Shown: one piece after another, positions 1 through 56,938 of the stretch
Layout of the letters: every line of letters begins with the position of its first letter
Position numbering within the stretch: position 1 is the first letter of the stretch
From: a virus
Lineage: Duplodnaviria; Caudoviricetes
Direction: 5' to 3' (one strand)
Length of the DNA stretch: 56,938 nucleotides
IMG/VR virus record: IMGVR_UViG_3300030107_001272
Location: 1-56,938 of that record
The notes under the pieces: generated by a model
What the model was told of the DNA's origin: nothing
Databases searched by the model: none
The model's input: only the letters and a program-made list of their open reading frames with translations
Program-made: the position numbers and the translations under genes

Positions 1-416
1 AACCAAGTGTGGTTGGTGATGCTGCATGGAATAAATGGAAAAACAAACATGAAACTGATGACTATGGCAGATATGTTTGGGAAGAGTACACGTTTACTGA
101 ATGGACAATTCCTGCCACTGACACAGAAGAAGCAGTTCATCATAGCTACCCTACTGACTACATTCCGAGTGATTTAACAGCACCAAGTGATGCGACTGTA
201 GTTTCAAAAGATAGCGATGGTACAAACCTTATGAGAAGAAAACTTAACAGTAGCTATAACCCCTCTACGACTTATATCCCAAGAGAGCAAAGACCAGAAT
301 GGGATGCTGTAGGAATGATGGGAAAACTCCGTATTCGTAAAGGGCAAACTGTAGGTGACAGGTGGATTAAGATGCGTGACGTATCTTCTTCTGTCGAAGA
401 ATGGCTAGTAAAATAG
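1..416 (+). CDS. 5'-truncated tail spike/fibre with a C-terminal peptidase G2-like intramolecular chaperone domain
   Basis: Frame is open to the window edge. Motifs PSVVGDAAWNKW...DDYGR and YIPREQRPEWDAVGMMGKLRIRKGQ resemble the peptidase G2 autocleavage domain. Confidence 0.75.
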   Translation, partial: PSVVGDAAWNKWKNKHETDDYGRYVWEEYTFTEWTIPATDTEEAVHHSYPTDYIPSDLTAPSDATVVSKDSDGTNLMRRKLNSSYNPSTTYIPREQRPEWDAVGMMGKLRIRKGQTVGDRWIKMRDVSSSVEEWLVK

Positions 417-427
417 GAAAATAACAA

Positions 428-1783
428 ATGAGTAGAGCCAGAGACATTGCTAATCTACAAAGTGGTGGCGTTATAAATGACGCTAGTGCCGACTTAGACT
501 TTCGTATTGAGAGTAACGGTTTAACTCACGCTCTTTTTGTTGATGGTGGTACTGACACTGTTACGATAGGAACAAGTAGTACTGACGCTTACAGTTCAGC
601 AGATAATCTTGTTGTAGGAACTGGCTCTGGTCACAATGGCATAACAATATTTTCTGCCAATGCAAATCAGGGTACAATATTTTTTGCAGATGCTCTAGGT
701 GGTGATAGTGATGCTTCAACGTATGATGGTTATATCATTTATGATCATAGTGCTAGGCACTTTAGATTTGGCACAGCAGGTGGAGAACGTGTCAGGATAA
801 ATAGTGATGGTGATTTACTTTTGGGTTCTAGCACAGACGCAGGATACGGCCCTCTGCAAATTGGAAGCACATCAACAGCAAGCACTATTCTACAAATGCT
901 AGCTGCTGACGATGGCTATAATACTATTCACTTTGGAGATGGAACATCAGGAACTGCTAGGTATAGGGGGTATGTTCAATATAACATGGCTGATGAAGCT
1001 ATGATGTTTGCCACAGGTGCTACTGAACGCATGAGGATAGATAGTTCTGGTAAAGTGGGTATTGGCACAAATTCGCCTAGCCGTAATTTGACAGTGAGTT
1101 CATCAAGTCAAACAGATTTAGCTATTGTTGCAGGAACTTCTTCATCAGCACAATTATGTTTTGGAGATAGTGGTGACGATAACATAGGGCAGATTGAGTA
1201 TAATAATTCTAGTAATTATATGGCTCTTTATACAAATACTACTGAACACATAAGGATACATTCTAATGGTAATGTAAAAATAGGGCAAAATACTGGTACT
1301 TTACTTGATAATTGTCCTCTTCAAATTGAAAGGGAAGAATCTAGTAATGACTCTTGTGTAAGAACAAAGAACCCATCAACTAATTCAAGGTTTCATTTTG
1401 ATTTTTGGAATAGTAGTGGAACTCAGGGAAACATAACGGTAAACGCATCTTCTGTTAATTTCAATTCTACGTCAGACTATAGGAAAAAAGAAAATGTAAA
1501 TTATGATTGGGATGGAACAACGGAAATTAAAAAATTAAAACCTGCTAAGTTTAATTTTATTGGTAGCTCAGATACTATCCAAGGATTTTTGGCACATGAA
1601 GTTTCTAGTGTCGTGCCGATTGCTGTTACTGGAGAAAAGGATGGAACTGAAAAATATACTGATGAGGATGGTAAAGAAAAAACAAGAGAAGTCTATCAAA
1701 GTATGGATGTTTCAAAACTTGTACCTCTTTTGGTCAAAACAATACAAGAATTAGAAGCACGAATAGCAAAGTTAGAGGAATAA
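428..1783 (+). CDS. tail fibre protein with C-terminal S74 chaperone domain
   Basis: Repeats ERVRINSDG/ERMRIDSSGKVGIGT. C-terminal TSDYRKKEN...LKP...GFLAHEV...LVKTIQELEARI. Confidence 0.85.
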   Translation: MSRARDIANLQSGGVINDASADLDFRIESNGLTHALFVDGGTDTVTIGTSSTDAYSSADNLVVGTGSGHNGITIFSANANQGTIFFADALGGDSDASTYDGYIIYDHSARHFRFGTAGGERVRINSDGDLLLGSSTDAGYGPLQIGSTSTASTILQMLAADDGYNTIHFGDGTSGTARYRGYVQYNMADEAMMFATGATERMRIDSSGKVGIGTNSPSRNLTVSSSSQTDLAIVAGTSSSAQLCFGDSGDDNIGQIEYNNSSNYMALYTNTTEHIRIHSNGNVKIGQNTGTLLDNCPLQIEREESSNDSCVRTKNPSTNSRFHFDFWNSSGTQGNITVNASSVNFNSTSDYRKKENVNYDWDGTTEIKKLKPAKFNFIGSSDTIQGFLAHEVSSVVPIAVTGEKDGTEKYTDEDGKEKTREVYQSMDVSKLVPLLVKTIQELEARIAKLEE

Positions 1784-2185
1784 ATGTTTACCCTATCTGC
1801 ATTCTCTAGTAACGCCTTTGGTGAATCAGATGCAGACATACTGTTTATTATATCGGGAGCTTCAGCCAGTACTGCAGTAGGTTCTTTAAGTGTAACAGCA
1901 GACTCTAACATAACAATCTCTTCTGTATCTGCTACATCAACTGCAGGTGCAGTAACAGTAAGCACAACATCAAGCATAGACACAACAGTTGCAATAGAAA
2001 GAACTGTCTATGTACCACAAAAAGCCAATGCTAATACAGTTGTCCACATAACAGAGCAACCTAGAGTGGTAGCAATACAAAGAAGACTAAACGAAAATAA
2101 TGTCATATACATATCAGAGCAAAGTAGAATGGTATATGTACCAGAAAGAAACAATCTCTACAATAAAACATATAAGGTAGCGTAA
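1784..2185 (+). CDS. hypothetical virion-associated protein
   Basis: 133-aa Ser/Thr-rich ORF abutting its neighbours in the structural operon. Confidence 0.6.
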   Translation: MFTLSAFSSNAFGESDADILFIISGASASTAVGSLSVTADSNITISSVSATSTAGAVTVSTTSSIDTTVAIERTVYVPQKANANTVVHITEQPRVVAIQRRLNENNVIYISEQSRMVYVPERNNLYNKTYKVA

Positions 2186-2186
2186 C

Positions 2187-2732
2187 ATGTCCTTTAGATG
2201 GCCCAACAAAGATCCAGATGAAACTTTAGACTACAGTATAGATTGGTCTAGATACCTTGGCAGTGCTACTATAAGCTCCGTACAGTGGCTTATTGTGGAT
2301 GACCAGAGTACTACCCTATCAGCTGCAATTACAGCTTCAGCAACTAGTATAACGCTGACTGACGCTAGCATATTTACTACCAATACAAATGACACACAGT
2401 TAAAGATTGGCAGTGAGATCCTAGAGTATGATTCGGGTGGCATTAGTAGTAATACTGTAACAGTTACTAGGGGTGCTGACTCTACTACTGCAGCTGCTCA
2501 TGCTTCAGGTGCAACAGTTACAGGTGGAGAAGTACCTATTATCGCATCAATACAGGTAACAGTTAATGGGCTGACTGTTCCTGCTAATACTATCTCTAAT
2601 ACAAGTACAGTTGCTACTATAAGATTTAGTGGTGGTACAAATAATAGAACCTACAAGATTATCTGCAGAATAACAGACAGTGCAAACTTAACTTCAGAAA
2701 GAAGTGTAAGACTAAAGATTAAGGAAAACTAA
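2187..2732 (+). CDS. tail adaptor-like structural protein with a beta-rich insertion
   Basis: N-terminal KDPDETLDYSIDW and C-terminal GGTNNRTYKIICRITD...ERSV, typical of small Ig-like tail proteins. Confidence 0.6.
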   Translation: MSFRWPNKDPDETLDYSIDWSRYLGSATISSVQWLIVDDQSTTLSAAITASATSITLTDASIFTTNTNDTQLKIGSEILEYDSGGISSNTVTVTRGADSTTAAAHASGATVTGGEVPIIASIQVTVNGLTVPANTISNTSTVATIRFSGGTNNRTYKIICRITDSANLTSERSVRLKIKEN

Positions 2733-3460
2733 TGGCTTATAATTTTATTGGATTAGTAAATGAAGTCAACAGAAGACTCAACGAGGTAGAGATAGACAAT
2801 ACTTCTACTGCCTTTATAGCCGCTACTGGCTTTTATAATACAGCTAAAGATGTCGTTAATGCTTCTATTAGACACATACAACAGGAAGAGTTTGGGTGGC
2901 CTTTTAATCATATAGAAGAAGAAGAAGTACTAGCAGTAGGTATTACAAGATATAGCTATCCAGAAGATGCTAAGTCTATAAATATAGACAGCTTTAGATT
3001 AAAAAGAAATGATACTCTTAATATTGCTACCATTAAATTAAAAGCAATGGACTATCAAGAGTATCTTAATAAACATATTGATTATGAGTATAACACAAGC
3101 AGTACTCTAAGAGGTGTGCCTAGATTTATTATTCGTGCGCCTAGTGATGAGTTTATTATTATTCCTACTCCTGATAAAGCCTATGAATTAGTCTATGAGT
3201 ATTATAGAAATCCTATTGACTTAGAACTTTTTAATGATGTACCTAATATACCTAAAGAGTTTAAATATGTCATAGTAGAAGGGGCTATGTACTATGCCTA
3301 TCAATTTAGAGGTGATGTACAGAATGCCCAACTATCACAACAAAAGTTTCAAACAGGCATTAAACACATGCGTTCTCTTTATATTAATAGATATGAATAT
3401 ATTAGATCTACTGCTATTGAACAAGGCAGTATCTCAAATAATGTACTAAGAGTTTCTTAA
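2732..3460 (+). CDS. tail adaptor / tail tubular protein A-like
   Basis: 242 aa, N-terminal LVNEVNRRLNE, PTPDKAY, position before the large tail nozzle gene. Confidence 0.65.
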   Translation: MAYNFIGLVNEVNRRLNEVEIDNTSTAFIAATGFYNTAKDVVNASIRHIQQEEFGWPFNHIEEEEVLAVGITRYSYPEDAKSINIDSFRLKRNDTLNIATIKLKAMDYQEYLNKHIDYEYNTSSTLRGVPRFIIRAPSDEFIIIPTPDKAYELVYEYYRNPIDLELFNDVPNIPKEFKYVIVEGAMYYAYQFRGDVQNAQLSQQKFQTGIKHMRSLYINRYEYIRSTAIEQGSISNNVLRVS

Positions 3461-5376
3461 TGGCAACAGAGTGGCAGACATTTCCAATTGAATTTAAGGG
3501 TGGTCTTGTATCTAATCTAACTCCCTTACAACAAGGTATTCAGGCTGTGGGTTCTGCAACAGTATTGCAAAACTTTGAGCCTAGCATTTCAGGTGGATAT
3601 AAAAAAGTATTAGGCTACTCTAAATTTAATAGTGATCTTATAGCAGGTAGTGGCGTTATGCAAGGTGTAGCTGTTACCAATAACACAACAACTACTACGG
3701 CTGTTGTTGTAAGATCAGGAGCATTTTATGAAGTTACTGCAAGTTCTATTAGTAGTTCTGCATTAGCAACAGGATCTACAACTTCATCTACTAAGGTACG
3801 GTTTACACATTTTAACTTTGACGGTACAGATAGAATTATGTTTGTTGATGGTGTAAACTTTCCTGCTCACTATAGCGCAGGTTCAGTTACTTTTTTATCA
3901 ACTTCTAATACGACAGGTGCAGGTGCAGACGTAGAAGATGCTACCCACGTAGTTAATTTTAAAAATCATCTAGTGTACGCCAAGGGTAGGAATATTATTT
4001 TTAGCGCACCCTTGACGCATACAGATTTTACATCAGCAAATGGTGCAGGTACTATAGATGTTGGTGGTACAATTACTGGGCTAATTGTTTTTCGTGAACA
4101 GTTAATGATTTTTACTGCCAGTTCTATTAGTAGGCTAACAGGAGATCACAGAGAAGCTTTTTCTTTACAACCAGTTACAGGAGACATAGGCTGTACAGAA
4201 GATGATAGTATTCAAGAAATTGGTGGTGACATTATGTTTCTCTCACCTGATGGACTTAGACTCTTATCTGCTACAGAGCGTATCGGTGACTTTAACTTGA
4301 ATGTTCCTTCTAATACAATTAAAAATACATTTAACAATTTTATTACAGGTAATAATAATTTCCATAGTTTAACCTTACGAGAAAAAAGTCAGTATAGAAT
4401 ATTTGGATATAAAAGTAGTACAATTTCTACTGATTCTGCAGCAGGTATATTAGCTACTAAGTTTTCAGCACAAGGATCTGAAGGATTTCAATGGGCTACC
4501 CTTAAAGGTTTTGAAGTTTATTGTGGAGACTCTAGATATTTAGGAGCAAATGAAGTTGTTCTTTTTGCTAATGATGATGGTTATATTTATCAAATGGAAA
4601 AAGAAGGTGAAGTATCCATAAACTACAGACAGTCTGCAGATGATGACGATGATGATGGTATAGCTGCAAGTCAATCTGTAGGCAGTGCAACTACAATGAC
4701 AATTAATGGGGCGTTAGCTTCAGGTGGGGCAGTCTCTTTAAATACACCTAAATTTGTTAGCATTAAAAGTGCAGGAGATGATTCGGGTAGAAACTTTGCT
4801 GTTGTTGGTACGACAGATGGTAGCACTGCATTAACAGAAAATATAACAGGATCAAATGAAGGTACAACTATAAGTACTAATGCCTTTCAAACAATTACTT
4901 CTATAACAACTAATGGAGCAACTGCAGGGGCAGTAACTGCAGGAGTAGTTGGAAAGAGTAGTATTGATTGTATATTTGTATCTCCGTATATGCCCATCAA
5001 TGATCCACAACAACGAAAGACTTTTTATAAGATAGCATTGTACATAGATCCTGATGGAGCATTTACAACAACGAGTAAAATTATATTAGATCAAAATTTA
5101 CCAGGTGCAGTACAACCACCAGTTATTTCGCCTACTATACAATTAAGTGGTACTGCTTCTGTTGCTATCTATGGAGATGAAAACTATTTATATACTACGT
5201 CATCCTCTACTTCTACAACAGCACCTAGATATGGATCAGAAATGCAAAGAGAATTTTCTAGACAATTAGTGGGATCAGGAAGAAACTTAGCAATTAGTAT
5301 AGAAGATAGTAGTACTAATCCATCTTTTACATTAGACACGGCAGTTGTTGAATACGCTGTTAATGATAGACTATAA
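3460..5376 (+). CDS. tail nozzle / tail tubular protein B (P22 gp10-like)
   Basis: 638 aa, beta-rich, IGC...SIQEIGGDIMFLSPDGLR motif, synteny. Confidence 0.65.
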   Translation: MATEWQTFPIEFKGGLVSNLTPLQQGIQAVGSATVLQNFEPSISGGYKKVLGYSKFNSDLIAGSGVMQGVAVTNNTTTTTAVVVRSGAFYEVTASSISSSALATGSTTSSTKVRFTHFNFDGTDRIMFVDGVNFPAHYSAGSVTFLSTSNTTGAGADVEDATHVVNFKNHLVYAKGRNIIFSAPLTHTDFTSANGAGTIDVGGTITGLIVFREQLMIFTASSISRLTGDHREAFSLQPVTGDIGCTEDDSIQEIGGDIMFLSPDGLRLLSATERIGDFNLNVPSNTIKNTFNNFITGNNNFHSLTLREKSQYRIFGYKSSTISTDSAAGILATKFSAQGSEGFQWATLKGFEVYCGDSRYLGANEVVLFANDDGYIYQMEKEGEVSINYRQSADDDDDDGIAASQSVGSATTMTINGALASGGAVSLNTPKFVSIKSAGDDSGRNFAVVGTTDGSTALTENITGSNEGTTISTNAFQTITSITTNGATAGAVTAGVVGKSSIDCIFVSPYMPINDPQQRKTFYKIALYIDPDGAFTTTSKIILDQNLPGAVQPPVISPTIQLSGTASVAIYGDENYLYTTSSSTSTTAPRYGSEMQREFSRQLVGSGRNLAISIEDSSTNPSFTLDTAVVEYAVNDRL

Positions 5377-5388
5377 AGGAATAAAATA

Positions 5389-8300
5389 ATGGGAACAGGT
5401 TACGTAAGAAACGATACATCAGGCAACATAGCTAACGGTAAAGTTATTGACGCTACAGACTTAGACGGTGAGTTTGACGCTATCGTAACAGCCTTTAGCA
5501 CATCAGGGCATACCCATGATGGTACAACTGCAGAAGGTGGGAAGGTTACTAAACTGTTAGGTACAAGCTTAACATTAGGAGATGGCACTGCAGGTACAGA
5601 TATTACTGTAACTTTTGATGGTGAAGATAATGATGGCATTTTAAAATGGATGGAAGATGAAGACTACTTTCAATTTAATGATGACATTCTTATGAGTACT
5701 AATGAAAAACTTCAGTTTAGAGATACAGGTATCTACATCTCCTCTAATGCTGATGGTGACTTAGATATTGTATCTGATGGTACGGCTGTAGATTCTATTA
5801 ATATTGAGTCAGCAGGTGGGATCACTCTTGATGCAGGTACGGCAGCTAGTGGTGTTATCTTTGAAGATGACGGTACAGAGATGCTACGTATCTATAATAG
5901 TAGTAGTGATGTTTATATAGAGTCTAAAGTATCAGATAAGGATATTCTTATTAGGGGCAATGACGGTGGAAGTGCAGTTACAGCCGTGACCTTTGATATG
6001 TCTGCTGCAGGATTAGCCACATTTGGCGGTGGCGTAACGTCTACGGCTGTAGCTAATACATTAGGTGCTACCTCTTTTAACGATGCAAACATAACTAATG
6101 TAGGTAATATAGCTCTTGACAGCATTACGGCTGATGGATCTACTATTACAATTACAGGTAACACTACCTTTGCTGACGGTGCATATAACTTTAACATTGC
6201 ATCACACGATGGATCTAATGGATTACAATTAGGTGGTACACTAGTAACTGCTACTGCTACAGAACTAAACATCATAGATGGAGTTACAGCTACAACTGCG
6301 GAGTTAAACATTATGGATGGAGTTACTGCAACTACTGCAGAACTTAACATTATGGATGGGGTAACTGCTACCACTGCAGAACTTAACATTATGGATGGTG
6401 GTACAAGTGCTACTTCTACTACTGTAGTTGATGCTGATAGAGTTGTTCTTAACGACAATGGAAGTATGGTTCAAGTAGCAGTAACCGACTTAGCTGCATA
6501 CTTTGATGACGAGATTACAGCTATGCCCAATCTTGTAACGACTGCAGCTACAACTGTAGGAGCTTTAAATAGTGGGTCTATTACATCAGGTTTTGGAACT
6601 ATAGATACAGGTTCATCTACAATTACAACTACAGGTTTAATATCAGGTGGGTCTTTAGATATTGATGATGTTCTTATCAATGGAACTACAATAGGACATA
6701 CAGATGACACAGATCTTATTACATTAGCTGATGGAGTTGTTACAGTAGCAGGGGAAATAAGTGTTACAACTTTAGACATAGGTGGTACGAATGTTACTTC
6801 TACTGCTGCTGAATTAAATATACTTGATGGTGTTACAGCCACTGCCACAGAATTAAATATTATAGATGGAGTCACTGCAACTACTGCAGAGTTAAACATT
6901 ATGGATGGAGTTACCTCTACAACAAGTGAACTTAATCTTTTGGATGGTTCTGCTAAGTCTACTTCTTCTATTACTATTGCAGATGCCGATGCCTTTATTG
7001 TTATTGATGGAACTACTACTAAACAAATACCTGCTTCTGATATTGCAACATATGCTACAGGTAGCACAGGTGTTTTATCAACTGGTACAAGTAACACTGC
7101 TATTGGTTCTGGTGCTTTAGATTCTGTACAATCTGGTGGTAATTATAATACGGCTCTTGGTTTTAATGCTCTTACTGCTGTTACACTTGCTGACAATAAT
7201 ACAGCCGTTGGTTTTGAGGCAGGAAAAAGTATAGTAGAAGGTAGTTCTGGTAATGGAAGCCACACTCTTGTAGGTTATATGGCAGGGTCAGAACTTACAA
7301 CAGGCGTATATAACACGCATGTAGGGTGGAGTGCAGGTTTAAATGCTACCACAACAGACAGATGTGTTTTTATTGGACACAGTGCAGGTCATGGACAAAC
7401 GAGTGGCGTAGCTAACACAGGTGATGACAATACTTTTGTTGGAGGTAACGCAGGTTCTTATACTACAACAGGTAGTAATAATGTAGCTTTAGGAGGGTCT
7501 GCTTTAGGGAGTCTTACCACAGGTGATACTAATGTAGCAATAGGTGGTGCTGCAGGTAATGGTATTACTACTGGAAGTAAAAATGTAGCAATTGGTTATA
7601 ACTCTTCAGATGCAACTACAACTGCAGATAAAAATACTACTGTAGGATATGAAGCTTCTAAAAGACTTACGAGTGGAACTAACAATGTTATCCTTGGTAA
7701 CAAAGCAGGTATGGGTGTTATTACTGGAGATCATAATGTTGCTATTGGTGGTGAAGCAGCTATGGGCTTTGGCGATGTTTCTTTGCTTGAAAATGAATCT
7801 GCTTATAATGCTTTTACCGTAGGAGATAGAAATGTAGCTATTGGTAGTAGGGCTATGTATAACTCAGCTACTGCAAGTGATGCTACTGAAAAAAATACGG
7901 CTGTTGGATATGGGGCATTAACAACTGTTCAAGGTGGTGACAACAATACAGGTATTGGATATAATGCAGGTGATAGTATTACTGATGGTACTAATAATAC
8001 TTGTATTGGTTATCTGGCTGATACTGCTGCAGCTGATTCTGATAATTCTATAACGTTAGGCAATTCATCAATTTCTTCTTTAAGGTGTGCAGATACATCT
8101 ATATCTTCTTTGTCAGATGAAAGGGATAAGAAAGACATTGTGGATTCAACCTATGGTCTTGATCTTTTAAAAACTTTTAGGCCAGTTTCTTTTACGTGGA
8201 ATAAACGCCCAGAAACAGCAACTAAACCTTCTTGGGTGTCTGATGAGGAATGGAAGAAAGAACAAGATGCAATAAGCAACGCAGTAGATCCTTACAAAGA

Positions 8301-8508
8301 TAGACCTGCTATTGGTTTTCTAGCTCAAGAGCTACGAGATGCTGTGCCAGAATCAGACAGAAAAAGATTAGATCTAGTAGATGAGCAAAATCCAGATCGT
8401 CTTGAAGCAAAGCAAGGTAAACTTATACCCATTCTAGTCAAAGCCCTACAAGAACTCTCAGCTAAGAATGATGCATTGGAAGCTAGAATTAAGACATTAG
8501 AGGGGTAA
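5389..8508 (+). CDS. long tail fibre with N-terminal attachment domain, 13-aa repeats, NxAxG repeats and S74 chaperone
   Basis: GHTHDG N-terminus, ELNIMDGVTATTA repeats, NTALG/NVAIG repeats, C-terminal SDERDKKDI...GFLAQEL...LVKALQEL. Confidence 0.85.
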   Translation: MGTGYVRNDTSGNIANGKVIDATDLDGEFDAIVTAFSTSGHTHDGTTAEGGKVTKLLGTSLTLGDGTAGTDITVTFDGEDNDGILKWMEDEDYFQFNDDILMSTNEKLQFRDTGIYISSNADGDLDIVSDGTAVDSINIESAGGITLDAGTAASGVIFEDDGTEMLRIYNSSSDVYIESKVSDKDILIRGNDGGSAVTAVTFDMSAAGLATFGGGVTSTAVANTLGATSFNDANITNVGNIALDSITADGSTITITGNTTFADGAYNFNIASHDGSNGLQLGGTLVTATATELNIIDGVTATTAELNIMDGVTATTAELNIMDGVTATTAELNIMDGGTSATSTTVVDADRVVLNDNGSMVQVAVTDLAAYFDDEITAMPNLVTTAATTVGALNSGSITSGFGTIDTGSSTITTTGLISGGSLDIDDVLINGTTIGHTDDTDLITLADGVVTVAGEISVTTLDIGGTNVTSTAAELNILDGVTATATELNIIDGVTATTAELNIMDGVTSTTSELNLLDGSAKSTSSITIADADAFIVIDGTTTKQIPASDIATYATGSTGVLSTGTSNTAIGSGALDSVQSGGNYNTALGFNALTAVTLADNNTAVGFEAGKSIVEGSSGNGSHTLVGYMAGSELTTGVYNTHVGWSAGLNATTTDRCVFIGHSAGHGQTSGVANTGDDNTFVGGNAGSYTTTGSNNVALGGSALGSLTTGDTNVAIGGAAGNGITTGSKNVAIGYNSSDATTTADKNTTVGYEASKRLTSGTNNVILGNKAGMGVITGDHNVAIGGEAAMGFGDVSLLENESAYNAFTVGDRNVAIGSRAMYNSATASDATEKNTAVGYGALTTVQGGDNNTGIGYNAGDSITDGTNNTCIGYLADTAAADSDNSITLGNSSISSLRCADTSISSLSDERDKKDIVDSTYGLDLLKTFRPVSFTWNKRPETATKPSWVSDEEWKKEQDAISNAVDPYKDRPAIGFLAQELRDAVPESDRKRLDLVDEQNPDRLEAKQGKLIPILVKALQELSAKNDALEARIKTLEG
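6244..6400 (+). repeat. 39-bp (13-aa) tandem coding repeat, about 4 copies
   Basis: VTATxxELNIxDG repeated. A second block lies at about 6793-6948. Confidence 0.9.
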
Positions 8509-8509
8509 T

Positions 8510-8986
8510 ATGTTTGACCCCATAACGATTGGTGCTTGTCTAACCACAGCGAGTACAGCCTTTGCAGGTCTAAAGAAAGCATTTGCTGCAGGTCGAGATA
8601 TAGAGTCCATGACAGGAGATCTCTCAAGATGGATGAGTGCAGTGTCAGACATAGACCAAAAGGAAAAGGCAGCTAAGAAACCACCTATTTTTCGTAAGGT
8701 ATTTGGATCAGTAGAACAAGAAGCACTTGAGGCATTTGCCGCTAAGAAGAAACTAGCTGAACAAAGATACGAGCTTGAACAGTTTATAAAATTTAGTCAT
8801 GGTCACAAAGCTTGGGAAGAGTTGTTGGGCATGGAAGGTAAAATCAGAAAAGCAAGACAAGAACAACTATACAAACAACAAGAAATAAAAGATAGAATTA
8901 TTGAGGGCATATTCATTTTCTTTCTTTTATGTACAGTAGTAGGTTTTGGTTGGTTAGTGTGGTATTTAAAGTCAATTCAGGAGTAA
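8510..8986 (+). CDS. hypothetical membrane-anchored coiled-coil protein
   Basis: MFDPIT start, helical body, C-terminal hydrophobic segment. Confidence 0.7.
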   Translation: MFDPITIGACLTTASTAFAGLKKAFAAGRDIESMTGDLSRWMSAVSDIDQKEKAAKKPPIFRKVFGSVEQEALEAFAAKKKLAEQRYELEQFIKFSHGHKAWEELLGMEGKIRKARQEQLYKQQEIKDRIIEGIFIFFLLCTVVGFGWLVWYLKSIQE

Positions 8987-8989
8987 ATA

Positions 8990-9220
8990 ATGGAAATTAG
9001 TATGTGGATGTTTTGGAATATTATTTTAACATTGGTTATAGCTCCTGCAGTATGGGCATTTAGAGGACTTATACAAGAAGTCAAACGTGTAGATATATTA
9101 TTAAATAAAACTAGGGAAGAGTACGTTACACGTAGAGAGATGCGAGATGATCTTACAAAAGTAATGGATGCACTCCATAGAGTAGAAGATAAATTAGATA
9201 AAGTATTAAGCAAGGATTAA
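8990..9220 (+). CDS. small membrane protein with coiled coil
   Basis: N-terminal TM segment, TREEYVTR motif, RBS aggag. Confidence 0.7.
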   Translation: MEISMWMFWNIILTLVIAPAVWAFRGLIQEVKRVDILLNKTREEYVTRREMRDDLTKVMDALHRVEDKLDKVLSKD

Positions 9221-9224
9221 TTAG

Positions 9225-11423
9225 ATGGCACTTAAAATAGCAATAAGCCCAGAGGGTAAAGAAAAGATAGCACGTAGTATGGGCTATAAAGGAGACATGC
9301 GTAAGTTTAAAGAGTTCTTAGCAAGTGATCCTTCTAAACAAGCCCAACTTAAAAAGTATTACAAAGCCGCTAGAGGTGGTGCTATTAAAATGTTAAAAGA
9401 TGGTGGCGTTATAGGATACGCTTCAGGTGGATTAACTGATTCACAAATACAGAATATGTCTAAAGACCAAGCCGCTGCTATGGTGGATCAGTTAGGTGGA
9501 GCTAATATAAAATGGGATGGAACTAATCATGGTGACTACTCTAATCTAGACTCATTTAAAACGTATAAGGGTTGGGATAATGTACCTGGTGGATTTGATA
9601 CTTGGAAAAAGGTAGCTGAGAAAGCAGGGCTTGGACAAAAAAATAAAGCATCTTCTGACAAGAATGTAAAATCGGGTGCTTTAGAGTATGATTCAAATGT
9701 TTATCAACAAACAGGAGCAGATGCTGAAAAAGCAGTTGAGAAAAAACCTGACATTGGTAAGGCTAATCCGTTACCTACATATGACCTCACTAAAGATATG
9801 CAAGGTAAAGCTACTAATCCTACACTAACAGGTGATATGAAAGTTACACCAGAAAAAATTACAGTTGAAGATAACCAACTTATAGATAAAGAAACAGGTC
9901 AAGTAACAGGAGATCAAAAAGCTACTGCTACTACTGCTACAAAAGAGGATGATGTAGATGTTCCTGATACACCCACTGTTGCAAAAACAAGCGCAGTAAC
10001 TGCAGAAGATGATGTTGAAAAAGAATTAGATAAGCTTAGTCCTGAAAAACTTGATGATGAAACAAAAGAAGATGCTACAATAGTAGCTGAAGAAGAAGAT
10101 GAAAGTTCTGTATCAGATTTAAAAGCAACGCAGGGTAAATCTATTGTAATGAACAATGAAACCCAAAGAAAGATAGAGGATGGAGAACTAGTTGATAGTC
10201 AAGTTGATCCACAAAAAGCTTCTCAATACGTAGAGGAAGTGCAAGCTGCTACTGCTACACCTACTGCTAAAGCTACTGTCAAAGGTCAGCTTGATGATTT
10301 AATGAAAGACTTTGAAGGTGGAGAAACACCCACTTGGGCAGCAGGAGCTATGCGTGCAGCCACTGCTAAGATGTTATCTAGAGGATTATCTCATTCTAGT
10401 ATGGCAGGTCAGGCTATTATACAGGCTGCAATGGAATCAGCTATGCCTATAGCACAGGCAGATGCATCAACACAAGCTTCTTTTGAAGCACAGAACTTAT
10501 CTAATAGACAACAGGTAGCTATGCATGCAGCCCAACAAAGGGCAGCCTTTATGAAGCAAGACTTTGATCAAAAGTTTCAAGCAAAAGTATTGAATGCTTC
10601 TAAGATTGCTGATGTAGCTAACATGAACTTTACGGCTGAACAACAGATAGCTTTAGAGAATAGTAGGAATGCTAATACTATGAACTTGGCTAATCTTAAC
10701 AACCAACAAGCTCTTGTTATGGCTGAAGCTGCCGCACTATCGCAATTAGATATAGCTAATTTAAGTAACAGACAGCAAGCGGCTGTACAAAATGCACAAA
10801 ACTTCTTGGCAATCGACATGGCGAACTTGAATAATGCACAACAAACTACCATGTTTAAAGCACAGGCTAATGTACAGGCACTCTTTAATGATCAGGCCGC
10901 TCAAAATGCAGCCAATCAATTTAATGCTAGTAGTGAGAATCAAGTCAATCAATTTTTTGCAGGGTTAAAAGCACAGGTAGGACAGTTTAATGTGGCACAA
11001 GCTAATGCTATGGCACAGTTTAATACTGGACAGACTAATGCTATGGCACAGTTTAACACTAACATTGCTAATCAACGAGATCAGTTTAATGCACAGAACG
11101 AATTGATTGTAGCACAAGGCAATGTTCAATGGCGTAGGGCTGTGGCTACAGGCAATACTGCTAATATAAATAGAGCTAACGAATTTAATGCTACATCATT
11201 ATTGGGTATTTCTCAACAGGCGTATGCTAACTTGTGGCAACAGCAGGGTGATGCAATGGAACTTGCATGGCAAACTGCAGAGAATGCACAAGATAGAATT
11301 ACTCAACTAGCTAACACACAGCTACAGGTATCAGGGCAACAAGCGATGGCAGATGCCGAAAGAAAGTCAAACAATATATCTGCTATTGGTGGCTTTATAA
11401 CAAACCTTTTGGGAATATTTTAA
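9225..11423 (+). CDS. internal virion (ejection) protein, Q/N/A-rich
   Basis: Long Gln/Asn/Ala helical C-terminal half and position after the tail genes. Confidence 0.6.
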   Translation: MALKIAISPEGKEKIARSMGYKGDMRKFKEFLASDPSKQAQLKKYYKAARGGAIKMLKDGGVIGYASGGLTDSQIQNMSKDQAAAMVDQLGGANIKWDGTNHGDYSNLDSFKTYKGWDNVPGGFDTWKKVAEKAGLGQKNKASSDKNVKSGALEYDSNVYQQTGADAEKAVEKKPDIGKANPLPTYDLTKDMQGKATNPTLTGDMKVTPEKITVEDNQLIDKETGQVTGDQKATATTATKEDDVDVPDTPTVAKTSAVTAEDDVEKELDKLSPEKLDDETKEDATIVAEEEDESSVSDLKATQGKSIVMNNETQRKIEDGELVDSQVDPQKASQYVEEVQAATATPTAKATVKGQLDDLMKDFEGGETPTWAAGAMRAATAKMLSRGLSHSSMAGQAIIQAAMESAMPIAQADASTQASFEAQNLSNRQQVAMHAAQQRAAFMKQDFDQKFQAKVLNASKIADVANMNFTAEQQIALENSRNANTMNLANLNNQQALVMAEAAALSQLDIANLSNRQQAAVQNAQNFLAIDMANLNNAQQTTMFKAQANVQALFNDQAAQNAANQFNASSENQVNQFFAGLKAQVGQFNVAQANAMAQFNTGQTNAMAQFNTNIANQRDQFNAQNELIVAQGNVQWRRAVATGNTANINRANEFNATSLLGISQQAYANLWQQQGDAMELAWQTAENAQDRITQLANTQLQVSGQQAMADAERKSNNISAIGGFITNLLGIF

Positions 11424-11435
11424 CAGGAGAATACA

Positions 11436-11645
11436 ATGACTAAAAATTTTACTAAACTAGCTTATGATAATATGAAAAAAATGAAGCTAGATGTAGAAAG
11501 TGAATCTAAAGCTACAGGCTTATTAGGTAGAACATCTAGTAAACCTAAAGATAAAGAAACATTAGAACCACCTGCAGTACGTGTAGCTAGATATGTACAG
11601 ATTATGAAACAGAAGCGTGAGGAAATGAAAGATGCCAAGAGTTAA
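11436..11645 (+). CDS. hypothetical protein
   Basis: RBS aggag; translationally linked to the next gene. Confidence 0.65.
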   Translation: MTKNFTKLAYDNMKKMKLDVESESKATGLLGRTSSKPKDKETLEPPAVRVARYVQIMKQKREEMKDAKS

Positions 11646-12135
11646 TCCACAAGACATAGATTTATTTAATGCCCCTATTCCCGGCCAGTCTTTAACGGCT
11701 GAACTAGGAAGTAGACCTTGGCAAAAACCCCCACAACTAACCACTGTTGAGGAAGTAATAAACTATTACTCCGATAAGTTTTTAGAGCCAAAGGTTTCTG
11801 CTGATCTTGTTACCATGATGAGTGATGATATACCTATTACTGTTATTGTAGACTCTACGATGTTAGCAAATGTAATGGAAGGTAAACATACTATAGATGT
11901 GGGTATGTTAGTTGCTCCATTTCTTGTGGAGATGTGTTCGTTCTTAGGAGATGAAGCAGGAATAAAATATACAACAGGATTAGACGAAGAAGAAGATAAC
12001 AGTATTGTGGATACCGTAGCTGCAAGACAGGTTATGTCGGAGTTTAAATCGGAAGTAGGGCAAGGCACACCTACTGAAGAAGAGGAAGCACCTGAACCAG
12101 TTAAGTCAGGATTAATGGCAAGAGGAGCAGTATAA
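11632..12135 (+). CDS. conserved phage protein (probable internal virion protein)
   Basis: FNAPIPGQSLTAELGSRPWQKPP motif; acidic tail ending GLMAR. Confidence 0.65.
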   Translation: MPRVNPQDIDLFNAPIPGQSLTAELGSRPWQKPPQLTTVEEVINYYSDKFLEPKVSADLVTMMSDDIPITVIVDSTMLANVMEGKHTIDVGMLVAPFLVEMCSFLGDEAGIKYTTGLDEEEDNSIVDTVAARQVMSEFKSEVGQGTPTEEEEAPEPVKSGLMARGAV

Positions 12136-12929
12136 TGTTATTAGATTTTTTAGGTGGGATGGCTCGACAAGGCACAAAGATACTAGATGAAAAGAGAGAG
12201 ATACAAAATAAAATAGATCTTACTGAAAAGCTTACAGAGATAGAACTCAAAGCCAAACAACGAGCTGCGGCTAATGCACGTGCTGCTAAACGAAAAGAAA
12301 ATACAATGAATGCTATGGAAATGTTACTGCCTTTAACTGGTGGAGATGAAGCGTTAGCTCAACAGATCTACGCACAGTATGGTGAAGGGGTAGGTGATCT
12401 TGTTGCTAAAGGTAGGATATATCAGTCTATGGGTATACCTTTTCTTACTGGTGGAGATGGCCCTAAAGGTGTAAACCCTGCGCTAATACAACCAGACATA
12501 TCTGAATCTAAATCTGTATATGAAACTATTCTGTTAAATAGTAATGATCCTGAACAAAAGTCTGTTGCCAGTATGCAATTAGAAAAAATAAGAATGATGG
12601 AAAACGCAGGTGAAAATTCTAATCTAAGTACAACAGCGTGGCAAGGTGCTTTTAACGCTATAGATAGTGCATTAACACAAGCTATGAAAAACGATGCAGT
12701 AGAGTTTGGTTTAACAAGTAAGTTAGATGCTTCAACAGGAAGATTAGTCTATGAACCAAATGAAAAGTGGAAAGAATGGATGCGAATAAAAGGCGTGGAT
12801 GTGTTTAATGAACGCTCACGGCTTATGCAACTTACGCCAGAAAATGATATGGAGTTAAGAAAGATATATCTTCCAACATTTGCTTCTCCAACTAGCGAGG
12901 GATGGAGTGCTGTAGAGGAAACACCTTAA
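12135..12929 (+). CDS. probable internal virion protein
   Basis: 264 aa, stop/start overlaps with both neighbours. Confidence 0.55.
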   Translation: MLLDFLGGMARQGTKILDEKREIQNKIDLTEKLTEIELKAKQRAAANARAAKRKENTMNAMEMLLPLTGGDEALAQQIYAQYGEGVGDLVAKGRIYQSMGIPFLTGGDGPKGVNPALIQPDISESKSVYETILLNSNDPEQKSVASMQLEKIRMMENAGENSNLSTTAWQGAFNAIDSALTQAMKNDAVEFGLTSKLDASTGRLVYEPNEKWKEWMRIKGVDVFNERSRLMQLTPENDMELRKIYLPTFASPTSEGWSAVEETP

Positions 12930-15900
12930 TGCCACTATTTACAGTTACAGCACCTGACGGAAAAAAGTACACTATAAATGGGCCAGAGGGTTCTACTCAA
13001 CAAGATGCTATTCTTGAGGTGCAAAAACAACTTAGTACTCAACCTTCTACCACTCCTGATACAGACAATACAGTAGAAGCGTTGACTCAACCTACACCTG
13101 AAGAAGATGAAAGAGCTAGAATAAAACAAGATACAATAGAAGAGTTAAAAGAGGATGACTTTACTTATAGTGATCTAAAACAAAATCAAGAAGTGCAGAA
13201 TGCTGCTATTAGATTTGCTAATAATAGATGGGGAGAAGACAGTGTAGCTCCTGAAGATGCTATTGATGAAGTAATAGAACACTTTAGAAGCTTTGATGTT
13301 AATGAAATAACTGCAGGGCGTGACTTTGGCTATGTTAGTGGCCTAAAAACAGATGGAAAAGAAGCAGAACTTAACGACTATAGATTGTTGTTTAATGCGT
13401 ATAATGAATTACCTAATCTGTATGAAGAAGGGGCAGCTCCTGGTGCATTCTTGGACTATGCAGAAGGCTTACTTACTGCACCCTCTACTTGGATTGGTGC
13501 ATTACTACCTGTAAGTGGTGGTAAAATTGCAGGTCAAGCAGCTGTACAAGCATCTAAGCTAGGTATTGCTAGGCTTGTTGGAACTATGGCAGCTAATCCA
13601 ATTAAAACTACTATTGCAGTTGAGGGGTTAGGTGGCGTTGCACAAGATGTTGCGGCACAAAAAACTTTAATAGAAGCTGATATACAAAAAGAATATTCAG
13701 AAGCACAGACAGGTATAGCCTTTGCACTAAGTGCAGCACCTGCCTCTCTTATTCCTTTGTTTGCTAAACAAAAAACAGTAGCTTGGGTGGAAAGAAATAC
13801 AGGCAATATTATTGAGGAATCTACTGAGGCTATTAAAAAACGTACAGAAAATGGTAATAAAAAAGTAGATACATTTTTGTCAGGTAAAAAACTAGATGAA
13901 AAACAAACTCTATTTAATAACATAGCTACTAGATTATCTACTGCTGATGAAACACTTAGACCTTTAAACGAACAACTAGTAGCAAAAGGACAAACAACTC
14001 TTAAAGGTATCCAAGGTTCTAAAAATGTATACAATGAAGCAGACATAAATGCACCCTTAAAATTGTCTATAGAAGCTCAACGATTTAAAAATATTACAGG
14101 GGCTTTGTCTGAATTTCTATATAAAAATGGAGGACTTCAGGAAGGAGAAAGAATCACTGAAGGACTAGCACGTGCATTAAGAAAGCAAGGAGCAACCGAT
14201 GAAGTTGCTGATAACTTTGGAGAATTTTTAAAGAAATATAATCTAACCACTGATGATGTAGCAAATGTTTTTATGTCTGAAGTATCTGAAGCAGGTAGGC
14301 TTCTTCAAACGGTAGGTATGGAAAAGAAAAACTTTAATAAGTTTATGCAAGACTTAGATGATATTGCAAACTATGATCTATTTGGATTTGATAAACAAGC
14401 AGTTGAAAATATAAAGAAAGCTAATAAAGTTGCTAAAGATGGTAGTGTAAGAAGCTCTTTAGGTGGTGGGTTAAAGGCTGTTGATCAAGCAAGACTTGCT
14501 TTTATGACTTCTCAAGTTGGTACGACAGTACGCAATACTATATCTGGATACTCACGTATAGGTTTTGATGTACTAACTCAAACTGTGAATAGAGGAATAC
14601 AGAAAGCCACAGGCACTGCACCGTTAACTCCTAACAGTGATGTGTTTGCTATTGCTTATGGTCTTGTTAATAGAAAAGAATCTAGTGCAGTACGATCTAT
14701 TTTTCAAGAGGGGTTTGGTAAAGAAGCAGGTAGACTATTCAGAGAACTAGCTGATGTTCAAGATGTAACTAACGGAAAAGTATCTAGACTACACGGTGTA
14801 TCACGACAATTAAATGCACTGAATACTTTGAGCGATAATATGTTTAAACAAGCTGCCCTCACTGGAAGTTTAAAAAGACAACTCAATGTTATGTATAGCA
14901 AAGCATTAGATGCAGGGGCAAAGATAGATGGCAAACTAGTAACTAAAGAAAACTTTGATCTAATTGAAATTATGAGAACAGGTAGATTCAACGATGTATT
15001 TGGTACTAAGGATGGAAAAGTTGCACTCAAGCAAGCTGTAGAAGAGGCATTAGAATTTACATATCAAAGATCTTTTCAGAATGATACAGCCAGAGCATTC
15101 TCTAATGTAGTGCATGCTGTTCCTTTTATTGGTACATCTTTTGTACCCTTCCCTAGATTTATGATGAATGCTATGAAGTTTACTTATGAGTACTCACCTT
15201 TTAATATGGCTGCTTATCGTGAGGCTTTTCAAGTTGCAACTGGAACAGGACAACGTGAGATAGGACAATCGTATGAGCAAGTATCTAAGGGTATGGTAGG
15301 AGTTGCTGCTCTTGCAGGTGCTACTGCGTTTAGAATGTCTGAACTAGCAGGAGATAGATGGTATGAAGCAAGAAGCACAGAGGGTGGCACAACAGATCTA
15401 AGACCTATGTTTCCTGCAGCACCCTATCTATTCTTAGGTGATTTAATAGCAAGACAGATAAAAGGTGAGCCTGTTATGGAGAATAGAAGAACTATACAGG
15501 ATGGTATACAGGCTATTAGTGGCGCACAATTTAAAGCAGGTATGGGATTATACATGCTTGAAAATGGTTTAGAGGATCTTACTTCAGGTGATACAGAAAG
15601 AGTTAATAAAATGATAGCTAACTTTGGTGCTAACATACTTAGTACTTTTACAATACCTGCCACTGTTCTTCAAGACCCATACAATACATTTATATCTAAA
15701 GACGATGAACGCATCATTAAAGATACTAACAGCGATAGTATGTTTAATTTGATTGTAAATAAAACAATTGCTAGATTACCGGGCAACAATGCTTTAGCGG
15801 AATATCTAGAAGATACTTTAGGTAAGGATATTTACAAAGCACCAGAACCTTTAGAGGTAGCATCAAGTGGCGAAACCATACGAAGAACTACGCCACTTAC

Positions 15901-16399
15901 TAGACAAACACAGGGTTTATTGTATAGAGAAAGACGCAATGAATTAGAAGCAGAAATGGAAAGACTAAAGATACTCCCCTCTACACTATACAAAAGAACT
16001 AGAGATCCAGAAGTAGACGCTATTAATTCTGTGATAATATCGCATGGTGTACAGGATGTACTAATCCCTTACCTTAAATCAAAAGAGTATACTGATGTAG
16101 GTGATTATGAAGGAGAAGGATTATCAAAATCTGAAATACAACGCATGCTCTTAAAAAAGAAGATAACTGAAATTAAAACTGAGATGAAGAAACAGGCTAA
16201 AGAATACTCTAAAACATTAAAGGGTACACCACTACAACGTCACGAATTTGAAAAGCTACCTGACACCATTAGAACGTTAGCTATAGCAGAATATGACGGT
16301 TCGGTTGGCAAGCCTGACAATGAAGATGATTATAACTATACTGCACTGCTAGATATTGCTAGTAAAATATCTTCTGACGTTTCAACCACACAGTTTTAG
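12929..16399 (+). CDS. large internal virion protein
   Basis: About 1156 aa from the TAATG-coupled ATG at 12929; last gene of the structural arm; VPFPRF motif. Confidence 0.6.
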   Translation: MPLFTVTAPDGKKYTINGPEGSTQQDAILEVQKQLSTQPSTTPDTDNTVEALTQPTPEEDERARIKQDTIEELKEDDFTYSDLKQNQEVQNAAIRFANNRWGEDSVAPEDAIDEVIEHFRSFDVNEITAGRDFGYVSGLKTDGKEAELNDYRLLFNAYNELPNLYEEGAAPGAFLDYAEGLLTAPSTWIGALLPVSGGKIAGQAAVQASKLGIARLVGTMAANPIKTTIAVEGLGGVAQDVAAQKTLIEADIQKEYSEAQTGIAFALSAAPASLIPLFAKQKTVAWVERNTGNIIEESTEAIKKRTENGNKKVDTFLSGKKLDEKQTLFNNIATRLSTADETLRPLNEQLVAKGQTTLKGIQGSKNVYNEADINAPLKLSIEAQRFKNITGALSEFLYKNGGLQEGERITEGLARALRKQGATDEVADNFGEFLKKYNLTTDDVANVFMSEVSEAGRLLQTVGMEKKNFNKFMQDLDDIANYDLFGFDKQAVENIKKANKVAKDGSVRSSLGGGLKAVDQARLAFMTSQVGTTVRNTISGYSRIGFDVLTQTVNRGIQKATGTAPLTPNSDVFAIAYGLVNRKESSAVRSIFQEGFGKEAGRLFRELADVQDVTNGKVSRLHGVSRQLNALNTLSDNMFKQAALTGSLKRQLNVMYSKALDAGAKIDGKLVTKENFDLIEIMRTGRFNDVFGTKDGKVALKQAVEEALEFTYQRSFQNDTARAFSNVVHAVPFIGTSFVPFPRFMMNAMKFTYEYSPFNMAAYREAFQVATGTGQREIGQSYEQVSKGMVGVAALAGATAFRMSELAGDRWYEARSTEGGTTDLRPMFPAAPYLFLGDLIARQIKGEPVMENRRTIQDGIQAISGAQFKAGMGLYMLENGLEDLTSGDTERVNKMIANFGANILSTFTIPATVLQDPYNTFISKDDERIIKDTNSDSMFNLIVNKTIARLPGNNALAEYLEDTLGKDIYKAPEPLEVASSGETIRRTTPLTRQTQGLLYRERRNELEAEMERLKILPSTLYKRTRDPEVDAINSVIISHGVQDVLIPYLKSKEYTDVGDYEGEGLSKSEIQRMLLKKKITEIKTEMKKQAKEYSKTLKGTPLQRHEFEKLPDTIRTLAIAEYDGSVGKPDNEDDYNYTALLDIASKISSDVSTTQF

Positions 16400-16777
16400 T
16401 TATCGTTTATCCCCACTACCTTGTATTTTTCCTTGTTCCTTACGCCTCTCTAGTTTCTCTAGATTCTGTGCTGCAAGTGAGCTTAGTGATAAGTTAAGAT
16501 CATCAGCTAGAACTGCACAGTACCACAAAACATCCCCGATTTCTGAACCAAGTTGTTCTTTCCAATCTGGGGGTAGTTTTTGAACACCATCCCTCATAAT
16601 CTTTTTTACCTTGTTAGCTACCTCACCTGCTTCTCCAGATAATCCCAAGGCAGGATACATGATCTTATGTTCTTGGGCATATATAGCTGTAGTCTTAGCT
16701 TTGTTTTGATACTCATCTATTCTCATGCTGTTGTACTTCCTCTTGATCCAAGCGTCTGCTTCTTTCTTTAGCTTCAT
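16400..16777 (-). CDS. mazG: MazG-like nucleotide pyrophosphohydrolase
   Basis: LGLSGEAGEVANKVKK...EIGDVLWY...NLEKL...GSGDKR. Confidence 0.9.
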   Translation of the reverse strand: MKLKKEADAWIKRKYNSMRIDEYQNKAKTTAIYAQEHKIMYPALGLSGEAGEVANKVKKIMRDGVQKLPPDWKEQLGSEIGDVLWYCAVLADDLNLSLSSLAAQNLEKLERRKEQGKIQGSGDKR

Positions 16778-16982
16778 GTTGCTTAACCTTTTTAAGTCTA
16801 TCGTGATATGCCCTAGTAAATCCTCTCTCCCATTCTCTGTATTGCATAGAGTGTAAATGAAAAGGATTAACTAAGTTACCCGATTTAAAATCGTTAATAC
16901 CTCTAGTGTATTGTATGATTAGGGGAGCATCATACTTCCCCAATCCCATTTCTTTTCTACTTCTTAGGTTTCTTCTCTTCAT
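16713..16982 (-). CDS. small protein, weakly RMF (ribosome modulation factor)-like
   Basis: YTRG...NPF...EWERGF pattern. Confidence 0.5.
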   Translation of the reverse strand: MKRRNLRSRKEMGLGKYDAPLIIQYTRGINDFKSGNLVNPFHLHSMQYREWERGFTRAYHDRLKKVKQHEAKERSRRLDQEEVQQHENR

Positions 16983-17169
16983 CTTTAACTCCTAAACTTG
17001 TTTTCAGTTCTTGGGTTTTACCTTGTTGTACTGCGTTAACGCACTGCGCTATGTGGTTAAGCAAGTTCAATGCGTTACTACCTAACGATAGCATGTTAAG
17101 TAGTTGCATCTTTTCTTGATCGTCTTCTTTAACTTCATATTCTGTTTCATCTATTGTAATCTTTGGCAT
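16957..17169 (-). CDS. hypothetical protein
   Basis: 70-aa ORF starting KITIDETEYE, RBS gagg. Confidence 0.6.
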   Translation of the reverse strand: MPKITIDETEYEVKEDDQEKMQLLNMLSLGSNALNLLNHIAQCVNAVQQGKTQELKTSLGVKDEEKKPKK

Positions 17170-17176
17170 AGTTACC

Positions 17177-19087
17177 TCACTTTCCTATATCTACAATTTC
17201 ACATGAGTCACCACTGCAAGCAAGTGTTTGACTCGACAGGGTATTGTCTTCACCCTCATAGTCCTTTAGTTTATCCCAATTTATATCGGCACTAATGGCT
17301 AGTATATCATTGTACTCTTTTTCTGTACACTCTTGGTAGGGAGCTTGCTGATATATATGATCAGTGTGTGGCAAGAAAGACACACCTGACATGTCAGTAA
17401 AGTACTTAAACACAAATGCACCTACCTCAAGCCACTCTTCTTCACGCACAGATACCGTAATGGATGGCTTGTGTTCACACCAATGCTCTTGATAGATTCT
17501 CCACATTTCTAATTGTTCTATAGCTGACATATCATTTCTAGTTATGGATGCGTCAGGTGACTTAACTGGAAAACTAAAGACCGTAGTGTCCATTGGCTTG
17601 TTAACTTCAGGCTCATTAGGTACACCCTGATCTATCATAAACTTTGTAAGAGGATCTTTGTTGTCACCACGTACAGTACGTATGTAATACTGCGAATGTC
17701 GAGCATGAATACCACTAGCCGAATCACATAACTGTGATACAGTGCCACTAGGCTTGACGCATGTGATGGCAGTAGATTGTGGTATACCTAGTAGATCCGC
17801 ATACTTCTTGTTAGTATCAATAGCTACCTTTCTAAAAACGTCTAGCCTCTCACGTAATCCCATCTCTGTACCATTGGTTAATGGACTATCCATAATGCCT
17901 GTAAGACTTACACCTAACAACCTTTCTTCTTCTGTGTTGTTCTTCCATACCTTTCTTAGGTAGGGAAAGTTAGTCAGCTTAGATTGTAGAGTACCTAAGA
18001 TAGTTGCAATAGCTATCTTCTTTTGTAAACTCTTACGTGTATCATCCTTTCTAACAACAACTTCAGTAAGATTACAGAACTGATATGGTCGTAGGATAAT
18101 CTCACTGCATGGGTTAGTACCAAAGTCATAGTCAGGATCTCTTCTACCATTCTTCTTAGCTTGGTACTGTGCAGATATTCTATTGAAGATACCTCTCTCG
18201 CCTGACTTAGATTCTACCAGTGAAGTCCACTCTCGTAAGAAAGTTTCGGAGTCGGGCTTATCTGTGTACACCACAGAGTTATTAGAGAGTGCCATGTGTG
18301 GTGCAGTCTCCCACCACTGTCCTGTCTTAGCGTGACGCATACGTATGTCGGACAAGTTGGACAAACTGATCATGGCTGATCGCCTTACGCCGCCCACTAC
18401 CACAATCTCACCTACCTTACACATAATACTATGACACTCATAGCTTGTAAGCTTTCTGCCTACAGCACCCTTAAACATGTTGATGGTAAACTTGAATAGA
18501 TCTTCAAGAGGTGCAGGGCCAGAAGCTCTACCGCCAAAGATCTTTAGCCTAGCACCTGCAGGTCTAACTTTGCTGACATCGTAAGTGGGTATTTCTCCTG
18601 CATAGAGCAATGCTATTAGCATACGAAAGGACTTTGCCCATCCCTCTTTACTATCGCTTACTGATATACACGTATCGCTATTATATAGATGTTCAGGTAT
18701 CTCTGGTAGTTTGTTGATGTAGTTACGTTCAACGCTAAAGCCTACACCTGTACCACACAGCAAGATGTACATAGCTTCATCAAAAGATTTTACATCATCG
18801 ACAGGCAGGTAGCTACAGTTATATCCTGCAGTGTTGTCACGATCAAGTGCTTTACCTGCAGTCATCAAGGCTCTCATAGATGGCATAACTTCTAGGTTGT
18901 GTATAGCATTCCATATTTTTTTCTTAGTTCTATGGTGCATGATGTTGTCAACATTCGTTCTATCCCAAATGAAATCCACGTATCGTGTTACTGTCTCTTC
19001 CCAAGTTTCCCTTCTCCCTTCATCTTCTTTCCATCTTGCATAGCGAGAGGTTGCAATAAAGTTTTGGTAATCTGTTGGTAATGTCAT
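17177..19087 (-). CDS. nrdJ: class II (adenosylcobalamin-dependent) ribonucleotide reductase
   Basis: NCSY, GTGVGFS, VVVGGVRRSA, TNPCSEI, TCVKPSGTVSQL, C-terminal CSGDSC; no nrdB present. Confidence 0.92.
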   Translation of the reverse strand: MTLPTDYQNFIATSRYARWKEDEGRRETWEETVTRYVDFIWDRTNVDNIMHHRTKKKIWNAIHNLEVMPSMRALMTAGKALDRDNTAGYNCSYLPVDDVKSFDEAMYILLCGTGVGFSVERNYINKLPEIPEHLYNSDTCISVSDSKEGWAKSFRMLIALLYAGEIPTYDVSKVRPAGARLKIFGGRASGPAPLEDLFKFTINMFKGAVGRKLTSYECHSIMCKVGEIVVVGGVRRSAMISLSNLSDIRMRHAKTGQWWETAPHMALSNNSVVYTDKPDSETFLREWTSLVESKSGERGIFNRISAQYQAKKNGRRDPDYDFGTNPCSEIILRPYQFCNLTEVVVRKDDTRKSLQKKIAIATILGTLQSKLTNFPYLRKVWKNNTEEERLLGVSLTGIMDSPLTNGTEMGLRERLDVFRKVAIDTNKKYADLLGIPQSTAITCVKPSGTVSQLCDSASGIHARHSQYYIRTVRGDNKDPLTKFMIDQGVPNEPEVNKPMDTTVFSFPVKSPDASITRNDMSAIEQLEMWRIYQEHWCEHKPSITVSVREEEWLEVGAFVFKYFTDMSGVSFLPHTDHIYQQAPYQECTEKEYNDILAISADINWDKLKDYEGEDNTLSSQTLACSGDSCEIVDIGK

Positions 19088-19088
19088 G

Positions 19089-19259
19089 TTATTCTCCTAC
19101 TAATAGTTTAATTTTATTTAGATGAAATCCATCTACATCATAGATGAATGATTCTATTTGATCTTGTATGTCATCCTGTAACTGTTCATCAACAGATGTA
19201 GGATAGTCTTCCGTGTCTACCTCTAGTGTAATGTACACTTTAACTTTTCTTATCGACAT
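19089..19259 (-). CDS. small acidic hypothetical protein, 56 aa (not in the ORF track)
   Basis: My translation: MSIRKVKVYITLEVDTEDYPTSVDEQLQDDIQDQIESFIYDVDGFHLNKIKLLVGE. It fills the gap and carries the RNR RBS. Confidence 0.7.
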   Translation of the reverse strand: MSIRKVKVYITLEVDTEDYPTSVDEQLQDDIQDQIESFIYDVDGFHLNKIKLLVGE

Positions 19260-19530
19260 TGTCAACAGTCTCCATTAATAATTCTAGATACCAATTAGCT
19301 TTCTTTAGATCTTCTATGCCGTTCTTGTATCGGTATCTCCATAGGTACTTCATTACATTACCTTGTAAGTAGTACTCAAATCCTTCTCCACAGGCTGACT
19401 TCAAAGCTTCAATACATTCTACACCGTACTGGTTGTAGTGTGGTGGGTGGTTTACCATGTCATCACTAGACACAGAATACGTTCCATTAAAGTTATCTTT
19501 ACTATTTTCTACCATGCTATGCACTCCCAT
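19240..19530 (-). CDS. DUF3310 / T7 gp1.7-like nucleotide kinase
   Basis: DMVNHPPHY...ECIEA...GNVMKYLWRYRYKNGIEDLKKANWY. Confidence 0.85.
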   Translation of the reverse strand: MGVHSMVENSKDNFNGTYSVSSDDMVNHPPHYNQYGVECIEALKSACGEGFEYYLQGNVMKYLWRYRYKNGIEDLKKANWYLELLMETVDNVDKKS

Positions 19531-19891
19531 CTATCTTGCCTGAAAATGCTACCTTAATAACATTGCCAGTTGTTTCAGTTACTTTACTTTTAGTCGGTTT
19601 CTTTCTTAACTTAGCTATCTGTTTAGCTTTCTCTTCTTCTCTTTCTGCATCAACAAAAGCTTGGATCTCTTCTCTAAAGTCTGGATCTTCCGACATCATT
19701 GGCACAGTGGCACATATAAGATTCGTGAACTCCATCATATAAAAGAAATCATTATCTGTTAATGGGTTATCATGTGAGGTGATTATACCTAACTTCACAT
19801 CTCCTGTCCAGTTGTTATTACTATCTCTTTGGGGATGTATCTTTATAATAAAATCTTCTTCGTCTATATCAAGTGGTATATGTTTTGTCAT
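19517..19891 (-). CDS. hypothetical protein
   Basis: 124-aa ORF within the operon. Confidence 0.65.
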   Translation of the reverse strand: MTKHIPLDIDEEDFIIKIHPQRDSNNNWTGDVKLGIITSHDNPLTDNDFFYMMEFTNLICATVPMMSEDPDFREEIQAFVDAEREEEKAKQIAKLRKKPTKSKVTETTGNVIKVAFSGKIDGSA

Positions 19892-19892
19892 A

Positions 19893-20345
19893 TCAATTCC
19901 TCACTATCTTTTTACGAGTAAAGGCAATAAACTTTGGGTGTACTACCTTACCCTTTTCTTTTAGCCATGCTTCGGGTATAACCCTATTGTCATACTCAAA
20001 TCCATACCTATCACACCATTGAGCATACGTAGACTTAGCACCCTTGCGTAACTTACGTCTGCTGTTCTCAAAGATGAATCGTATATCTAACTTTGGATGC
20101 TGTTTCTTAATAGCAATGTGCTTGCGTCTATCCATTGCTGTGAACATACCCTTAGTCTCAACTATGATTCCATTGTCAAGAATAAAGTCAGGTGTATACG
20201 TTCTATACGCTAGGTCTTCCCATTCAATCTTGATTGATTCATAGGAATACTTAACACGTAATTGGGTAAGGTAGAGTGCAAGCTTTTGCTCTAACCCTGA
20301 CCTATACCCATACTTACGTGCAGCTTTAAACTGCTTGCTATCCAT
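19893..20345 (-). CDS. T7 endonuclease I-like Holliday junction resolvase
   Basis: YRSGLE, YTPDF, ETKG, DRRKH, LDIRFIF motifs. Confidence 0.92.
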   Translation of the reverse strand: MDSKQFKAARKYGYRSGLEQKLALYLTQLRVKYSYESIKIEWEDLAYRTYTPDFILDNGIIVETKGMFTAMDRRKHIAIKKQHPKLDIRFIFENSRRKLRKGAKSTYAQWCDRYGFEYDNRVIPEAWLKEKGKVVHPKFIAFTRKKIVRN

Positions 20346-21193
20346 CAGACATACGCTACTATCTTAGGGTTCTTAGCTACAGACATTTTCTGTGGCAACT
20401 CTTTCATAGTAGGATAACACGCCTTACGATAAGAACAAAATCCACAAGTCACACCTAATATCTTGTTACCTGTTGGCTTACCTCTGAAGGTTTCCTCTAT
20501 AGGCTCAAAGCATCTTTCAAACTTTTCGGTGCTTACCTTGTTTACGTTGGCCTTGATCTTATCTACTTCTTTATCAACTTCAATTCCTTCTGCAGGTACA
20601 TACTTGATATTGCCGTTAGCTTTATTGACTACCCACCAACCGCCTGCTTTCTTACCTGTGGCTTTCGCATAACCTGCTAACTGCCCTACATAACCAAAGG
20701 CATCTCCACTTTTAAGCGTGTCAAAAGAATCAAACTTGTTTCTATATGACCAATCAGACGCTGACTTAACGTCATCAACAGCACCATCAATAGCAATATC
20801 ATATGTTCCAGTAACCAACCGTTGTTCGGTGTCATCTCCCAAGTCAAGGGTAACACGTTTAGAATCCTCATACTTTACTCCTGCTTCTTTTAGGATGCCT
20901 TTGAATACAGCTTCTACTATATCTCCTAGCAACATGTTCATTATAAATGTAGTCGGTTTGGGTAACGCTTCCTGTGGCTTGTTCTTGTCAAACCACAGTT
21001 GGCATGAGGGTCTGCCCACGTTGGACATACGAAAGGCAAACCCATCACGCTTGTTACCCCCACCAAACTGACGAACAACAGCATCCCTAACATCTTTACA
21101 GATTTGATTCACTGTACTAGTTGATACAGTTGTCTCACCATTAGATGCCTTATCAAGGTACTGATGTATAATCATTTCGGCAGGGTGTTTCAT
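20345..21193 (-). CDS. PD-(D/E)XK exonuclease (Cas4/RecB-like)
   Basis: RMSNVGRPSCQLW, GTYD...DVKS, GYVGQL, C-terminal CGFCSYRKAC. Confidence 0.75.
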   Translation of the reverse strand: MKHPAEMIIHQYLDKASNGETTVSTSTVNQICKDVRDAVVRQFGGGNKRDGFAFRMSNVGRPSCQLWFDKNKPQEALPKPTTFIMNMLLGDIVEAVFKGILKEAGVKYEDSKRVTLDLGDDTEQRLVTGTYDIAIDGAVDDVKSASDWSYRNKFDSFDTLKSGDAFGYVGQLAGYAKATGKKAGGWWVVNKANGNIKYVPAEGIEVDKEVDKIKANVNKVSTEKFERCFEPIEETFRGKPTGNKILGVTCGFCSYRKACYPTMKELPQKMSVAKNPKIVAYV

Positions 21194-22092
21194 TATGAAA
21201 CTACTTCATCTGTGTCAATCTCAATGAAGTCATCAAGAACACTGCTATCCACTTGCTCTTTATTGTGAACGTTTTCATCCCACTGATTTAGGATATAGTC
21301 GTTGTAGTTCTGTATCCACAGGACTAGGTTAGCAAACATCGTCTGATCGGAATCACCTACCTCTACCGTCTTGGTGAGGTCTAAGGTCGGACTCGGTAAA
21401 AAGAATGTGTTACCATTAGCAAGTGAATTAGCTTCAGTAGATAAAGCTATCTCATGTTGTACAGGTAATCTCTTAGCACGTGCCAAGTCGTTGAAGCATT
21501 TACCTATACTTTTGAAAGCATCTCTGTTCTCTACTTCCCAAATAAAAGCTTGGGGTTGAACATCAACACTCTCACCTGTTGCATCCACAGGATCTATCAT
21601 AGTGACAAGACCAAACACAACACGAACACGTTTGCAAGATCGGATCAGTTGTTGTTGAGCTTCAGGCAAGGCTTTGAAATCTGCAATCCAACCTGACGGT
21701 TTACCACAATTGAAACCCCCATCACTATCTTTTAAATCTATGTTAAGATTGTCAGCCATTATAGTTTTGATAAACCTATTCTTGGTATTACCTTTACCCA
21801 TAATGAAACGCTTAAACATAAACCTTTGCATAAAAGGTCTGACCCTTATGCTCTTTGAAAAGTAAGTAGGCCCATCAGGTATCTCCAGTTTATACATGCC
21901 ACCTTCAACAACCTCTACGTTGACATCCTTACCCTTAACTTCAGCCGTACCCATGATGGGTGCGTGATTGATCCTCAAACGTGCAAGAGTACTCGCTTTC
22001 TCTTTGGTGCTTTCAGATCTCTCATTAGCCATTCCCATAGCTTTAGCCATTGCTTCGTAATCATTGGTATTAATCGTAACTAAATCTGTCAT
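21193..22092 (-). CDS. putative ssDNA-binding/annealing protein
   Basis: Lies between polymerase and exonuclease; acidic C-terminal tail; has its own promoter and strong RBS. Confidence 0.5.
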   Translation of the reverse strand: MTDLVTINTNDYEAMAKAMGMANERSESTKEKASTLARLRINHAPIMGTAEVKGKDVNVEVVEGGMYKLEIPDGPTYFSKSIRVRPFMQRFMFKRFIMGKGNTKNRFIKTIMADNLNIDLKDSDGGFNCGKPSGWIADFKALPEAQQQLIRSCKRVRVVFGLVTMIDPVDATGESVDVQPQAFIWEVENRDAFKSIGKCFNDLARAKRLPVQHEIALSTEANSLANGNTFFLPSPTLDLTKTVEVGDSDQTMFANLVLWIQNYNDYILNQWDENVHNKEQVDSSVLDDFIEIDTDEVVS

Positions 22093-22125
22093 TAGTTTCT
22101 CCTTTTTAAATGTGAATAGTTCCTA

Positions 22126-22154
22126 GTTATATCATGCCACATCTCTAGTGTCAA
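22126..22154 (-). promoter_or_regulatory. sigma70-type promoter overlapping the 3' end of the DNA polymerase gene
   Basis: TTGACA-17 bp-TATAAC on the minus strand. Confidence 0.8.
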
Positions 22155-24186
22155 GCCAATTGTTACCTATTTTTGACTCAAGTAATAATGGCACATTAAA
22201 ATCTAGATTCCATCGTGTTTCTATTAGATTGATTAGTTCTTGGTTGGTTTGTTTGATTACATCTAACACTGCTCCTCTCTCGTCTGGATGCACATCAATA
22301 ACAATTGAATCGTGTACAGAATTAACGATACAACTTTTCATATTGTCAAGCTTACTATCTATGTGCAGTAGAGACAACGGTACTATGTCTGCTGTTGCCA
22401 ATGACTGCACAGGATAATTCTTTAGTTGCGTAAAGTGTGACACACCATTACGCTTACGTACCATGTCAGGGAATGCAAACTCCCTGCCTGATGGTGTCTT
22501 AATCTTACCTTTGTTCAGAGCTTCGCTTGCCAACTTCTTGTGCCACTTGGCTATACCACTGTACTTGGTATTGAACTGCTTGTAGTATAACGCTTCTGCA
22601 GGTGTCCTGCCAAAGCCACTAGCTCCATACAGGGGAGCAAACGTATGTGCCTTGGCATCTTGCCGTGACATCTTCTGTCCTGCATCTGTGATTACTTTAG
22701 CGGTGTAGCTGTGTACATCAAAGCCTGTCTTCACTTCTTCAATAGCGGTACTGTCCTGCCCAAGGTAGGCAGCCACACGAAACTCTAGCTGTGCAAAGTC
22801 AGCCTCAAGTATCTTACCATGTTTGAAACGTGAGATGAATACCTTCTTCACAGGAAACGTACCACCTCTAGGCATGTTCTGCATGTTAGGATCTGCACCA
22901 CTGAATCTACCAGTAGCAGTACGATGCTGTAGTAAACGCACGTGTAACTTGCCATCCTTCTTGGTATGAGTTTGGATACCATCAATGAAGCTACTCAAAT
23001 AGGTATCAAGTGCAGACAATCTACGCACACGTTGCAAGAACAACTCAGCATCCTTCATTCCACGTGATCGTGCTACCTTCTCAAGCACCTCAAGATTTGT
23101 TTTGTTAGTTGTAAAGCCATTGGCACTCGCCCACTTAGGATTGGGTGGGGAGAACTTTAGTCCTGCCACAGTAGCAGGAGTAGTATCAATGAAGATATAG
23201 CCAATAGCATCACATGCAACGCATCTGTTTCGGTTAGCAAATGGAGTTCCATCTTTCTTTTTCTTTCTTATATAACCTGACCCATAACAGGTAGAACATT
23301 TGATGGCACGTTTCTTTAACATGACACTAGAGTTCTGTTTGATTGTTTGCCTGAAGTCATTGTCAGACATGTATGGATCAAACGAATTACCCCACATAGT
23401 TTTATCGTGGGGCTTACGGCTATAGATAATCCACGACAGTTGTTCAGGACTGTTGAGATTGATAGGCATATCACCCATTAGCTCTCTAGTCTGTGCGTTG
23501 AGACTCTTCTCAATCTGGTTCTTCTCTGTCTCAAACTCCTCACGTACACTGTTGAGTACATCAAGGTTAACTTTGAAACCTCGCTGATAGATACGTGCAA
23601 GACACACAGCCACTTGATCAGTCAACTCTGCAGTATCTCTTAGTCCTGCGTTGTCTGCTTCGTTGTACCTACGCATTAGGTTATGGTACACATCCCTAGT
23701 TGCCAATAGATCAGCACGTAAATACTCACACAGTTCTGCATGGGGTATGTCACGTGTGCTATATCCTTTAGCAAAGTAGTCTTTGAGTGTATCCTGTTTA
23801 GGCGTAGCACCGTAGCGTTCAGCACAAGCTTGAAGAGACAGGGGTTCTTTCACTCCACGTTGAAGAACATACTCATTGAGCATGGTGTCATAGACTTCTC
23901 CATCATACTTGAAACCCGATTCCCATAGCCACAGTAAATCATATGCAATATTGTGACCAATTAGAAGAGTAGTCTTATCTAAAATTAATTGTAACTCTTC
24001 TTTGCCATTGAAGGTAGGTTCTATATCTGCATGGTCAAATGTATAGATGAGTGTCCTAACGTCATCTTTAATATCTGCAGGTAAGATACCCACCATAACC
24101 AAACTATTGTCTGGTTCAAATGGGTCAAGGTGCATCTTACCATCACGCTTAGTTACTGTGTTCTCTACATCAAGTATTAGTTTCAT
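22132..24186 (-). CDS. polA: family A DNA polymerase with 3'-5' exonuclease and DnaJ-type zinc-finger insertion
   Basis: LDVE, GHNIAYDL, TATGRFS...PNMQN, ADFAQLEFR, KAHTFAPLYG, VHDSI. Likely start is 24186. Confidence 0.95.
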   Translation of the reverse strand: MKLILDVENTVTKRDGKMHLDPFEPDNSLVMVGILPADIKDDVRTLIYTFDHADIEPTFNGKEELQLILDKTTLLIGHNIAYDLLWLWESGFKYDGEVYDTMLNEYVLQRGVKEPLSLQACAERYGATPKQDTLKDYFAKGYSTRDIPHAELCEYLRADLLATRDVYHNLMRRYNEADNAGLRDTAELTDQVAVCLARIYQRGFKVNLDVLNSVREEFETEKNQIEKSLNAQTRELMGDMPINLNSPEQLSWIIYSRKPHDKTMWGNSFDPYMSDNDFRQTIKQNSSVMLKKRAIKCSTCYGSGYIRKKKKDGTPFANRNRCVACDAIGYIFIDTTPATVAGLKFSPPNPKWASANGFTTNKTNLEVLEKVARSRGMKDAELFLQRVRRLSALDTYLSSFIDGIQTHTKKDGKLHVRLLQHRTATGRFSGADPNMQNMPRGGTFPVKKVFISRFKHGKILEADFAQLEFRVAAYLGQDSTAIEEVKTGFDVHSYTAKVITDAGQKMSRQDAKAHTFAPLYGASGFGRTPAEALYYKQFNTKYSGIAKWHKKLASEALNKGKIKTPSGREFAFPDMVRKRNGVSHFTQLKNYPVQSLATADIVPLSLLHIDSKLDNMKSCIVNSVHDSIVIDVHPDERGAVLDVIKQTNQELINLIETRWNLDFNVPLLLESKIGNNWLDTRDVA

Positions 24187-24187
24187 T

Positions 24188-24700
24188 TTATATATCTCCA
24201 ATAGTTTTTTGTATCGAAATCAAGTTTACTTTAAACCATTCCCCATTCCTGTCAATAGACAAGCTATCTAGTCTGCTATGTGTTTCCTCTTCTGCTTGTC
24301 TTCTGTCAAGAAAGTAACGGCAATATTCTAGTTTGTAATCTCTACGTGGGCTTGATGTTTGATAGCTCTTGAGCCTATCTTCTGCATCTATAGCCATACC
24401 AACCTTATACCAACCTTTCCACGCAGGATTAGATATGATGTAAACATAGCCATCCTTTGCCTTATTATACTCTCGTAAAGCTCTGCTATGTATACTACGA
24501 GCTAGTCTTTTTAATCTATTTTCTGCACCTTTAGCAATGTCGCATACTTTACATATATAATTTCTTTTTCTTTCATTGCCCACGCACCATGTGTCGGGTA
24601 CTACTAAAACTTTAGCGCACCTGTTACATTTTTTTATTGGCAAATGCTTCTGGAATAAAGGAACATCATCCCTTACCATATAGTTTCTTTTACCTCTCAT
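24188..24700 (-). CDS. GIY-YIG (T5orf172-like) endonuclease with N-terminal Cys4 zinc finger
   Basis: GYVYII...YKVG...RLKSYQT...E...GEWF; CNRC and CKVC. Confidence 0.8.
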   Translation of the reverse strand: MRGKRNYMVRDDVPLFQKHLPIKKCNRCAKVLVVPDTWCVGNERKRNYICKVCDIAKGAENRLKRLARSIHSRALREYNKAKDGYVYIISNPAWKGWYKVGMAIDAEDRLKSYQTSSPRRDYKLEYCRYFLDRRQAEEETHSRLDSLSIDRNGEWFKVNLISIQKTIGDI

Positions 24701-25920
24701 GCCATGTACCTCGCTGTTTTATAGTCAAGCTCACAATGGATAACACCATGCCATCCTGTAAGTTTATTTTTGACTAGGTTTAAATGTCGTTGGTTGTCCT
24801 CTTCATCCTGACCCTCAACTACAGGATTCTTTGCAATCAAAAGCATCAGGTCTGCTTCGGCAGCCTTACCTGTACGTGATCCTTCCATCATACTTTGATT
24901 GAGTAGTACCTTACCCTCTGCTTCAGCAGATAGCTGTGACATGTAGAAGATGGCACACCCTTGTTGCTTTGCAATACTACGTGCATGTATTGCATTGGCC
25001 TTGAGTGCTTCATCCTGCCTCGCAAAGCCACTAGTCACAGCAAACTTATCACCCATGTCAAGCACTACAATGTCGGGCTTGTACGCTTTGCATACGCTCT
25101 CTACCCACGACATGTCTCTGCCTGTAGCGTCACGCAATCGGATGTTCTTACGTACAGGTTCATACTTATCGTGTGCCAGTTTAGGATTCTGCTTGACTTC
25201 TTGCATCGTCATGCCTGTGGCAGCCGTGAGGTATCTAGCACCTACACGGTGCGTACCTTCCTCGTTACACAAAACAATACACTTAGCACCCTGCCTAGCA
25301 AATCCATTAGGAGATGCAATCAAACTGGCATGGAAGGAAGTCTTACCTGTGTTAGGTCTAGCACCTATCTCAACTAGGTGTCCTTCATTCACACCCTCAA
25401 GCTTACGTACAAGTGTGGGTATGTTGAATGTCCATCGTGCTTCAAGGTCATTCTTCTCTAGCAGTGTGCTTATATCTATATCATCCCATTGTATATTTAG
25501 GTTGGGTGTAAAGTCATCACCATACTGTTCAAGTAGGTTACGCACAGGCTCAAGGCTAGTCTTCGTACCATTGACGTAATCAAATCCTAAGTTGGCTATG
25601 TCCTCTCCCACTACCTGTTGGAATAGCTTAGACAATACCTCTTGTGCAATGTCTGCTCCCATTGGTTGCTCACGCTTGATCTTATCAAACAGTTGTGCGT
25701 GAGCCATCTTCTGTGCTGTAGTCATGGAAGGGTTGCTTGATAAAAACAAAGCTTCCACTTCATCTGGTGTAACAGTACGCTCATACCTCTGCATGCAAGA
25801 ATCAATTACTGACTTGATCTTCTGTGCATCTTTGGTGAACAATCTGTTAGGACACTTAGCACCTCTATGATCATCATAAAATTGCTTGTCCATTAGGCTA
25901 CGTAGTAATGCTAGTTCCAT
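24697..25920 (-). CDS. DnaB-like (SF4) replicative helicase
   Basis: Walker A GARPNTGKT, NEE, VLD, SQL, EAD, KNK motifs. Confidence 0.9.
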   Translation of the reverse strand: MELALLRSLMDKQFYDDHRGAKCPNRLFTKDAQKIKSVIDSCMQRYERTVTPDEVEALFLSSNPSMTTAQKMAHAQLFDKIKREQPMGADIAQEVLSKLFQQVVGEDIANLGFDYVNGTKTSLEPVRNLLEQYGDDFTPNLNIQWDDIDISTLLEKNDLEARWTFNIPTLVRKLEGVNEGHLVEIGARPNTGKTSFHASLIASPNGFARQGAKCIVLCNEEGTHRVGARYLTAATGMTMQEVKQNPKLAHDKYEPVRKNIRLRDATGRDMSWVESVCKAYKPDIVVLDMGDKFAVTSGFARQDEALKANAIHARSIAKQQGCAIFYMSQLSAEAEGKVLLNQSMMEGSRTGKAAEADLMLLIAKNPVVEGQDEEDNQRHLNLVKNKLTGWHGVIHCELDYKTARYMA

Positions 25921-25921
25921 A

Positions 25922-26683
25922 TTATACTCCTATGTTGGTTAGGTTTTCTATATCTATTTCGTTTCTATACTTCAAGTCATCGGTCAACTTCAATACACCT
26001 ACCTTGTCTACGTGTTGGCGTAGCTCTTTGGCGAACTGCATTGTCTTAGGTAACGCATCGGGATCTAACGCTACAATTGCTGTTGAGAACTGCGACAAGT
26101 ACTTCTTGTGTGCTTCGGAAAGTGACGTACCCAACACAGCCACCCCGACATATACGCCAATCTCGCCTACAACTACAGCACTGACGCAATCCTCAACAAC
26201 TACAGCAACAGTACCACACCCATAAGTAAAAGGCAAGTCACTATTGCCATACCTTTTCCACTTAGGTAGTCGTTGGTCTGTTGCCCTACCGATTGCGTCT
26301 ACACATCTCCACGATTTCCATATGGTAAACACAACACGATCCTCTTTAACATCGTACATCAACTCCAGATCTTTAGGTAGTCGGTATTGATCTACAAACT
26401 TTTGTGTATAGGATGGTTGATAGACTAGTTGTTTAGGTAACTCCCAATCTATATCACTACTAGTATCCTCTGGTGGTGCAAAAGATTTCTTAATGTCCTC
26501 TGCACTCAAGCGTACACGCTTACCCCCACTCACAGTACAGTTAGCTTTATAACAATTCCATATCAAGCTACCCATATTGTTAGTGATAGTAAATGTTTTC
26601 CTACCCCTACACACAGGACAGTCAACACGTTTAGTCTCACCATTCTTAACATCATAATCCCATACACTCCACATGTTATACAC
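25922..26683 (-). CDS. DNA primase (zinc ribbon plus TOPRIM)
   Basis: CPVC...CYKANC, VVEDCVSA, ALDPDA. Confidence 0.85.
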   Translation of the reverse strand: MYNMWSVWDYDVKNGETKRVDCPVCRGRKTFTITNNMGSLIWNCYKANCTVSGGKRVRLSAEDIKKSFAPPEDTSSDIDWELPKQLVYQPSYTQKFVDQYRLPKDLELMYDVKEDRVVFTIWKSWRCVDAIGRATDQRLPKWKRYGNSDLPFTYGCGTVAVVVEDCVSAVVVGEIGVYVGVAVLGTSLSEAHKKYLSQFSTAIVALDPDALPKTMQFAKELRQHVDKVGVLKLTDDLKYRNEIDIENLTNIGV

Positions 26684-27788
26684 CCTCCTGCTGCTTCATC
26701 GCAGATGATACCCATGTTTTTCTAGTTGTCAAGGCATTAGTTGCAGATGCCAAAGTATTTTTCATATAGGGTGTAACTGACGCAGGGTTAGCATGCCCAC
26801 TAACAGACATGATCTGTGGTAGTGGCACACCACCATCAACCATCTCCATTATACCAGACCTTCGTAAGTCTAGTAGGCGTAGATCATCAGACAACTTAGC
26901 CTTGCGTATGACACGCCTACCTAATTGGGATAGGTTCATCTTACCATAAGGATGATATGCCCCATCAGTGGGGTTTACATTAGGTGCTACGTACCTTTGA
27001 AAGCCAAAGTCTTTTCTCTGATCAAGCAAAGTCTGTCGTAATGTATCATTCACAGGTAACTCCACCTCTGCCCTACGTTTAGACTGTTGTAAATATAACA
27101 CAGTCATGTCCTTATTGAATCTATCCCACTCTAATACACGCATGTCACCGACACGCTGACAAAACTCATAGGCCATCTGTACTATTAACGCAATGCTACG
27201 TGTAGAGAAATCAGCATATGCCACATCAAGAAACTGTTTAACTTCATCCCTCTTCCAAATGGCAGTTCTCTTTTGTGCAGCCACACGTTTAATGTTAGCA
27301 AAGGGATTCTTGTAGGCTTGCTCTTGTTCAATAGCATGATTGTATACACGTGATACACACGTACATACATGATTGGCAAAGCTAACACCACGTTCAAGCC
27401 ACAGTTGATAATGTTTCTTGGCTAACTTAGAACTAATATCCATGAATCTCCTCTGTCCTAGTGACTTATTTGCAACAGATAAAAAGTATTTGTAATCCTT
27501 CTGTGAGAAATCTCTTAACTTTTGAAAATCATATGACTCCAAGTAGCTGTTGATAAGACATGTCAAGGTACTATTTGATTTTATATTTGTAGCTGTTGCA
27601 TTTTTATCATACCATTCATCTATCTTCTGGTTGTCTTCACGTACCAGTTTACGTACCTGCTTCAGGTCAGACCCAAACTGTCTGCGTGTGACAACACCTG
27701 CATCGACTAACTTCTGTGGTGGGTTGAATCTGTACTCAACCACACCACATGCCGTAGTCCTAGCCTGTGTATATCTAGGAAGTTTCAT
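26676..27788 (-). CDS. int: tyrosine recombinase/integrase
   Basis: QRVGD, QSKR, DLRRS, SGH...PY catalytic motifs. Confidence 0.88.
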   Translation of the reverse strand: MKLPRYTQARTTACGVVEYRFNPPQKLVDAGVVTRRQFGSDLKQVRKLVREDNQKIDEWYDKNATATNIKSNSTLTCLINSYLESYDFQKLRDFSQKDYKYFLSVANKSLGQRRFMDISSKLAKKHYQLWLERGVSFANHVCTCVSRVYNHAIEQEQAYKNPFANIKRVAAQKRTAIWKRDEVKQFLDVAYADFSTRSIALIVQMAYEFCQRVGDMRVLEWDRFNKDMTVLYLQQSKRRAEVELPVNDTLRQTLLDQRKDFGFQRYVAPNVNPTDGAYHPYGKMNLSQLGRRVIRKAKLSDDLRLLDLRRSGIMEMVDGGVPLPQIMSVSGHANPASVTPYMKNTLASATNALTTRKTWVSSAMKQQEGV

Positions 27789-28651
27789 TAAGCTATCACC
27801 TTTTCTCTAGTTGTTAGGTCTTTCCATATAGGCGAAGAGATCCACTTGGCTACCTCTTTCTCACGCTTCCACATAGTCTCTGCCCTTGTGTCGTTACCTG
27901 TGTTACGTACTGTGAATCCATTACGTTCATCACCATACGTAGCGTAGTTAGTGAACGCACTGTATAAGGCAAAGAGATTCTCACCACGCTTACGTGTCTC
28001 TTCTCTGTACAAGGCAAGCATCTTGTCTGCCTTTCTGTCGCTATCCATCAGGTGATCAAGCACAGACTTAACACACAGGGTACGTGTGCTAACCTTACAC
28101 CAATCACTTAGCTTCTCTGCTTCATCTTCAAAGTTTACAACTGAATCAGCTAACTCACCTTGAAAGATATCTATATTAAATAAGGCAGAGTTCTTTTTCT
28201 TGATGTAGTTGTGATCACCTGTCACCATACCATTCAGACAGAACCCATCAATCAAACCATAGAATACTTGGTTGGAACACTTGCCATCCACACCATGTAG
28301 GGCAACCATTCGTTTGAATACTTCTGTTTCATGTAGGTCACTGGCAATAGTGATGCCTTGATCCTTGAAGATCGCATCCATCATAACGAATGCACCGTTA
28401 CGTGCTGATCGCCAGTTAATTTCAGCTAAGAGACAAGACTCTACACCTAGTGTCTCTTCTACTGTAGCCCACACTTTGTCGTAGTATTCACCATGACTAG
28501 TGAGTGCGTAGCTATCTCCTACTATACCTAGATAATCTCCTGAGTAGTCATTCACTACATAAGATTCTCCTTTAAATAGAGTAGGTTCTTTGCGTACCTT
28601 AAAGTTTAAATCGTAAGGTAGTTGGTGGTTTGTTACAAAATCTAAAGCCAT
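27788..28651 (-). CDS. DUF932-like protein
   Basis: LGIVGDSY...H, HGVDG, FCLNGM, LYSAFTNYAT pattern. Confidence 0.65.
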   Translation of the reverse strand: MALDFVTNHQLPYDLNFKVRKEPTLFKGESYVVNDYSGDYLGIVGDSYALTSHGEYYDKVWATVEETLGVESCLLAEINWRSARNGAFVMMDAIFKDQGITIASDLHETEVFKRMVALHGVDGKCSNQVFYGLIDGFCLNGMVTGDHNYIKKKNSALFNIDIFQGELADSVVNFEDEAEKLSDWCKVSTRTLCVKSVLDHLMDSDRKADKMLALYREETRKRGENLFALYSAFTNYATYGDERNGFTVRNTGNDTRAETMWKREKEVAKWISSPIWKDLTTREKVIA

Positions 28652-28689
28652 TTGTTTCTCCTTTGCTTTATTGTTTCAACTGATAACTA

Positions 28690-28718
28690 GTTATATCACA
28701 TATACTAATTTTAGTCAA
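28690..28718 (-). promoter_or_regulatory. sigma70-type promoter for the recombination/replication operon
   Basis: TTGACT-17 bp-TATAAC; RBS aaggag downstream. Confidence 0.8.
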
Positions 28719-28719
28719 G

Positions 28720-29112
28720 CTACTTGTAGAATATATGATCCCCCACTTGCTTAACAACTCGCAAGCTGTCTGCCCAATAGGGGTTTACTTCTGTGGTGTG
28801 ATAGTGTGTCGCACCATTCACTACATCTATACTGTTGTTGTCATCAAGCATCATACCTGCCAACATCATAGACTTCTGCCATGCTTTGTCCTCATGTGGT
28901 GTGTCACTTGCACCATCACATGTCCAAGAAAAAGCACAGATGCTCTTACCTTTTTGATACACTACATCACATACTGTATCAGGATAGTGTTTACTATCCA
29001 CTCTGTTGACAGTTACCTGTGCCACTGCCAACTGTCCTGCCGTACTCTGATCACGTGCTTCGTGATAGATGTTTAGTGCAAGGCAGACCAATGCACTTTT
29101 GAGTAATACCAT
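28720..29112 (-). CDS. SleB-like cell wall hydrolase (Hydrolase_2)
   Basis: CLALNIYHEAR...VAQVTVNRV...FSW...GATHYH...HIFY. Confidence 0.9.
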   Translation of the reverse strand: MVLLKSALVCLALNIYHEARDQSTAGQLAVAQVTVNRVDSKHYPDTVCDVVYQKGKSICAFSWTCDGASDTPHEDKAWQKSMMLAGMMLDDNNSIDVVNGATHYHTTEVNPYWADSLRVVKQVGDHIFYK

Positions 29113-29194
29113 TTGCTTGTAAACCTTTCTTCAATTAAAACTTCCCATGTATATGCTGCACATATGATCAGGAAAAAGATTGCGTTTCTCATAC

Positions 29195-29734
29195 TTAGAA
29201 ATCTCCTCTAACTTTTTGTCCAAGATGGATTGCCTTATGCAATTCACTTTCTAACTTGGTTTGGCTATCTCTGTTAGCTTGCCATAGAATACCTAACCCA
29301 CCTGCCTCTGTCCATCTCTTGATATTAGTGTGCTTGTCATCAACAAGGATGTTAGGTGTACCATCTACCGTATGGGTAGCATAGGTTTCTTTCTTGTGAG
29401 TGAACACCAAGTAAGGTATCTTATCGGGCATGAGATTATTCCTATTCAACCAACTGCGTTTCCAATAGGCAGAGTTATCTCTGTCATTACGCAAAGGTGT
29501 AGAACATATCCCCCAATCCAAGTGAGGATATTTATATGTCAACTCTTTGACATAGCCCACGATAGGATAGGTAGTCTCAAACATACCTAAGTATCCAAAG
29601 AAACTTGTGTCTTTTAGTTGAGATAGTGCGTCATCTATATCTGGTATATCTTTCCAATGCGTTACCTTGAATCTCTTCTCAAGCCCACCAAAGAAATCGG
29701 CTAACACACCATCCATATCTAAGTATATAATCAT
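29195..29734 (-). CDS. HAD-family 5'(3')-deoxyribonucleotidase
   Basis: YLDMDGVLADF, ILVDD...NIKRW. Confidence 0.85.
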   Translation of the reverse strand: MIIYLDMDGVLADFFGGLEKRFKVTHWKDIPDIDDALSQLKDTSFFGYLGMFETTYPIVGYVKELTYKYPHLDWGICSTPLRNDRDNSAYWKRSWLNRNNLMPDKIPYLVFTHKKETYATHTVDGTPNILVDDKHTNIKRWTEAGGLGILWQANRDSQTKLESELHKAIHLGQKVRGDF

Positions 29735-30489
29735 TATAATTTCTCCTCACAAAATATTCCACATTCAAAGTTATAATTTTTAAGTGATCTACCTCTTGCA
29801 TCTATAGGTAAATCTTCAAGAGATATTCTCTTACCTTTGTAGATAGCTAACTTAGCACCTATTCTTTTTGATTGTTCCACCCTCTTAGCAAATACTTTTG
29901 GAAACTTATCACGTACTAAGTTCCAGTAGGTAGGTGATCCTGCTTTGACACACCCAATACAATTTGCATTTGGAAATCCATACTTGTATATCTTTGGTGG
30001 TTCTATATTTGCACTAGCAATTACATCAAAGCAATCCTGTTTGGTTAATCCTTCATCTACTAATACAGGTATAAGATTATTTCTCTCTGTCATAATAAAT
30101 CTATCGGCTCTTTTCTTTTCTTCAGCCGTAAATCCTAGCACAAGATAATCAGAGTTGTTTTTATTCTCCCACTGTTGCCTTGCATGTTTCTTTAGTCTCA
30201 TAGTACAAGGCGCACCTGCAATACCACTCATGTATTTGTGCTTATCCCACACAGTTTCAGCAGAGCAGTCAGGAAAGTCTTCATTAATAGCATACTCTAT
30301 CGTTATGCCTAGCCACTTCTCTACATCCTGTAAAAATCTTTGATTGTCTTCATGCTCCTCTTTCACAGGATTGTTTACAACTCTAACCCTGTTATCTTTA
30401 CCATACTTCTTCAAGGTTAAATACGTAGCAACTGCACTAGCACTACCACAAGAAAACCAAACTGTAATATCTTTATTTTTTAAACTCAT
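29734..30489 (-). CDS. PAPS reductase-like / adenine nucleotide alpha-hydrolase family protein
   Basis: WFSCGSAS degenerate PP-loop, APCT..LK, GF.A.E..R, NANCIGCVK, C-terminal CGIFC. Confidence 0.7.
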   Translation of the reverse strand: MSLKNKDITVWFSCGSASAVATYLTLKKYGKDNRVRVVNNPVKEEHEDNQRFLQDVEKWLGITIEYAINEDFPDCSAETVWDKHKYMSGIAGAPCTMRLKKHARQQWENKNNSDYLVLGFTAEEKKRADRFIMTERNNLIPVLVDEGLTKQDCFDVIASANIEPPKIYKYGFPNANCIGCVKAGSPTYWNLVRDKFPKVFAKRVEQSKRIGAKLAIYKGKRISLEDLPIDARGRSLKNYNFECGIFCEEKL

Positions 30490-30839
30490 TTTCTCGTACT
30501 TTCTATGCTGTTAATCTTGTGTTCAAGTGTATGAACAGCATGACGTAATCCATAGGTTATACTATCTGTCCACTTATCTTGTGTTATCTCTGGCTTCTCG
30601 TCAATGTACACTCTAATGTGGGTACAAGCCTCAATAGGCGCACCTTTTGACCAATAGGTATCAGGGTACTTAACCTTGTCAAGGTACTGCCCCTTGACCC
30701 TTATATTGTATCTGTGCTTGTTTAAGTATTTCTTCATCAGCCTTACCAACTGCTGTCCTTCTTCGTCATTAGGTATCTCACAGAATTGATAGCGTGAATT
30801 CTTTTGGTAGTGCTTATGCTTTTCTAAATTAGTTTTCAT
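30486..30839 (-). CDS. hypothetical protein
   Basis: 117-aa ORF with ATGA overlaps. Confidence 0.6.
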   Translation of the reverse strand: MKTNLEKHKHYQKNSRYQFCEIPNDEEGQQLVRLMKKYLNKHRYNIRVKGQYLDKVKYPDTYWSKGAPIEACTHIRVYIDEKPEITQDKWTDSITYGLRHAVHTLEHKINSIESTRK

Positions 30840-31828
30840 CTCTTTACTCCTTTCAATGCTTGGTATCCACAGCCACAGCCATCAAACAAACTCACGACAG
30901 TACCAAGTGACTGTTCAGGTATGCCATTGAGTATGTGCTTGATCACATCCACTGTCCATCCATTACCTATCATCTTGTATCGCCTTGAATTGCTGATCTG
31001 TTTGACCTGTTTATCAGGGAAGATACCTACCTTGGTATACCAATCGGGCATAGTCTGCAATCGTTCACACTCAAGAGGTGTCAATGCTCTCCAACGTAAG
31101 TCACCATCCTCAACCTTCGGCATGCGCCACCCACCTTGCATGGTGGTCAGGCCAGAGGACTTAGCCTTACGAGAGTAGACACGCTTGATGATGTCATAGC
31201 CTTTGAGGTTAGCTTCACCCACTTGTCTGCATTGAGTATGCTTGTTGAACACCACTTGTCTACGTGCTTTCTCAAAGTACATCTTCATAGATCCACCCTT
31301 AAAATAGTTAGCGTCTACACAGTAGGCTTTCTCTCTGTCGGTCATGCTCTCATCCTCAAGGATATCCTCAAGGTTGATACCAAGATCAGGCAGATCGTCA
31401 TGGGGTATGTTAGTCCAATACAAACGCTTACGATTCTGTGCAGATACAGACGCAGAGTTATGTACACGTGGCTCACATCCGAACTCACGTGAGAACACAT
31501 CCATATATTCCTTCTTCATAGGAGTTTCTTCAATGAGAAAGTACTTAGGTTTCCACTGGTGGAACAACCTAAAGAACTCTATTGTAGGCTTGGCTCTCTC
31601 GTCATTAAAGTTAAGCTGATTACCTGCAAAGGAGAATGGTTGACAAGGTGGGCCTGCCATTAGCAGGTCTATACCTTTGTGTACATACATAGGCTGTTTA
31701 AATACATTATTTCTAACGTGCCTGATACCAAGTACACTACCTATCTGCTTTACGTCAGGGTGATTGTAGTGAGCGACCCCCATAGCGTAGGGGTCTATCT
31801 CACTTGCGAATGCTTGTTGGTATTGCAT
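30836..31828 (-). CDS. DNA cytosine-C5 methyltransferase, circularly permuted
   Basis: ASEID (II), GPPCQPFS (IV), QNRKRLYW (VIII), LTPLECERLQ (IX), IGNG (X), then VVSLFDGCGCG (I) at the C-terminus. Confidence 0.88.
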   Translation of the reverse strand: MQYQQAFASEIDPYAMGVAHYNHPDVKQIGSVLGIRHVRNNVFKQPMYVHKGIDLLMAGPPCQPFSFAGNQLNFNDERAKPTIEFFRLFHQWKPKYFLIEETPMKKEYMDVFSREFGCEPRVHNSASVSAQNRKRLYWTNIPHDDLPDLGINLEDILEDESMTDREKAYCVDANYFKGGSMKMYFEKARRQVVFNKHTQCRQVGEANLKGYDIIKRVYSRKAKSSGLTTMQGGWRMPKVEDGDLRWRALTPLECERLQTMPDWYTKVGIFPDKQVKQISNSRRYKMIGNGWTVDVIKHILNGIPEQSLGTVVSLFDGCGCGYQALKGVKR

Positions 31829-32160
31829 TAGCCATTAGCCTTTCTCTTTTGTCCGACATCGGACTTTGTTACAGTGTAGCTACCCTTATCTACAGTAGCA
31901 CCCTTGCCGTACTTACGCACAATATGATCAGGGTGATTCTTCTGAATGAACTGTATCCTATAGACAATCCTATTGAATGGCTCATTCAAAGTGGAAGCAA
32001 TCTCTTTGATAGTACAATCTTGGTATACTTCCATTAGTATGCCATCAATAGTCGCATAGTTGTAGCTATAGTTCCTTGCTCGTTTCATGTGGAACGTGTG
32101 ATTGCTGTAGTCTACAATTTCTAGGGCAGGGTTATTTGCTGTGTTGATTTGCTGTGTCAT
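31828..32160 (-). CDS. putative helix-turn-helix DNA-binding protein
   Basis: TIKEIASTLNEPFNRIVYRI resembles an HTH. Confidence 0.5.
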   Translation of the reverse strand: MTQQINTANNPALEIVDYSNHTFHMKRARNYSYNYATIDGILMEVYQDCTIKEIASTLNEPFNRIVYRIQFIQKNHPDHIVRKYGKGATVDKGSYTVTKSDVGQKRKANG

Positions 32161-32414
32161 AATAATTTCTCCTTATTATATGTTGTTGCATCTTGGGGTT
32201 GAAATATAAAACCTAGATCACTAGGCTCGTCTTCAATCTCGTACTCCTTTACGAAATCGAACTCTGTTTGAAGGTTAGGGTAGAATAGCTTTGCTAATCG
32301 CATCACATGATCTACCGCTTCCTTCCAATCTTTTACAGGTGTAGCATTACTATCCACTGTCACAATAGATGGTTGCTTTTCTATGGATACACCTATCTCA
32401 TAGTACATAGCCAT
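32157..32414 (-). CDS. hypothetical protein
   Basis: Probable start MAMYY at 32414 after RBS aaggag. Confidence 0.6.
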   Translation of the reverse strand: MAMYYEIGVSIEKQPSIVTVDSNATPVKDWKEAVDHVMRLAKLFYPNLQTEFDFVKEYEIEDEPSDLGFIFQPQDATTYNKEKLL

Positions 32415-32415
32415 G

Positions 32416-32535
32416 CTATCTCCTTCTCTTTGCAAGCGTGTCTATCTTAGCGACAAGCCAACCTGTTATAAAGCATGCATATCCAAATACACATGCCATG
32501 AAAAACCACATATAAATTTCAGGTATCTGTTCCAT
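32416..32535 (-). CDS. 39-aa membrane peptide (not in the ORF track)
   Basis: MEQIPEIYMWFFMACVFGYACFITGWLVAKIDTLAKRRR; TAATG coupling and RBS aaggag. Confidence 0.6.
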   Translation of the reverse strand: MEQIPEIYMWFFMACVFGYACFITGWLVAKIDTLAKRRR

Positions 32536-32681
32536 TACGCATATCTCCTTTTGTTTTTGCGTTCCTGTCTGTAGGCATTGCCATGCCTTGTCTTATCTCT
32601 GAGGTTAAGCTTCTTCTTCTGCTTGAACTTCTCAAAGTTCTTTACTTCGTAATGCGTTACGCTTCGCTTTCGCTCTGTCAT
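32535..32681 (-). CDS. 48-aa basic hypothetical protein (not in the ORF track)
   Basis: MTERKRSVTHYEVKNFEKFKQKKKLNLRDKTRHGNAYRQERKNKRRYA. Confidence 0.5.
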   Translation of the reverse strand: MTERKRSVTHYEVKNFEKFKQKKKLNLRDKTRHGNAYRQERKNKRRYA

Positions 32682-32787
32682 AGCTACCCTTTCCTTTCTT
32701 AGGTCTAACTGTTTGCATTGGTTTACGTAGCATCAGCATTGCCTTTGCTACAGGATTAACTCTTGTGATTGTAAGTTTCTTTTTCAT
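32632..32787 (-). CDS. ArfA-like small basic protein, 51 aa (not in the ORF track)
   Basis: MKKKLTITRVNPVAKAMLMLRKPMQTVRPKKGKGSYDRAKAKRNALRSKEL; TAATG-coupled to the upstream gene. Confidence 0.65.
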   Translation of the reverse strand: MKKKLTITRVNPVAKAMLMLRKPMQTVRPKKGKGSYDRAKAKRNALRSKEL

Positions 32788-33521
32788 TACGCTACCCACT
32801 TCTTTCCTGTGCCATGTGCAGGTATGAGTATGGACTTGGCATTGATCTTCATGCCACTACATAGCTTACACTTGTCACATGTAGTACGTCTACCTGCTTC
32901 CGCACTGGCAGGACATAGCACCTCTTTGTCTTTCACCATAGATGTAAGGTGGCCTACCCTAAAGGTACGTTCACCTTTTGCCCAAGCTACCTTGGCTTCT
33001 TCCACTGTGTCAGCACTACGCATGCACACAGTAGGATCGTAGTCAGCACCAACTGTATTAGCTTGGTGACTGTAAGCCGTATGTGCTTTAGCATGCTTGA
33101 TCCATAGCTTGTTATTTCTTTTAGGCACACAAGCAGGATCACCGTACATACCTAGACGTACAGTCCTATCCCTTGTCATCTCAACAAAGTCAACCGTCTT
33201 GATGCGAGGGTATTTACCTGCCTTGTATGCTTTGTACACACCTAGTATACTTAGCAACATGACATAACATCCACGTTCATCAGCCGTAGCCCGATCATCT
33301 CTGTCATGTGGCTTGCCACGTAAATGACACGTGCCACAGATAGAGTAGTCTTCACCACTCTTGTTGGCAGAGATAGGATCAATGTCACTACGTATGTATA
33401 GGATTTGGATCATGTTACCTGTCTTGCTATTGTTACTACCTGTTAGTGCTATAGCTACGATAGGCTTGCCATCAAGTAAGCTATCACCTTCGTATAGTAT
33501 ATATCCACTTGGCTTAGTCAT
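32787..33521 (-). CDS. Cys-rich protein, possibly Fe-S / radical-SAM-like (Gp88-like)
   Basis: SNNSKTG, ICGTC...CY, RLGMYGDP, TAYSH, CPA...CDKCKLC...HG. Confidence 0.5.
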   Translation of the reverse strand: MTKPSGYILYEGDSLLDGKPIVAIALTGSNNSKTGNMIQILYIRSDIDPISANKSGEDYSICGTCHLRGKPHDRDDRATADERGCYVMLLSILGVYKAYKAGKYPRIKTVDFVEMTRDRTVRLGMYGDPACVPKRNNKLWIKHAKAHTAYSHQANTVGADYDPTVCMRSADTVEEAKVAWAKGERTFRVGHLTSMVKDKEVLCPASAEAGRRTTCDKCKLCSGMKINAKSILIPAHGTGKKWVA

Positions 33522-33561
33522 CTCAATACCTTTCAGTTAAATTGTCCGACATCGGACTTTG

Positions 33562-33807
33562 TTACCCTTCATTACCACAGAGGCTATCCCATTCAGCAGG
33601 TGTCACACCTGTCATAATGAACTCACGCTGATCTGCATCAAGCGCAGGGAATACGTCTTGAACACACTCATCCCCCATGTAGTAGCGATCAAGCATACCC
33701 TGCGTGACAGGCAACACCATTGAGTTCACATTACCTGTGAAGTCTGATGAACGAGTGAGTTCTACTGAACCCTCTGCTACATGAGTACAATTCCAATTAG
33801 TAAACAT
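33562..33807 (-). CDS. small early hypothetical protein
   Basis: VQDVFPALDADQREFIMTG.TPAEW; RBS aaagga; flanked by two 18-bp repeats. Confidence 0.7.
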   Translation of the reverse strand: MFTNWNCTHVAEGSVELTRSSDFTGNVNSMVLPVTQGMLDRYYMGDECVQDVFPALDADQREFIMTGVTPAEWDSLCGNEG

Positions 33808-33848
33808 TTAATTTCCTTTCAGTTAAATTGTCCGACATCGGACTTGTT

Positions 33849-34091
33849 TCAATCTAGGTCTAAGACCCATTCGCCATACCTAAACCACGCTAGGTATACA
33901 GGCTGAAAGTAATTTCTACCCATTGCCTTATGAATGGGATAGTCTGTAGCATTTTCATCTCTACACTCCCAAACCTTAATCGTAGGTACGCCATTCAGGT
34001 GAACTACCTCTTTGACTTCGCACTCTACATACCCATAGTCTGTGCCGTAGCCTGAGTTAATCTTGTGACATGTTACTTTCATACCTTGCAT
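33849..34091 (-). CDS. small early hypothetical protein
   Basis: 80 aa; RBS aagga; flanked by two 18-bp repeats. Confidence 0.65.
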   Translation of the reverse strand: MQGMKVTCHKINSGYGTDYGYVECEVKEVVHLNGVPTIKVWECRDENATDYPIHKAMGRNYFQPVYLAWFRYGEWVLDLD

Positions 34092-34153
34092 GATTTTATC
34101 CTTTTCAAATTGTCCGACATCGGACTTGTTTCAGTTAAGTTATATTATATTAG

Positions 34154-34192
34154 TTATATAACACTTTCATATACATTTCAAGTGTTATATAA
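34154..34192. repeat. 13-bp perfect AT-rich inverted repeat
   Basis: TTATATAACACTT (34154-34166) and AAGTGTTATATAA (34180-34192). Confidence 0.85.
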
Positions 34193-34249
34193 ATAATATA
34201 TTATAAAGGCAGTTTATAGAGTTGCCTAGCTCTGCTAGTGAAAAGTTAC

Positions 34250-34954
34250 CTATAAAGGTAACTCTTCGGTAGTAATGGTCATGTTTTCTTCATCCACTGT
34301 TGGATTGCACACAGGTCTAGTTGTGCTTATTCCGAGCAATTCAGATAAAGGTAACTCTTCGCTTGTGTTGGCTACCTTTTGAGTAGCTTGAAAGTCAGTG
34401 ACAGGATCATCAGCTTCATCCATAAGTAGCTCTGCTACTTCCAGTATGCTGATGTTATGGACTTGTGTCCACAGCTTGACTGCTTGTACCAAGCTCTGCT
34501 TGCTTGAGCCTAGACTGATACTATCAGTACGAACCTCTGCTTTCGGTTTAGCTTCGCTAATGGTAGCTTCGCTAGATTGTCCGACATCGGACTTAACATC
34601 ACCTTCGGTGGAAGGCTTGTTTGCCTTGTTCACCGCTTTCTGCAAAGCAGATAAGCTTGTGAAACCTTTCTTGGACTTGGAGATGAAATCTCTAGCTACC
34701 TCTTCGTTTTCAACGAACCACAAAGCTTCGCTTCGTCTTTGCTTTGGGATATCCTTGAGACCAACTCTAGAGAGTTGAGCAGAGGATATACGACCATTTG
34801 GGCTTTCAGCCTTGAGTTGCTTCAGCAACTTGCCTAACCGAGTGTCAAAGCCTTTGGCTTGAGTAGTAACCCTAACGCAGTTAAGCTTTTTCCACCAAGC
34901 ATTTAAGGCTTTGCCTTCTCTGACGAGGTCAGCGATGTTTGCATAATTTCCCAT
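34250..34954 (-). CDS. first early gene, hypothetical
   Basis: 234 aa, RBS aagga, immediately downstream of the leftward promoter. Confidence 0.7.
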   Translation of the reverse strand: MGNYANIADLVREGKALNAWWKKLNCVRVTTQAKGFDTRLGKLLKQLKAESPNGRISSAQLSRVGLKDIPKQRRSEALWFVENEEVARDFISKSKKGFTSLSALQKAVNKANKPSTEGDVKSDVGQSSEATISEAKPKAEVRTDSISLGSSKQSLVQAVKLWTQVHNISILEVAELLMDEADDPVTDFQATQKVANTSEELPLSELLGISTTRPVCNPTVDEENMTITTEELPL

Positions 34955-35041
34955 TTCGATTTTCCTTTGTTTGTTTTGGTTTTGTTTTTATAAGAGAACA
35001 ATATATCTCTCACAAGAAGTGAGATATATTTTCTCGTTAAA

Positions 35042-35070
35042 AACATAAACCAATACAACCTAGCTGTCAA
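35042..35070 (-). promoter_or_regulatory. leftward (early) sigma70-type promoter
   Basis: TTGACA-17 bp-TATGTT. Confidence 0.65.
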
Positions 35071-35424
35071 GTCGGTGAGGGGATATGTACCACACTAACT
35101 AAAGTTAGTGATAGGTGTATTTTTGGGGTATCTGTGGCAGATTTATCTGTCAACTGATGTGATAACAGTTTAATCTTTCGATTAAATGCCTTATTTTGTT
35201 GGGTTTTGTCAGCCTTGTGTGGATGGATGACGCATGCTTGTGTTCACATTTGCGTGGCTAGGCTACCTAGGCATGTATCTGTGTACATACAGGGGTGTAG
35301 GCAAGGGCCAGTGCGCCCCCATACGTATACGTATACACATATATACACAGATCAGGTAAATCACTTGTTAACCACAGTATATGTATCATAAATAACACAC
35401 ATCTAGTATAATCGTACACACATA

Positions 35425-35453
35425 TTGACTACCCTATTGTTTTGTGGTATAAT
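35425..35453 (+). promoter_or_regulatory. rightward sigma70-type promoter with extended -10
   Basis: TTGACT-17 bp-TATAAT, preceded by TGG. Confidence 0.8.
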
Positions 35454-35476
35454 TATATATAGACATAACGAACGGT

Positions 35477-35552
35477 ACACTTTAACTGTCTACACTTTAA
35501 CTATATATTACCTAAAATATAAATAACACTTTAAATGCTAAACACTTAAACT
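35477..35552 (+). repeat. four 11-bp direct repeats, ACACTTWAAMT
   Basis: Copies start at 35477, 35492, 35526 and 35542. Confidence 0.8.
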
Positions 35553-35601
35553 GTGTATTGTTAACATAAATATCCGTACTAATTAAAAAAAGATATTGAC
35601 A

Positions 35602-35808
35602 ATGGCTAAAAAATCAGTAAAACTATACACAGACAATGTTATTGAAGAGTTTTATAAAGCTATAGCTAATAACAGTCTGCATAAACTCCACATACCACAT
35701 AGTGATGTATTCTACGTAAGAAAGGCGGTAGAGTCTCGCTATGGTAGGTCTTTTTCACTTAAAGAAGTGGAAGAAGCGATGATCGCTGAAGGGTGGTCTG
35801 GTAATTAA
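35602..35808 (+). CDS. hypothetical protein
   Basis: IPHSDVFYVR motif; probable ATG at 35602. Confidence 0.6.
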   Translation: MAKKSVKLYTDNVIEEFYKAIANNSLHKLHIPHSDVFYVRKAVESRYGRSFSLKEVEEAMIAEGWSGN

Positions 35809-35828
35809 AGTAAAAGGAAACTTTAAAT

Positions 35829-36743
35829 ATGGCAAGAGATTACAGTACTAATAGATATAAAGATAAAATTAAGAAGATACAACAGCAAAAAAGAACAGCT
35901 GCAGATAAAAGAAAATCCGTAAAGGATCTTAAACGAGAGGTATCTTCTAATAAAAAGATTGACGCTCGTAATAGAAAGAATAAAGCTAATGAAGCTTTTG
36001 GTAAAAGAGTCGATACGATTCTAAGTTTATTTACAGGTAATAAAAAAGCTAGGCCTGGTGCTAGGTCAGGAATTAAGACTGGAACTAAGACAGGGTTAAA
36101 TAGACCCATGAGTTTTAGTGATACAGCTAAAAAGAAAACATCACCTACAGTTGTAGCACCAAAAACTTACAGAAGTGGTAAGGTAGGAACACCAGGAATG
36201 GGAACACGTAGTGGAGTACAGACAGGTAAAAAACCTGAAGCAGGTGGATTTTACGCCTATGACAGACAGGGTAAAAAGGGTGAAAGCCCTAAAGCAAAAT
36301 CAAGAGCAACCCCTGGAACACCAGGAATGGGAACACGTGCAGGGCCTAAGACAGGTGGCAGGAAAGCTAAGACCTTAACTGAAGCTCAAAAGAAAGCTAT
36401 ACGAGATACAAAGCAAGTAACAGTTAAGAGTGGAGATACCTTAACCTCTATAGCAAAAAGTAAAGGCACAACGGTAGCTAATCTTAAAAAGATTAATCCT
36501 CAAATTAAAGATTTTGATAAGATTAAACCAGGACAAAAGATTAGATTTGGTGGATCAGATGCTCCTACAAAAAGAATAAGCGAAGTATCAAAGTCTCCTA
36601 CAAGGCCACGTACCATAGCCCAAGCACAGAAGATGGGCAAGAAGTACTTTTATGATAAGAATGGTAAGCGTAAGGCTGCCGTAACTGCAGAGCAGCTGAA
36701 GAAGTCAGGTCTAACCCTGTCTCAATGGCTTAAAAAGAAATAG
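35829..36743 (+). CDS. Lys-rich protein with a LysM domain
   Basis: VTVKSGDTLTSIAKSKGTTVANLKKINPQIKDFDKIKPGQKI. Confidence 0.8.
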   Translation: MARDYSTNRYKDKIKKIQQQKRTAADKRKSVKDLKREVSSNKKIDARNRKNKANEAFGKRVDTILSLFTGNKKARPGARSGIKTGTKTGLNRPMSFSDTAKKKTSPTVVAPKTYRSGKVGTPGMGTRSGVQTGKKPEAGGFYAYDRQGKKGESPKAKSRATPGTPGMGTRAGPKTGGRKAKTLTEAQKKAIRDTKQVTVKSGDTLTSIAKSKGTTVANLKKINPQIKDFDKIKPGQKIRFGGSDAPTKRISEVSKSPTRPRTIAQAQKMGKKYFYDKNGKRKAAVTAEQLKKSGLTLSQWLKKK

Positions 36744-36754
36744 GGAGATAAATT

Positions 36755-37225
36755 ATGGTAGCAATAAAAACGTTAGATGGCAAAAGAAGCCCTAATTCCT
36801 CTAAACCTAGTGGTAGGACAGGCCCTAGAGGGGGTACAGGAAAGAGTAATAGTCCATCGAATATATTATTAAAGTTAATGGAAAAGCATCCTAGAATTTT
36901 AAAATTAATAAGTTCTATAAAAAAGAAGAAACCAAAGACAATGAAAGCTGCAAAAGGTGGTATGACCAAAAAGCAGTTTGATAGTATGTCAACAGCACAG
37001 ATGGATAAACTATCTAATGACGAACTAATGAATCTTCTTATAAAGTTTTATCCTAGTATTGGGAAAGGGGAAACTGACCAAGAAACTTTTAAAATAAGTG
37101 AGGGTGGTTATAGAAAAAAAGGTGGTGTTATACAACCACGTAAAGCTGCAGGCGGCGGCATGATGGATATGCGTAAGACAGGCATGTTCTATGGCGGTGG
37201 TATGACTAAAAAGAAAACGTACTAG
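36755..37225 (+). CDS. basic hypothetical protein with repeated xxGG motifs
   Basis: AAKGGM, SEGGY, KKGGV, AAGGGM, FYGGGM. Confidence 0.65.
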   Translation: MVAIKTLDGKRSPNSSKPSGRTGPRGGTGKSNSPSNILLKLMEKHPRILKLISSIKKKKPKTMKAAKGGMTKKQFDSMSTAQMDKLSNDELMNLLIKFYPSIGKGETDQETFKISEGGYRKKGGVIQPRKAAGGGMMDMRKTGMFYGGGMTKKKTY

Positions 37226-37573
37226 ATGACCAAAGACTTCAGGTATGCGTCAGCTAAAAAAGATCTGACAACAAATAGTGCCATTGTCGTATACACATGT
37301 CCTGATAAAAGGACAGCCGTAGTGGACTCTATTTTAGTATCTGAAGACTCTGGCAATGCCGATACAATAACCTTAACCATAACAGATACAGCAGACACAC
37401 CTGCTACATTTAGCTTATATAAAACAAAAGCTATTGGTGCTAATGGTACAGTAGAACTGTTAACACATAATAGTATATATATGACTGCAGGTGAGATATT
37501 GAAAGCGACAGCTGCGACAGCTAATCGGTTACATATTATAATATCTGTACGAGAAGTATTATACCAACAGTAG
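37226..37573 (+). CDS. small beta-sandwich structural protein
   Basis: VYTCP...SILVSEDSGNADTIT...GEILKATAATANRLH; resembles 53720-54079. Confidence 0.6.
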   Translation: MTKDFRYASAKKDLTTNSAIVVYTCPDKRTAVVDSILVSEDSGNADTITLTITDTADTPATFSLYKTKAIGANGTVELLTHNSIYMTAGEILKATAATANRLHIIISVREVLYQQ

Positions 37574-37581
37574 GAGTATAT

Positions 37582-37824
37582 ATGATAACACCAGAAAGAC
37601 TAGACTCATGGCGTATTGTGCCTAGAGCATTGATCCTGTCCTACATGGTTGTGTTCTATCAGACATGCAGTTGGTTTATGCATCTACCTGATCCCAATAA
37701 CGCACAGGCAGGGTTTGTGTCTGTCGTTGTGGGGGCAGGTGCAGCTTGGTTTGGACTATACGTGAATGGTGGAAAGTCAAGGGTTGAAGTATCATCTAAA
37801 GTAGAGCAAAGGGAAAATATATAA
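37582..37824 (+). CDS. two-TM membrane protein (holin-like)
   Basis: LDSWRIVPR, two hydrophobic helices, RBS aggag. Confidence 0.6.
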   Translation: MITPERLDSWRIVPRALILSYMVVFYQTCSWFMHLPDPNNAQAGFVSVVVGAGAAWFGLYVNGGKSRVEVSSKVEQRENI

Positions 37825-38108
37825 TGGATAGTAAAAAATTTAATTCGCTTGTAAGAAGTATGACTAAAACAGAAACACAAAAATTACTTGATATGTTATA
37901 TAGAAGAAAATACGATAAAGATGGTAACTTAATTAAACCTAAGATGCCTAAACCTAAGCCGTATAAGCCACCTAAAAACGGTGGCCCTAAGTTTAAAAAA
38001 ATGCCTTGGAAAAGAAAGTACGACAAGGATGGTAAGGAAATTAAACCTGATTTTAAATCGGGAAAACGCTTAATGAATAAAGGTGGTTTAAATAAAAGGG
38101 GAAAATAA
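37824..38108 (+). CDS. basic hypothetical protein
   Basis: RKYDKDG.xIKP twice; ends MNKGGL. Confidence 0.6.
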   Translation: MDSKKFNSLVRSMTKTETQKLLDMLYRRKYDKDGNLIKPKMPKPKPYKPPKNGGPKFKKMPWKRKYDKDGKEIKPDFKSGKRLMNKGGLNKRGK

Positions 38109-38109
38109 T

Positions 38110-38250
38110 ATGTGGGGAAGAGTAATGAATTTTTTTAGCTCACGTGGTGAGGGTACTGCGTGGGATTTAGATTACGGCAAACTTATAATCATAGGTTTAT
38201 GTATATACATAGCTGTAATGGTTAGTGGTTGTCATTCAATAGGTGCTTAA
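38110..38250 (+). CDS. 46-aa membrane peptide (not in the ORF track)
   Basis: MWGRVMNFFSSRGEGTAWDLDYGKLIIIGLCIYIAVMVSGCHSIGA; fills the gap and is TAATG-coupled. Confidence 0.55.
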   Translation: MWGRVMNFFSSRGEGTAWDLDYGKLIIIGLCIYIAVMVSGCHSIGA

Positions 38251-38462
38251 TGGATAGTATGAAACATATAACAGTAATGATTCTCGCAATAGGACTTATG
38301 AGTTTACTAGGTCTTATTGTTGTCGATGAGTTTATGATGGCTGCAGAGCATGGTGGTAAGTTTGACGAGGGCATCTTAGCTCTATTAAACAATGCTCTCG
38401 TAGGCGTTGTAGGTATTGTGGCAGGGTATGTCACAGGTAGTAAATCGTGTAATTGCAAATAG
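38250..38462 (+). CDS. two-TM membrane protein
   Basis: Two hydrophobic helices; probable ATG at 38250. Confidence 0.6.
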   Translation: MDSMKHITVMILAIGLMSLLGLIVVDEFMMAAEHGGKFDEGILALLNNALVGVVGIVAGYVTGSKSCNCK

Positions 38463-38470
38463 GAGAAATT

Positions 38471-38710
38471 ATGGCAGATACTAAAGTGGATATTGAAATC
38501 TCTGATGAGATGAAATTAGAAAAAGAAATAGAGGAAAAGCAGAAACAGCTACATGAACTTAGGTATGGTGATATGGAAAGGGCTTATAAAGAGTTTGAAG
38601 AAGCCAGAGATATTGCGATAAAGAAGTACAATGTATGGAAACAGGCTGCCTTGAAACATGGACAAGCTCCTAAAAACATGCTAGTCTATTTTAATACGTG
38701 GAGTATATAA
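38471..38710 (+). CDS. hypothetical coiled-coil protein
   Basis: ATG at 38471 after RBS aggag. Confidence 0.6.
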   Translation: MADTKVDIEISDEMKLEKEIEEKQKQLHELRYGDMERAYKEFEEARDIAIKKYNVWKQAALKHGQAPKNMLVYFNTWSI

Positions 38711-38814
38711 TGATAAAATCCCCCAATTGGCCTTATGCAATTCCTTGTCCGTCTTGCGAAACTTATAAGGAATGCAGAGATAATACTAAATGTATAAAAT
38801 ACGATAAGGAGTAA
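38710..38814 (+). CDS. 34-aa four-Cys peptide (not in the ORF track)
   Basis: MIKSPNWPYAIPCPSCETYKECRDNTKCIKYDKE; TAATG-coupled. Confidence 0.5.
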   Translation: MIKSPNWPYAIPCPSCETYKECRDNTKCIKYDKE

Positions 38815-38816
38815 GT

Positions 38817-38999
38817 ATGCCTTCTGTTAAAAAAAGTAGCGTAAATAAAGCAGGTAATTATACAAAACCTAGTATGCGAAAGACTCTTTTTAATAAAATT
38901 AAAGCAGGTACAAAGGGAGGTAATGCAGGGCAGTGGTCTGCACGTAAAGCACAGATGCTTGCTAAACAGTATAAATCAAAAGGCGGTGGTTACAAATGA
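38817..38999 (+). CDS. small basic protein (DUF5872-like N-terminal part)
   Basis: NYTKPSMRK...GQWSARKAQ...GGGYK. Confidence 0.65.
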   Translation: MPSVKKSSVNKAGNYTKPSMRKTLFNKIKAGTKGGNAGQWSARKAQMLAKQYKSKGGGYK

Positions 39000-39166
39000 A
39001 AGTAAAAGCTCCTAAAGGGTATCACTGGATGAAACAGGCAGGTAGTAACTATAAGTTAATGAAACATACAGGTGCATTCACAGCGCATAAAGGAGCAAGC
39101 TTAACAGCTAACTTCCCTATTCAAAAGGTACACAGTGGCACTAGCAAAAAGTCAAAAAAGTCTTAA
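38996..39166 (+). CDS. 56-aa basic protein (not in the ORF track)
   Basis: Starts MKVKAPKGYHWMK; ATGA overlap with the upstream gene. Confidence 0.6.
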   Translation: MKVKAPKGYHWMKQAGSNYKLMKHTGAFTAHKGASLTANFPIQKVHSGTSKKSKKS

Positions 39167-39371
39167 AGATTGGGGTAAGCAAAAATGGAGAACTTCTTCT
39201 GGTAAACCCTCAAAGGGCAAGAGAAGGTATCTTCCTGATGCTGCTTGGAAGTCTTTATCTGCATCTGAAAAGGCTGCAACAAATAGAGCTAAAGCTAAAG
39301 GTGGTAAGGCAGGTAAACAGTTTGTTAAACAACCTAAGAGCATTGCAAAGAAAACTGCGAGACATAGATGA
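39135..39371 (+). CDS. small basic protein (DUF5872-like C-terminal part)
   Basis: SQKSLKDWGKQKWRT...RYLP...GKQFV. Confidence 0.65.
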   Translation: MALAKSQKSLKDWGKQKWRTSSGKPSKGKRRYLPDAAWKSLSASEKAATNRAKAKGGKAGKQFVKQPKSIAKKTARHR

Positions 39372-39655
39372 CAAAAAAGGGTAGCATGAAAGGACACACG
39401 ATTGGTGGTGGACAGAAACGCCCCACTAAGTCTGGTGCAGGTATGACTGCAAAAGGTGTTGCAAAGTATCGTAGGGATAACCCAGGCTCAAAGTTAAAGA
39501 CTGCTGTAACTGGTAGTCCAAAAAAAGGCAGTAAAGATGCTAAAAGAAGAAAGTCGTATTGCGCTAGATCTGCAGGACAGATGAAACAATTTCCTAAAGC
39601 TGCCAAAGATCCTAACAGTAGATTACGTCAAGCACGAAAGAGATGGAAATGTTAA
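39368..39655 (+). CDS. basic conserved phage protein (DUF6321-like)
   Basis: GMTAKGV...NPGSKLK...RRKSYCARS...ARKRWKC. Confidence 0.6.
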   Translation: MTKKGSMKGHTIGGGQKRPTKSGAGMTAKGVAKYRRDNPGSKLKTAVTGSPKKGSKDAKRRKSYCARSAGQMKQFPKAAKDPNSRLRQARKRWKC

Positions 39656-39800
39656 CATTTTTTGTTATATTAATGTATGTTGCACTTGTTTATAACTTAG
39701 TAGCTTTATTATGGATTTCAGATGAATAAACTTATTGCATGGTTAGATAAACTGTTTTCTAAGAAGACAGTAGCTTACCTATCAGGTAAAAGAAAATAAA

Positions 39801-40166
39801 ATGTTAGGCGGTTTAACACAACTATTAGGTTCAGTCGGTGGGCTTGCAACATCTTGGATAGATGGTAAGACTGCAGTTCAAAAGGCTGAAGCACAGATTC
39901 GTATGAAGGAAGCAACAGGCGAAATTGATTGGGAGCTTGCTGCTATAAGAGCGACACAAAATTCGTGGAAAGATGAATGGTTAACTATAATTTTTACACT
40001 ACCATTAATCCTTTCATTCTGTGGCGATTGGGGAAGACAGATCGTGCATGATGGGTTTCTTTCGTTGCAGCAGATGCCTGATTGGTATCAAATAAGTTTG
40101 GGGGCGATAGTGGCCGCATCGTTTGGGATACGATCTGTGAGTAAGTTTTTTGGTAGAAGAAAGTAA
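39801..40166 (+). CDS. holin (GTA 3TM holin-like)
   Basis: SWKDEW motif, TM helices, PDWY...ASFGIR; lies next to the endolysin. Confidence 0.7.
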   Translation: MLGGLTQLLGSVGGLATSWIDGKTAVQKAEAQIRMKEATGEIDWELAAIRATQNSWKDEWLTIIFTLPLILSFCGDWGRQIVHDGFLSLQQMPDWYQISLGAIVAASFGIRSVSKFFGRRK

Positions 40167-40264
40167 AAAACATTATATACGTTATAGGCAAGATTACATA
40201 GGCAATAGGAGATACCCACTAGAAAGCTTGAAGCACACAAGTCAGTGGGCAAAGAAAAGGAAAG

Positions 40265-40744
40265 ATGAACATGAGTTATACATTAAGTTCAAGAAGCTTG
40301 AGCAAATTAGAAGGCGTACACGAATACTTAGTGAGTATCGTAAAAGAAGCGATAACCCTGACTAAGGTTGATTTTGGAGTGATCTGCGGCCCCCGGACAA
40401 AAAGTGAACAGGCTGCTCTCGTTAAGTCGGGAGCTTCACAAACAATGAATAGCCGCCACCTACCCCAAGCATCAACAGGTAAATCACACGCTGTAGATCT
40501 TATGGCTTATTGTGGATCAAGGGCAAGTTGGGAGTTGAATCTTTACGATGACATAGCTGACGCAATCAAAGCCGCCGCTGTTACGCAAGGACATCCTGTA
40601 ACATGGGGTGGTGCGTGGCATAAGAAGTTAAATGATTGGGATGGTAGCTCTGTGGATTTAATGAATGAGTATATAGATACAAGACGTAGCCAAGGCAGAA
40701 AACCCTTTATAGATGGGCCGCATTTTCAACTTGAAATAAACTAA
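40265..40744 (+). CDS. endolysin, M15 family (L-Ala-D-Glu peptidase-like)
   Basis: LSSRS..KLEGVH, SRH, HAVD, WGG.W, DGPHFQL. Confidence 0.88.
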   Translation: MNMSYTLSSRSLSKLEGVHEYLVSIVKEAITLTKVDFGVICGPRTKSEQAALVKSGASQTMNSRHLPQASTGKSHAVDLMAYCGSRASWELNLYDDIADAIKAAAVTQGHPVTWGGAWHKKLNDWDGSSVDLMNEYIDTRRSQGRKPFIDGPHFQLEIN

Positions 40745-40956
40745 TGTGGATGCCCATAATACTAGTATGTACCGCACCGTATGTACAATCTTGTAATATT
40801 ATTACAGGTCTGGAATTGTTAAGGGATCAGAACACATGTTTTGCTGAAGCAAGTAATAAAGCTACGCTTCTACTAGAACGCCCTAATATTTTTATGGCTA
40901 AACCTGCGTGTCAGATTCTTCCCACAACAATTAAAGAAAAAGAAATGGATATATAA
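40744..40956 (+). CDS. small secreted-type Cys protein
   Basis: Hydrophobic N-terminus, four Cys, coupled starts and stops. Confidence 0.55.
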   Translation: MWMPIILVCTAPYVQSCNIITGLELLRDQNTCFAEASNKATLLLERPNIFMAKPACQILPTTIKEKEMDI

Positions 40957-41327
40957 TGGCTAGACAGTTAACTGAAAAACAACAACGCTTTCTTGATGTA
41001 TTATTTGAAGAAGCAGGTGGTAGTGTTGTAACTGCAAAGAAGCTTGCAGGATATTCTGAAGGAAGTAGTACAACAGATATTACTAGAGGTTTAAAGGAAG
41101 AAATACTAGAAGCTACACAAATGTATTTAGCACGTAATGCACCCCAAGCTGCTGTTGCTATTGCAAGTAGTTTATCTGATCCGACACAACTAGGTATAAG
41201 AGATAGACTCTCAGCAGCTAAAGAACTATTAGATCGTACAGGTTTAATTAAAACAGAGAAGGTGCAGGTTGAAACAAGTGGCGGTGTCGTACTGATGCCA
41301 CCTAAGAATAGTGAAGATAATGAATAG
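40956..41327 (+). CDS. terS: terminase small subunit
   Basis: LTEKQQRFL...AGYS...AAKELLDRTG. Confidence 0.75.
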   Translation: MARQLTEKQQRFLDVLFEEAGGSVVTAKKLAGYSEGSSTTDITRGLKEEILEATQMYLARNAPQAAVAIASSLSDPTQLGIRDRLSAAKELLDRTGLIKTEKVQVETSGGVVLMPPKNSEDNE

Positions 41328-41712
41328 ATCACTAGGGCGTTGGAAGTTACCACAGCCTACCGATATTAAAGAAGACAATGAGTGGCAACCAATACCCCGA
41401 ATAGCCAGAACTATACCCTTTGGGTATGTACAGGATGATAAAGATTCTGAATTATTAATACCTGTACCTGAACAATTAGATAAGTTAGAAATGGCTAGGA
41501 AGTATGTAGACCAGTATTCATATCGTGAAGTAGCAAACTGGTTGAGTACACAGACAGATAGATACATTTCTCATGTAGGATTAAGAAAAAGATTACAACA
41601 TGAACGACAGCGTAAGAACAAAGCTAGAAGCCTACGCAAGTGGGCAGAGTATGCAGAAGAGGCAATCGCCAAAGCGAAGAAACTCGAAACGCAAAGAACA
41701 GGTGCAACCTAA
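41311..41712 (+). CDS. conserved DNA-binding protein
   Basis: RTIPFGY and SYREVANWL...ISHVGL (HTH-like); lies between terS and terL. Confidence 0.55.
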   Translation: MKIMNRSLGRWKLPQPTDIKEDNEWQPIPRIARTIPFGYVQDDKDSELLIPVPEQLDKLEMARKYVDQYSYREVANWLSTQTDRYISHVGLRKRLQHERQRKNKARSLRKWAEYAEEAIAKAKKLETQRTGAT

Positions 41713-43159
41713 AAAACAAGTAACCCCTGTTATACAAAGGGAAAGACTTGAAACTGAAGAAAATCATAATGTGATATTTAAACCTAATGCAGGGCCACAA
41801 ACAGATTTTCTAGCATCAAGCGAAAGAGAAGTTCTTTATGGCGGCTCGGCAGGTGGCGGCAAGAGTTACGCAATGTTAGCTGATCCATTAAGATACTTAC
41901 AACATAGATCTTTTAGTGGATTACTTTTGAGACATACAACAGAAGAATTACGAGAGCTTGTGTGGAAATCACAAGAACTATACCCTAAAGTTATACCAAA
42001 CATAAAATGGTCAGAGAGAAAAATGCAATGGGTTACACCGTCAGGTGGTAGATTGTGGTTCTCTTATTTAGATAGAGAGGAAGACGTATTACGTTATCAA
42101 GGTTTAGCATTTACATGGATAGGATTTGATGAACTTACTCAGTGGCCTACTCCTTTTGCATGGAACTACTTACGTTCTCGTTTACGTACTGCTAGTTCTG
42201 ATCTTCCAATTTATATGAGAGCAACAACAAACCCAGGAGGTAGAGGACATCATTGGGTTAAAAAGATGTTTATAGACCCTGCACCTGCAGGTAAACCCTT
42301 TGAAGCTACAGATATTGAATCAAATGAAACGCTTAGATATCCAAAAGGACATTCAAAAGAAGGGCAAGCTTTATTTAAACGAAGGTTTATTCCTGCGAGA
42401 TTATCTGATAATCCTTATCTTGCAGAACAAGGTGATTATGAGTCTATGCTCTTGTCCTTGCCTGAACAACAAAGAAGACAACTCCTTGATGGAGATTGGG
42501 ATATTAAGGAAGGTGCAGCATTTACAGAGTTTGACCGCAACATTCATGTCATTGAGCCTTTCGATATACCTCATAATTGGACACGGTTTAGGTCATGTGA
42601 CTACGGATACGGAAGTAAATCAGCAGTTGTATGGTTTGCTGTTTCTCCTGACGAGCAACTTATTGTATATAGGGAATTGTATGTTTCTAAAGTACTAGCT
42701 ACAGATTTAGCAGATATGGTACTGGAGGCAGAACAAGATGACGGAACTATGCGTTACGGTGTGCTTGATTCTTCTCTTTGGCATAAGCGTGGCGATACTG
42801 GCCCATCGCTCGCAGAACAGATGATCCAAAGAGGTTGTAGATGGCGGCCATCCGATAGAAGTAAGGGAAGTAGAGTGGCAGGTAAGAACGAAATACATAG
42901 ACGATTACAGGTAGATGATTTTACAGAAGAACCTAGATTAGTATTCTTTAATAACTGTACTAACATTGTATCTCAACTTCCCTCAATACCTTTAGATAAA
43001 AAGAATCCTGAAGATATAGACACATTATCAGAAGACCACTTGTATGATGCTTTAAGATATGGTATAATGTCAAGACCTAGGTTTAGTATATTTGATTATA
43101 ATCCTACTTCTGGGCCTCAAAATAAAATGCCAGTAGCAGATACAACATTTGGTTATTAG
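41600..43159 (+). CDS. terL: terminase large subunit
   Basis: GGSAGGGKS, IGFDE, TTNPGG, DYG, DHLYDALRY. Confidence 0.95.
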   Translation: MNDSVRTKLEAYASGQSMQKRQSPKRRNSKRKEQVQPKKQVTPVIQRERLETEENHNVIFKPNAGPQTDFLASSEREVLYGGSAGGGKSYAMLADPLRYLQHRSFSGLLLRHTTEELRELVWKSQELYPKVIPNIKWSERKMQWVTPSGGRLWFSYLDREEDVLRYQGLAFTWIGFDELTQWPTPFAWNYLRSRLRTASSDLPIYMRATTNPGGRGHHWVKKMFIDPAPAGKPFEATDIESNETLRYPKGHSKEGQALFKRRFIPARLSDNPYLAEQGDYESMLLSLPEQQRRQLLDGDWDIKEGAAFTEFDRNIHVIEPFDIPHNWTRFRSCDYGYGSKSAVVWFAVSPDEQLIVYRELYVSKVLATDLADMVLEAEQDDGTMRYGVLDSSLWHKRGDTGPSLAEQMIQRGCRWRPSDRSKGSRVAGKNEIHRRLQVDDFTEEPRLVFFNNCTNIVSQLPSIPLDKKNPEDIDTLSEDHLYDALRYGIMSRPRFSIFDYNPTSGPQNKMPVADTTFGY

Positions 43160-43172
43160 TTAAGGAAATAAT

Positions 43173-45305
43173 ATGGCTGATGAAAAAGACAATATAATGA
43201 TAGATGATGAAGCTATTGCTATTGGCGATTCACCTAACGAAGATAGAAATATACAGAATATTATTTCTTTTGTTTTAGAAAAATATAAAAAAGCAGAAGA
43301 CTATAGACAAACTGATGAACAACGATGGCTTAAAGCATATAGAAACTATAGGGGTCTATACGGATCGGATGTTCAATTTACTGAAGCAGAAAAGTCGAGA
43401 GTCTTTATTAAAGTAACAAAAACAAAAACATTAGCGGCGTATGGACAAATTGTTGAAGTACTGTTCGCTAATAACAAATTTCCATTATCTATTGATCCTA
43501 CGGTACTTCCCGAAGGAGTTGTAGGTGATGTACATTTTGATGCAAAAAAACCTGAACAGTTAAAAAATAATGACGAGATGGAAAGCCCTTATGGTTTTGC
43601 AGGAGATGGCAAAGATATACCTAAAGGTGCAACACAAGATAGTTTAATGGAAATGCTTGGCCCATTAAAAGATGATCTTAAAGGAATAGAAAGTCTAGAA
43701 GAAGGTGCAGGAAAATCTCCTAGTGCTGCTACGTTTAGTCCTGCTATGGTAGCGGCTAAACAGATGCAAAAAAAGATACACGATCAACTTGAAGAGTCAG
43801 GAGCAACTAAGCATCTAAGAAGTACCGCATTTGAAATGGCTCTATTTGGTACAGGGATAATGAAAGGCCCATTTGCTATAGATAAAGAATATCCTAATTG
43901 GGATGAAAGTGGTGATTATAGCCCTAAGTTTAAAACAATGCCACAACTATCGCACGTATCGGTTTGGAACTTTTATCCTGATCCAGATGCTAATAACATG
44001 GATGAAGCTCAATACGTTATTGAAAGACATAAAATGTCACGTAGCCAAGTGCGTTCATTAAAAAAGCGACCACACTTTAGGGCTTCAGCTATTGATAGTT
44101 GTATAGAAATGGGAGAAAATTACGATAGAGAATATTGGGAAAGCGATTTAGCCGACTATTCTTTAGAGCATAATATAGATAGATTTGAAGTGCTAGAGTA
44201 TTGGGGTACAGTTGATACTGATCTTATTAAAGAACAGGGCATTACTGTACCTAAAGAATTAGAAGCGTTTGATGAGTTGCAAGCTAATGTTTGGATATGT
44301 AATGAAAAGGTATTAAGGTTTGTATTAAATCCATTTAAACCTGTACGTGTTCCCTATATGGCTGCACCGTATGAATTAAATCCTTATAGTTTCTTTGGAA
44401 TAGGCATAGCAGAAAATATGGATGATACGCAAACTCTTATGAATGGTTTTATGCGTATGGCTGTAGACAATGCTGTACTATCAGGTAATTTATTAATTGA
44501 GATTGACGAGACTAATTTAGTTCCCGGTCAAGATTTAAGTGTATATCCTGGTAAAGTTTTTAGAAGACAAGGTGGCGCACCTGGTCAGGCTATCTTTGGA
44601 ACAAAATTTCCTAATGTATCAAACGAAAACCTACAGCTATTTGACAAGGCTAGAGTATTAGCAGATGAATCTACAGGTTTTCCTTCTTTTGCACATGGAC
44701 AGACAGGTGTATCGGGCGTAGGTAGAACAGCCAGTGGTATCTCTATGCTTATGAATGCAGCTACTGGTAGTATTAAAACGGTTATAAAGAATATAGATGA
44801 CTACATGCTCAAACCAATAGGCGAAGGTTTTTTTCAATTTAATATGCAGTTTGACTTTGATCCTGAAATAAGAGGGGATTTAGAAGTGAATGCAAGAGGA
44901 ACAGAAAGTCTTATGGCTAACGAGGTGCGTAGTCAAAGACTAATGCAGTTCTTACAAGTTGCTTCTAACCCTGCACTTGCTCCCTTTGCTAAGATGGATT
45001 ATATTATCCGTGAGATTGCAAAGGCTATGGATCTTGATCCTGATAAGGTAGCTAATGATATGAGAGAAGCTGCCATACAAGCAGAACTTATGAAAGCTTT
45101 CCAACAACAACAACCCCCACAACAAGGCGCACCTGCAGGTGCAGATGCTATGGATACCTCTGGAGCAGGGGGTGGAAATATAGGTGTAGGACAAGCTCCT
45201 ACGCCAAATGAACAAGGATTTACAGGAAATGCACAACAAGGAGCAGCTACTCAATCGCCTCAAGGTGGTGGTCAACAATCCCCAACAGTGGGAAGTGTTC
45301 AATAA
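43173..45305 (+). CDS. portal protein
   Basis: 710 aa following terL; FGTGIMK, FYPDP, TASGISML; Q/G-rich tail. Confidence 0.85.
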   Translation: MADEKDNIMIDDEAIAIGDSPNEDRNIQNIISFVLEKYKKAEDYRQTDEQRWLKAYRNYRGLYGSDVQFTEAEKSRVFIKVTKTKTLAAYGQIVEVLFANNKFPLSIDPTVLPEGVVGDVHFDAKKPEQLKNNDEMESPYGFAGDGKDIPKGATQDSLMEMLGPLKDDLKGIESLEEGAGKSPSAATFSPAMVAAKQMQKKIHDQLEESGATKHLRSTAFEMALFGTGIMKGPFAIDKEYPNWDESGDYSPKFKTMPQLSHVSVWNFYPDPDANNMDEAQYVIERHKMSRSQVRSLKKRPHFRASAIDSCIEMGENYDREYWESDLADYSLEHNIDRFEVLEYWGTVDTDLIKEQGITVPKELEAFDELQANVWICNEKVLRFVLNPFKPVRVPYMAAPYELNPYSFFGIGIAENMDDTQTLMNGFMRMAVDNAVLSGNLLIEIDETNLVPGQDLSVYPGKVFRRQGGAPGQAIFGTKFPNVSNENLQLFDKARVLADESTGFPSFAHGQTGVSGVGRTASGISMLMNAATGSIKTVIKNIDDYMLKPIGEGFFQFNMQFDFDPEIRGDLEVNARGTESLMANEVRSQRLMQFLQVASNPALAPFAKMDYIIREIAKAMDLDPDKVANDMREAAIQAELMKAFQQQQPPQQGAPAGADAMDTSGAGGGNIGVGQAPTPNEQGFTGNAQQGAATQSPQGGGQQSPTVGSVQ

Positions 45306-45453
45306 TTACTTAGACTATTTAATTAAACAACAAATTTCTATATTAGAAAGAGAAGAAAAGACTACTTTAATTTATCAAGCGCAAGGTGCAATAGCACAAT
45401 TACGCAGACTTAAACTGTTAAGAGATGAAGTAAATGCAAAAAAACTCGCATAG
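45229..45453 (+). CDS. small conserved post-portal protein
   Basis: IYQAQGAIAQLRRL motif; probable ATG at 45229. Confidence 0.65.
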   Translation: MHNKEQLLNRLKVVVNNPQQWEVFNNYLDYLIKQQISILEREEKTTLIYQAQGAIAQLRRLKLLRDEVNAKKLA

Positions 45454-47797
45454 TGGTATTACATTAAAGAATTACATTAAAGCCCACAAAGGTACGCTTA
45501 TTAACGGTGAGATAGTTTATCCAGATAAAAAAGATAGTGAGTCACCAGAGTCAGTTAAACCCCAAATTGGAATAGCTAATCCGTATTCCTTAGTTGAACC
45601 AAAGCAACAAGTTAAATTAGATGATGGTGGAGCAAAGCCAATTGATAGACCTCTTATAGATGATGGTGGGGCAAAACCACAAGCACCAATTGAGACACCG
45701 TTTATAAAAATTCCAGATATGGGGATGGAGGGTATGACTGCAGTTAGAGGATCTGACTATGATCTTAAGAGGCATCTCAGGCATCCTGCATCAAGGATAG
45801 ATAGATCTGTTGTAGAACCTGCACCTATTGCAGAACCCAGACCTAGTAGGATATATACTCCTTTTAATAAAAAGTTGCAAGAGTATATTGCTCCAAAACA
45901 AAAATTGCACCAAGAAAATATGAAGGGCATTAAGGATCAGTTAGATGCAGGTATGATTAATGAAGCCCAAGCACAACAAATGTGGAAAGCTAGAAATAAA
46001 ACTTTTCAAGAAGAATTAAATAAAGATCCCGAATATGTAAAACTTAGAGATTCATTTAAAAAAAATATGCCAAAACCAAAGGCAGTACCTATTAAAACTA
46101 AAGAGACTACATCAATAAAAGATTATATAAAGTTATTTAATGACAATATGAAAAAACGTAAAAATATGAGTTATTTTAACAAGGGTGGAACAACAATGGA
46201 AAAACAAATGGAATTATTTGACGATGGTGGACTTAAAGATGAAGGTGGTATGACAGATAAAAAATCTGGCAATAAAGTACCTTCTGGTTCAACTCGTAAG
46301 GAAGTAAGAGATGATATTCCTGCTATGGTTAGTGAAGGTGAATTTATTTTTCCTGCAGATGTAACACGTTATATTGGCTTAGATAGACTCATGGAGTTAA
46401 GACAAGACGCTAAGATGGGTTTACAAAAAATGGAAATGATGGGGCAGATGGGTAACTCTGATGAAGCAGTGCTTCCTGATGACATGCCTTTTGATATGGA
46501 TGATATTATTGTAATTGACGATATGGCTATGGGTGGTTCTGTTAATGACGATGATGACGTTATGAATATGGATTTAAAAATGGCTATTGGTGGAAATATT
46601 GGTGGCGATACAGACGTAATGAATACCGATATGAGTATGCAAATGGCTGAAGGTGGAGATACTAAGTACGCAAGTAAAAAAGTAAAGTACATTAATGATA
46701 AAGGTGAGATTAAATATATCATGCACGATTGGATGGATCGGCCTATGACAGCTATTCCTGCAGGATATACAGTTGCGCCAGATCAGTCGGAAGAAACAGA
46801 ACCAACACCTACTCCGACACCTACACCGCAAACTCCTGCACCAGATGACGATGATGATAAATTAGATCCTATGAAAATGCAAGAAGATGCAGAGAGATCT
46901 GCAGGAGTAACAGCTAAACGACTAGGAATGTCAACAGAAGACTACCTAAAGTTACCTATGAAAACACGTTTTGCTTTATTAGGACAAGAACTAAATGTCA
47001 TGCGTGGTAATGACTTAGATATAAATGTTAGAGATCAAATTATACAAAGTGGTGGTCAAGGTGGTGATACAGGCTTTGGTTTAATTGGAGGTCTACTAGG
47101 TGGCATTGGTAATTTCTTTGATAAAGATGGTGATGGCTCTATGTTTACTGCAACAAGTGCAGACGGTACAGTAACAAACTGGTTTGGACAACCTATAGGA
47201 CAGTTAGATAAAAAACAGCTTGCTGCATTAGGTACATTTAACAGTGAAACTGGTAGATGGTCAGGTGGACAACAGCGAACTAATATTAGTAATGTTAATA
47301 GACAAAGTAATACGGGAACTAGATCAGGCAGTGGTAGTAGTAGTAGTCGCAAGTCAACTATTTCAAATATAGATGAAAAGAAACAAGGCTTTCAAGCTAG
47401 AAAACACGGTTCGTATAGAGGAGTAACTAAATCTAATCCTTATGGTAGTAAGGCATCACAATTTAAAAGAGGTGAAGATAAAGAGTATAGACCAGGACAG
47501 ATATTTGAAACATCAAAACAAAAACAAGATAGAGAAGATAAAATAAGAGATTTTGGTCAAACTTCAAATAGAGGAACTTCATCTGGAAAGTCAAGAGCTA
47601 AAGCTAAAGCATTAGCAACGTCAAAAAATGTATCAGTGGATACTGCTAGAGGTTTATCAGGTGCAGGTATGGAAGCTGCAGATGCATCTAGAGATAAGAG
47701 TAGTGGGCCTTTTAGTAAAGGATCTCTAGTTACTAAAAGAAAAACAACAAAGAAACCAACAACACAGAGGAAGACTTTAATAAAAAGGAAATCCTAA
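45434..47797 (+). CDS. large low-complexity head-associated protein with a DDIPAMxSEGEF domain
   Basis: 787 aa between portal and scaffold; many xxGG motifs, a PT repeat, basic C-terminus. Confidence 0.6.
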   Translation: MQKNSHSGITLKNYIKAHKGTLINGEIVYPDKKDSESPESVKPQIGIANPYSLVEPKQQVKLDDGGAKPIDRPLIDDGGAKPQAPIETPFIKIPDMGMEGMTAVRGSDYDLKRHLRHPASRIDRSVVEPAPIAEPRPSRIYTPFNKKLQEYIAPKQKLHQENMKGIKDQLDAGMINEAQAQQMWKARNKTFQEELNKDPEYVKLRDSFKKNMPKPKAVPIKTKETTSIKDYIKLFNDNMKKRKNMSYFNKGGTTMEKQMELFDDGGLKDEGGMTDKKSGNKVPSGSTRKEVRDDIPAMVSEGEFIFPADVTRYIGLDRLMELRQDAKMGLQKMEMMGQMGNSDEAVLPDDMPFDMDDIIVIDDMAMGGSVNDDDDVMNMDLKMAIGGNIGGDTDVMNTDMSMQMAEGGDTKYASKKVKYINDKGEIKYIMHDWMDRPMTAIPAGYTVAPDQSEETEPTPTPTPTPQTPAPDDDDDKLDPMKMQEDAERSAGVTAKRLGMSTEDYLKLPMKTRFALLGQELNVMRGNDLDINVRDQIIQSGGQGGDTGFGLIGGLLGGIGNFFDKDGDGSMFTATSADGTVTNWFGQPIGQLDKKQLAALGTFNSETGRWSGGQQRTNISNVNRQSNTGTRSGSGSSSSRKSTISNIDEKKQGFQARKHGSYRGVTKSNPYGSKASQFKRGEDKEYRPGQIFETSKQKQDREDKIRDFGQTSNRGTSSGKSRAKAKALATSKNVSVDTARGLSGAGMEAADASRDKSSGPFSKGSLVTKRKTTKKPTTQRKTLIKRKS

Positions 47798-47836
47798 TTA
47801 GCTACCCAACTTAGTTGGCCCTTAAAGGAGAAAATT

Positions 47837-48697
47837 ATGGAACAAACAACTGCAATAGAAGAAGTACAACCTGAAACTAAGAAGATGATCATAAATAGAC
47901 CATCTGCAAATCGAGAAAGAATTAAACAAGATGAAGCTGAACTTGCCGCATTACTAGAAAAAGATAAAGTTGTAGAAGAGGCTACAGAAGAAACAGATGA
48001 AAACTTATCTAAAGAAGAAAAGACTTTTAAGAAACGGTATGGTGATTTGCGTAGACATATGCAAACAAAAGATAAAGAGTTTCAAGATCAGATAAATCAA
48101 CTTAGATCTCAACTGGAAGAAAGCACTAAGCAAGAAATTAAATTACCAAAGTCGGAAGAAGATATAGAAGAATGGGCTAAGAAGTATCCAGATGTTGCAG
48201 GAATAGTAGAAACTATTGCAATTAAAAAAGCAAAAGAACAAGCTAATTCTATAGAGGAACGTGTAAAAGAACTTTCCGAAATGCAAAAGGATGTTACACG
48301 TGAAAAGGCTGAAACAGAATTATTACAGTTTCATCCTGACTTTAACGAAATTAAAGAGACAGATGAGTTCCATGAGTGGGCAGATGAGCAACCTAAGTGG
48401 GTACAAGATGCTCTTTATGAAAATGAAAATGACGCTAGATCTGCAGCAAGAGCTATTGATTTATATAAGTCAGATAAAGGAATAGGTAAAAAAAGAGTAG
48501 CTAAAAATGATGCTGCTAAATCTATTAGTACAAAAGGAAGTAGAACTTCTCCTGAAACTAATGAAGCTAATTCCTTTTTAAAAGAATCAGAAGTAAACAG
48601 AATGTCAACAAAAGAATACGAAAAAAATGCTGACATAATAATGGAAGCTATCCGTAGTGGCAAGTTTATTTATGATATAAGTGGCACGGCTAGATAA
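47837..48697 (+). CDS. capsid scaffolding protein
   Basis: Acidic and helical, FKKRYGDLRRH, HPDF; upstream of the major capsid gene. Confidence 0.7.
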   Translation: MEQTTAIEEVQPETKKMIINRPSANRERIKQDEAELAALLEKDKVVEEATEETDENLSKEEKTFKKRYGDLRRHMQTKDKEFQDQINQLRSQLEESTKQEIKLPKSEEDIEEWAKKYPDVAGIVETIAIKKAKEQANSIEERVKELSEMQKDVTREKAETELLQFHPDFNEIKETDEFHEWADEQPKWVQDALYENENDARSAARAIDLYKSDKGIGKKRVAKNDAAKSISTKGSRTSPETNEANSFLKESEVNRMSTKEYEKNADIIMEAIRSGKFIYDISGTAR

Positions 48698-48703
48698 AAA
48701 GTC

Positions 48704-48731
48704 TTGACATTTAAGTATTTATAACTATAAC
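48704..48731 (+). promoter_or_regulatory. sigma70-type promoter for the capsid gene
   Basis: TTGACA-16 bp-TATAAC. Confidence 0.65.
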
Positions 48732-48938
48732 TATAAGTACAATAGTATTATGTAGCTCCAATAGGCTACCTACATAGTACAACCATAGCAAACATCAAGT
48801 GTTAATGCTAGACTAACCTAATATCTTTAAGCCCAAATATATATGTAGGCATACATACATATCTTGCACCTTAATAGAATTAGCCTCTAATACTACAATT
48901 GAATTTGCATCTGTAGAAAAGCTATAAGGAGAAATCAA

Positions 48939-50012
48939 ATGGCGTTTTCAACTGCAACAGGTTATGGCAATTTACCTAATGGTAATTTTAGTCCTATAAT
49001 CTACTCCAAGCAGGTACAGCTTGCATTTCGTAAGTCTACTGTTGTTGGAGAAATAACTAACTCAGATTACTTTGGTGAAATTTCAAATCAAGGTGATACT
49101 GTTAAGATCATTAAAGAGCCAGAGGTATCCGTAAGTTCTTACTCAAGGGGTACTACAGTTACGGCTCAAGACCTAGATGATGAAGAGTTTTCTCTTACTG
49201 TTGATAAAGCAAACTATTATGCTTTTAAGATGGATGACATAGAAGAAGCTCACAGTCATGTAAACTTTATGGAGCTTGCAACGAGTAGAGCTGCTTATAG
49301 ATTAGCTGATAACTATGATCAAGAAGTTCTTGCATATTTATCTGGTTACTCTCAAGCAAATGCCCATGAAGTCGGTAGTGCAGTAAATACATCAGTTAAT
49401 GGTGTAAGAGCCGTTTCTACTGCAGGAACAGACGAACTTCTTACTTCAATGAAATTGATTAAGAGTTCATTTGCTAGTATTACAACAACTTCTGCAGGAG
49501 ATCACTCTATCCCTGTAGTTAACTTAACAGGTGGAGCTACTTCTGTAGGTACTACGGCTGTTACACCAATGGTTGTTGTTAATCGTATGGCAAGACTGTT
49601 AAATCAACAGCAGGTAGATACACAAGACAGATGGATTGTTATTGACCCTGTGTTCCTAGAGCTACTTGGTGACGAGAACTCTAAGTTGATGAATGCAGAC
49701 TTTGGTGGCGCAGGAAAACTGCAAAATGGACTAGTACTTAATAACCTAGCAGGTTTTAAAGTATATGTCTCAAGCAACTTGCCGTCTGTAGGAACTGGTT
49801 CAGGTACTTCAGGCACTGCTAACCAAAACGCAAACTATGGTGTTCTTGTTGCAGGACATGGTTCAGCTATCGCTACTGCTGAACAACTAAGTAAGACCGA
49901 GACATACCGTGACCCTGACAGCTTTGCTGACATTGTTCGTGGCATGCATTTGTATGGCAGAAAAATACTTCGTCCTGAAGCTATTGTTACTGCTAAGTAC
50001 AACGCAGGTTAA
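48939..50012 (+). CDS. major capsid protein
   Basis: NFSPIIYSK, GEISNQGDTVKI, FADIVRGMHLYGRKILRPE; strong RBS. Confidence 0.9.
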   Translation: MAFSTATGYGNLPNGNFSPIIYSKQVQLAFRKSTVVGEITNSDYFGEISNQGDTVKIIKEPEVSVSSYSRGTTVTAQDLDDEEFSLTVDKANYYAFKMDDIEEAHSHVNFMELATSRAAYRLADNYDQEVLAYLSGYSQANAHEVGSAVNTSVNGVRAVSTAGTDELLTSMKLIKSSFASITTTSAGDHSIPVVNLTGGATSVGTTAVTPMVVVNRMARLLNQQQVDTQDRWIVIDPVFLELLGDENSKLMNADFGGAGKLQNGLVLNNLAGFKVYVSSNLPSVGTGSGTSGTANQNANYGVLVAGHGSAIATAEQLSKTETYRDPDSFADIVRGMHLYGRKILRPEAIVTAKYNAG

Positions 50013-50026
50013 AGGGAGACTAGAAA

Positions 50027-50554
50027 ATGGCTACAATTACTTCTTTAAAAGTTGATGCTAGGGGTTCTGGTAACAGAGGAAGAATGCCTTACTTTGTTCA
50101 AACTACTCTAGACTTCTCCCATGCTGATATTGACGCTCTTAGTGCAGGTGATATTGTTGAAGCAATTACTGTTCCTGCTAATACTATGATAGTAACAGCA
50201 GGGGCTGAAATGATTACAACAGTACAATCGGGTGCTGATGGCAATACTGTAAACTTAGGTATTACAGGTACAGACGTAGACGCTTATGTGGCTGCAATTG
50301 ACATAGATGATGATGCAAGTAATTTATCTTCTGGTGTTGGTTACTTAACCGCTGCGGCAACTGCGGCTAATCCTATTATTTTAGGATCGGCTGATACCAT
50401 TGATCTTGAGTTACAGGCCACTTCTACTGCCCCAACTGAAGGAAAGATTCGTATCTTTGCTGTTCTATTGGATGTAGATGGAATGGGTATTGAATCAACA
50501 GGTGGAGTTGCGGCACTAGCTGCTGCTGAAGCAGACAGAGATCTGTTAGCTTAA
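50027..50554 (+). CDS. capsid decoration / minor structural protein
   Basis: Beta-rich, lies between the capsid gene and the terminator. Confidence 0.55.
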   Translation: MATITSLKVDARGSGNRGRMPYFVQTTLDFSHADIDALSAGDIVEAITVPANTMIVTAGAEMITTVQSGADGNTVNLGITGTDVDAYVAAIDIDDDASNLSSGVGYLTAAATAANPIILGSADTIDLELQATSTAPTEGKIRIFAVLLDVDGMGIESTGGVAALAAAEADRDLLA

Positions 50555-50567
50555 CTTGACTATACTG

Positions 50568-50602
50568 TTAAGGGGGCAGGGAGACTTGCCCTCTTAATTT
50601 AT
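50568..50602 (+). terminator. intrinsic terminator-like hairpin
   Basis: TTAAGGGGGCAGG-GAGA-CTTGCCCTCTTAA followed by TTTAT. Confidence 0.75.
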
Positions 50603-50605
50603 CTA

Positions 50606-50998
50606 ATGATATTAAAAGCAAAAAATAAACTGCCTGAATGGAATATTAAAGTTTTTAACTTAGATGAAGTTTATTGGGAGTTAGATGAATGTGCAATACA
50701 AGATAATAGATTTAGAAATGCTATAAATAAATCTTTAAATGAAAAAGGGATGCTTTGGCCTCCGATAGTTTGGTTACAAAAAACGTATTTAAAATATACA
50801 GAAGAACAATCACACAGAGTAGATCCAACTAAAGCACATGAACAGGGTTTAGAATATCGTTGTGCTATAGGAAATAATAGATTTAATTATGCTAAAGAAA
50901 ATGAGTACAAAAAAATAGAGTGTGTTTATGCACCTACATGGCAGGATAAAGATACAATTTTAAAAAGTACTTATATGGAATACTGTGTAGATTTTTAA
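50606..50998 (+). CDS. ParB/Srx-like domain protein
   Basis: SLNEKGMLWPPIV...IGNNR...IEC pattern; AT-rich. Confidence 0.45.
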   Translation: MILKAKNKLPEWNIKVFNLDEVYWELDECAIQDNRFRNAINKSLNEKGMLWPPIVWLQKTYLKYTEEQSHRVDPTKAHEQGLEYRCAIGNNRFNYAKENEYKKIECVYAPTWQDKDTILKSTYMEYCVDF

Positions 50999-51008
50999 AG
51001 GATTTTTA

Positions 51009-51479
51009 ATGGCTATTACTACTGCGATATGTAATTCATTTAAAAGCGAATTACTCAAAGGCTATCACGATTTACACGGCAGTAGTACTATTAAGATGGC
51101 CTTGATTAAAGATAGCCCTAGTGGTACTTACAATAAGTCCACAACGAATTATACCAACGTAACAGGAAGTTCTGATGAGGTATCAGCTAGTGGAACAAAC
51201 TATTCCACAGGTGGATATACTCTAACTAATGTAGCTGTGTCGCTCTCTAGTGATACGGCTATTGTTGATTTTGACGATGTGGTAATATCAAGTGCATCAT
51301 TCTCTGCAGATGGTGCAATCATCTACGAGACAGAAGCTAGAGGTGAATCAGGTGCAACAGAAACTGGTAAGGCTATAGCAGTCATAGACTTTGGTGGAAC
51401 GCAAACATCTACTAATGGTACGTTTACAGTTAGCATACCATCAGCAGGTGCTTCAACAGCAATCATAAGGATCGCATAG
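51009..51479 (+). CDS. structural protein
   Basis: AICNSFKSELL...YSTGG...DFGG...GTFTV...AIIRIA. Confidence 0.65.
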   Translation: MAITTAICNSFKSELLKGYHDLHGSSTIKMALIKDSPSGTYNKSTTNYTNVTGSSDEVSASGTNYSTGGYTLTNVAVSLSSDTAIVDFDDVVISSASFSADGAIIYETEARGESGATETGKAIAVIDFGGTQTSTNGTFTVSIPSAGASTAIIRIA

Positions 51480-53716
51480 TGGCTTTAGTTGTAAAAGACA
51501 GAGTTAAAGAAACAACCACAACAACTGGTACAGGTACAGTTACATTAGGTGGTGCTGTATCTGGGTTTCAAACTTTTACTTCAGTATTATCAAATGCTGA
51601 TACAACTTACTATGCTATTATAGATTATACTAATAATGAATTTGAAGTAGGACTAGGAACATTTACATCTAGTGGCACAACACTAGCACGTACAACCATA
51701 CTGGAAAGTTCTAACTCTGGTAGTGCAGTAGACTTTGGCAGTGGAACTAAAGAAGTCTTTATTACCTACCCTGCAGAAAAGTCTGTGTATCTTGATGCAA
51801 GTAACCAACTTGTAATCAATGGTACTGCAGTAACAGCTAGTGCAACTGACCTCAATCTTATTGATGGAATTACAAACGGCACAGTGATTGCAAGTAAAGC
51901 TATTATTACTGACAGCAATAAAGACATATCGGGTGGCCGTAACATTACAATCTCTGGTGAGTTAGATGCTGCTACTTTAGATATAAGTGGTAATGCTGAT
52001 ATTGATGGCACACTTGAAGCTGATGCCATAACTATAGATGGAGTAACACTAGTAGAAACAATCAGCGATACTGTTGGTGCAATGGTATCTAGTAATACTG
52101 AAACAAATATTACTGTTACCTATGATGACTCTGATAATACATTAGACTTTGTTATTGGAACACTTAATCAAGATACTACTGGTAATGCTGCTACAGCTAC
52201 TGCATTAGAAACTGCCAGAACAATACATGGTGTATCTTTTAATGGTACAGCTAACATAGATCTATCAGAGGTAATAGAAGATACTGTTGGTGCTATGTTT
52301 AGCTCTAATACAGAAACTAATATTACAGCTACGTATCAAGATGGCGATGGAACAATAGATTTAGTTATAGGTACGCTAAATCAAGACACAACAGGAACAG
52401 CCGATAACTTTACAGTAAGTGCTAATAACAGTGCAGATGAAACAGTCTATCCTGTATTTGTAGATGGAGCTACAGGAAGCCAAGGTGCAGAGACAGATAC
52501 TGGATTAACTTACAATCCCTCTAGTGGTATGCTTACCTCTACAGGGTTTACAGGTGCATTGACAGGTAATGCAAGTACAGCAACTACATTAGAAACTGCT
52601 AGAACCTTGGGTGGAGTTTCTTTTAATGGCTCTGCTAATATTAATCTTCCCGGTGTAAATACTGCAGGTAATCAAAATACAAGTGGGAATGCTGCTACAG
52701 CTACGTTATCTTCTACAGTTACAGTTACAGATAGTACAGCTAATACAAACTTTCCTGTCGTATTTCACGATGAAAGCAATTCTTTACTTGACGATACTGG
52801 AGCTTTAAGGTATAATCCAAGTACAGGTGAATTACTTGTACCAAAGCTAACAGTAGCAGGTGCAACAACAGTTGTTGATACTGTTACTATGAATGCATCT
52901 AATGCTATTATCTTTGAGGGTGCAACGGCTGATGCCCATGAAACTACATTAAGTATTGTAGATCCAACGGCTGATCATACACAATACCTAATCAATCAGG
53001 GTGGATATATACCTGTACTTTCTGCAGCGACTACAACAGCAATTACTTCTACACCTGCAGAACTCAACATCATGGATGGCGATACATCAGCTTCTTCTAC
53101 AACTGTAGCAGACGCAGATAGAGTTGTTCTTAACGACAATGGAACAATGAAGCAAGTTGCTGTAACAGATTTGTCAGCTTACTTTGACGATGAAATAACG
53201 GCAATGCCTAACTTAGTTACAACTGCTGCAACAACAGTAGGGGCATTAAACAGTGGAAGTATTACAAGTGGGTTTGGTACTATTGACACTGGTAGTTCTG
53301 CTATTACTACAACTGGCTTAATCTCTGGTGGCTCATTAGATATAGATGATGTTGTTATTAATGGTACAACTATTGGTCATACAAACGATAGTGACTTAAT
53401 TACTGTTGCAGATGGTCTTGTGACTATTGCAGGAGAGATTAGTACTACAACACTAGATATTGGTGGAACAAATGTCACTTCAACAGCAGCTGAACTAAAT
53501 ATACTTGATGGTGTAACTTCTACTGCTACTGAACTTAACATTATGGATGGAGATACTTCAGCATCCTCTACAACATTAGTAGATGCAGATAGGGTTGTAG
53601 CAAATGATAATGGTACTATGAAACAGGTTGCACTTACCGATATTAAAACTTACTTGACAACTGCAGGATACGCTTCACAAGATGACGCTACAGCATTAGC
53701 AATAGCATTAGGATAG
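51479..53716 (+). CDS. tail fibre protein
   Basis: KDRVKETTTTTGTG N-terminus, TATALETARTI repeats, C-terminal ALAIALG. Confidence 0.75.
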   Translation: MALVVKDRVKETTTTTGTGTVTLGGAVSGFQTFTSVLSNADTTYYAIIDYTNNEFEVGLGTFTSSGTTLARTTILESSNSGSAVDFGSGTKEVFITYPAEKSVYLDASNQLVINGTAVTASATDLNLIDGITNGTVIASKAIITDSNKDISGGRNITISGELDAATLDISGNADIDGTLEADAITIDGVTLVETISDTVGAMVSSNTETNITVTYDDSDNTLDFVIGTLNQDTTGNAATATALETARTIHGVSFNGTANIDLSEVIEDTVGAMFSSNTETNITATYQDGDGTIDLVIGTLNQDTTGTADNFTVSANNSADETVYPVFVDGATGSQGAETDTGLTYNPSSGMLTSTGFTGALTGNASTATTLETARTLGGVSFNGSANINLPGVNTAGNQNTSGNAATATLSSTVTVTDSTANTNFPVVFHDESNSLLDDTGALRYNPSTGELLVPKLTVAGATTVVDTVTMNASNAIIFEGATADAHETTLSIVDPTADHTQYLINQGGYIPVLSAATTTAITSTPAELNIMDGDTSASSTTVADADRVVLNDNGTMKQVAVTDLSAYFDDEITAMPNLVTTAATTVGALNSGSITSGFGTIDTGSSAITTTGLISGGSLDIDDVVINGTTIGHTNDSDLITVADGLVTIAGEISTTTLDIGGTNVTSTAAELNILDGVTSTATELNIMDGDTSASSTTLVDADRVVANDNGTMKQVALTDIKTYLTTAGYASQDDATALAIALG

Positions 53717-53719
53717 GAT

Positions 53720-54079
53720 ATGGCAAATACATTTAAAGTAGTTTCACATGATGTAATGCCTGCTTCAGCAGGTACACCAGAGGATCTATATACAACACCC
53801 TCAAGCACAACAACGGTTGTCTTGGGTTTAATATTATCTAACGTACACACTTCTCAAGTTACAGCATCAGTAAAACTTGTAAGTGATACATCTGGTGGTG
53901 GTAGAGCTGCAACAAATACTACAACCTTCTTGTTAAAAGATGCTCCTATTCCTGTAGGGTCTTCATTAGAAATACTTTCAGGTAATAAGGTAGTGTTAGA
54001 AACTACAGATCAAATAGAGATAGACTGTTCAGTGGCTGATAAAGTGTCAGCAACACTAAGCATTATGGAGATTACTTAA
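53720..54079 (+). CDS. small beta-sandwich tail fibre connector
   Basis: MANTFK...LYTTP...GNKVVLETTD...SIMEIT. Confidence 0.6.
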   Translation: MANTFKVVSHDVMPASAGTPEDLYTTPSSTTTVVLGLILSNVHTSQVTASVKLVSDTSGGGRAATNTTTFLLKDAPIPVGSSLEILSGNKVVLETTDQIEIDCSVADKVSATLSIMEIT

Positions 54080-56499
54080 TGGGTTACATTGGGTTAAGTG
54101 CTAGAAATGACATAAGGATTACCACGATTGGTAGTGCCAATCTAGATGGATCTGTTATTGTCAATGAGAGTAGTGCTGATAAAGACTTTAGAGTAGAGTC
54201 TGATGGTAATACTCACATGCTCTTTGTTAATGGTGGAAATAACTGCGTTGGTATTGGCAATGCAAGTCCTACCTCAACTTTACATATAAGTGGTACTGTT
54301 ACGGCAACTGGTGATCTTCAAGCCCCTGGAATTTATGTTGGAGCTACAAATACTAGTTATGATTTCTATAATAACGGTACTTCATATTTTAATGGTGTTG
54401 TAACCTTAGATAAAAACACTACTTGCAATGCTGATTTTCAAGCTGCAGGAGTTTATGTTGGGGCTACAAACACTAGCTATGATCTTTATAATAATGGTAC
54501 ATCTTATTTTAATGGTGCTGTAATTGTAGATGATAATCTAACCGTTAATGGTACAATAAATGGAGTAGGTATATCTTATAATATTGCTAATTTTAGTGAA
54601 AGTATGCTCATTAGCAATGATGCAGGTACAGGAACTTTAAGTACAGCTAGTAACAACACAGGCTTTGGACATGAAGTATTTGATGATTTAACAAGTGGCA
54701 ATAACAATACAGCAATAGGGCGTTCAGCAGGAGCAAAAGTTACATCAGGTAATGAAAATACACTTATAGGATCAAACGCAGGTGATGCAATAACTGACGC
54801 AGATTATAATGTAGCAATCGGTTATAATGCTTTAACAACTAACACGATAGGAAGTAAATCTATTGCAATAGGCCGTAACTCCCTTCTTTTTCAAATTCCT
54901 GACTCAGCTTTAGATTGTCATAATATAGCTATTGGTGATGGAGCAGGGTCACAAGTAACAACAGGTAGATTTAATGTTTTTATTGGTAATGATGCAGGTG
55001 ATAACTTTAATACTGGAGGAGCTAATACAGCAATAGGCCATGCTGCTTTAAGTGGAGATACCAAAGGTGATCAGAGCGTTGCCATAGGCACAGGCGCATT
55101 AAACGCTCAAAACTTTACCTCTGCTACTGATGCTTACAATACGGCTGTAGGGCGTTCAGCAGGTTTGTTGTTACAAACAGGCGTACAAAACACTATTATT
55201 GGTGCTTTAGCAGCTGATGCAGCAACTACTCCAGATACTTGTACTATTATAGGTTATCAAGCATGTGGTGATGGAGTTCTAACAGGAAACAGAAATGTTG
55301 TTATAGGTGGAAACGCAGGGTTGGGTCTGACCGAAGGAAGAGATAATGTAATAATTGGGAATAATGCAGTTGATGCTGATACTAAAGGTTGGGCAACTAC
55401 TGCTATAGGCTATTCTGCACTAGGCGCACAAACTTTTACTTCAGGTACAGAGGCAAACAACCAAAGTGACAATACAGCAGTAGGCTATTTTGCAGGTAGC
55501 TTAACTACAACAGGTAAGAAAAACACTTATATTGGCTCTTTAGCAGGTGATGATTGTATAGATGGCAGTTTCAATACTGCTATAGGGTATAATACTTTAA
55601 GTGCTGATCACGGAGATCACAACACAGTAGTTGGTAATCTTGCAGGAAATCTTTCTACAGGCACAAGAAACACTTTAGTTGGAAGTATGGCAGGTGATAA
55701 TTTAACTCTTGGTAATGATAATGTATGTCTTGGTGCTTATACTTTAGATGCAGGTAATACTGATTCACAGAATGTGGCTATAGGAACGTATGCATTAAAT
55801 AATCAAGTAGGGGGTGGAGGAAGTGCAAATGCAATGAACAACACTGCTGTTGGGTTTAATGCAGGAAGAAACCTTACTTCAGGATACTACAACACTTTTA
55901 TTGGTAATTCAGTTGCTACAGCAGGTACAGTTACTGGAACTGATAATACTATGATGGGTTATTTAGCAGCTTATTCTCTTAGTAGCGGTAGTAATAATCT
56001 ATGTTTAGGTAAAGAAGCAGGTCGTACAGGTAGTCCTGGTGGCAATGTAACTACTGGTTCTAATATTATTGTATTAGGAGATGAAAATATATCATCAGCT
56101 AATATACAAGTTGATTGGTCTGTAGCTTCTGATGAAAGAGATAAGACAGATTTTAATACACTGAACTTAGGTTTAGATTTTGTAAAAGCTATGAAACCAT
56201 ACACTTTTAAGTGGGATAAACGTTCTAAGTATGGTGATAAACATGCAGAGGATTATGATTTAGATGCAATAACTTCTGATGGTACTCATAAAGAAGATTG
56301 GTTAGATTTAGGTTTTAAAGCACAAGATGTTAAAGCACTAGAAGAAGCATCTAATTATAAGATTGCAGATAAAACAAACTTAACTGTAAGTGTTACGGAT
56401 GATGGCAAACAATATGGAATGAGGTACTCTAAGTTAGTTCCAATCCTAGTTAAAGCAATACAAGAACTAGAAGCTAAAGTAGCAAAGTTAGAGGAATAA
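54079..56499 (+). CDS. tail fibre with NxAxG repeats and S74 chaperone
   Basis: Many NTAIG/NTAVG repeats; SDERDKTD...GFKAQDV...LVKAIQEL. Confidence 0.85.
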   Translation: MGYIGLSARNDIRITTIGSANLDGSVIVNESSADKDFRVESDGNTHMLFVNGGNNCVGIGNASPTSTLHISGTVTATGDLQAPGIYVGATNTSYDFYNNGTSYFNGVVTLDKNTTCNADFQAAGVYVGATNTSYDLYNNGTSYFNGAVIVDDNLTVNGTINGVGISYNIANFSESMLISNDAGTGTLSTASNNTGFGHEVFDDLTSGNNNTAIGRSAGAKVTSGNENTLIGSNAGDAITDADYNVAIGYNALTTNTIGSKSIAIGRNSLLFQIPDSALDCHNIAIGDGAGSQVTTGRFNVFIGNDAGDNFNTGGANTAIGHAALSGDTKGDQSVAIGTGALNAQNFTSATDAYNTAVGRSAGLLLQTGVQNTIIGALAADAATTPDTCTIIGYQACGDGVLTGNRNVVIGGNAGLGLTEGRDNVIIGNNAVDADTKGWATTAIGYSALGAQTFTSGTEANNQSDNTAVGYFAGSLTTTGKKNTYIGSLAGDDCIDGSFNTAIGYNTLSADHGDHNTVVGNLAGNLSTGTRNTLVGSMAGDNLTLGNDNVCLGAYTLDAGNTDSQNVAIGTYALNNQVGGGGSANAMNNTAVGFNAGRNLTSGYYNTFIGNSVATAGTVTGTDNTMMGYLAAYSLSSGSNNLCLGKEAGRTGSPGGNVTTGSNIIVLGDENISSANIQVDWSVASDERDKTDFNTLNLGLDFVKAMKPYTFKWDKRSKYGDKHAEDYDLDAITSDGTHKEDWLDLGFKAQDVKALEEASNYKIADKTNLTVSVTDDGKQYGMRYSKLVPILVKAIQELEAKVAKLEE

Positions 56500-56502
56500 C
56501 AT

Positions 56503-56938
56503 ATGCCCTATTTAGGTAAAACTCCATCTCAAGGTGTAAGATCTCGTTACCAGTTTACCCCTAACGCAGGTACAACTAGTCTCTCTGGTGCTGATGCCAA
56601 TGGAGATACCCTGACGTTTACTGATGGTAACTACGTGGATGTTTACCTCAATGGAGTTATGCTGAAAGCAGGAGTGGACTATGTAACAACCACAGCTAAT
56701 ACTATTGGTAGTCTTGCTGCTACTGTCGCTAGTGATGTTGTGGATGTAATCGTGTACGACACCTTCAGTCTTTTTGGTGGTACACTTGAGGGTAATGTTA
56801 AAGTAAATAATGGTACGCTTAATGTAACAGGTGCAACAGATCTTGACAGTACACTTAATGTGGATGGTGCTAGTACTTTTGGTGGTGTGCTAAAAGCCCC
56901 TGATGGTTCTAACTCTGCCCCTGCCTATACATTTTCAG
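56503..56938 (+). CDS. 3'-truncated tail fibre/spike protein (not in the ORF track)
   Basis: MPYLGKTPSQGVRSRYQF...VDVYLNGVML...DGSNSAPAYTFS; open to the window end. Confidence 0.75.
   Translation, partial: MPYLGKTPSQGVRSRYQFTPNAGTTSLSGADANGDTLTFTDGNYVDVYLNGVMLKAGVDYVTTTANTIGSLAATVASDVVDVIVYDTFSLFGGTLEGNVKVNNGTLNVTGATDLDSTLNVDGASTFGGVLKAPDGSNSAPAYTFS

What the first reader, a model, noticed from the sequence alone, without database searches (positions are those of the whole stretch)
1..56938. Apparent genome-wide avoidance of GCTGG/CCAGC, with CCGG also scarce
Seen: GCT is a very common Ala codon here, yet every Ala-Gly pair I checked in 54079-56499 (about 16) is GCA-GGN, and the Pro-Ala pairs I saw use CCT-GCN. 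ACTGG and TCTGG are plentiful. I found no GCTGG or CCAGC by eye, though the scan was not exhaustive. The few CCGG sites I saw (about 11681, 15779, 40393, 44524, 52650) are all in CCCGG/CCGGG context. Inference: strong selection against a non-palindromic 5-mer, such as a type IIS/III restriction site, a BREX/DISARM-type motif or a Chi-like site.
Basis: partly seen in the sequence, partly recalled or inferred. Interest (0 to 1): 0.7.

Follow-up and report, generated by a model that had tools for sequence, protein, structure and literature searches.

The report
Phage genome purged of GCTGG sites
This marine phage genome has no copy of the five-letter word GCTGG or its complement where about 55-75 are expected, most likely because its hosts carry a DNA-cutting defence that recognises that word.

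Summary
The window is a whole 56,938-bp genome of an HMO-2011-type marine podophage. It holds 0 GCTGG/CCAGC. A codon shuffle expects 75.7±6.6 and a dinucleotide-preserving synonymous shuffle expects 55.9±5.2. It is the most depleted of all 512 5-mers.

The word is removed by synonymous codon choice: 119 of 119 Ala-Gly pairs use GCA and 45 of 45 Pro-Ala pairs use CCT. It is missing in every reading frame and in both orientations relative to the genes.

The trait is patchy among relatives. It occurs in 20 of 80 portal-anchored contigs and needs at least 8-10 changes on the portal tree. It is still under selection: 1,348 substitutions against a sister contig made no site, where 7.6 are expected. 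It recurs in the cultured Pelagibacter phage HTVC115P (1 site, 39 expected). Other pelagiphages show the mirror image, with GCAGG purged and GCTGG in excess.

CCGG is also scarce, and all 5 sites lie in CCSGG. Many other short words are also missing: GGNNCC, GDGCHC, GGWCC, GGGAC, CGCG.

Best reading: the phage escapes a host restriction-type nuclease that recognises the asymmetric 5-bp site CCAGC/GCTGG. The host and the enzyme are unknown. This is a known kind of phenomenon with a new motif, in an abundant phage group.

The parts
1..56938 (.). Whole phage genome without any GCTGG or CCAGC
   Evidence: counts of 0 and 0. (the window is the whole assembly, one contig). (expected 30-80 by Markov models, 75.7±6.6 by codon shuffle, 55.9±5.2 by dinucleotide-preserving shuffle).
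54079..56499 (+).
   Evidence: 16 of 16 Ala-Gly pairs are GCA-GGN, although GCT is used for 34 of the gene's 85 Ala codons.
43173..45305 (+). Portal gene, used as the anchor for relatives and for the codon-level comparison
   Evidence: At 9 alignment positions where relatives carry GCTGG/CCAGC, all 19 avoiders keep the amino acids with other codons. Examples: CGC-TGG becomes CGA-TGG and CCA-GCC becomes CCT-GCT.
11680..11684 (.). CCGG site 1 of 5, inside CCCGG
15779..15783 (.). CCGG site 2 of 5, inside CCGGG
40392..40396 (.). CCGG site 3 of 5, inside CCCGG
44523..44527 (.). CCGG site 4 of 5, inside CCCGG
52649..52653 (.). CCGG site 5 of 5, inside CCCGG
30836..31828 (-). Phage-encoded C5 cytosine DNA methyltransferase. 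It is a second, complementary anti-restriction device; its specificity is unknown.
   Evidence: PF00145, E 1.6e-26. (phrog_116). (only the catalytic core matches solved methyltransferases, so no specificity can be read).
29734..30489 (-). PAPS-reductase-like gene two genes from the methyltransferase
   Evidence: PF01507, 23.3 bits, just above the cut-off. (phrog_424, E 2.8e-44).
26676..27788 (-). Tyrosine integrase, so the phage is possibly temperate
   Evidence: phrog_1, E 3.5e-32.

Best explanation
The genome has been purged, by natural selection on mostly synonymous positions, of every copy of the asymmetric 5-bp site CCAGC/GCTGG. Bacteria in its natural host population most likely carry a sequence-specific, modification-dependent nuclease that recognises this site on unmodified incoming DNA. 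The likeliest form is a restriction-modification system of the type IIS kind; type III is the next candidate. A phage with no site cannot be recognised, whatever strain it last grew in.

What is shown:
- The total absence of the word.
- Its statistical weight.
- How the word is avoided at the codon level.
- Its patchy distribution among relatives.
- That selection against it is still acting.

What is inferred:
- That the selecting agent is a host nuclease.
- The class of that nuclease.
- That it is polymorphic among host strains.

GCTGG is one item in a larger set of words eliminated from this genome: GGNNCC, GDGCHC, GGWCC, GGGAC, CGCG, and CCGG outside CCSGG. The genome also carries a C5 methyltransferase, which points to a host population with many restriction specificities.
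For: 1. Size of the effect. 0 observed against 75.7±6.6 and 55.9±5.2. It ranks first of 512 5-mers under both nulls.

2. The signal is at the level of double-stranded DNA. On the coding strand, GCTGG is expected 41.1±4.5 times and CCAGC 15.1±3.0 times, and both are 0. All three reading frames are affected: 119 of 119 Ala-Gly pairs use GCA, 45 of 45 Pro-Ala pairs use CCT, no codon ending in GC precedes Trp, no codon ending in CC precedes AGC, and no G-CTG-G or C-CAG-C occurs.

3. Specificity. One-letter neighbours of the word without CpG lie at 0.72-1.72 of expectation, apart from CCTGG at 0.46. GCAGG is in excess, 188 against 109.

4. Synonymous replacement. At 9 portal positions where relatives carry the word, all 19 avoiders keep the amino acids.

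5. Continuing selection. 1,348 substitutions over 18,987 aligned bases between the window and sister contig L001 made 0 sites. Random placement of the same changes gives 7.6±2.7, and 0 of 1000 simulations reached 0.

6. The trait is not intrinsic to the phage type.
- 20 of 80 portal-anchored IMG/VR loci have observed/expected below 0.2. Pooled, they show 5 sites against 247 expected; the other 60 show 1367 against 971.
- At least 8-10 changes are needed on the portal tree of 79 rows.
- L005 (0 of 10 expected) and L075 (15 against 11) are close neighbours on that tree and are 83.6% identical in DNA. At 7 of 11 aligned sites they differ by the central T/A swap.

7. Replication in independent samples. 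The window's five closest kin from other metagenomes, pooled, have 0 sites against 98 expected. In a second sample anchored on the methyltransferase gene, 20 of 27 HMO-2011-type loci avoid the word, against 2 of 19 unrelated phages that share only the methyltransferase.

8. A cultured case. Pelagibacter phage HTVC115P has 1 site against 39 expected over its full 54,819 bases.

9. The mirror image. Pelagiphages HTVC026P, 111P, 112P and 202P have GCAGG at 1/15, 0/12, 3/12 and 0/13 (observed/expected) and GCTGG at 50/12, 44/11, 41/11 and 42/12. HTVC023P and HTVC027P avoid neither word. The choice between the two words is therefore a selected, switchable state.

10. Precedents for a system with this specificity. 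The type III methyltransferase ModD1 of Neisseria meningitidis methylates CC(m6A)GC (PMC4417156, passages read). Related asymmetric methylated motifs are CCAGCC (m6A) in Casimicrobium (PMC13515534, table passage) and CCAGCG (m4C) in a marine Micavibrionaceae bin (PMC9296519, passage).
Against: 1. No host and no enzyme were identified. The only hits in bacterial genome collections were phage contigs binned into MAGs of unrelated phyla.

2. The laboratory host does not impose the trait. HTVC104P (47 sites against 28 expected, in 34,360 of its 54,359 bases) was isolated on the same strain, HTCC7211, as HTVC115P. The selecting system therefore has to sit in other wild strains.

3. One preprint passage says restriction-modification systems are rare in SAR11 (10.1101/2022.09.19.508504). 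If the relevant hosts are SAR11-like, this fits poorly.

4. A survey of phage genomes found avoidance mainly for orthodox type II sites, very rarely for type III, not at all for types I and IIG, and weaker in temperate phages (PMC6286503, abstract and passages). This phage has an integrase, and the only CCAGC-specific enzyme I could cite is type III.

5. The main texts of two marine methylome papers hold no CCAGC or GCTGG. Their supplementary motif tables could not be opened.

6. Locus L024 keeps two sites in head-to-head order. A type III enzyme should be able to cut that arrangement.
Confidence: 0.8

Rival explanations
1. The selecting agent is another motif-reading defence, such as BREX or DISARM, rather than a classical restriction enzyme. 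These systems mark the host's own DNA by methylating an asymmetric site and block unmarked phage DNA.
For: The site is asymmetric and has an adenine on only one strand, read directly from the word. Total loss of sites would also escape such systems. Nothing separates this from a restriction enzyme.
Against: The avoided word is 5 bp. All listed 6-mer extensions are equally absent, with 23.7-32.3 expected for each. The BREX motifs I know of are 6 bp; this is recalled and was not checked. The same genome and its pelagiphage counterparts also lack many 4-6-bp palindromes and 5-bp words of the kind that classical type II and IIS enzymes cut.
Confidence: 0.1
2. The cause lies in the phage itself. 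Either a phage-encoded nuclease or packaging enzyme acts on GCTGG, or the phage's own C5 methyltransferase marks this word and a host methylation-dependent (type IV) nuclease then cuts it, so the phage loses the sites it would otherwise mark.
For: Avoidance is enriched among HMO-2011-type contigs found through the methyltransferase gene (20 of 27), compared with contigs found through the portal gene (20 of 80).
Against: - No sequence-specific nuclease is recognisable. The genome has only an endonuclease VII-like resolvase, a Cas4-like exonuclease and the terminase.
- No DNA methyltransferase is annotated in HTVC115P, yet it avoids the word.
- Close neighbours on the portal tree differ in the trait.
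- The changes are mostly central T/A swaps, not the C-to-T changes expected from decay of methylated cytosine.
- A site used for packaging would occur at least once.
Confidence: 0.05
3. It is a translational or mutational bias with no DNA-recognising agent. Examples would be a disfavoured codon pair (GCU-GGN), or a context-dependent mutation pattern shared with the host.
For: The largest single contribution is the Ala-Gly codon pair: 119 pairs, all using GCA.
Against: - The reverse complement is also absent from coding strands (15.1 expected).
- The word is absent in the two other reading frames too.
- Shuffles that keep codon usage and dinucleotides still expect 55.9.
- Phages grown on the same host strains show the opposite choice. 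On HTCC7211, HTVC111P and HTVC112P purge GCAGG, HTVC115P purges GCTGG and HTVC104P purges neither.
Confidence: 0.02
4. It is avoidance of a Chi-like recombination hotspot or of a CRISPR PAM.
For: GCTGG is the first five letters of the E. coli Chi sequence (recalled). PAM depletion in phages has been reported (PMC4246573, seen only as a search listing and abstract start).
Against: By established knowledge, Chi protects linear DNA from RecBCD and works in one orientation, so removing it from both strands brings no benefit. A 5-letter PAM removed completely from both strands is not a reported pattern, and this was not tested here. The company this word keeps, a dozen classical restriction-type words also at zero, points to restriction.
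Confidence: 0.02
5. It is an artefact of sequencing or assembly.
For: The window is a metagenome-type assembly. The single residual sites in L001 and L076 lie within about 200 bases and 80 bases of contig ends, where assemblies are least reliable.
Against: The same absence is seen in at least 20 portal-anchored and 28 methyltransferase-anchored contigs from many metagenomes, and in a cultured, completely sequenced phage. Sibling phages from the same study have normal counts. Amino-acid sequences are conserved across the replaced sites.
Confidence: 0.01

Closest known systems
Restriction-site avoidance in phage genomes, as surveyed by Rusinov et al. 2018 (PMC6286503; abstract and passages read)
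   Same: A short recognition-type word is completely eliminated from a dsDNA phage genome. The survey reports complete or almost complete elimination for about one-tenth of viral genomes.
   Different: The survey found avoidance mainly for orthodox type II sites and weaker avoidance in temperate phages. Here the top word is an asymmetric 5-mer, the phage carries an integrase, and no cognate enzyme or host is known.
ModD1, a type III methyltransferase of Neisseria meningitidis that recognises 5'-CC(m6A)GC-3' (PMC4417156; passages read)
   Same: It recognises exactly this 5-bp word, with the only adenine on one strand.
   Different: It belongs to a human-associated betaproteobacterium and acts as a phase-variable regulator. 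No homologue was sought or found in marine hosts here. It shows only that such a specificity exists.
GANTC depletion that partitions the phylogeny of Pelagibacter phages (PMC9516812; abstract and passages read)
   Same: A methylation or restriction-type motif is present or absent in marine pelagiphage lineages in a patchy way.
   Different: That motif is a palindrome tied to the CcrM-type cell-cycle methyltransferase. In this window GANTC is not depleted (108 observed against 125 expected). Neither CCAGC nor GCTGG occurs in that paper's main text.
Phage T7 and EcoP15I: type III sites all kept in one orientation
   Same: A phage escapes an enzyme that reads an asymmetric site by changing how the sites are arranged.
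   Different: T7 keeps its sites in a single orientation. Here both orientations are removed entirely.

Membership tests
Restriction-site avoidance (phage counter-defence by loss of target sites) | The word is far rarer than composition-preserving and codon-preserving nulls predict | tested here: met
   0 observed against 75.7±6.6 and 55.9±5.2. Markov expectations are 30.5-80.2.
Restriction-site avoidance (phage counter-defence by loss of target sites) | The depletion acts on double-stranded DNA, in both orientations and all reading frames | tested here: met
   Coding-strand expectations are 41.1 for GCTGG and 15.1 for CCAGC, and both are 0. All three frames are affected.
Restriction-site avoidance (phage counter-defence by loss of target sites) | Sites are replaced without changing the protein where the residues are conserved | tested here: met
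   At 9 portal positions, 19 of 19 avoiders keep the amino acids with other codons.
Restriction-site avoidance (phage counter-defence by loss of target sites) | A host enzyme with that specificity exists and restricts site-bearing phages | not testable with these tools
   The host is unknown. The genome-collection scan gave only phage contigs binned into MAGs. Kin of a virus record cannot be drawn.
Target of a type III restriction-modification system | An asymmetric 5-6-bp site with the methylatable adenine on one strand only | tested here: met
   CCAGC has one A and GCTGG has none, read directly from the word. ModD1 methylates CC(m6A)GC.
Target of a type III restriction-modification system | Escape is possible through a single orientation, so strand-asymmetric avoidance is expected and pairs of head-to-head sites are not tolerated | tested here: inconclusive
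   Both orientations are at 0, which is uninformative. Residual single sites occur in HTVC115P, L001, L055 and L076. L024 keeps a head-to-head pair. The survey saw type III avoidance only rarely.
Target of a type IIS (orthodox, asymmetric) restriction enzyme | An asymmetric 4-7-bp site, where a single site is enough for attack so that complete elimination is favoured | tested here: inconclusive
   Complete elimination is seen. Other eliminated asymmetric 5-mers occur in this genome (GGGAC 0, CTCAG 16 against 55-65) and in pelagiphages (GGTGA, ACTGG, CCTTC, CAGTG). These match type IIS recognition sequences as I recall them. No enzyme for GCTGG was found in the papers searched.
BREX/DISARM target motif | An asymmetric motif, 6 bp in the described BREX systems (recalled) | tested here: not met
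   The avoided word is 5 bp. The listed 6-mer extensions are all 0, with 23.7-32.3 expected for each. The length rule is recalled, not checked.
Chi-like recombination hotspot | It acts in one orientation and benefits the DNA that carries it | tested here: not met
   Both orientations are removed. The benefit argument rests on established knowledge of RecBCD and Chi.

The most novel reading that the evidence does not exclude
GCTGG/CCAGC and its one-letter variant GCAGG/CCTGC are the targets of a widespread, strain-polymorphic defence locus, perhaps alleles of one enzyme family that differ in the central base. This locus would sit in the streamlined marine Alphaproteobacteria that HMO-2011-type phages and pelagiphages infect. 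One preprint passage calls restriction-modification rare in one of these groups, SAR11. The combinatorial set of words missing from each phage genome would then be a readable negative imprint of the hosts' pooled restriction repertoire. It could be used to assign uncultured phages to host populations and to discover enzymes that isolate genomes miss.
Probability: 0.3. Interest if true: 0.7.

Novelty: new member of a known kind. Interest (0 to 1): 0.45.

Why it matters
HMO-2011-type phages are described as among the most abundant viral groups in the ocean (PMC9038755, abstract). That paper's main text does not contain the words restriction, methyltransferase or methylase.

A word that is absent from one in four of these genomes, and from some pelagiphages, implies a strong and common sequence-specific barrier in host populations whose defences are poorly known.

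The barrier is switched on and off between near relatives and is mirrored by a one-letter variant. The pattern gives a concrete motif to look for in marine methylomes. It also gives a cheap marker for sorting uncultured phages by the host defences they have faced.

Tried and rejected
1. A broader motif, GCKGG or GCBGG. In the window GCGGG is 0 and GCCGG is 1. HTVC115P, however, has GCGGG at 16 against 6 expected while GCTGG is 1 against 39. Both extra words contain CpG, which is depleted overall (1015 observed against 2121 expected). I therefore treat them as separate from GCTGG.

2. Finding the host.
All were phage-like contigs inside MAGs labelled Bacteroidetes, Flavobacteriales, Neomarinimicrobiota, Endobugula or uncultured. 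I do not take these as hosts.
- No tRNA gene is present to mark an attachment site.
- Relatives of a virus record cannot be drawn.

3. Specificity of the phage methyltransferase. Only the catalytic core matches solved enzymes, so no specificity can be read. In the window and its five closest kin, GGCC (65 against 109 expected) and CCSGG (16 against 21) are kept while other CCGG is 0 against 36. This would fit protection of one of these words by the enzyme, but I could not test it.

4. Type III orientation test. Too few residual sites were available.

5. Public runs.
- DNA like the window is held in part by 20 listed rows from 11 marine or aquatic metagenome studies. One of them may be the source.
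- When contigs of 4 runs were laid on 36939-56938, 0 of the 40 single-letter differences shown create a site.
- 1329 further differences were not shown, and only about 0.3 site would be expected among 40 (1351 of 170,814 possible changes make a site). This says nothing either way.
- One inserted stretch from a divergent contig (run X2, table 5c) does contain the word.

6. Literature. Searches for CCAGC with methyltransferase and restriction, HMO-2011-type, metaepigenomic marine motif, restriction site avoidance with phage and pelagiphage restriction-modification avoidance found no description of GCTGG/CCAGC avoidance in marine phages. Supplementary tables of the methylome papers (PMC8919816, PMC9516812) were closed and may list such a motif.

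Full report
WHAT THE WINDOW IS

The window is the whole assembly: one contig of 56,938 bases with 38.6% G+C. Its genes are those of an HMO-2011-type marine podophage.

- The portal protein is 75.2% identical to Roseobacter phage CRP-1, 73.2% to Puniceispirillum phage HMO-2011 and 49.2% to Pelagibacter phage HTVC115P.
- Other genes include terminase, major head protein, tail fibre and spike proteins, family A DNA polymerase, DnaB-like helicase, primase, ribonucleotide reductase and MazG.
- It also has a Cas4-like exonuclease, an endonuclease VII-like resolvase, a tyrosine integrase (26676-27788, minus strand) and a C5 cytosine DNA methyltransferase (30836-31828, minus strand; PF00145, E 1.6e-26).
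- A simple greedy gene call gives 67 genes and leaves 3,422 bases non-coding.

CHECK OF THE OBSERVATION

- GCTGG and CCAGC each occur 0 times.
- The five CCGG sites are exactly at the positions named. Four are CCCGG and one is CCGGG.
- Gene 54079-56499 has 16 Ala-Gly pairs, and all 16 are GCA-GGN.
- Genome-wide, 119 of 119 Ala-Gly pairs use GCA, although GCT is 43% of Ala codons. All 45 of 45 Pro-Ala pairs use CCT, although CCA is 29% of Pro codons.
- The other two reading frames are clean too. No AGC, TGC, CGC or GGC codon precedes Trp. No codon ending in CC precedes Ser-AGC. CTG is never flanked by G on both sides, and CAG is never flanked by C on both sides.

Expected numbers of GCTGG+CCAGC:

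- Base composition: 48.5.
- First-order Markov: 75.2.
- Second-order Markov: 80.2.
- Maximal-order Markov: 30.5. This model is itself pulled down, because CCAG/CTGG is the most depleted 4-mer.
- 300 shuffles of synonymous codons within each gene: 75.7±6.6, minimum 57.
- 300 stricter shuffles that also preserve every dinucleotide: 55.9±5.2, minimum 42.

Under both shuffles this is the most depleted of the 512 strand-merged 5-mers. On coding strands alone, 41.1±4.5 GCTGG and 15.1±3.0 CCAGC are expected, and both are 0. The signal is therefore not tied to the mRNA.

One-letter neighbours of the word are ordinary: ACTGG 0.72, TCTGG 0.77, GCTGA 1.02, GCTGT 0.97 and GTTGG 0.92 of expectation. GCAGG, the main synonymous substitute, is in excess (188 against 109). 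The listed 6-mer extensions are all 0, with 23.7-32.3 expected for each. The avoided unit is exactly these five base pairs.

CCGG

CCGG is 5 against 34.7±5.0 (codon shuffle) or 15.3±2.8 (dinucleotide-preserving shuffle).

- CCGG not flanked so as to form CCSGG is 0 against 28.8 or 13.0.
- CCSGG is 5 against 6.1 or 2.5.
- The same holds in the five closest relatives from other metagenomes, pooled: DCCGGH 0 against 36 expected and CCSGG 16 against 21.

I have no tested explanation for this. Protection of CCSGG, or of overlapping sites, by a methyltransferase is one possibility.

GCTGG IS ONE OF MANY ELIMINATED WORDS

Observed counts against the codon shuffle and the dinucleotide-preserving shuffle:

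| Word | Observed | Codon shuffle | Dinucleotide-preserving shuffle |
|---|---|---|---|
| GGNNCC | 1 | 46.2 | 36.1 |
| GDGCHC | 0 | 34.3 | 16.4 |
| GGGAC | 0 | 29.6 | 16.8 |
| GGWCC | 0 | 24.6 | 10.6 |
| GGACG | 1 | 32.8 | 15.8 |
| CGCG | 0 | 22.0 | 6.9 |
| RGCGCY | 0 | 18.2 | 7.5 |
| GGYRCC | 0 | 17.1 | 16.7 |
| CTCAG | 16 | 64.8 | 55.2 |

GATC, GANTC, AGCT, CTAG, CATG and GTAC are not depleted. As far as I recall, most of the eliminated words are recognition sequences of classical type II or IIS enzymes. Those enzyme names are recalled and come from no call.

RELATIVES: THE TRAIT IS PATCHY AND REPLICATED

A scan of IMG/VR with the portal protein confirmed 594 relatives, of which the best 80 loci were kept.

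- 20 of the 80 have observed/expected GCTGG below 0.2. Pooled, they show 5 sites against 247 expected in 201,861 bases. The other 60 show 1367 against 971.
- Two of the five residual sites lie within about 200 and 80 bases of contig ends.
- A portal tree was built from 79 rows. L010 and L018, both avoiders, were left out because their best matching segment held a stop. On this tree the trait needs 10 changes, 8 of them forced by well-supported branches, against 17 for shuffled labels.
- L005 (0 against 10 expected) and L075 (15 against 11) are close neighbours on the tree. They are 83.6% identical over 5,742 aligned bases. Of 11 aligned sites in L075, 7 differ in L005 only by the central T/A swap.
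- In a codon alignment of the portal genes, the word occurs at 46 positions in one relative or another. At 9 of these, all 19 avoiders keep the amino acids and use other codons. The window keeps the amino acids at 15 positions, differs at 29 and has a gap at 2.

A second, independent sample was anchored on the methyltransferase gene: 79 loci, 59 of them at least 9 kb.

- 20 of 27 loci that share at least 8 genes with the window avoid the word.
- 6 of 13 loci that share 2-7 genes avoid it.
- 2 of 19 loci that share only the methyltransferase avoid it.
- The five closest relatives (methyltransferase 89-93% identical, from other metagenomes) pooled have 0 sites against 98 expected.

SELECTION IS STILL ACTING

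The window and the sister contig L001 differ by 1,348 substitutions over 18,987 aligned bases, and none of them makes a site. I placed the same changes at random positions of the same base, codon position and strand. This gives 7.6±2.7 new sites, and none of 1000 simulations gave 0.

CULTURED PHAGES

Partial or full records of 20 cultured or GenBank relatives and pelagiphages were counted.

- None of the Roseobacter phages examined (CRP-1, -2, -3, -9, -13, -207, -345, -738) avoids GCTGG. The lowest is CRP-9, at 10 against 27 expected. HMO-2011 does not avoid it either.
- Pelagibacter phage HTVC115P has 1 site against 39 expected over its full 54,819 bases.
- HTVC104P was isolated on the same strain, HTCC7211, and has 47 against 28 in the 34,360 bases read.
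- Four other pelagiphages (HTVC026P, 111P, 112P and 202P, 22 kb each) show the mirror image. GCAGG is 1/15, 0/12, 3/12 and 0/13 (observed/expected), and GCTGG is 50/12, 44/11, 41/11 and 42/12.
- HTVC023P and HTVC027P avoid nothing.

Two conclusions follow. The isolation hosts do not impose the trait. Phages that grow on one and the same strain carry opposite imprints.

Each phage in this group lacks its own combination of words: GGNNCC, GDGCHC, CCWGG, GATC, GGCC, GCGC, TCGA, GGGAC, GCTGG.

INTERPRETATION

The pattern has these properties:

- It is specific to one 5-bp word.
- It is blind to strand and reading frame.
- It is achieved by silent changes.
- It is maintained against mutation.
- It is gained and lost among close relatives.
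- It sits among a dozen classical restriction-type words.

This is what escape from sequence-specific restriction of unmodified DNA looks like. I put 0.8 on that explanation. The class of enzyme is open.

- Type IIS. A survey of phage genomes found strong avoidance mainly for orthodox type II systems, very rarely for type III and not for types I or IIG (PMC6286503, abstract and passages). This favours an orthodox type IIS-like system.
- Type III. CCAGC has its only adenine on one strand. The one enzyme I could document with exactly this specificity is the type III methyltransferase ModD1 of Neisseria meningitidis (PMC4417156, passages).
- Related motifs. CCAGCC (m6A) and CCAGCG (m4C) are reported in Casimicrobium and in a marine Micavibrionaceae bin.
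- BREX- or DISARM-like systems are not excluded.

Four kinds of rival fit poorly, for the reasons given under the rival explanations:

- A phage-intrinsic cause.
- Codon-pair or mutational bias.
- Chi or PAM avoidance.
- Assembly artefact.

WHAT DOES NOT FIT WELL

- No host or enzyme is identified.
- The phage has an integrase, and the survey found weaker avoidance in temperate phages.
- If the hosts are SAR11-like, restriction-modification is said to be rare in them (preprint passage).
- The window's fingerprint overlaps that of several pelagiphages (GGGAC, GGWCC, GGNNCC, GDGCHC, CGCG and CCGG). However, its G+C (38.6%, and 41-42% in its closest kin) is above the 31.9-35.4% given for the pelagiphage-like subgroups (PMC9038755, passage). 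The host remains open.

NOVELTY

Restriction-site avoidance is a well-known phenomenon. What appears to be new:

- The motif itself.
- Its prevalence in a globally abundant phage group.
- The one-letter mirror variant.
- The combinatorial fingerprint.

The searches named under Tried and rejected found no description of these. The main HMO-2011-type paper does not mention restriction or methyltransferases in its main text. Supplementary motif tables of the marine methylome papers could not be opened and might list the motif.

I rate this a new member of a known kind, with interest 0.45.

Noticed in passing
window 33519-33559, 33805-33845, 34087-34127, 34554-34594: A conserved 21-nt element (AAATTGTCCGACATCGGACTT on the + strand) occurs four times. 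It contains a 5-bp inverted repeat. Three copies lie just upstream of consecutive minus-strand early genes and one lies inside gene 34250-34954. As RNA the hairpin is weak (-7.8 kcal/mol, z -1.4). It may be a promoter or operator of the early region.
   Followed up: partly
window, whole genome: Many other short words are eliminated. Observed against codon shuffle / dinucleotide-preserving shuffle: GGNNCC 1 vs 46/36, GDGCHC 0 vs 34/16, GGGAC 0 vs 30/17, GGWCC 0 vs 25/11, GGACG 1 vs 33/16, CGCG 0 vs 22/7, RGCGCY 0 vs 18/7.5. ATCGAT is 0 vs 13/4, which is weak under the stricter null.
   Followed up: partly
window, 12 sites (for example 7441, 14129, 42236, 55816): GGAGG/CCTCC is depleted (12 observed against 64.7 or 39.8 expected). 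Of the 12 sites, 11 lie on the coding strand. None sits at ribosome-binding distance from a called start; one is 1 base from a start. The cause is unknown.
   Followed up: partly
L103, L106, L107, L108 (Pelagibacter phages HTVC026P, 111P, 112P, 202P; first 22 kb of each): GCAGG/CCTGC is purged, with GCTGG in three- to four-fold excess. Many asymmetric 5-mers are near zero in the pooled data: GAGCT 4/109, CCTTC 4/106, CAGTG 9/98, ACTGG 4/86, GGTGA 3/79.
   Followed up: partly
L102, L104 (Pelagibacter phages HTVC023P, HTVC027P): These two pelagiphages avoid none of the words tested, although they share a host strain with heavy avoiders. Their records list 2OG-Fe(II) oxygenase-like genes and a putative methyltransferase, so they may use another anti-restriction route.
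   Followed up: no
L081-L087 (genome collection): HMO-2011-type phage contigs, some 55-63 kb long, sit inside MAGs labelled Bacteroidetes, Flavobacteriales, Neomarinimicrobiota and Endobugula. They are probably binning errors and are unsafe as host evidence.
   Followed up: no
window 1712-1783 and 56428-56499; 6322-6663 and 53003-53640: Two tail-fibre-like genes end in the same 72-nt C-terminal module (76% identical). Repeat modules are also shared between the 5389-8508 tail-spike gene and the 51479-53716 gene.
   Followed up: no
window 29734-31828 (-): A PAPS-reductase-like gene (phrog_424, E 2.8e-44) lies two genes from the C5 methyltransferase, with a 117-aa ORF of no known family between them. 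This may be a DNA-modification module.
   Followed up: no

Follow-up and report, generated by a model that had tools for sequence, protein, structure and literature searches.

The window, by which we mean the whole stretch of DNA analysed, is a complete virus record of 56938 bases (CheckV, 100% complete). A block of genes on its minus strand carries a putative cytosine-5 (C5) DNA methyltransferase together with a DNA polymerase, a DnaB-like helicase, a primase, a tyrosine integrase, an endolysin, a 5' deoxyribonucleotidase and a PAPS reductase-like protein. The second gene downstream of the methyltransferase encodes the PAPS reductase-like protein (29734-30489; phrog_424, E 2.8e-44), and together with the adjoining 5' deoxyribonucleotidase gene it may form a DNA or nucleotide modification module. 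The position of the tyrosine integrase gene (26676-27788) within the replication block suggests that the phage is temperate. The window contains no tRNA gene, and a megablast search of positions 28000-36000 against phage records returned no match. The sequencing runs that contain the window's stretch are all labelled marine, seawater or aquatic metagenomes. No recognisable restriction enzyme lies beside the methyltransferase; the neighbours of 110 and 117 residues are without Pfam match and might conceivably include a small nuclease of unfamiliar type, and the other nearby genes encode replication proteins, the nucleotidase and the PAPS reductase-like protein. Given this lack of an evident nuclease partner, the methyltransferase is most likely an orphan enzyme with a self-protective role. 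The features of the gene and its flanks are as follows.

30836..31828, minus strand: whole ORF of 330 aa plus TGA, putative circularly permuted C5 DNA methyltransferase with motifs II-X followed by motif I
31835..31837, minus strand: in-frame TAA, three codons upstream of the ATG (open frame 31834-30839)
31828..32160, minus strand: upstream ORF of 110 aa without family match, its stop overlapping the methyltransferase start
30486..30839, minus strand: downstream ORF of 117 aa without family match, its ATG overlapping the methyltransferase stop
31793..31813, minus strand: motif II AFASEID (aa 6-12), the new N-terminal strand
31622..31654, minus strand: motif IV GPPCQPFSFAG (aa 59-69) with the catalytic Cys62
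31523..31540, minus strand: motif VI FLIEET (aa 97-102), Glu100 retained and the usual NV changed to ET
31415..31444, minus strand: motif VIII SAQNRKRLYW (aa 129-138) with R133 and R135
31103..31381, minus strand: variable region with the target recognition domain (about aa 150-242), a single recognition module
31055..31090, minus strand: motif IX RALTPLECERLQ (aa 247-258), from sequence and HMM alignment
30929..30982, minus strand: motif X helix RYKMIGNGWTVDVIKHIL (aa 283-300), from sequence, HMM alignment and model
30902..30928, minus strand: linker NGIPEQSLG (aa 301-309), from the old C-terminus to the old N-terminus
30839..30901, minus strand: motif I tail (aa 310-330), comprising strand 1, the glycine loop FDGCGCG and helix A

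Inspection of the translation revealed that the 330-residue minus-strand ORF opens at motif II (MQYQQAFASEID) and closes with motif I (TVVSLFDGCGCGYQALKGVKR), which lies beyond motif X (RYKMIGNGW), in agreement with the earlier note on this DNA. The SAM loop FxGxG is present as FDGCGCG at aa 314-320, near the C-terminus. Motif VIII has its QxRxR signature (Q131, R133 and R135) and motif X its GNG (G288-N289-G290). Cys62, Glu100, Arg133, Arg135, the motif X GNG and the glycine loop are all kept, and the catalytic residues all fall in columns invariant across 62 relatives; Gly59, Pro61, Cys62 and Gln63 of motif IV are likewise invariant across the 62 sequences. Glu10 of motif II is invariant in alignment A1, and the structure model has a strand at aa 2-9. 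Motif III reads GSV in the subgroup of the window protein versus GDV in most relatives, a substitution of serine for aspartate.

The TAA of the upstream ORF overlaps the methyltransferase ATG (TAATG at 31826-31830), and the TGA of the methyltransferase overlaps the ATG of the next gene (ATGA at 30836-30839). The coupling of the start to the upstream stop, on which the earlier note had based its view that a mis-called start is unlikely, is thus seen in the sequence itself. That view is strengthened by the in-frame TAA at 31835-31837, since a stop three codons upstream bars any extension of the start, and an N-terminal motif I would not fit. When all six frames of the window were searched with the family HMM, this single gene was found and no other methyltransferase remnant.

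The protein matches Pfam PF00145 with 93.9 bits (cut-off 22), aa 4-303 aligning with profile positions 23-322 of 324. As the alignment starts at profile position 23, the first 22 positions, which are precisely the motif I portion of the profile, are missing at the N-terminus. A family HMM was built from 93 canonical relatives, drawn from 122 proteins (P0001-P0122) and picked by an N-terminal motif I pattern plus a C-terminal GNG. Positions 28-309 of this HMM aligned with aa 3-306 of the window protein (435.7 bits) and positions 6-22 with aa 310-326, the latter match being weak when taken alone (5.5 bits, E 0.0065). The break, at HMM positions 22-28, thus falls in the loop that connects helix A to strand 2. 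In length the protein is about one unit, and its ends do not overlap. In a phmmer search against the PDB, aa 311-327 matched motif I of DNMT3B, and aa 261-325, across the X-to-I junction, were colinear with DRM2 residues 181-249 (E 0.002). The canonical linear order I to X is absent from the window protein; of the family hallmarks, it lacks only this order and two of the three motif VI residues. By sequence and predicted fold, the protein is a member of the C5 methyltransferase family. The split alignment that had been suggested as a check therefore upholds the order II-X then I, as the Pfam alignment (aa 4-303 against positions 23-322) and the family HMM, which puts motif I at aa 310-326, agree, and the order is conserved in relatives.

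A scan of viral contigs yielded 79 loci, seven of which (L006-L012, from seven datasets) match residues 1-330 with the same start and tail and carry in-frame stops 2 to 17 codons 5' of the ATG. A protein search returned 13 clusters, formed at 90% identity (P0003-P0015, of which P0015 is a fragment), which are 67-100% identical to the window protein and share its ends; the window's own cluster occurs on three contigs. The bridging of the gene ends was judged from contigs rather than reads, by comparing four sequencing runs. Contigs of the probable source run, X1, cover 30706-31208 and 31180-32300 with 0 mismatches. Three runs of other studies also contributed: a contig of X4 covers 30766-30979 with 3 differences, contigs of X5 cover 30836-30979 and 30768-30865, and a contig of X2 covers 31488-32224 with 31 differences. 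Both gene ends, whose coverage had been named as a point to check, are bridged by contigs of other sequencing runs, and misassembly is not supported.

A second group with the II-X-I order is formed by P0020 (343 aa) and P0025 (397 aa), which are about 50% identical to the window protein, start just ahead of motif II and end in motif I. In P0020, family HMM positions 3-24 align with aa 307-328 (E 1.2e-05). The viral record of this group, with 10 N within the gene, was left out as support. Judged from these sequences, the II-X-I topology is not unique to the window gene. A quick maximum-likelihood tree was computed for the II-X core (48 rows, 282 columns). In it the group of the window protein, clade A, formed a single branch (SH-aLRT 100), and the second group (P0020, P0025 and P0039) was nested with eight canonical genes (SH-aLRT 98). 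An independent origin of the two II-X-I groups, as in the best tree, was dropped as a settled point, as one clade of clade A plus the second group was not rejected by the AU test (p 0.446). P0039 is 91% identical to P0020 in the core. It and P0018 carry motif I at neither end, and could be split enzymes, broken genes or mis-called genes.

Several further observations concern the integrity and modularity of genes in this family. A canonical relative in phage T2S2-k141_370465 (L004, 1102-1160) has an in-frame stop in motif I, and its deposited CDS starts downstream. The homologous methyltransferase of Vibrio phage ICP1_2006_E (L002, 1138-2136) is annotated as two CDS, a 'short' one and a long one, and is thus split in this isolate. 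Methyltransferase matches in Sulfurimonas and Campylobacterales genomes (L177, L179 and L180) cross open frames of 35-37 aa, which suggests frameshifts or interruptions near motifs I-III. At 31094-31109 of the window, contigs in X1, X2 and X4 carry 159-164 extra letters, which match longer relatives (373-389 aa) with an additional recognition module; in natural populations, this domain thus appears to be built of modules and to be polymorphic.

The earlier note had also drawn attention to motif VI, reading EET instead of ENV. This is confirmed in the window protein, and EET is fixed in clade A, being present in 12 of 12 rows in which the pattern was found, versus 2 of 189 other rows, of which 182 have ENV; these counts leave aside 127 of 328 rows without a pattern match. 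The second II-X-I group retains ENV at this position, indicating that the permuted topology is independent of EET.

The tail of clade A is nearly invariant even in DNA, and substitution counts are therefore small. For the most diverged pair, the window versus L011, the last 24 codons gave a pS of 0.42 and a pN of 0.09, compared with 0.50 and 0.13 for the rest of the gene. Selection on the tail in this pair thus resembles that on the core (pN/pS 0.21 versus 0.26), the core ratio ranging from about 0.1 to 0.3 across pairs. Amino-acid changes in the tail are found in the linker and the last two residues, while the motif I core varies only between Tyr and Phe.

The AF2 model, computed from a 62-sequence alignment, has a mean pLDDT of 77.4 and a pTM of 0.81. 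In the tail it predicts a strand (aa 307-314) followed by a helix (aa 320-326) with a block pLDDT of 87-92; the recognition region is modelled weakly, with a pLDDT of <50 for aa 162-213. Foldseek and VIA-align searches place the model among C5 methyltransferases. Superposition of aa 1-308 on M.HhaI residues 31-324 yielded a Z score of 21.7 and an rmsd of 3.0 over 262 aligned residues, and that of the same model residues on DNMT3A 655-911 a Z score of 23.3 and an rmsd of 2.5 over 235. The aligned stretches of both M.HhaI and DNMT3A correspond to the canonical enzymes minus the first strand and helix. DRM2 was absent among the 50 VIA-align rows listed.

The docking of the tail was examined by folding the core (aa 1-300) and the tail (aa 301-330) as two chains, which gave an ipSAE of 0.87 versus 0.01 for the best control. 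Among solved complexes 58 of 80 attain the mark applied to this score, and among mismatched pairs 2 of 110, a calibration that is only rough for the core/tail fold, for which its own alignment was supplied. The runs share at least 99% of contacts, with a partner pLDDT of at least 89. Tail residues 310-314 contact residues 54-57, the strand before PCQ, and residues 6-8 of the motif II strand; tail residues 320-324 contact residues 293-297 of the motif X helix and residues 23 and 26. The sheet of class I methyltransferases has the strand order 3-2-1-4-5, and with this order the contacts put the tail in the position of strand 1 and helix A. The prediction thus supports docking of the tail in the strand-1 slot, flanked by the strand of motif II and the one that precedes PCQ, although this result may in large part reflect solved C5 methyltransferases memorised by the model. 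The structure prediction proposed in the earlier note, which asked whether the C-terminal strand completes the Rossmann fold, accordingly comes out in favour: the strand is predicted in the strand-1 slot, completing the SAM-binding sheet.

Based on the alignments and the predicted structure, we propose that the window gene encodes a natural circular permutant, a probably active stand-alone phage cytosine-5 DNA methyltransferase whose tail completes the SAM-binding sheet. The chain would start at strand 2 (motif II), run through motifs IV, VI and VIII, one recognition module and motifs IX-X, and then pass through a linker of about nine residues to strand 1, the glycine loop and helix A of motif I. 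In the predicted fold, the tail slips in between strands 2 and 4 and thereby completes the SAM-binding sheet. The reaction would follow the usual chemistry, with Cys62 attacking C6, Glu100 and Arg133/135 holding the flipped cytosine, and SAM donating the methyl group. Methylation of the phage's own DNA would then protect it against host restriction. The topology may have originated when neighbouring methyltransferase genes fused in frame and the outer parts were then lost.

Other explanations were weighed against this proposal. The window is a metagenome-derived virus record, and the sole viral record of the second II-X-I group has a 10-N run within the gene, both of which might hint at an artefact of assembly or gene calling; however, both gene ends are common to the seven contigs from seven datasets, and contigs of X1 (without a mismatch), X4, X5 and X2 cross the gene regions, so that an artefact can practically be dismissed. 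The gene could instead be a decaying remnant, left when a methyltransferase gene that had lost its 5' end ran on into the opening codons of a neighbouring methyltransferase gene, with an inactive product. The change of motif VI to EET and the serine for aspartate in motif III of the window's subgroup would be in line with decay, and the close relatives P0039 and P0018, without motif I at either end, together with the T2S2 phage gene with its stop within motif I, indicate that broken forms do occur in this methyltransferase family. Yet the intact ORF recurs with the same ends in 13 clusters and seven contigs at 67-100% identity, the pN/pS ratios of the core are low at about 0.1-0.3 and that of the window/L011 tail is close to the core value, the catalytic residues are all kept, and the window has no second methyltransferase remnant. 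Decay is therefore considered improbable.

An active enzyme might also use its tail in trans, two chains swapping tails so that motif I of one completes the SAM pocket of the other. The tail docks with a high score as a separate chain, which makes such complementation sterically plausible, and split C5 methyltransferases complement each other in vivo according to the accessible part of the engineering study PMC5944983. Nevertheless, the stretch from HIL of helix X to SLFDG of motif I measures 12 residues in clade A, type C, clade B and P0133, and 13 in P0146, and the junction is close to the summed length of the two free ends of the canonical relatives. In addition, the native termini of M.MpeI lie close together (PMC5944983, accessible part), and the single-chain model places the tail at the high pLDDT given above, so we regard a tail swap as distinctly improbable. 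Finally, the fold may have been kept while the function changed, to another substrate or to DNA binding without methyl transfer, alongside the replacement of ENV by EET. The near restriction of EET to clade A (12 of 12 rows versus 2 of 189 others) speaks for such a change, but the retention of Cys62, Glu100, Arg133, Arg135, the motif X GNG and the glycine loop, and of ENV in the second permuted group, makes it very improbable. The reading we prefer is that of a natural, probably active permutant with its tail in its own SAM-binding sheet.

Further permutation types were found among the relatives. A protein search with the junction only (aa 271-330) returned 69 proteins. Apart from clusters of clade A, these include ten (P0123-P0132) in which motif IV comes first and motifs I-II-III come last. 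Two others, P0133 and P0146, are of the M.BssHII type, with the N-terminus in the recognition domain and the C-terminus past motif VIII. On DNA, the IV-X-I-III order is present in six viral loci (L103, L105, L106, L108, L109 and L111), with HMM positions 65-308 followed by 6-64, and a IV-X-I-III gene is located on a 2-kb MAG contig (L178). The TRD-first form (P0133) was seen on no viral contig in the scan, and no II-X-I gene was found among 21 loci on bacterial or archaeal genome contigs. A search of 1.84 billion representatives with a profile that spans the X-linker-I junction (48 positions) gave 3564 matches at E <=0.001, of which the best 150 were examined; these included 149 new proteins. 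Among the matches listed, a domain-order script recognised motif X followed by motif I in at least 39 of the 149, at least 16 of them beginning at HMM position 68-72, with a threshold that missed II-X-I rows because of the low score of their motif I stretch. The junction stands at the very end only in P0013 among the matches listed.

Inspection by eye of proteins from the representatives search also revealed a complete tandem fusion, I-X followed by I-X (P0182, 618 aa). Two other proteins, again by eye, have a 5'-truncated first copy fused to a full second copy (P0188, 459 aa; P0180, 556 aa). A search for longer proteins with the junction found no tandem fusion, returning only P0179, a canonical enzyme of 702 aa with a long insertion. 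On a 160-kb viral contig (L082, identical to L124), three C5 methyltransferase genes are arranged head to tail at 2890-5560, and such adjacent genes are raw material for in-frame fusions. The similar linkers (IPE..L.TVV) of the window and IV-X-I-III groups raised the question of a common fusion event. This was rejected as unproven, since endings in SF[IL]P[KE] and starts with TVVSLFDG are both frequent among canonical relatives. A duplication-fusion-truncation model is reportedly due to Jeltsch in 1999 and Peisajovich in 2006, and the adjacent, fused, truncated and permuted forms together match its stages. We give an even chance to the broader proposal that the family is a living record of permutation by duplication, with adjacent genes, a fused dimer, truncated dimers and at least three topologies (II-X-I, IV-X-I-III and TRD-IX-X-I-VIII). 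Recombination among neighbouring methyltransferase genes may be the driver, and would shuffle recognition modules too. If this is true, the breaks between I and II and between III and IV represent natural classes of C5 methyltransferases missed by the 2018 REBASE survey, as far as the accessible part of its report goes. The fused and truncated relatives are candidate natural intermediates for the duplication-fusion-truncation route demonstrated in the laboratory. In practice, profile annotation calls such permuted genes N-terminally truncated and may discard them as pseudogenes, and they are natural scaffolds for split or permuted methyltransferases in targeted methylation.

C5 methyltransferases are a textbook case of fixed motif order. 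The 2018 survey of 20,677 REBASE entries lists 27 natural permuted C5 methyltransferases, all broken in the variable region (PMC5944983, accessible part). Natural breaks between I and II or between III and IV were described nowhere in the literature searched (subscription journals and REBASE itself aside). The canonical phage orphan enzymes PHB05 ATI15780.1 (Escherichia phage) and CRP-9 gp12 (Roseobacter phage) are 36-45% identical to the window protein over aa 1/7-305 and have all motifs and a related recognition module in common with it. Enzymes of this type start with motif I (M.VLSLFDGMS.G) and end about five residues past the motif X helix, whereas in the window protein motif I follows motif X. 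DRM2, a eukaryotic protein with UBA domains, has the motif order VI-X then I-V, its termini lying between motifs V and VI. Its X-to-I junction is colinear with that of the window protein (PDB 7l4n, 7l4c and 4onj), but the latter has motifs II-V ahead of VI rather than termini of the DRM type.

Similar to the window protein, the natural enzymes of type H (M.BssHII, M.Alw26I, M2.Eco31I, M.Esp3I and M2.BsaI) have motif X before motif I. Type H is broken in the variable region, with the order IX-X-I-VIII (PMC5944983, accessible part), whereas the window protein is broken between I and II: its N-terminus is at HMM position 26-28, not in the variable region with IX-X first. The claim of the earlier note that both M.BssHII and DRM2 break elsewhere thus holds. 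Ten engineered topologies were active in the accessible part of PMC5944983. Among those described there, cp35M.MpeI, with its new start at residue 35, scored ++ in vivo and was poorly soluble, and cp33M.SssI, starting at residue 33, protected plasmid DNA; both constructs had activity in vivo and, by their numbering, would be broken between motifs I and II. The window protein likewise has its N-terminus just past motif I. The two constructs are artificial versions of CG-specific Mollicutes enzymes (same source and part), whereas the window gene is natural and conserved. Evolution uses the topologies broken between I and II and between III and IV, while engineering, on the part of the study accessible, had only proved such permutants viable. 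The natural IV-X-I-II-III permutants (P0123-P0132 and the six viral loci) belong to the same phage family and have a similar junction, with 12 residues between HIL and SLFDG, but they are broken between III and IV, keep ENV and are far more numerous than the II-X-I type of the window. Judged by sequence and model, the best description of the window protein is that of a natural, probably active permutant with its break between motifs I and II, in an unusually permutation-rich phage family.

Follow-up and report, generated by a model that had tools for sequence, protein, structure and literature searches.

The operator of KorB, the ParB-family global repressor of the IncP plasmid RK2, is a short palindrome (OB) that is bound as duplex DNA, and the account of this system describes long-range silencing by KorB from distal sites (PMC11790492). 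In T4-type phages, promoter-early stem-loops (PeSLs) are described as short, conserved repeats with a regulatory role that lie between small variable early genes and serve as recombination points, bounding indels and replacements there; each PeSL combines a strong sigma-70 promoter with a terminator stem-loop (PMC2839356; PMC4122927).

A repeated palindromic element in a stretch of 56,938 nucleotides of phage DNA (IMG/VR record IMGVR_UViG_3300030107_001272; the whole stretch is called the window here) may, together with the early protein gpA, be a variant of the known dispersed-operator kind. The element is a clade-wide cis site of HMO-2011-type marine podophages, a very abundant group.

The window contains five exact plus-strand matches to the element, TTGTCCGACATCGGACTT (Table 1), where 0.01 would be expected by chance; none of 100 shuffles reached five or more, and a scan at up to 3 mismatches found no further match in the window. 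Because the genes are on the minus strand, the sense form of the element is AAGTCCGATGTCGGACAA; its core is a 14-bp palindrome, GTCC(G/A)A-NN-T(C/T)GGAC. An earlier note on this DNA had reported five exact copies in the same orientation, three of them intergenic, 286 and 282 bp apart and placed before start codons, two following the upstream stop by 2-3 nt, and 31 bp common to 33529-33559 and 33815-33845. The copies, the spacings and the distances from the stop (2 and 3 nt) are as it described, the ATG lies 20, 20, and 18 nt on, and repeat analysis bears out the 31-bp identity. Both coding copies, at the C-terminus of the 110-aa ORF and in the 234-aa ORF (gpA), are read in the same frame as K-S-D-V-G-Q. 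Two further signals accompany the copies: the AT-rich spacer after gpA has sigma-70-like hexamers (TAGGCA-17-TATAAT at 34228..34200), and the longer palindrome in the gpA leader is also found in a distant relative, L032.

Table 1. Features of the early region, with positions in the window
Feature	Position	Strand	Remarks
Element copy 1	31849..31866	-	C-terminal codons (KSDVGQ) of 110-aa ORF; C5-methyltransferase ATG 20 nt on
244-aa Cys-rich ORF, phrog_2554	32787..33521	-	Preceded by copy 2 in the window
Element copy 2	33542..33559	-	2 nt past stop of 81-aa ORF; ATG of 244-aa ORF 20 nt on
286-bp unit (copy 3 + 81-aa gene)	33560..33845	-	Bounded by 31-bp direct repeat; absent from L011
81-aa ORF, phrog_20898	33562..33807	-	Variable unit; no assigned function
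Element copy 3	33828..33845	-	3 nt past stop of 80-aa ORF; ATG of 81-aa ORF 20 nt on
80-aa ORF	33849..34091	-	Preceded by element copy 4; no assigned function
Element copy 4	34110..34127	-	Just downstream of AT-rich promoter/hairpin spacer; ATG of 80-aa ORF 18 nt on
AT-rich spacer after gpA	34128..34249	-	27-nt inverted repeat 34140-34166 / 34180-34206
gpA, 234 aa	34250..34954	-	First gene of leftward early operon; proposed binding protein
Element copy 5	34577..34594	-	Within gpA gene; codes K121-Q126, disordered linker between the two gpA domains
gpA helix 101-112 codons (LSALQKAVNKAN)	34619..34654	-	S102 and N109 co-vary with element inner base pair
Second, longer palindrome in gpA leader, gagaaaatatatctcac..gtgagagatatattgttctc	34994..35035	-	
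gpA sigma-70-like promoter TTGACA-17-TATGTT	35042..35070	-	

Relatives were fetched from IMG/VR through gpA (34250-34954) and not through the element, which gave 80 loci, or 81 sequences with the window. The element is present in all 80 loci, in 2-9 copies each. There are 949 palindromes of the form 6-N2-6 in 780 kb, among which GTCCAA..TTGGAC occurs 312 times and GTCCGA..TCGGAC 88 times, the next commonest occurring 24 times; of 424 sites, the palindrome is perfect in 417. Variation in the stem is confined to pair 5, with positions 1-4 and 6 invariant; pair 5 is A:T in 222, G:C in 77, G:T in 10, C:T in 2, and A:C in 1 of 312 unique sites. The copy in the gpA linker is kept (77 sites at this position over 81 related sequences) although the surrounding peptide is not; this pattern of conservation indicates that selection acts on the DNA letters of the element. 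All sites in the relatives' loci fall between -500 and +4000 of the gpA start, with none between -6000 and -500, and the nine complete genomes have 5-7 copies each, nearly all within 3-6 kb.

The type of the element is concerted within genomes, one pair-5 type (G:C or A:T) being common to all copies in 73 of the 81. The window has five G:C copies and its closest relative, L011, has four A:T copies; L011 is ~90% identical to the window and its flanks are near-identical, but all its copies belong to the opposite type. The type goes with gpA residue 102, Ser accompanying G:C and Thr accompanying A:T: with the element type taken from copies outside the gpA gene only, Ser102 is found in 19/19 G:C genomes and Thr102 in 53/55 A:T genomes. 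Across nine phylogenetically independent pairs, residue 102 differs in this same way in eight, in the opposite way in none, and shows no change in one (p about 0.008), and residue 109 (N/A/Q versus R/K) follows the same way in seven of nine and the opposite way in none; 15 of the 16 independent 50%-identity representatives carrying both motifs obey the Ser/Thr rule. An unbiased scan of 31 ORF families in ~7 kb around gpA found no other real protein with a column of this sort, the remaining matches coming from the element's own codons or from antisense frames across it. In one hybrid lineage (L085-L088), Ser102 and Lys109 occur together with mixed half-sites, GTCCG..TTGGAC. As judged from these sequences, gpA and the specificity of the element change together.

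In gpA, a helical N-domain spans residues 1-113, followed by a disordered linker at 118-145 and a pair of C-terminal helices at 152-181; in the model, a single helix carries residues 102, 106, and 109, at i, i+4, and i+7. No Pfam family and no PDB sequence matches gpA, and its family comprises 144 representatives among 1.84 billion proteins. A fold search with VIA-align over 48,161 chains returned the same top match whether the whole gpA model or that of its N-domain was used, namely the operator-bound DNA-binding domain of KorB (1r71_A); this match is weak (Z 5.1 with 92 aligned for the whole model; Z 5.9 with 88 aligned and rmsd 3.3 A for the N-domain), and a Z under 8 can reflect a common helical arrangement. 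Other weak matches among the top 50 are Spo0J (1vz0, Z 4.1), KorB (8qa8, Z 3.8), and ParB (6s6h, Z 3.6). Foldseek with the gpA models gave nothing at E <= 0.001, and the sole named structural neighbor of gpA in the ESM Atlas is a cluster bearing ParB_N (TM 0.58). None of 50 gpA members gave a ParB-family Pfam match (ParB_N or ParBc CTPase domain) at E <= 1; the DNA-binding domain is modeled from about residue 9 onward in a protein of ~200 aa.

The locus resembles the KorB system in having one putative binding protein and many dispersed copies of a short palindrome, both near promoters and far from them, with operator-bound KorB as the best, weak, fold match of the gpA N-domain; the copies here are, with few exceptions, letter-perfect, five in the window and 2-9 in 80/80 relatives. 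In contrast to KorB, gpA lacks the ParB N-terminal CTPase domain, and no KorA-like partner has been identified for it; the two proteins have no sequence similarity and different sites, and the replicon of gpA is a lytic or temperate podophage in which the sites are confined to about 4 kb.

For the observed conservation, early-region confinement, concerted type, gpA co-variation, and indels at repeats, the most likely reading, and one that we hold to be on balance probable, is that the element is a putative double-stranded DNA docking site (operator) of gpA. The earlier note had named an operator array for a dimeric regulator as one of three options, and it is the best supported of them, since the 34250-34954 product, which the note had put forward for EMSA, co-varies with the element type; that gpA binds the element, does so as a dimer and on DNA rather than RNA, and thereby has a regulatory outcome is what we infer. 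In gpA, the first early protein, a helical, putatively DNA-binding N-domain resembling the KorB/ParB domain is joined by a flexible linker to a small C-terminal helical domain; its helix 101-112 would bind each half-site, residues 102 and 109 reading the fifth base pair. The protein would occupy 4-9 sites scattered across the opening 3-4 kb of the early operon, among them one within its own gene and, in most relatives, one in the control region ahead of the gpA promoter, where the window has no copy. Early expression and the synthesis of gpA itself would then be regulated, most likely through shut-off, either by roadblock or by a higher-order complex. Simple promoter occlusion cannot be the general mode, because a sigma-70-like promoter (>=9/12 match, ending <=60 nt upstream) accompanies 21 of 208 distinct downstream copies, versus 4.6% of random positions; the profile of 219 unique element flanks contains no conserved promoter hexamers.

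DNA is the probable target because the central dinucleotide varies and flips (TG, CG, CA, GG), the flanks are weakly symmetric (AA-N2-core-N2-TT), and the copy upstream of the gpA promoter is unbiased: this control region has 72 sites in a bin covered by 73 loci, with no orientation bias and a centre that is TG in 25 versus CA in 24. At copies downstream of the promoter, TG outnumbers CA in the centre (223 versus 29), and a Shine-Dalgarno sequence and start codon follow 187 of 275 copies, versus 34% of random positions, with a core-to-start distance of 19-22 nt in 133 of these 187; roughly 17-30% of gene starts in the early region carry the element. The sharply set distance to the following start codon is about as compatible with a role at the RNA level as with a DNA operator, and the TG bias and the 10 to 1 ratio of G:T to A:C sites would also fit a sense-strand hairpin. 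The element could on these grounds be an mRNA hairpin (5-bp stem, 4-nt loop) located 6-10 nt before each Shine-Dalgarno sequence and bound by gpA as repressor or activator, making it a translational operator of many early cistrons like those of T4 RegA and the RNA-phage coat proteins. The hairpin is predicted at all five copies (about -7.7 kcal/mol), the TG excess is found in the transcribed part only, HMO-2011 retains a 5-bp stem with the 4-nt loop ACAG, and a RegA-like cluster stands among the weak feature-based Atlas neighbors of gpA (0.89, rated as a lead only). We nevertheless consider this unlikely. Invariant letters in the stem combined with a variable, flipping loop are the opposite of what known hairpin-binding proteins read in RNA; the 10 G:T sites come from one lineage, at 3-4 homologous places; start-codon spacing can follow from genome compaction alone, and C-to-T change that favors one strand at a central CpG can produce the TG bias. 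No orientation bias is seen in the conserved copy that precedes the gpA promoter, the gpA-linker copy precedes no start codon, and folding is no better than for shuffled sequence (z from -0.4 to -1.7).

An RNA processing hairpin, also proposed in the earlier note, is the weakest of its three options: the stem has five pairs whose letters never co-vary, the loop varies and flips, and one copy lies between divergent operons. RNase III sites of T7-type early mRNAs need a stem of about 20 bp or more; an RNase III processing site was rejected, all five copies having only a predicted 5-bp stem and 4-nt loop with non-complementary outer positions. Terminator-like calls were made on the plus (antisense) strand only, at four of the five copies, where the hairpin is followed by TTTGTT or TTGTTT; the same antisense flag is seen in L032. 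A weak intrinsic terminator or pause hairpin, antisense or bidirectional and with no dedicated protein, is nonetheless the least probable of all the readings, as the five-pair stem is followed by a broken T tract and the invariant stem letters, concerted switches, and gpA co-variation would be left unexplained.

A site within the gene of its own binding protein has a precedent in phage lambda, in which the O protein binds the iterons of ori-lambda in the part of the O gene that encodes the inter-domain linker; that gene contains the whole set, a cluster of four iterons with an AT-rich tract beside it. gpA is likewise a two-domain early protein with a putative site in the linker-coding part of its gene, but this gene holds one copy and most copies are at the starts of other early genes. 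With lambda O and ParB on parS as parallels, the copies might be centromere-like or origin-like loading sites, gpA assembling on the array beside the AT-rich spacer and starting replication or positioning the genome. Besides the site in its own gene, the spacer with its long inverted repeat adjoins copy 4, the fold of gpA gives a hint of the ParB family, genes downstream encode a DnaB-like helicase and a family A DNA polymerase, and in about 13 of the 81 gpA proteins the C-terminus is an acidic ..LPF tail, which we take to resemble that of SSB. Most gpA tails are not SSB-like, however, and the copies are unclustered, spread over 3-4 kb at gene starts; the position of the AT-rich spacer differs among relatives, the 50 gpA members have no ParB_N/CTPase domain, and no ParA was noticed in the part of the window examined. 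Loading sites are, in our estimate, very unlikely.

Among 156 distinct indels in the relatives, the element borders both sides of 15, one side of 33, and no side of 108; when gene boundaries instead of all positions serve as the reference, indels bounded by the element are in modest excess. Gene change bounded exactly by the repeat, for which the earlier note proposed comparing relatives, is found in L011, which lacks precisely the 286-bp unit between copies 33845 and 33559. The same slot holds different genes in the window, L007, and L008, and the 244-aa Cys-rich ORF (phrog_2554) stands after the methyltransferase in L008 and L012. Unit indels would be explained by the 20-50 bp of site and ribosome-binding site that are present as direct repeats between small genes: through slippage, or through ordinary recombination driven by homology, units between sites would be deleted, duplicated, or swapped. 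The idea of a crossover site in the earlier note thus survives as a by-product, seen in the indels bounded at both edges, and not as an account of the majority bounded at neither.

That the element is instead a crossover site on which a site-specific recombinase acts, be it gpA itself or the tyrosine integrase of the phage, with cassettes excised and inserted as in a miniature integron, is highly improbable. Element-bounded units are gained and lost, the slot is filled by different genes, copies within a genome are homogenized, and an integrase is encoded in the window and in 9/10 near-complete relatives. However, the integrase lies ~4-7 kb away, the complete relative G008 has five copies and no integrase (PF00589) match, and the overlapping homology of element-bounded indels, 21-52 bp, fits homology-driven events and not a fixed cut. 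The 14-bp core, with 5-6-bp arms around a centre of 2-4 bp, is unlike the core sites of tyrosine recombinases, and no joints between element copies were found in the contigs of four runs, which cannot show rare forms. The mini-integron of the earlier note accordingly finds no support. As in integrons, repeated palindromes in one orientation punctuate small promoterless genes, but attC sites are long and imperfect and come after each cassette, whereas the element is a 14-bp perfect palindrome before genes, letter-conserved and tied to gpA, and it also occurs in G008. A parallel to the indels is given by PeSLs, as the element bounds 15 indels on both sides, one of them involving the window. It differs from PeSLs in that it adjoins a promoter-like site in 21/208 copies only, in that its hairpin, of five pairs, lacks a proper sense-strand T tract, and in that it co-varies with a phage protein, for which the published descriptions of PeSLs, as far as they are drawn on here, report no counterpart (PMC2839356; PMC4122927).

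Beyond regulation of the early operon by gpA, it is conceivable, though distinctly unlikely, that gpA and its sites form a two-state specificity code that serves as an immunity or exclusion type, with switches spread by active gene conversion. In such a code Ser102/Asn109 would go with G:C and Thr102/Arg or Lys109 with A:T, and at least 11-12 flips would have occurred among the 81 genomes via a permissive Ser+Lys intermediate. If this is true, the gpA of a resident or co-infecting phage would shut down the early genes of HMO-2011-type rivals of the same type, and a switch of type would be an escape from same-type gpA; gene conversion at the palindrome would carry the switch to all sites and would also drive cassette exchange.

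The 18-base site TTGTCCGACATCGGACTT, referred to here as the element, occurs as five exact copies in the window, all on the + strand (31849, 33542, 33828, 34110, and 34577), against 0.01 expected by chance; allowing up to 3 mismatches adds no further match in the window. The repeat itself is real: the window scan bears out the five same-orientation copies described in the earlier note, and the spacings it gave for the intergenic copies and the 31-bp stretch common to two of them are correct. Since the local genes lie on the minus strand, the element reads AAGTCCGATGTCGGACAA in the sense direction. Of the five copies, three are intergenic and are located 2-3 nt past a stop codon or past an AT-rich spacer, each with an ATG start codon 18-20 nt downstream. 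The other two are coding and are read in an identical frame as K-S-D-V-G-Q. Next to element copy 4, on its immediate upstream side, is an inverted repeat of 27 nt (34140-34206; AT-rich, 93% complementary) that overlaps promoter-like hexamers; modules of the form TTAGTGAAAGT...TATACT, related to this region, lie ahead of element copies in three related loci (L002, L004, and L006) and in Puniceispirillum phage HMO-2011.

At 56,938 bp, the window is a complete virus record; its DNA is weakly similar to HMO-2011 and the CRP roseophages. Strand composition and ORFs place a leftward module from ~34954 to ~16000, which opens with the gene for gpA, the proposed element-binding protein of 234 amino acids. 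Given this layout of modules and promoters (see table), all element copies fall within the opening 3 kb of the early operon. T7-type RNA polymerase has no match in the window, a weak negative because control genomes likewise lack a match.

Features of the window and classes of element sites in its relatives
Feature	Position	Detail
Leftward module, order 1		gpA and several small ORFs
Leftward module, order 2		C5-methyltransferase
Leftward module, order 3		PAPS-reductase-like gene and cell-wall hydrolase
Leftward module, order 4	26676-27788	Tyrosine integrase
Leftward module, order 5		DnaB-like helicase and family A DNA polymerase
Rightward structural module	start ~35596	
Sigma-70-like promoter of gpA	35070..35042	Outward-facing from inter-module spacer
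Sigma-70-like rightward promoter	35425..35453	Outward-facing from inter-module spacer
Coding copy of element	C-terminus of 110-aa ORF	20 nt ahead of methyltransferase start
Coding copy of element	within gpA ORF 34250-34954 (-)	
Site class	upstream of gpA	72 sites, bin covered by 73 loci
Site class	inside gpA linker	77 sites
Site class	downstream of gpA	272 sites

The exact 18-mer is found in 22 copies over 9 other IMG/VR contigs, with a maximum of 6 per contig, and is unchanged where its flanks have diverged. To avoid selecting on the element, relatives were fetched by gpA alignment, and the best 80 of 169 confirmed gpA relatives were taken as loci. All 80 contain the consensus GTCC(G/A)A-NN-T(C/T)GGAC, in 2-9 copies. 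Among 949 palindromes of the 6-N2-6 type in 780 kb of these loci, GTCCAA..TTGGAC accounts for 312 and GTCCGA..TCGGAC for 88; the runner-up has 24. The consensus is perfect in 417 of 424 sites from the 80 loci and the window. Stem positions 1-4 and 6 are invariant, variation being confined to the fifth pair, which in 312 unique sites is A:T (222), G:C (77), G:T (10), A:C (1), or C:T (2); the centre dinucleotide is unconstrained (TG, CG, CA, or GG). A CG centre is present in 1 of 88 G:C-type sites versus 91 of 312 A:T-type sites in the 80 loci; a G:C-type site with this centre would spell GACGTC, and its rarity may mean restriction-site avoidance or a shape constraint. The consensus is absent from HMO-2011, where a sister form, GTCCG-ACAG-CGGAC, occurs five times just 5' of ribosome-binding sites, once with the centre flipped.

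Relative to the gpA start, copies range from 500 bp upstream to ~4 kb downstream, and the 5.5 kb beyond the upstream limit has none at a coverage of 28-72 loci per bin. The nine complete or nearly complete genomes have 5-7 copies apiece, almost all inside 3-6 kb. Three of these genomes have an extra copy in the integrase gene (G001 28772-28785, G003 43409-43422, and G007 13747-13760), with a GG centre and read as L-S-K-V-G-R. Downstream of gpA, 167 of 216 distinct copies are intergenic; those within ORFs use the S-(D/N/K)-V-G frame in 35 cases and other frames in ~14, some of these ORFs probably being spurious. A Shine-Dalgarno sequence and start codon (ORF of at least 40 codons) follow within 60 nt of 187 of 275 downstream copies versus 34% of random positions, and in 133 of these 187 the core-to-start distance falls in the peak at 19-22 nt. 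A sigma-70-like promoter ends no more than 60 nt upstream of only 21 of 208 distinct downstream copies versus 4.6% of random positions.

gpA is the sole protein common to all loci. It matches no Pfam family and no relative among PDB sequences, and its own family comprises 144 representatives at 50% identity among 1.84 billion proteins; a profile scan of 185,579 species genomes for prophage or host forms yields no relative. The AlphaFold model consists of a six-helix N-domain (7-112), a disordered linker (118-145) that the element partly encodes, and a C-terminal pair of helices (152-181). Foldseek searches with the gpA models find nothing. Exhaustive VIA-align searches with both models give as top match 1r71_A, the KorB DNA-binding domain on operator DNA, with scores that are weak by the tool's standards (Z 5.1 for the whole model; Z 5.9, over 88 residues at 3.3 A, for the N-domain); the top 50 also include Spo0J, a second KorB entry, and a ParB-parS complex. 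In the ESM Atlas the sole named structural neighbour is a cluster with ParB_N in 72% of its members (TM 0.58, weak). These model comparisons are a hint of a KorB/ParB-like fold and not of membership in that family. The C-terminus of gpA is variable: the window encodes a 31-aa extension with repeating EELPL (34250-34347) that is absent in L011, the closest relative of the window, and a contig from run X2 skips 93 nt at this position; among 81 tails, the ending is ..(E/D)xLPF or G(L/I)PF in ~13 and ..K(V/A)AA in most of the rest.

The fifth pair changes in concert within genomes and together with gpA. One type is found across all copies of a genome in 73 of 81 genomes. The window and L011 are 86-93% identical over aligned blocks and have almost identical element flanks, with all five window copies being GTCCGATGTCGGAC and all four L011 copies GTCCAACGTTGGAC. 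On a gpA tree from which the trait columns are left out, the type changes 12 times. An alignment-column scan gives three gpA columns that separate G:C-type from A:T-type genomes. One (D or N) is the element's own codon, and the motif KKGFTSL(S/T)ALQxAMx contains the remaining two, residue 102 (Ser versus Thr) and residue 109 (N/A/Q versus R/K). When type is scored only from copies outside the gpA gene, Ser102 is present in 19 of 19 G:C genomes and Thr102 in 53 of 55 A:T genomes. Among 9 phylogenetically independent pairs, residue 102 follows the type in 8, goes against it in 0, and stays the same in 1 (median p 0.008); residue 109 follows it in 7 of 9 and goes against it in 0. Both motifs occur in 16 independent representatives at 50% identity, and 15 of these obey the rule. 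Four loci, L085-L088, have a hybrid Ser102 and Lys109, with mixed half-sites GTCCG..TTGGAC alongside A:T sites. In an unbiased scan of 31 ORF families within ~7 kb of gpA no other real protein has a type-separating column, the remaining hits being the element's own codons or antisense frames across it. The element is a conserved, protein-linked cis site of the whole phage group and not a quirk of the window genome.

Taken as sequence patterns, these results are best read as the element copies forming an array of gpA operators that follows a KorB-like logic. The operator array suggested in the earlier note draws support from the co-variation of element type with the 34250-34954 product; binding and regulation are predicted. 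The CCGA/TCGG letters do not occur in the A:T type, and on that ground a methyltransferase or restriction target was set aside as a candidate.

If gpA does recognize the site, duplex DNA is, with moderate confidence, the form recognized. This is favoured by stem letters that are invariant around a centre that varies and is flipped between close relatives (L003 versus L005, L085 versus L087, and one HMO-2011 copy), by weakly symmetric flanks (AA-N2-core-N2-TT), and by the location of the co-varying residues on one helix face, residues 102, 106, and 109 being at i, i+4, and i+7 of the last N-domain helix in the model. Apart from the gpA copy, the best-conserved site lies in the control region that separates the divergent operons, ~165-200 bp upstream of the promoter of gpA; it too favours duplex DNA, as it has no centre orientation bias (TG 25, CA 24). 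The rival is recognition as an RNA hairpin in transcripts, to which the position of copies just 5' of ribosome-binding sites would point, but the core-to-start spacing can follow from intergenic compaction. The centre in the transcribed part is TG in 223 cases versus CA in 29, a bias also explicable by strand-biased C-to-T change at a central CpG, and the excess of G:T over A:C fifth pairs, likewise expected of RNA, comes from ten G:T sites that all belong to one lineage. Such a hairpin would have 5 pairs only and folds no better than shuffled sequence; an extended hairpin is ruled out, as the positions flanking the core are not complementary. Rfam has no family match around the element copies or in five relatives, and no tRNA or tmRNA is found. 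RNA run X20 yields only a few divergent contigs over 31000-36000.

Two further features lie near the gpA promoter. A second, longer palindrome in the gpA leader, just 3' of the promoter, is kept between distant relatives (window 34994-35035 and L032 5884-5925) and could be another regulator's site or a leader hairpin. Between the upstream element copy and the promoter, L032 (5747-5835) and 37 other relatives have a conserved ~90-nt non-coding block, missing from window 35071-35424, with the layout ...GAGTTTAGCGCA..ACTTC-(variable hairpin)-TGCAGT..GAAACGRCARGCGCAGAGGATC. Applied to 21 loci, RNAalifold gives 15 pairs, 9 with two-sided compensatory changes and almost none broken; the block has no Rfam, tRNA, or tmRNA match and is possibly a novel structured element, acting as RNA or as DNA.

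Genes are gained and lost at the element. Missing from L011 is precisely the 286-bp unit between the window copies at 33845 and 33559, and the alignment blocks overlap by the 31-bp repeat. Where the window has its 81-aa gene, L007 has an empty slot, two copies standing 93 bp apart, and L008 has other small ORFs; the 244-aa gene follows an element copy in the window and the methyltransferase in L008. All locus pairs together give 156 distinct clean indels with a length of 100 bp or more. The element is at both edges in 15 of them (with overlapping homology of 21-52 bp), at one edge in 33, and at neither in 108; stretches within 35 nt of a copy make up only 5.8% of positions. With gene boundaries as the baseline the excess becomes modest, as roughly 17-30% of gene starts in the region carry a copy. 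The earlier note had raised a crossover site served by the phage tyrosine recombinase, as in a mini-integron. Element-bounded gain and loss is indeed seen; the integrase is not needed for it, since G008, a complete genome with five copies, has no integrase match. The indels match what homology-driven recombination at a shared regulatory repeat would produce, as reported for the PeSLs of T4-type phages (PMC2839356, PMC4122927), and this recombination is best read as a by-product. Logan contigs from four public runs list no inter-copy joint over 31000-36000, which is neutral because rare forms are invisible in contigs; the contigs break at the 31-bp repeat (X1 pieces 33065-33558, 33530-33844, and 33816-35636).

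The C5-methyltransferase of the window (30836-31828, 330 aa) has its FDG..G motif (VVSLFDGCGCG) at the C-terminal end, and that of L007 and L008 (compared: L008 8808-9956) has VLSLFDGAS at the N-terminal end. The enzyme of the window may be a circular permutation or another enzyme altogether; the variable region of the L008 enzyme contains an in-frame element copy (VKSDVGQS). Two overlapping small ORFs (32632-32799 and 32535-32681) encode very basic products of 55 and 48 aa that are kept in relatives; the 55-aa product has a sub-threshold match to the alternative ribosome-rescue factor ArfA (22.4 bits, cut-off 25.5).

HMO-2011-type phages are described in the main comparative paper as being among the dominant, widely distributed marine virus groups (Qin et al., 2022; PMC9038755); in the text covered by a term search of that paper, palindromes, hairpins, promoters, and intergenic elements are unmentioned. 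The papers searched contain no description of the element or gpA. The element gives a candidate, testable role to a first early gene that lacks family annotation and marks out where early control is located across the whole phage group. It also provides a natural series of specificity switches, protein helix versus base pair, that is open to simple residue swaps, and explains in part, through recombination at a shared regulatory repeat, the variation in early-region gene content.

Follow-up and report, generated by a model that had tools for sequence, protein, structure and literature searches.

A 51-codon reading frame on the minus strand of a marine phage genome is a real gene under purifying selection, and sequence comparisons indicate that its product is a divergent member of the ArfA family. 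ArfA, alternative ribosome-rescue factor A, is a bacterial backup factor that releases ribosomes trapped on damaged mRNAs. The window (the whole stretch of DNA that was analyzed, 56,938 nucleotides) is a complete IMG/VR record that encodes PolA, a DnaB-like helicase, RNR, TerL, an SU10-type portal, and a P22-type coat protein; no tRNA genes, tmRNA genes, or Rfam families were found in it. Because its PolA shares 66 to 67% identity with the PolA of Puniceispirillum phage HMO-2011 and of Roseobacter phages CRP-345 and CRP-1, the window phage is an HMO-2011-type podovirus. Its GC content is 38.6%, its nearest relatives among cultured phages have SAR116 and Roseobacter strains as hosts, and its own host is presumably a marine alphaproteobacterium. 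The gene, its parts, and the adjoining small genes are as follows.

32632 to 32787, minus strand: ArfA-like ORF (protein P0001), 51 codons plus a TGA stop, identified by ORF reading with profile and conservation evidence
32674 to 32757, minus strand: conserved core N11-R38, with NPVAKAML (predicted helix 12-20), an RKPMQTV mid-region, and the basic KKGKGSYDR motif
32668 to 32718, minus strand: stretch matched by PF03889 (profile positions 25 to 41 of 44), the counterpart of the ArfA mRNA-tunnel tail
32787 to 33521, minus strand: upstream 244-aa gene, DUF7227/GP88-like, phrog_2554, whose stop overlaps the ArfA-like start; adjoining in the 7 closest loci
32535 to 32681, minus strand: downstream 48-aa, very basic ORF in another frame, which covers the last 50 nt of the ArfA-like ORF
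32416 to 32535, minus strand: 39-aa hydrophobic ORF, whose start overlaps the stop of the 48-aa ORF (TAATG)

The minus-strand translation of 32632-32787 is MKKKLTITRVNPVAKAMLMLRKPMQTVRPKKGKGSYDRAKAKRNALRSKEL followed by a stop, with 17 K/R and 2 D/E among its 51 residues and a net charge of about +15. A preliminary description of this DNA had reported a 51-aa basic ORF coupled to the upstream gene and containing VRPKKGKGSYDR. Reading of the minus strand confirmed both points: the string is present in the ORF, and the ATG at 32787-32785 and the TAA of the 244-aa ORF have one base in common, giving TAATG. In four close relatives, the junction is an ATGA overlap instead, so coupling to the upstream gene is conserved while the exact junction varies. 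A GTG at 32799, 12 nt upstream of the ATG, would yield a 55-aa form and is the start chosen by some gene callers in relatives; the GTG is therefore a possible alternative start of the ArfA-like gene. Family searches gave no functional clue for the upstream 244-aa gene and no match for the 48-aa ORF. The latter contains HYEVKNFEKF (RYEMKNFIKF in its CRP-1 counterpart), ends in RQERKNKRRYA, and is kept in the seven closest loci.

Conservation of the ArfA-like ORF extends well beyond the window. Twenty close homologues were returned by a word-indexed search and 102 representative clusters by an exhaustive profile search (E ≤ 0.001), and of 72 viral loci confirmed in an IMG/VR scan, ORF extraction showed 69 to have an intact small ORF that ends at a stop of its own. 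Selection was measured on 35 loci, including the window, that share a gapless NP[VI]AKA-x13-KKGKGSYxR core and comprise 26 distinct sequences. Among these 26, the third codon position varied in all 28 core codons, the first position in 17, and the second in 14. The median pairwise dN/dS in frame was 0.18 (94 usable pairs), with dN somewhat lowered by the choice of loci, which were picked by a regular expression that fixes the core ends. One shifted frame gave a dN/dS of 1.75 (9 pairs), and the other gave no usable pairs. In the tail overlapped by the 48-aa ORF, third-position changes fit the frame of that ORF, and some changes (for example, GTA/GTC/GTG) are synonymous only there. The conserved NALRSKEL C-terminal end may be held by the overlapping 48-aa gene and not by its own function.

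The tight three-gene arrangement is restricted to the 7 closest loci, and 11 of 76 loci have a homologue of the upstream gene; the small gene thus shifts from one context to another. Two proteins join the ArfA-like N-terminal part to another frame. P0018, a single-member cluster from one 1.3-kb contig, continues in the frame of the 48-aa ORF, and P0008, a single-member metagenomic protein, continues in the third frame. Both fusions are probably indels or assembly errors. Programmed frameshifting into the 48-aa ORF, at which P0018 hinted, is the less likely reading; since that fusion is a single-member cluster on one 1.3-kb contig, an indel is likelier.

ArfA (PF03889) was the sole Pfam family matched by the window protein (hmmscan E of 7.6e-5), and the match covered residues 24 to 41 only, with a score of 22.5 bits that lies below the Pfam gathering cut-off of 25.5 bits for ArfA. 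When the whole 56.9-kb record was searched in six frames with the same model, a single site was found, the 32632-32787 ORF (E of 1.5e-5). The occurrence of one site in the record at this value, together with the E value for the protein, indicates that the match exceeds chance. PF03889 was matched by 20 of 21 close homologues at E ≤ 0.01 and by 62 of 100 family representatives at E ≤ 0.001 (best E of 1.6e-8); a precomputed table assigns it to 5 of 20 close homologues. DUF7230 (PF23876), a family of small phage peptides, was not matched by the window protein at E ≤ 1 and was matched by 4 of the 100 representatives. No NCBIfam match was found for the window protein, a result that is uninformative because E. 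coli ArfA also lacks one.

Profile-to-profile comparison extended the similarity past the tail. An hhalign comparison of the 100 representatives with 22 enterobacterial ArfA proteins (a narrow profile, as all 22 are at least 80% identical to E. coli ArfA) gave 93.3% and an E of 2.8e-7 over 36 columns, aligning residues 9 to 45 with ArfA residues 12 to 48 and taking in the ArfA N-terminal helix region. A MAFFT alignment of 14 diverse members gave a gapless core in which N11-R38 corresponds to E. coli ArfA N14-R41 by way of intermediates. The similarity is thus not confined to the Lys/Gly motif, and an ArfA-family match beyond low-complexity Lys/Gly sequence exists at the profile level with the direct Pfam score below its cut-off. 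BLASTP of the window protein against E. coli ArfA, which contains KKGKGSYMR, gave 10 of 23 identities with a gap. A phmmer search of PDB sequences with the single window protein gave no match; with the close-homologue profile, six chains appeared at E ≤ 10, all of them ArfA, with weak E values (0.12 to 0.48) and over the tail motif only. A Foldseek search of the PDB with the AF2 model placed an ArfA chain (5mdv_6) first of two rows, at a nonsignificant E of 6.4 and a TM score of 0.31.

In E. coli, ArfA's C terminus takes up the mRNA tunnel (PMC8012679). Residues 15 to 24 form a short helix, and the stretch Q27-E30 extends the RF2 sheet by a strand that takes shape only on RF2; F25 is responsible for an RF2-specific hydrophobic contact, and P23 packs on A1492/A1493 (PMC8012679, PMC5378476). 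The preliminary description had credited the KKGKGSY-x-R motif both with binding the empty mRNA channel and with helping to recruit RF2. The first role agrees with the published account, in which the motif itself binds the tunnel, but RF2 recruitment is there the work of Q27-E30 and F25 (PMC8012679). Forty-seven residues of E. coli ArfA are enough for function, and the protein is inactive once the basic residues beyond M40 are gone (PMC5378476). The window protein ends at the equivalent of ArfA residue 54 and, past the M40 equivalent, carries R38, K40, K42, R43, R47, and K49, so that at the sequence level the required basic tail is present.

The window protein resembles ArfA (YhdL) of E. coli and other Gamma- and Betaproteobacteria in being small and basic and in having KKGKGSYxR with further basic residues. 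Its core (N11-R38) is collinear with N14-R41, its predicted helix lies where E. coli ArfA has a helix, and it is about as long as the active truncated form of E. coli ArfA (PMC5378476). In the AF2 model of the free peptide, residues 12 to 20 are helical and 21 to 37 are coil, with a mean pLDDT of 84.1 (93 for residues 11 to 20). In contrast to E. coli ArfA, the window gene is phage-borne and its product lacks the hydrophobic C-terminal extension, has an N terminus unrelated over 13 residues, and carries L20 and K22 in place of P23 and F25. The F25 equivalent was K22 in both hhalign and MAFFT; the P23 equivalent was L20 in MAFFT or a gap in hhalign, and the A18 equivalent was K15 in MAFFT or A16 in hhalign. 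A complex prediction for the peptide with Swiss-Prot RF2_ROSDO scored 0.00, giving no answer either way.

Other rescue systems differ in makeup. ArfB has its own GGQ domain, SmpB has tmRNA as its partner, and BrfA has an unrelated sequence. A basic tail that probes the vacant mRNA channel is the principle common to the SmpB C-terminal tail, the ArfB tail, and B. subtilis BrfA (PMC8012679), but no sequence relationship between them and the window protein was detected.

Across the family, the most constant part is N-P-[VI]-A-K, and N11, P12, A14, K15, A16, L18, R21, Q25, V27, and K30 are invariant among close homologues. The position of F25 could be aligned without gaps in 74 of 100 representatives, where it is K/R in 47, hydrophobic in 20, and another residue in 7; in the same 74, the A18 position is K/R in 72. 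GxGS[YF] is absent from 39 of the 100 representatives.

The gene is also present in cultured phages. A profile search of five found it in four (HMO-2011, CRP-345, CRP-1, and HTVC027P), and the family profile did not find it in HTVC033P. A tblastn search with the 51-aa protein detected CRP-1 only, and megablast of the locus against the phage collection gave no match. The homologues located by the profile search in the three HMO-2011-type relatives are missing from the GenBank annotation of those phages:

CRP-1 (L001), 2033 to 2215: homologous ORF
CRP-345 (W03), 1937 to 2143: homologous ORF
HMO-2011 (W01), 1278 to 1472: homologous ORF

The tail motif is replaced by KKGNKRK in CRP-1 and CRP-345 and by DKTKYNRKK in HMO-2011. 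Because these close cultured relatives lack it, the GKGSY hallmark is dispensable in the family. In HTVC027P, the homologue is gp30 (family profile E of 6.3e-13, aligned in the core), which GenBank labels "hypothetical protein." Like the window gene, gp30 is phage-borne, but it reads TPKY (the P-x-Y form) and KKGRGSF, lies next to the gene for the small terminase subunit, and comes from a phage of another group, the HTVC023P type.

Cellular relatives were sought by scanning one genome per species for KKGKGSYxR. The scan gave at least 599 pattern matches, and 13 were confirmed by tblastn with the window protein. Among the matches listed, the 13 confirmed comprised 11 from Pelagibacteraceae (SAR11; genome contigs L084-L090, L092, and L094-L096), 1 from a Cellvibrionaceae metagenome-assembled genome (MAG), and 1 from a Rhodospirillaceae MAG. 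The SAR11 ORFs are mostly 38 to 42 aa long (an upstream start gives one of them a listed length of 52 aa), and they end at a stop of their own; L089, for example, encodes the 38-aa peptide MKKRNIIAKDLFSVKYKKRVVKPKKGKGSYNRKKFKKV. SAR11 peptides scored 28.1 and 32.3 bits, over the Pfam ArfA cut-off. The window protein and the L092 peptide, the one that scored 28.1 bits, share 16 of 33 residues (48%) without gaps (BLASTP E of 1e-8), in a phage-versus-cell comparison that offers about 30 alignable positions. This gapless identity, the hhalign result, and the PF03889 matches of 62 of 100 representatives support, as homology, the ArfA-like peptide that the preliminary description had proposed.

Among the matches listed, the SAR11 peptides are the closest cellular relatives. 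Like the window protein, they are short, end at their own stop, and, in the MAFFT alignment, have K at the A18 position. Unlike it, they have an aromatic residue at the F25 position, pass the Pfam cut-off, and lie among housekeeping genes (by sequence, a PfkB-type kinase, endonuclease III, and DapB); they also have no counterpart of the Pro in the phage NP motif, and their Asn is preceded by just about 4 residues. PF03889 was detected at E ≤ 0.001 in 96 of 151 sampled Pelagibacteraceae genomes (over the cut-off in 71 of 151) and, in a class-wide sample of 401 genomes, in 10, of which 8 exceeded the cut-off; many of the sampled genomes are incomplete. A nucleotide-HMM survey lists arfA in 0 of 2,376 Alphaproteobacteria (PMC11633108, Table 1). 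An ArfA-family frame of 35 to 50 codons in most sampled SAR11 genomes revises this published picture of Alphaproteobacteria without arfA.

Expression of the window gene is expected to differ from that of its E. coli counterpart. In E. coli, the mRNA from which arfA is expressed is truncated and has no stop codon, and trans-translation represses the gene (PMC8012679). In contrast, the window gene ends at its own TGA (codon 52), and its tail is overlapped by the conserved, coupled 48-aa ORF. No terminator-like site or arfA-like internal hairpin was found on the coding (minus) strand inside 32632-32787; the RNA fold of the region has a z score of -2.5 without a discrete 3′ hairpin. The own stop, the lack of an internal terminator, and the coupled overlapping gene suggest that the product should be made whenever the operon is expressed. 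With the lack of a hairpin and of a C-terminal extension, they also suggest that the gene is not linked to trans-translation. Small shares of the region are represented in three RNA-library runs, which come from two studies. The stretches 32698-32848 (4 differences over 151 positions) and 32774-32916, each spanning the junction with the upstream gene, are covered by contigs 90 to 97% alike, and parts including 32608-32695 have no cover. These contigs are sequences of relatives and DNA may occur in RNA libraries, so they give a weak hint of expression. HTVC027P gp30 was highly expressed at 3 h postinfection (hpi) and again at 12 to 15 hpi (PMC12753301).

As to function, we slightly favor, on the strength of the sequence comparisons, a constitutive rescue factor for non-stop ribosomes that would sense the empty mRNA tunnel and recruit a release factor. 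The gene would be transcribed within the small-gene block upstream of the replication module, and its translation would be coupled to that of the upstream gene. Since the frame ends at a stop codon of its own, the protein would be made constitutively and not only when trans-translation fails. Its basic tail (KKGKGSYDR plus five further K/R) would enter the empty mRNA tunnel of a ribosome that has stalled at a truncated mRNA's 3′ end. The N-terminal part, the NPVAKAML helix followed by RKPMQTV, would lie at the decoding center and recruit a host release factor, most likely RF2, which would then hydrolyze the peptidyl-tRNA. Ribosomes trapped on broken host or phage messages would in this way become available again for translation of phage messages, with no tmRNA tagging involved. 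That the phage counters mRNA- or tRNA-cleaving defenses by means of the ArfA-like peptide, as the preliminary description had suggested, is speculation.

A protein that binds the ribosome without rescuing it is an unlikely alternative to rescue. Such a protein would plug the tunnel or decoding center and so block tmRNA-SmpB, ArfB, or a host ArfA-like peptide, or it would hold RF2 inactive, in the service of host shut-off or counter-defense. ArfA(A18T) provides a precedent, since it binds ribosomes and recruits RF2 but fails to activate it (PMC8012679), so that a binding-only phenotype is possible. The window protein keeps the tail motif but has L20 and K22 at the P23 and F25 positions, and the near-universal K/R at the A18 equivalent among alignable representatives points the same way. 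However, K at the A18 position is also found in the chromosomal SAR11 members, which are presumably useful to the cell. In addition, NPVAKA is the most conserved part of the protein, which suggests a specific partner and not a simple plug, and the freeing of ribosomes is the more obvious benefit to a phage.

The majority subtype, to which the window gene belongs and in which the F25 and P23 equivalents are altered, could instead be a phage-specific ribosome effector that combines an ArfA tail with another outcome, a reading that we regard as doubtful. It would recruit a different factor, or it would block tmRNA tagging, a host ArfA-like peptide, or defense-triggered stalling, and it might work together with the overlapping 48-aa basic ORF. 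A role with another outcome is kept in play because the P23 and F25 equivalents are lost and GKGSY is dispensable in sister phages.

It is quite improbable that the product is a generic small basic nucleic-acid-binding protein (a DNA or RNA coat or regulator) whose likeness to ArfA arose by convergence. The high charge for so small a protein, the short and weak Pfam and PDB matches, the replacement of GKGSY by other basic strings in family members, and the extreme basicity of the overlapping downstream ORF are all compatible with such a protein. But the similarity runs over 36 profile columns, beyond the basic motif; the window protein aligns gaplessly with chromosomal ArfA-family peptides that pass the Pfam cut-off; and every PDB chain found with the close-homologue profile was ArfA. 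A chance ORF over the start region of a real downstream gene would be very short, unannotated in three cultured relatives, and overlapped in its 3′ third by a conserved ORF, as this one is, but the mostly synonymous change in the non-overlapped core and the intact frames in loci with differing neighbors and across the representative clusters make this explanation negligible.

ArfA annotation of phage genes is already known. In the 90% cluster to which the window protein belongs, two members carry the IMG name "stalled ribosome alternative rescue factor ArfA," HTVC027P gp30 was named ArfA from its Pfam domain (PMC12753301), and g10 of Citromicrobium phage vB_CbaS-RXM, likewise phage-borne, was named ArfA from annotation (PMC8953757). 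The words "rescue" and "ribosom(e)" do not occur in the main text of the papers on HMO-2011-type (PMC9038755) and HTVC023P-type (PMC9599517) phages, and no functional study of phage ArfA biochemistry was found among the titles, abstract openings, and passages of the literature considered. The find is a modest one: a phage-borne member of a known family that has diverged and is regulated differently, reached by an ordinary homology call of the kind that pipelines make.

Phages of the HMO-2011 and HTVC023P types rank among the most common in the ocean (PMC9038755, PMC9599517). If the peptides are active, abundant marine phages of Alphaproteobacteria carry an always-on ribosome-rescue factor, which would offer a handle on phage ribosome supply in small, ribosome-poor cells during destruction of host mRNA. 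The family also provides natural ArfA variants, free of non-stop regulation and in some cases lacking Phe25 or GKGSY, with which tunnel sensing can be dissected from release-factor activation.

Two further features were observed in the window. A 14-nt hairpin-forming word, GTCCGACATCGGAC, occurs in 5 exact copies within 2.8 kb of the block, at 31851, 33544, 33830, 34112, and 34579 (plus-strand coordinates); chance would give 0.07 matches, even if as many as 2 mismatches are tolerated. A T-rich run follows four of the copies on the plus strand, and some copies fall within ORFs and are translated there as KSD[IV]GQ. The repeat may be a regulatory or RNA-processing element. A 330-aa ORF at 30836-31828 (minus strand) contains a PPCQPFS motif and, by that motif alone, looks like a DNA cytosine-5 methyltransferase.
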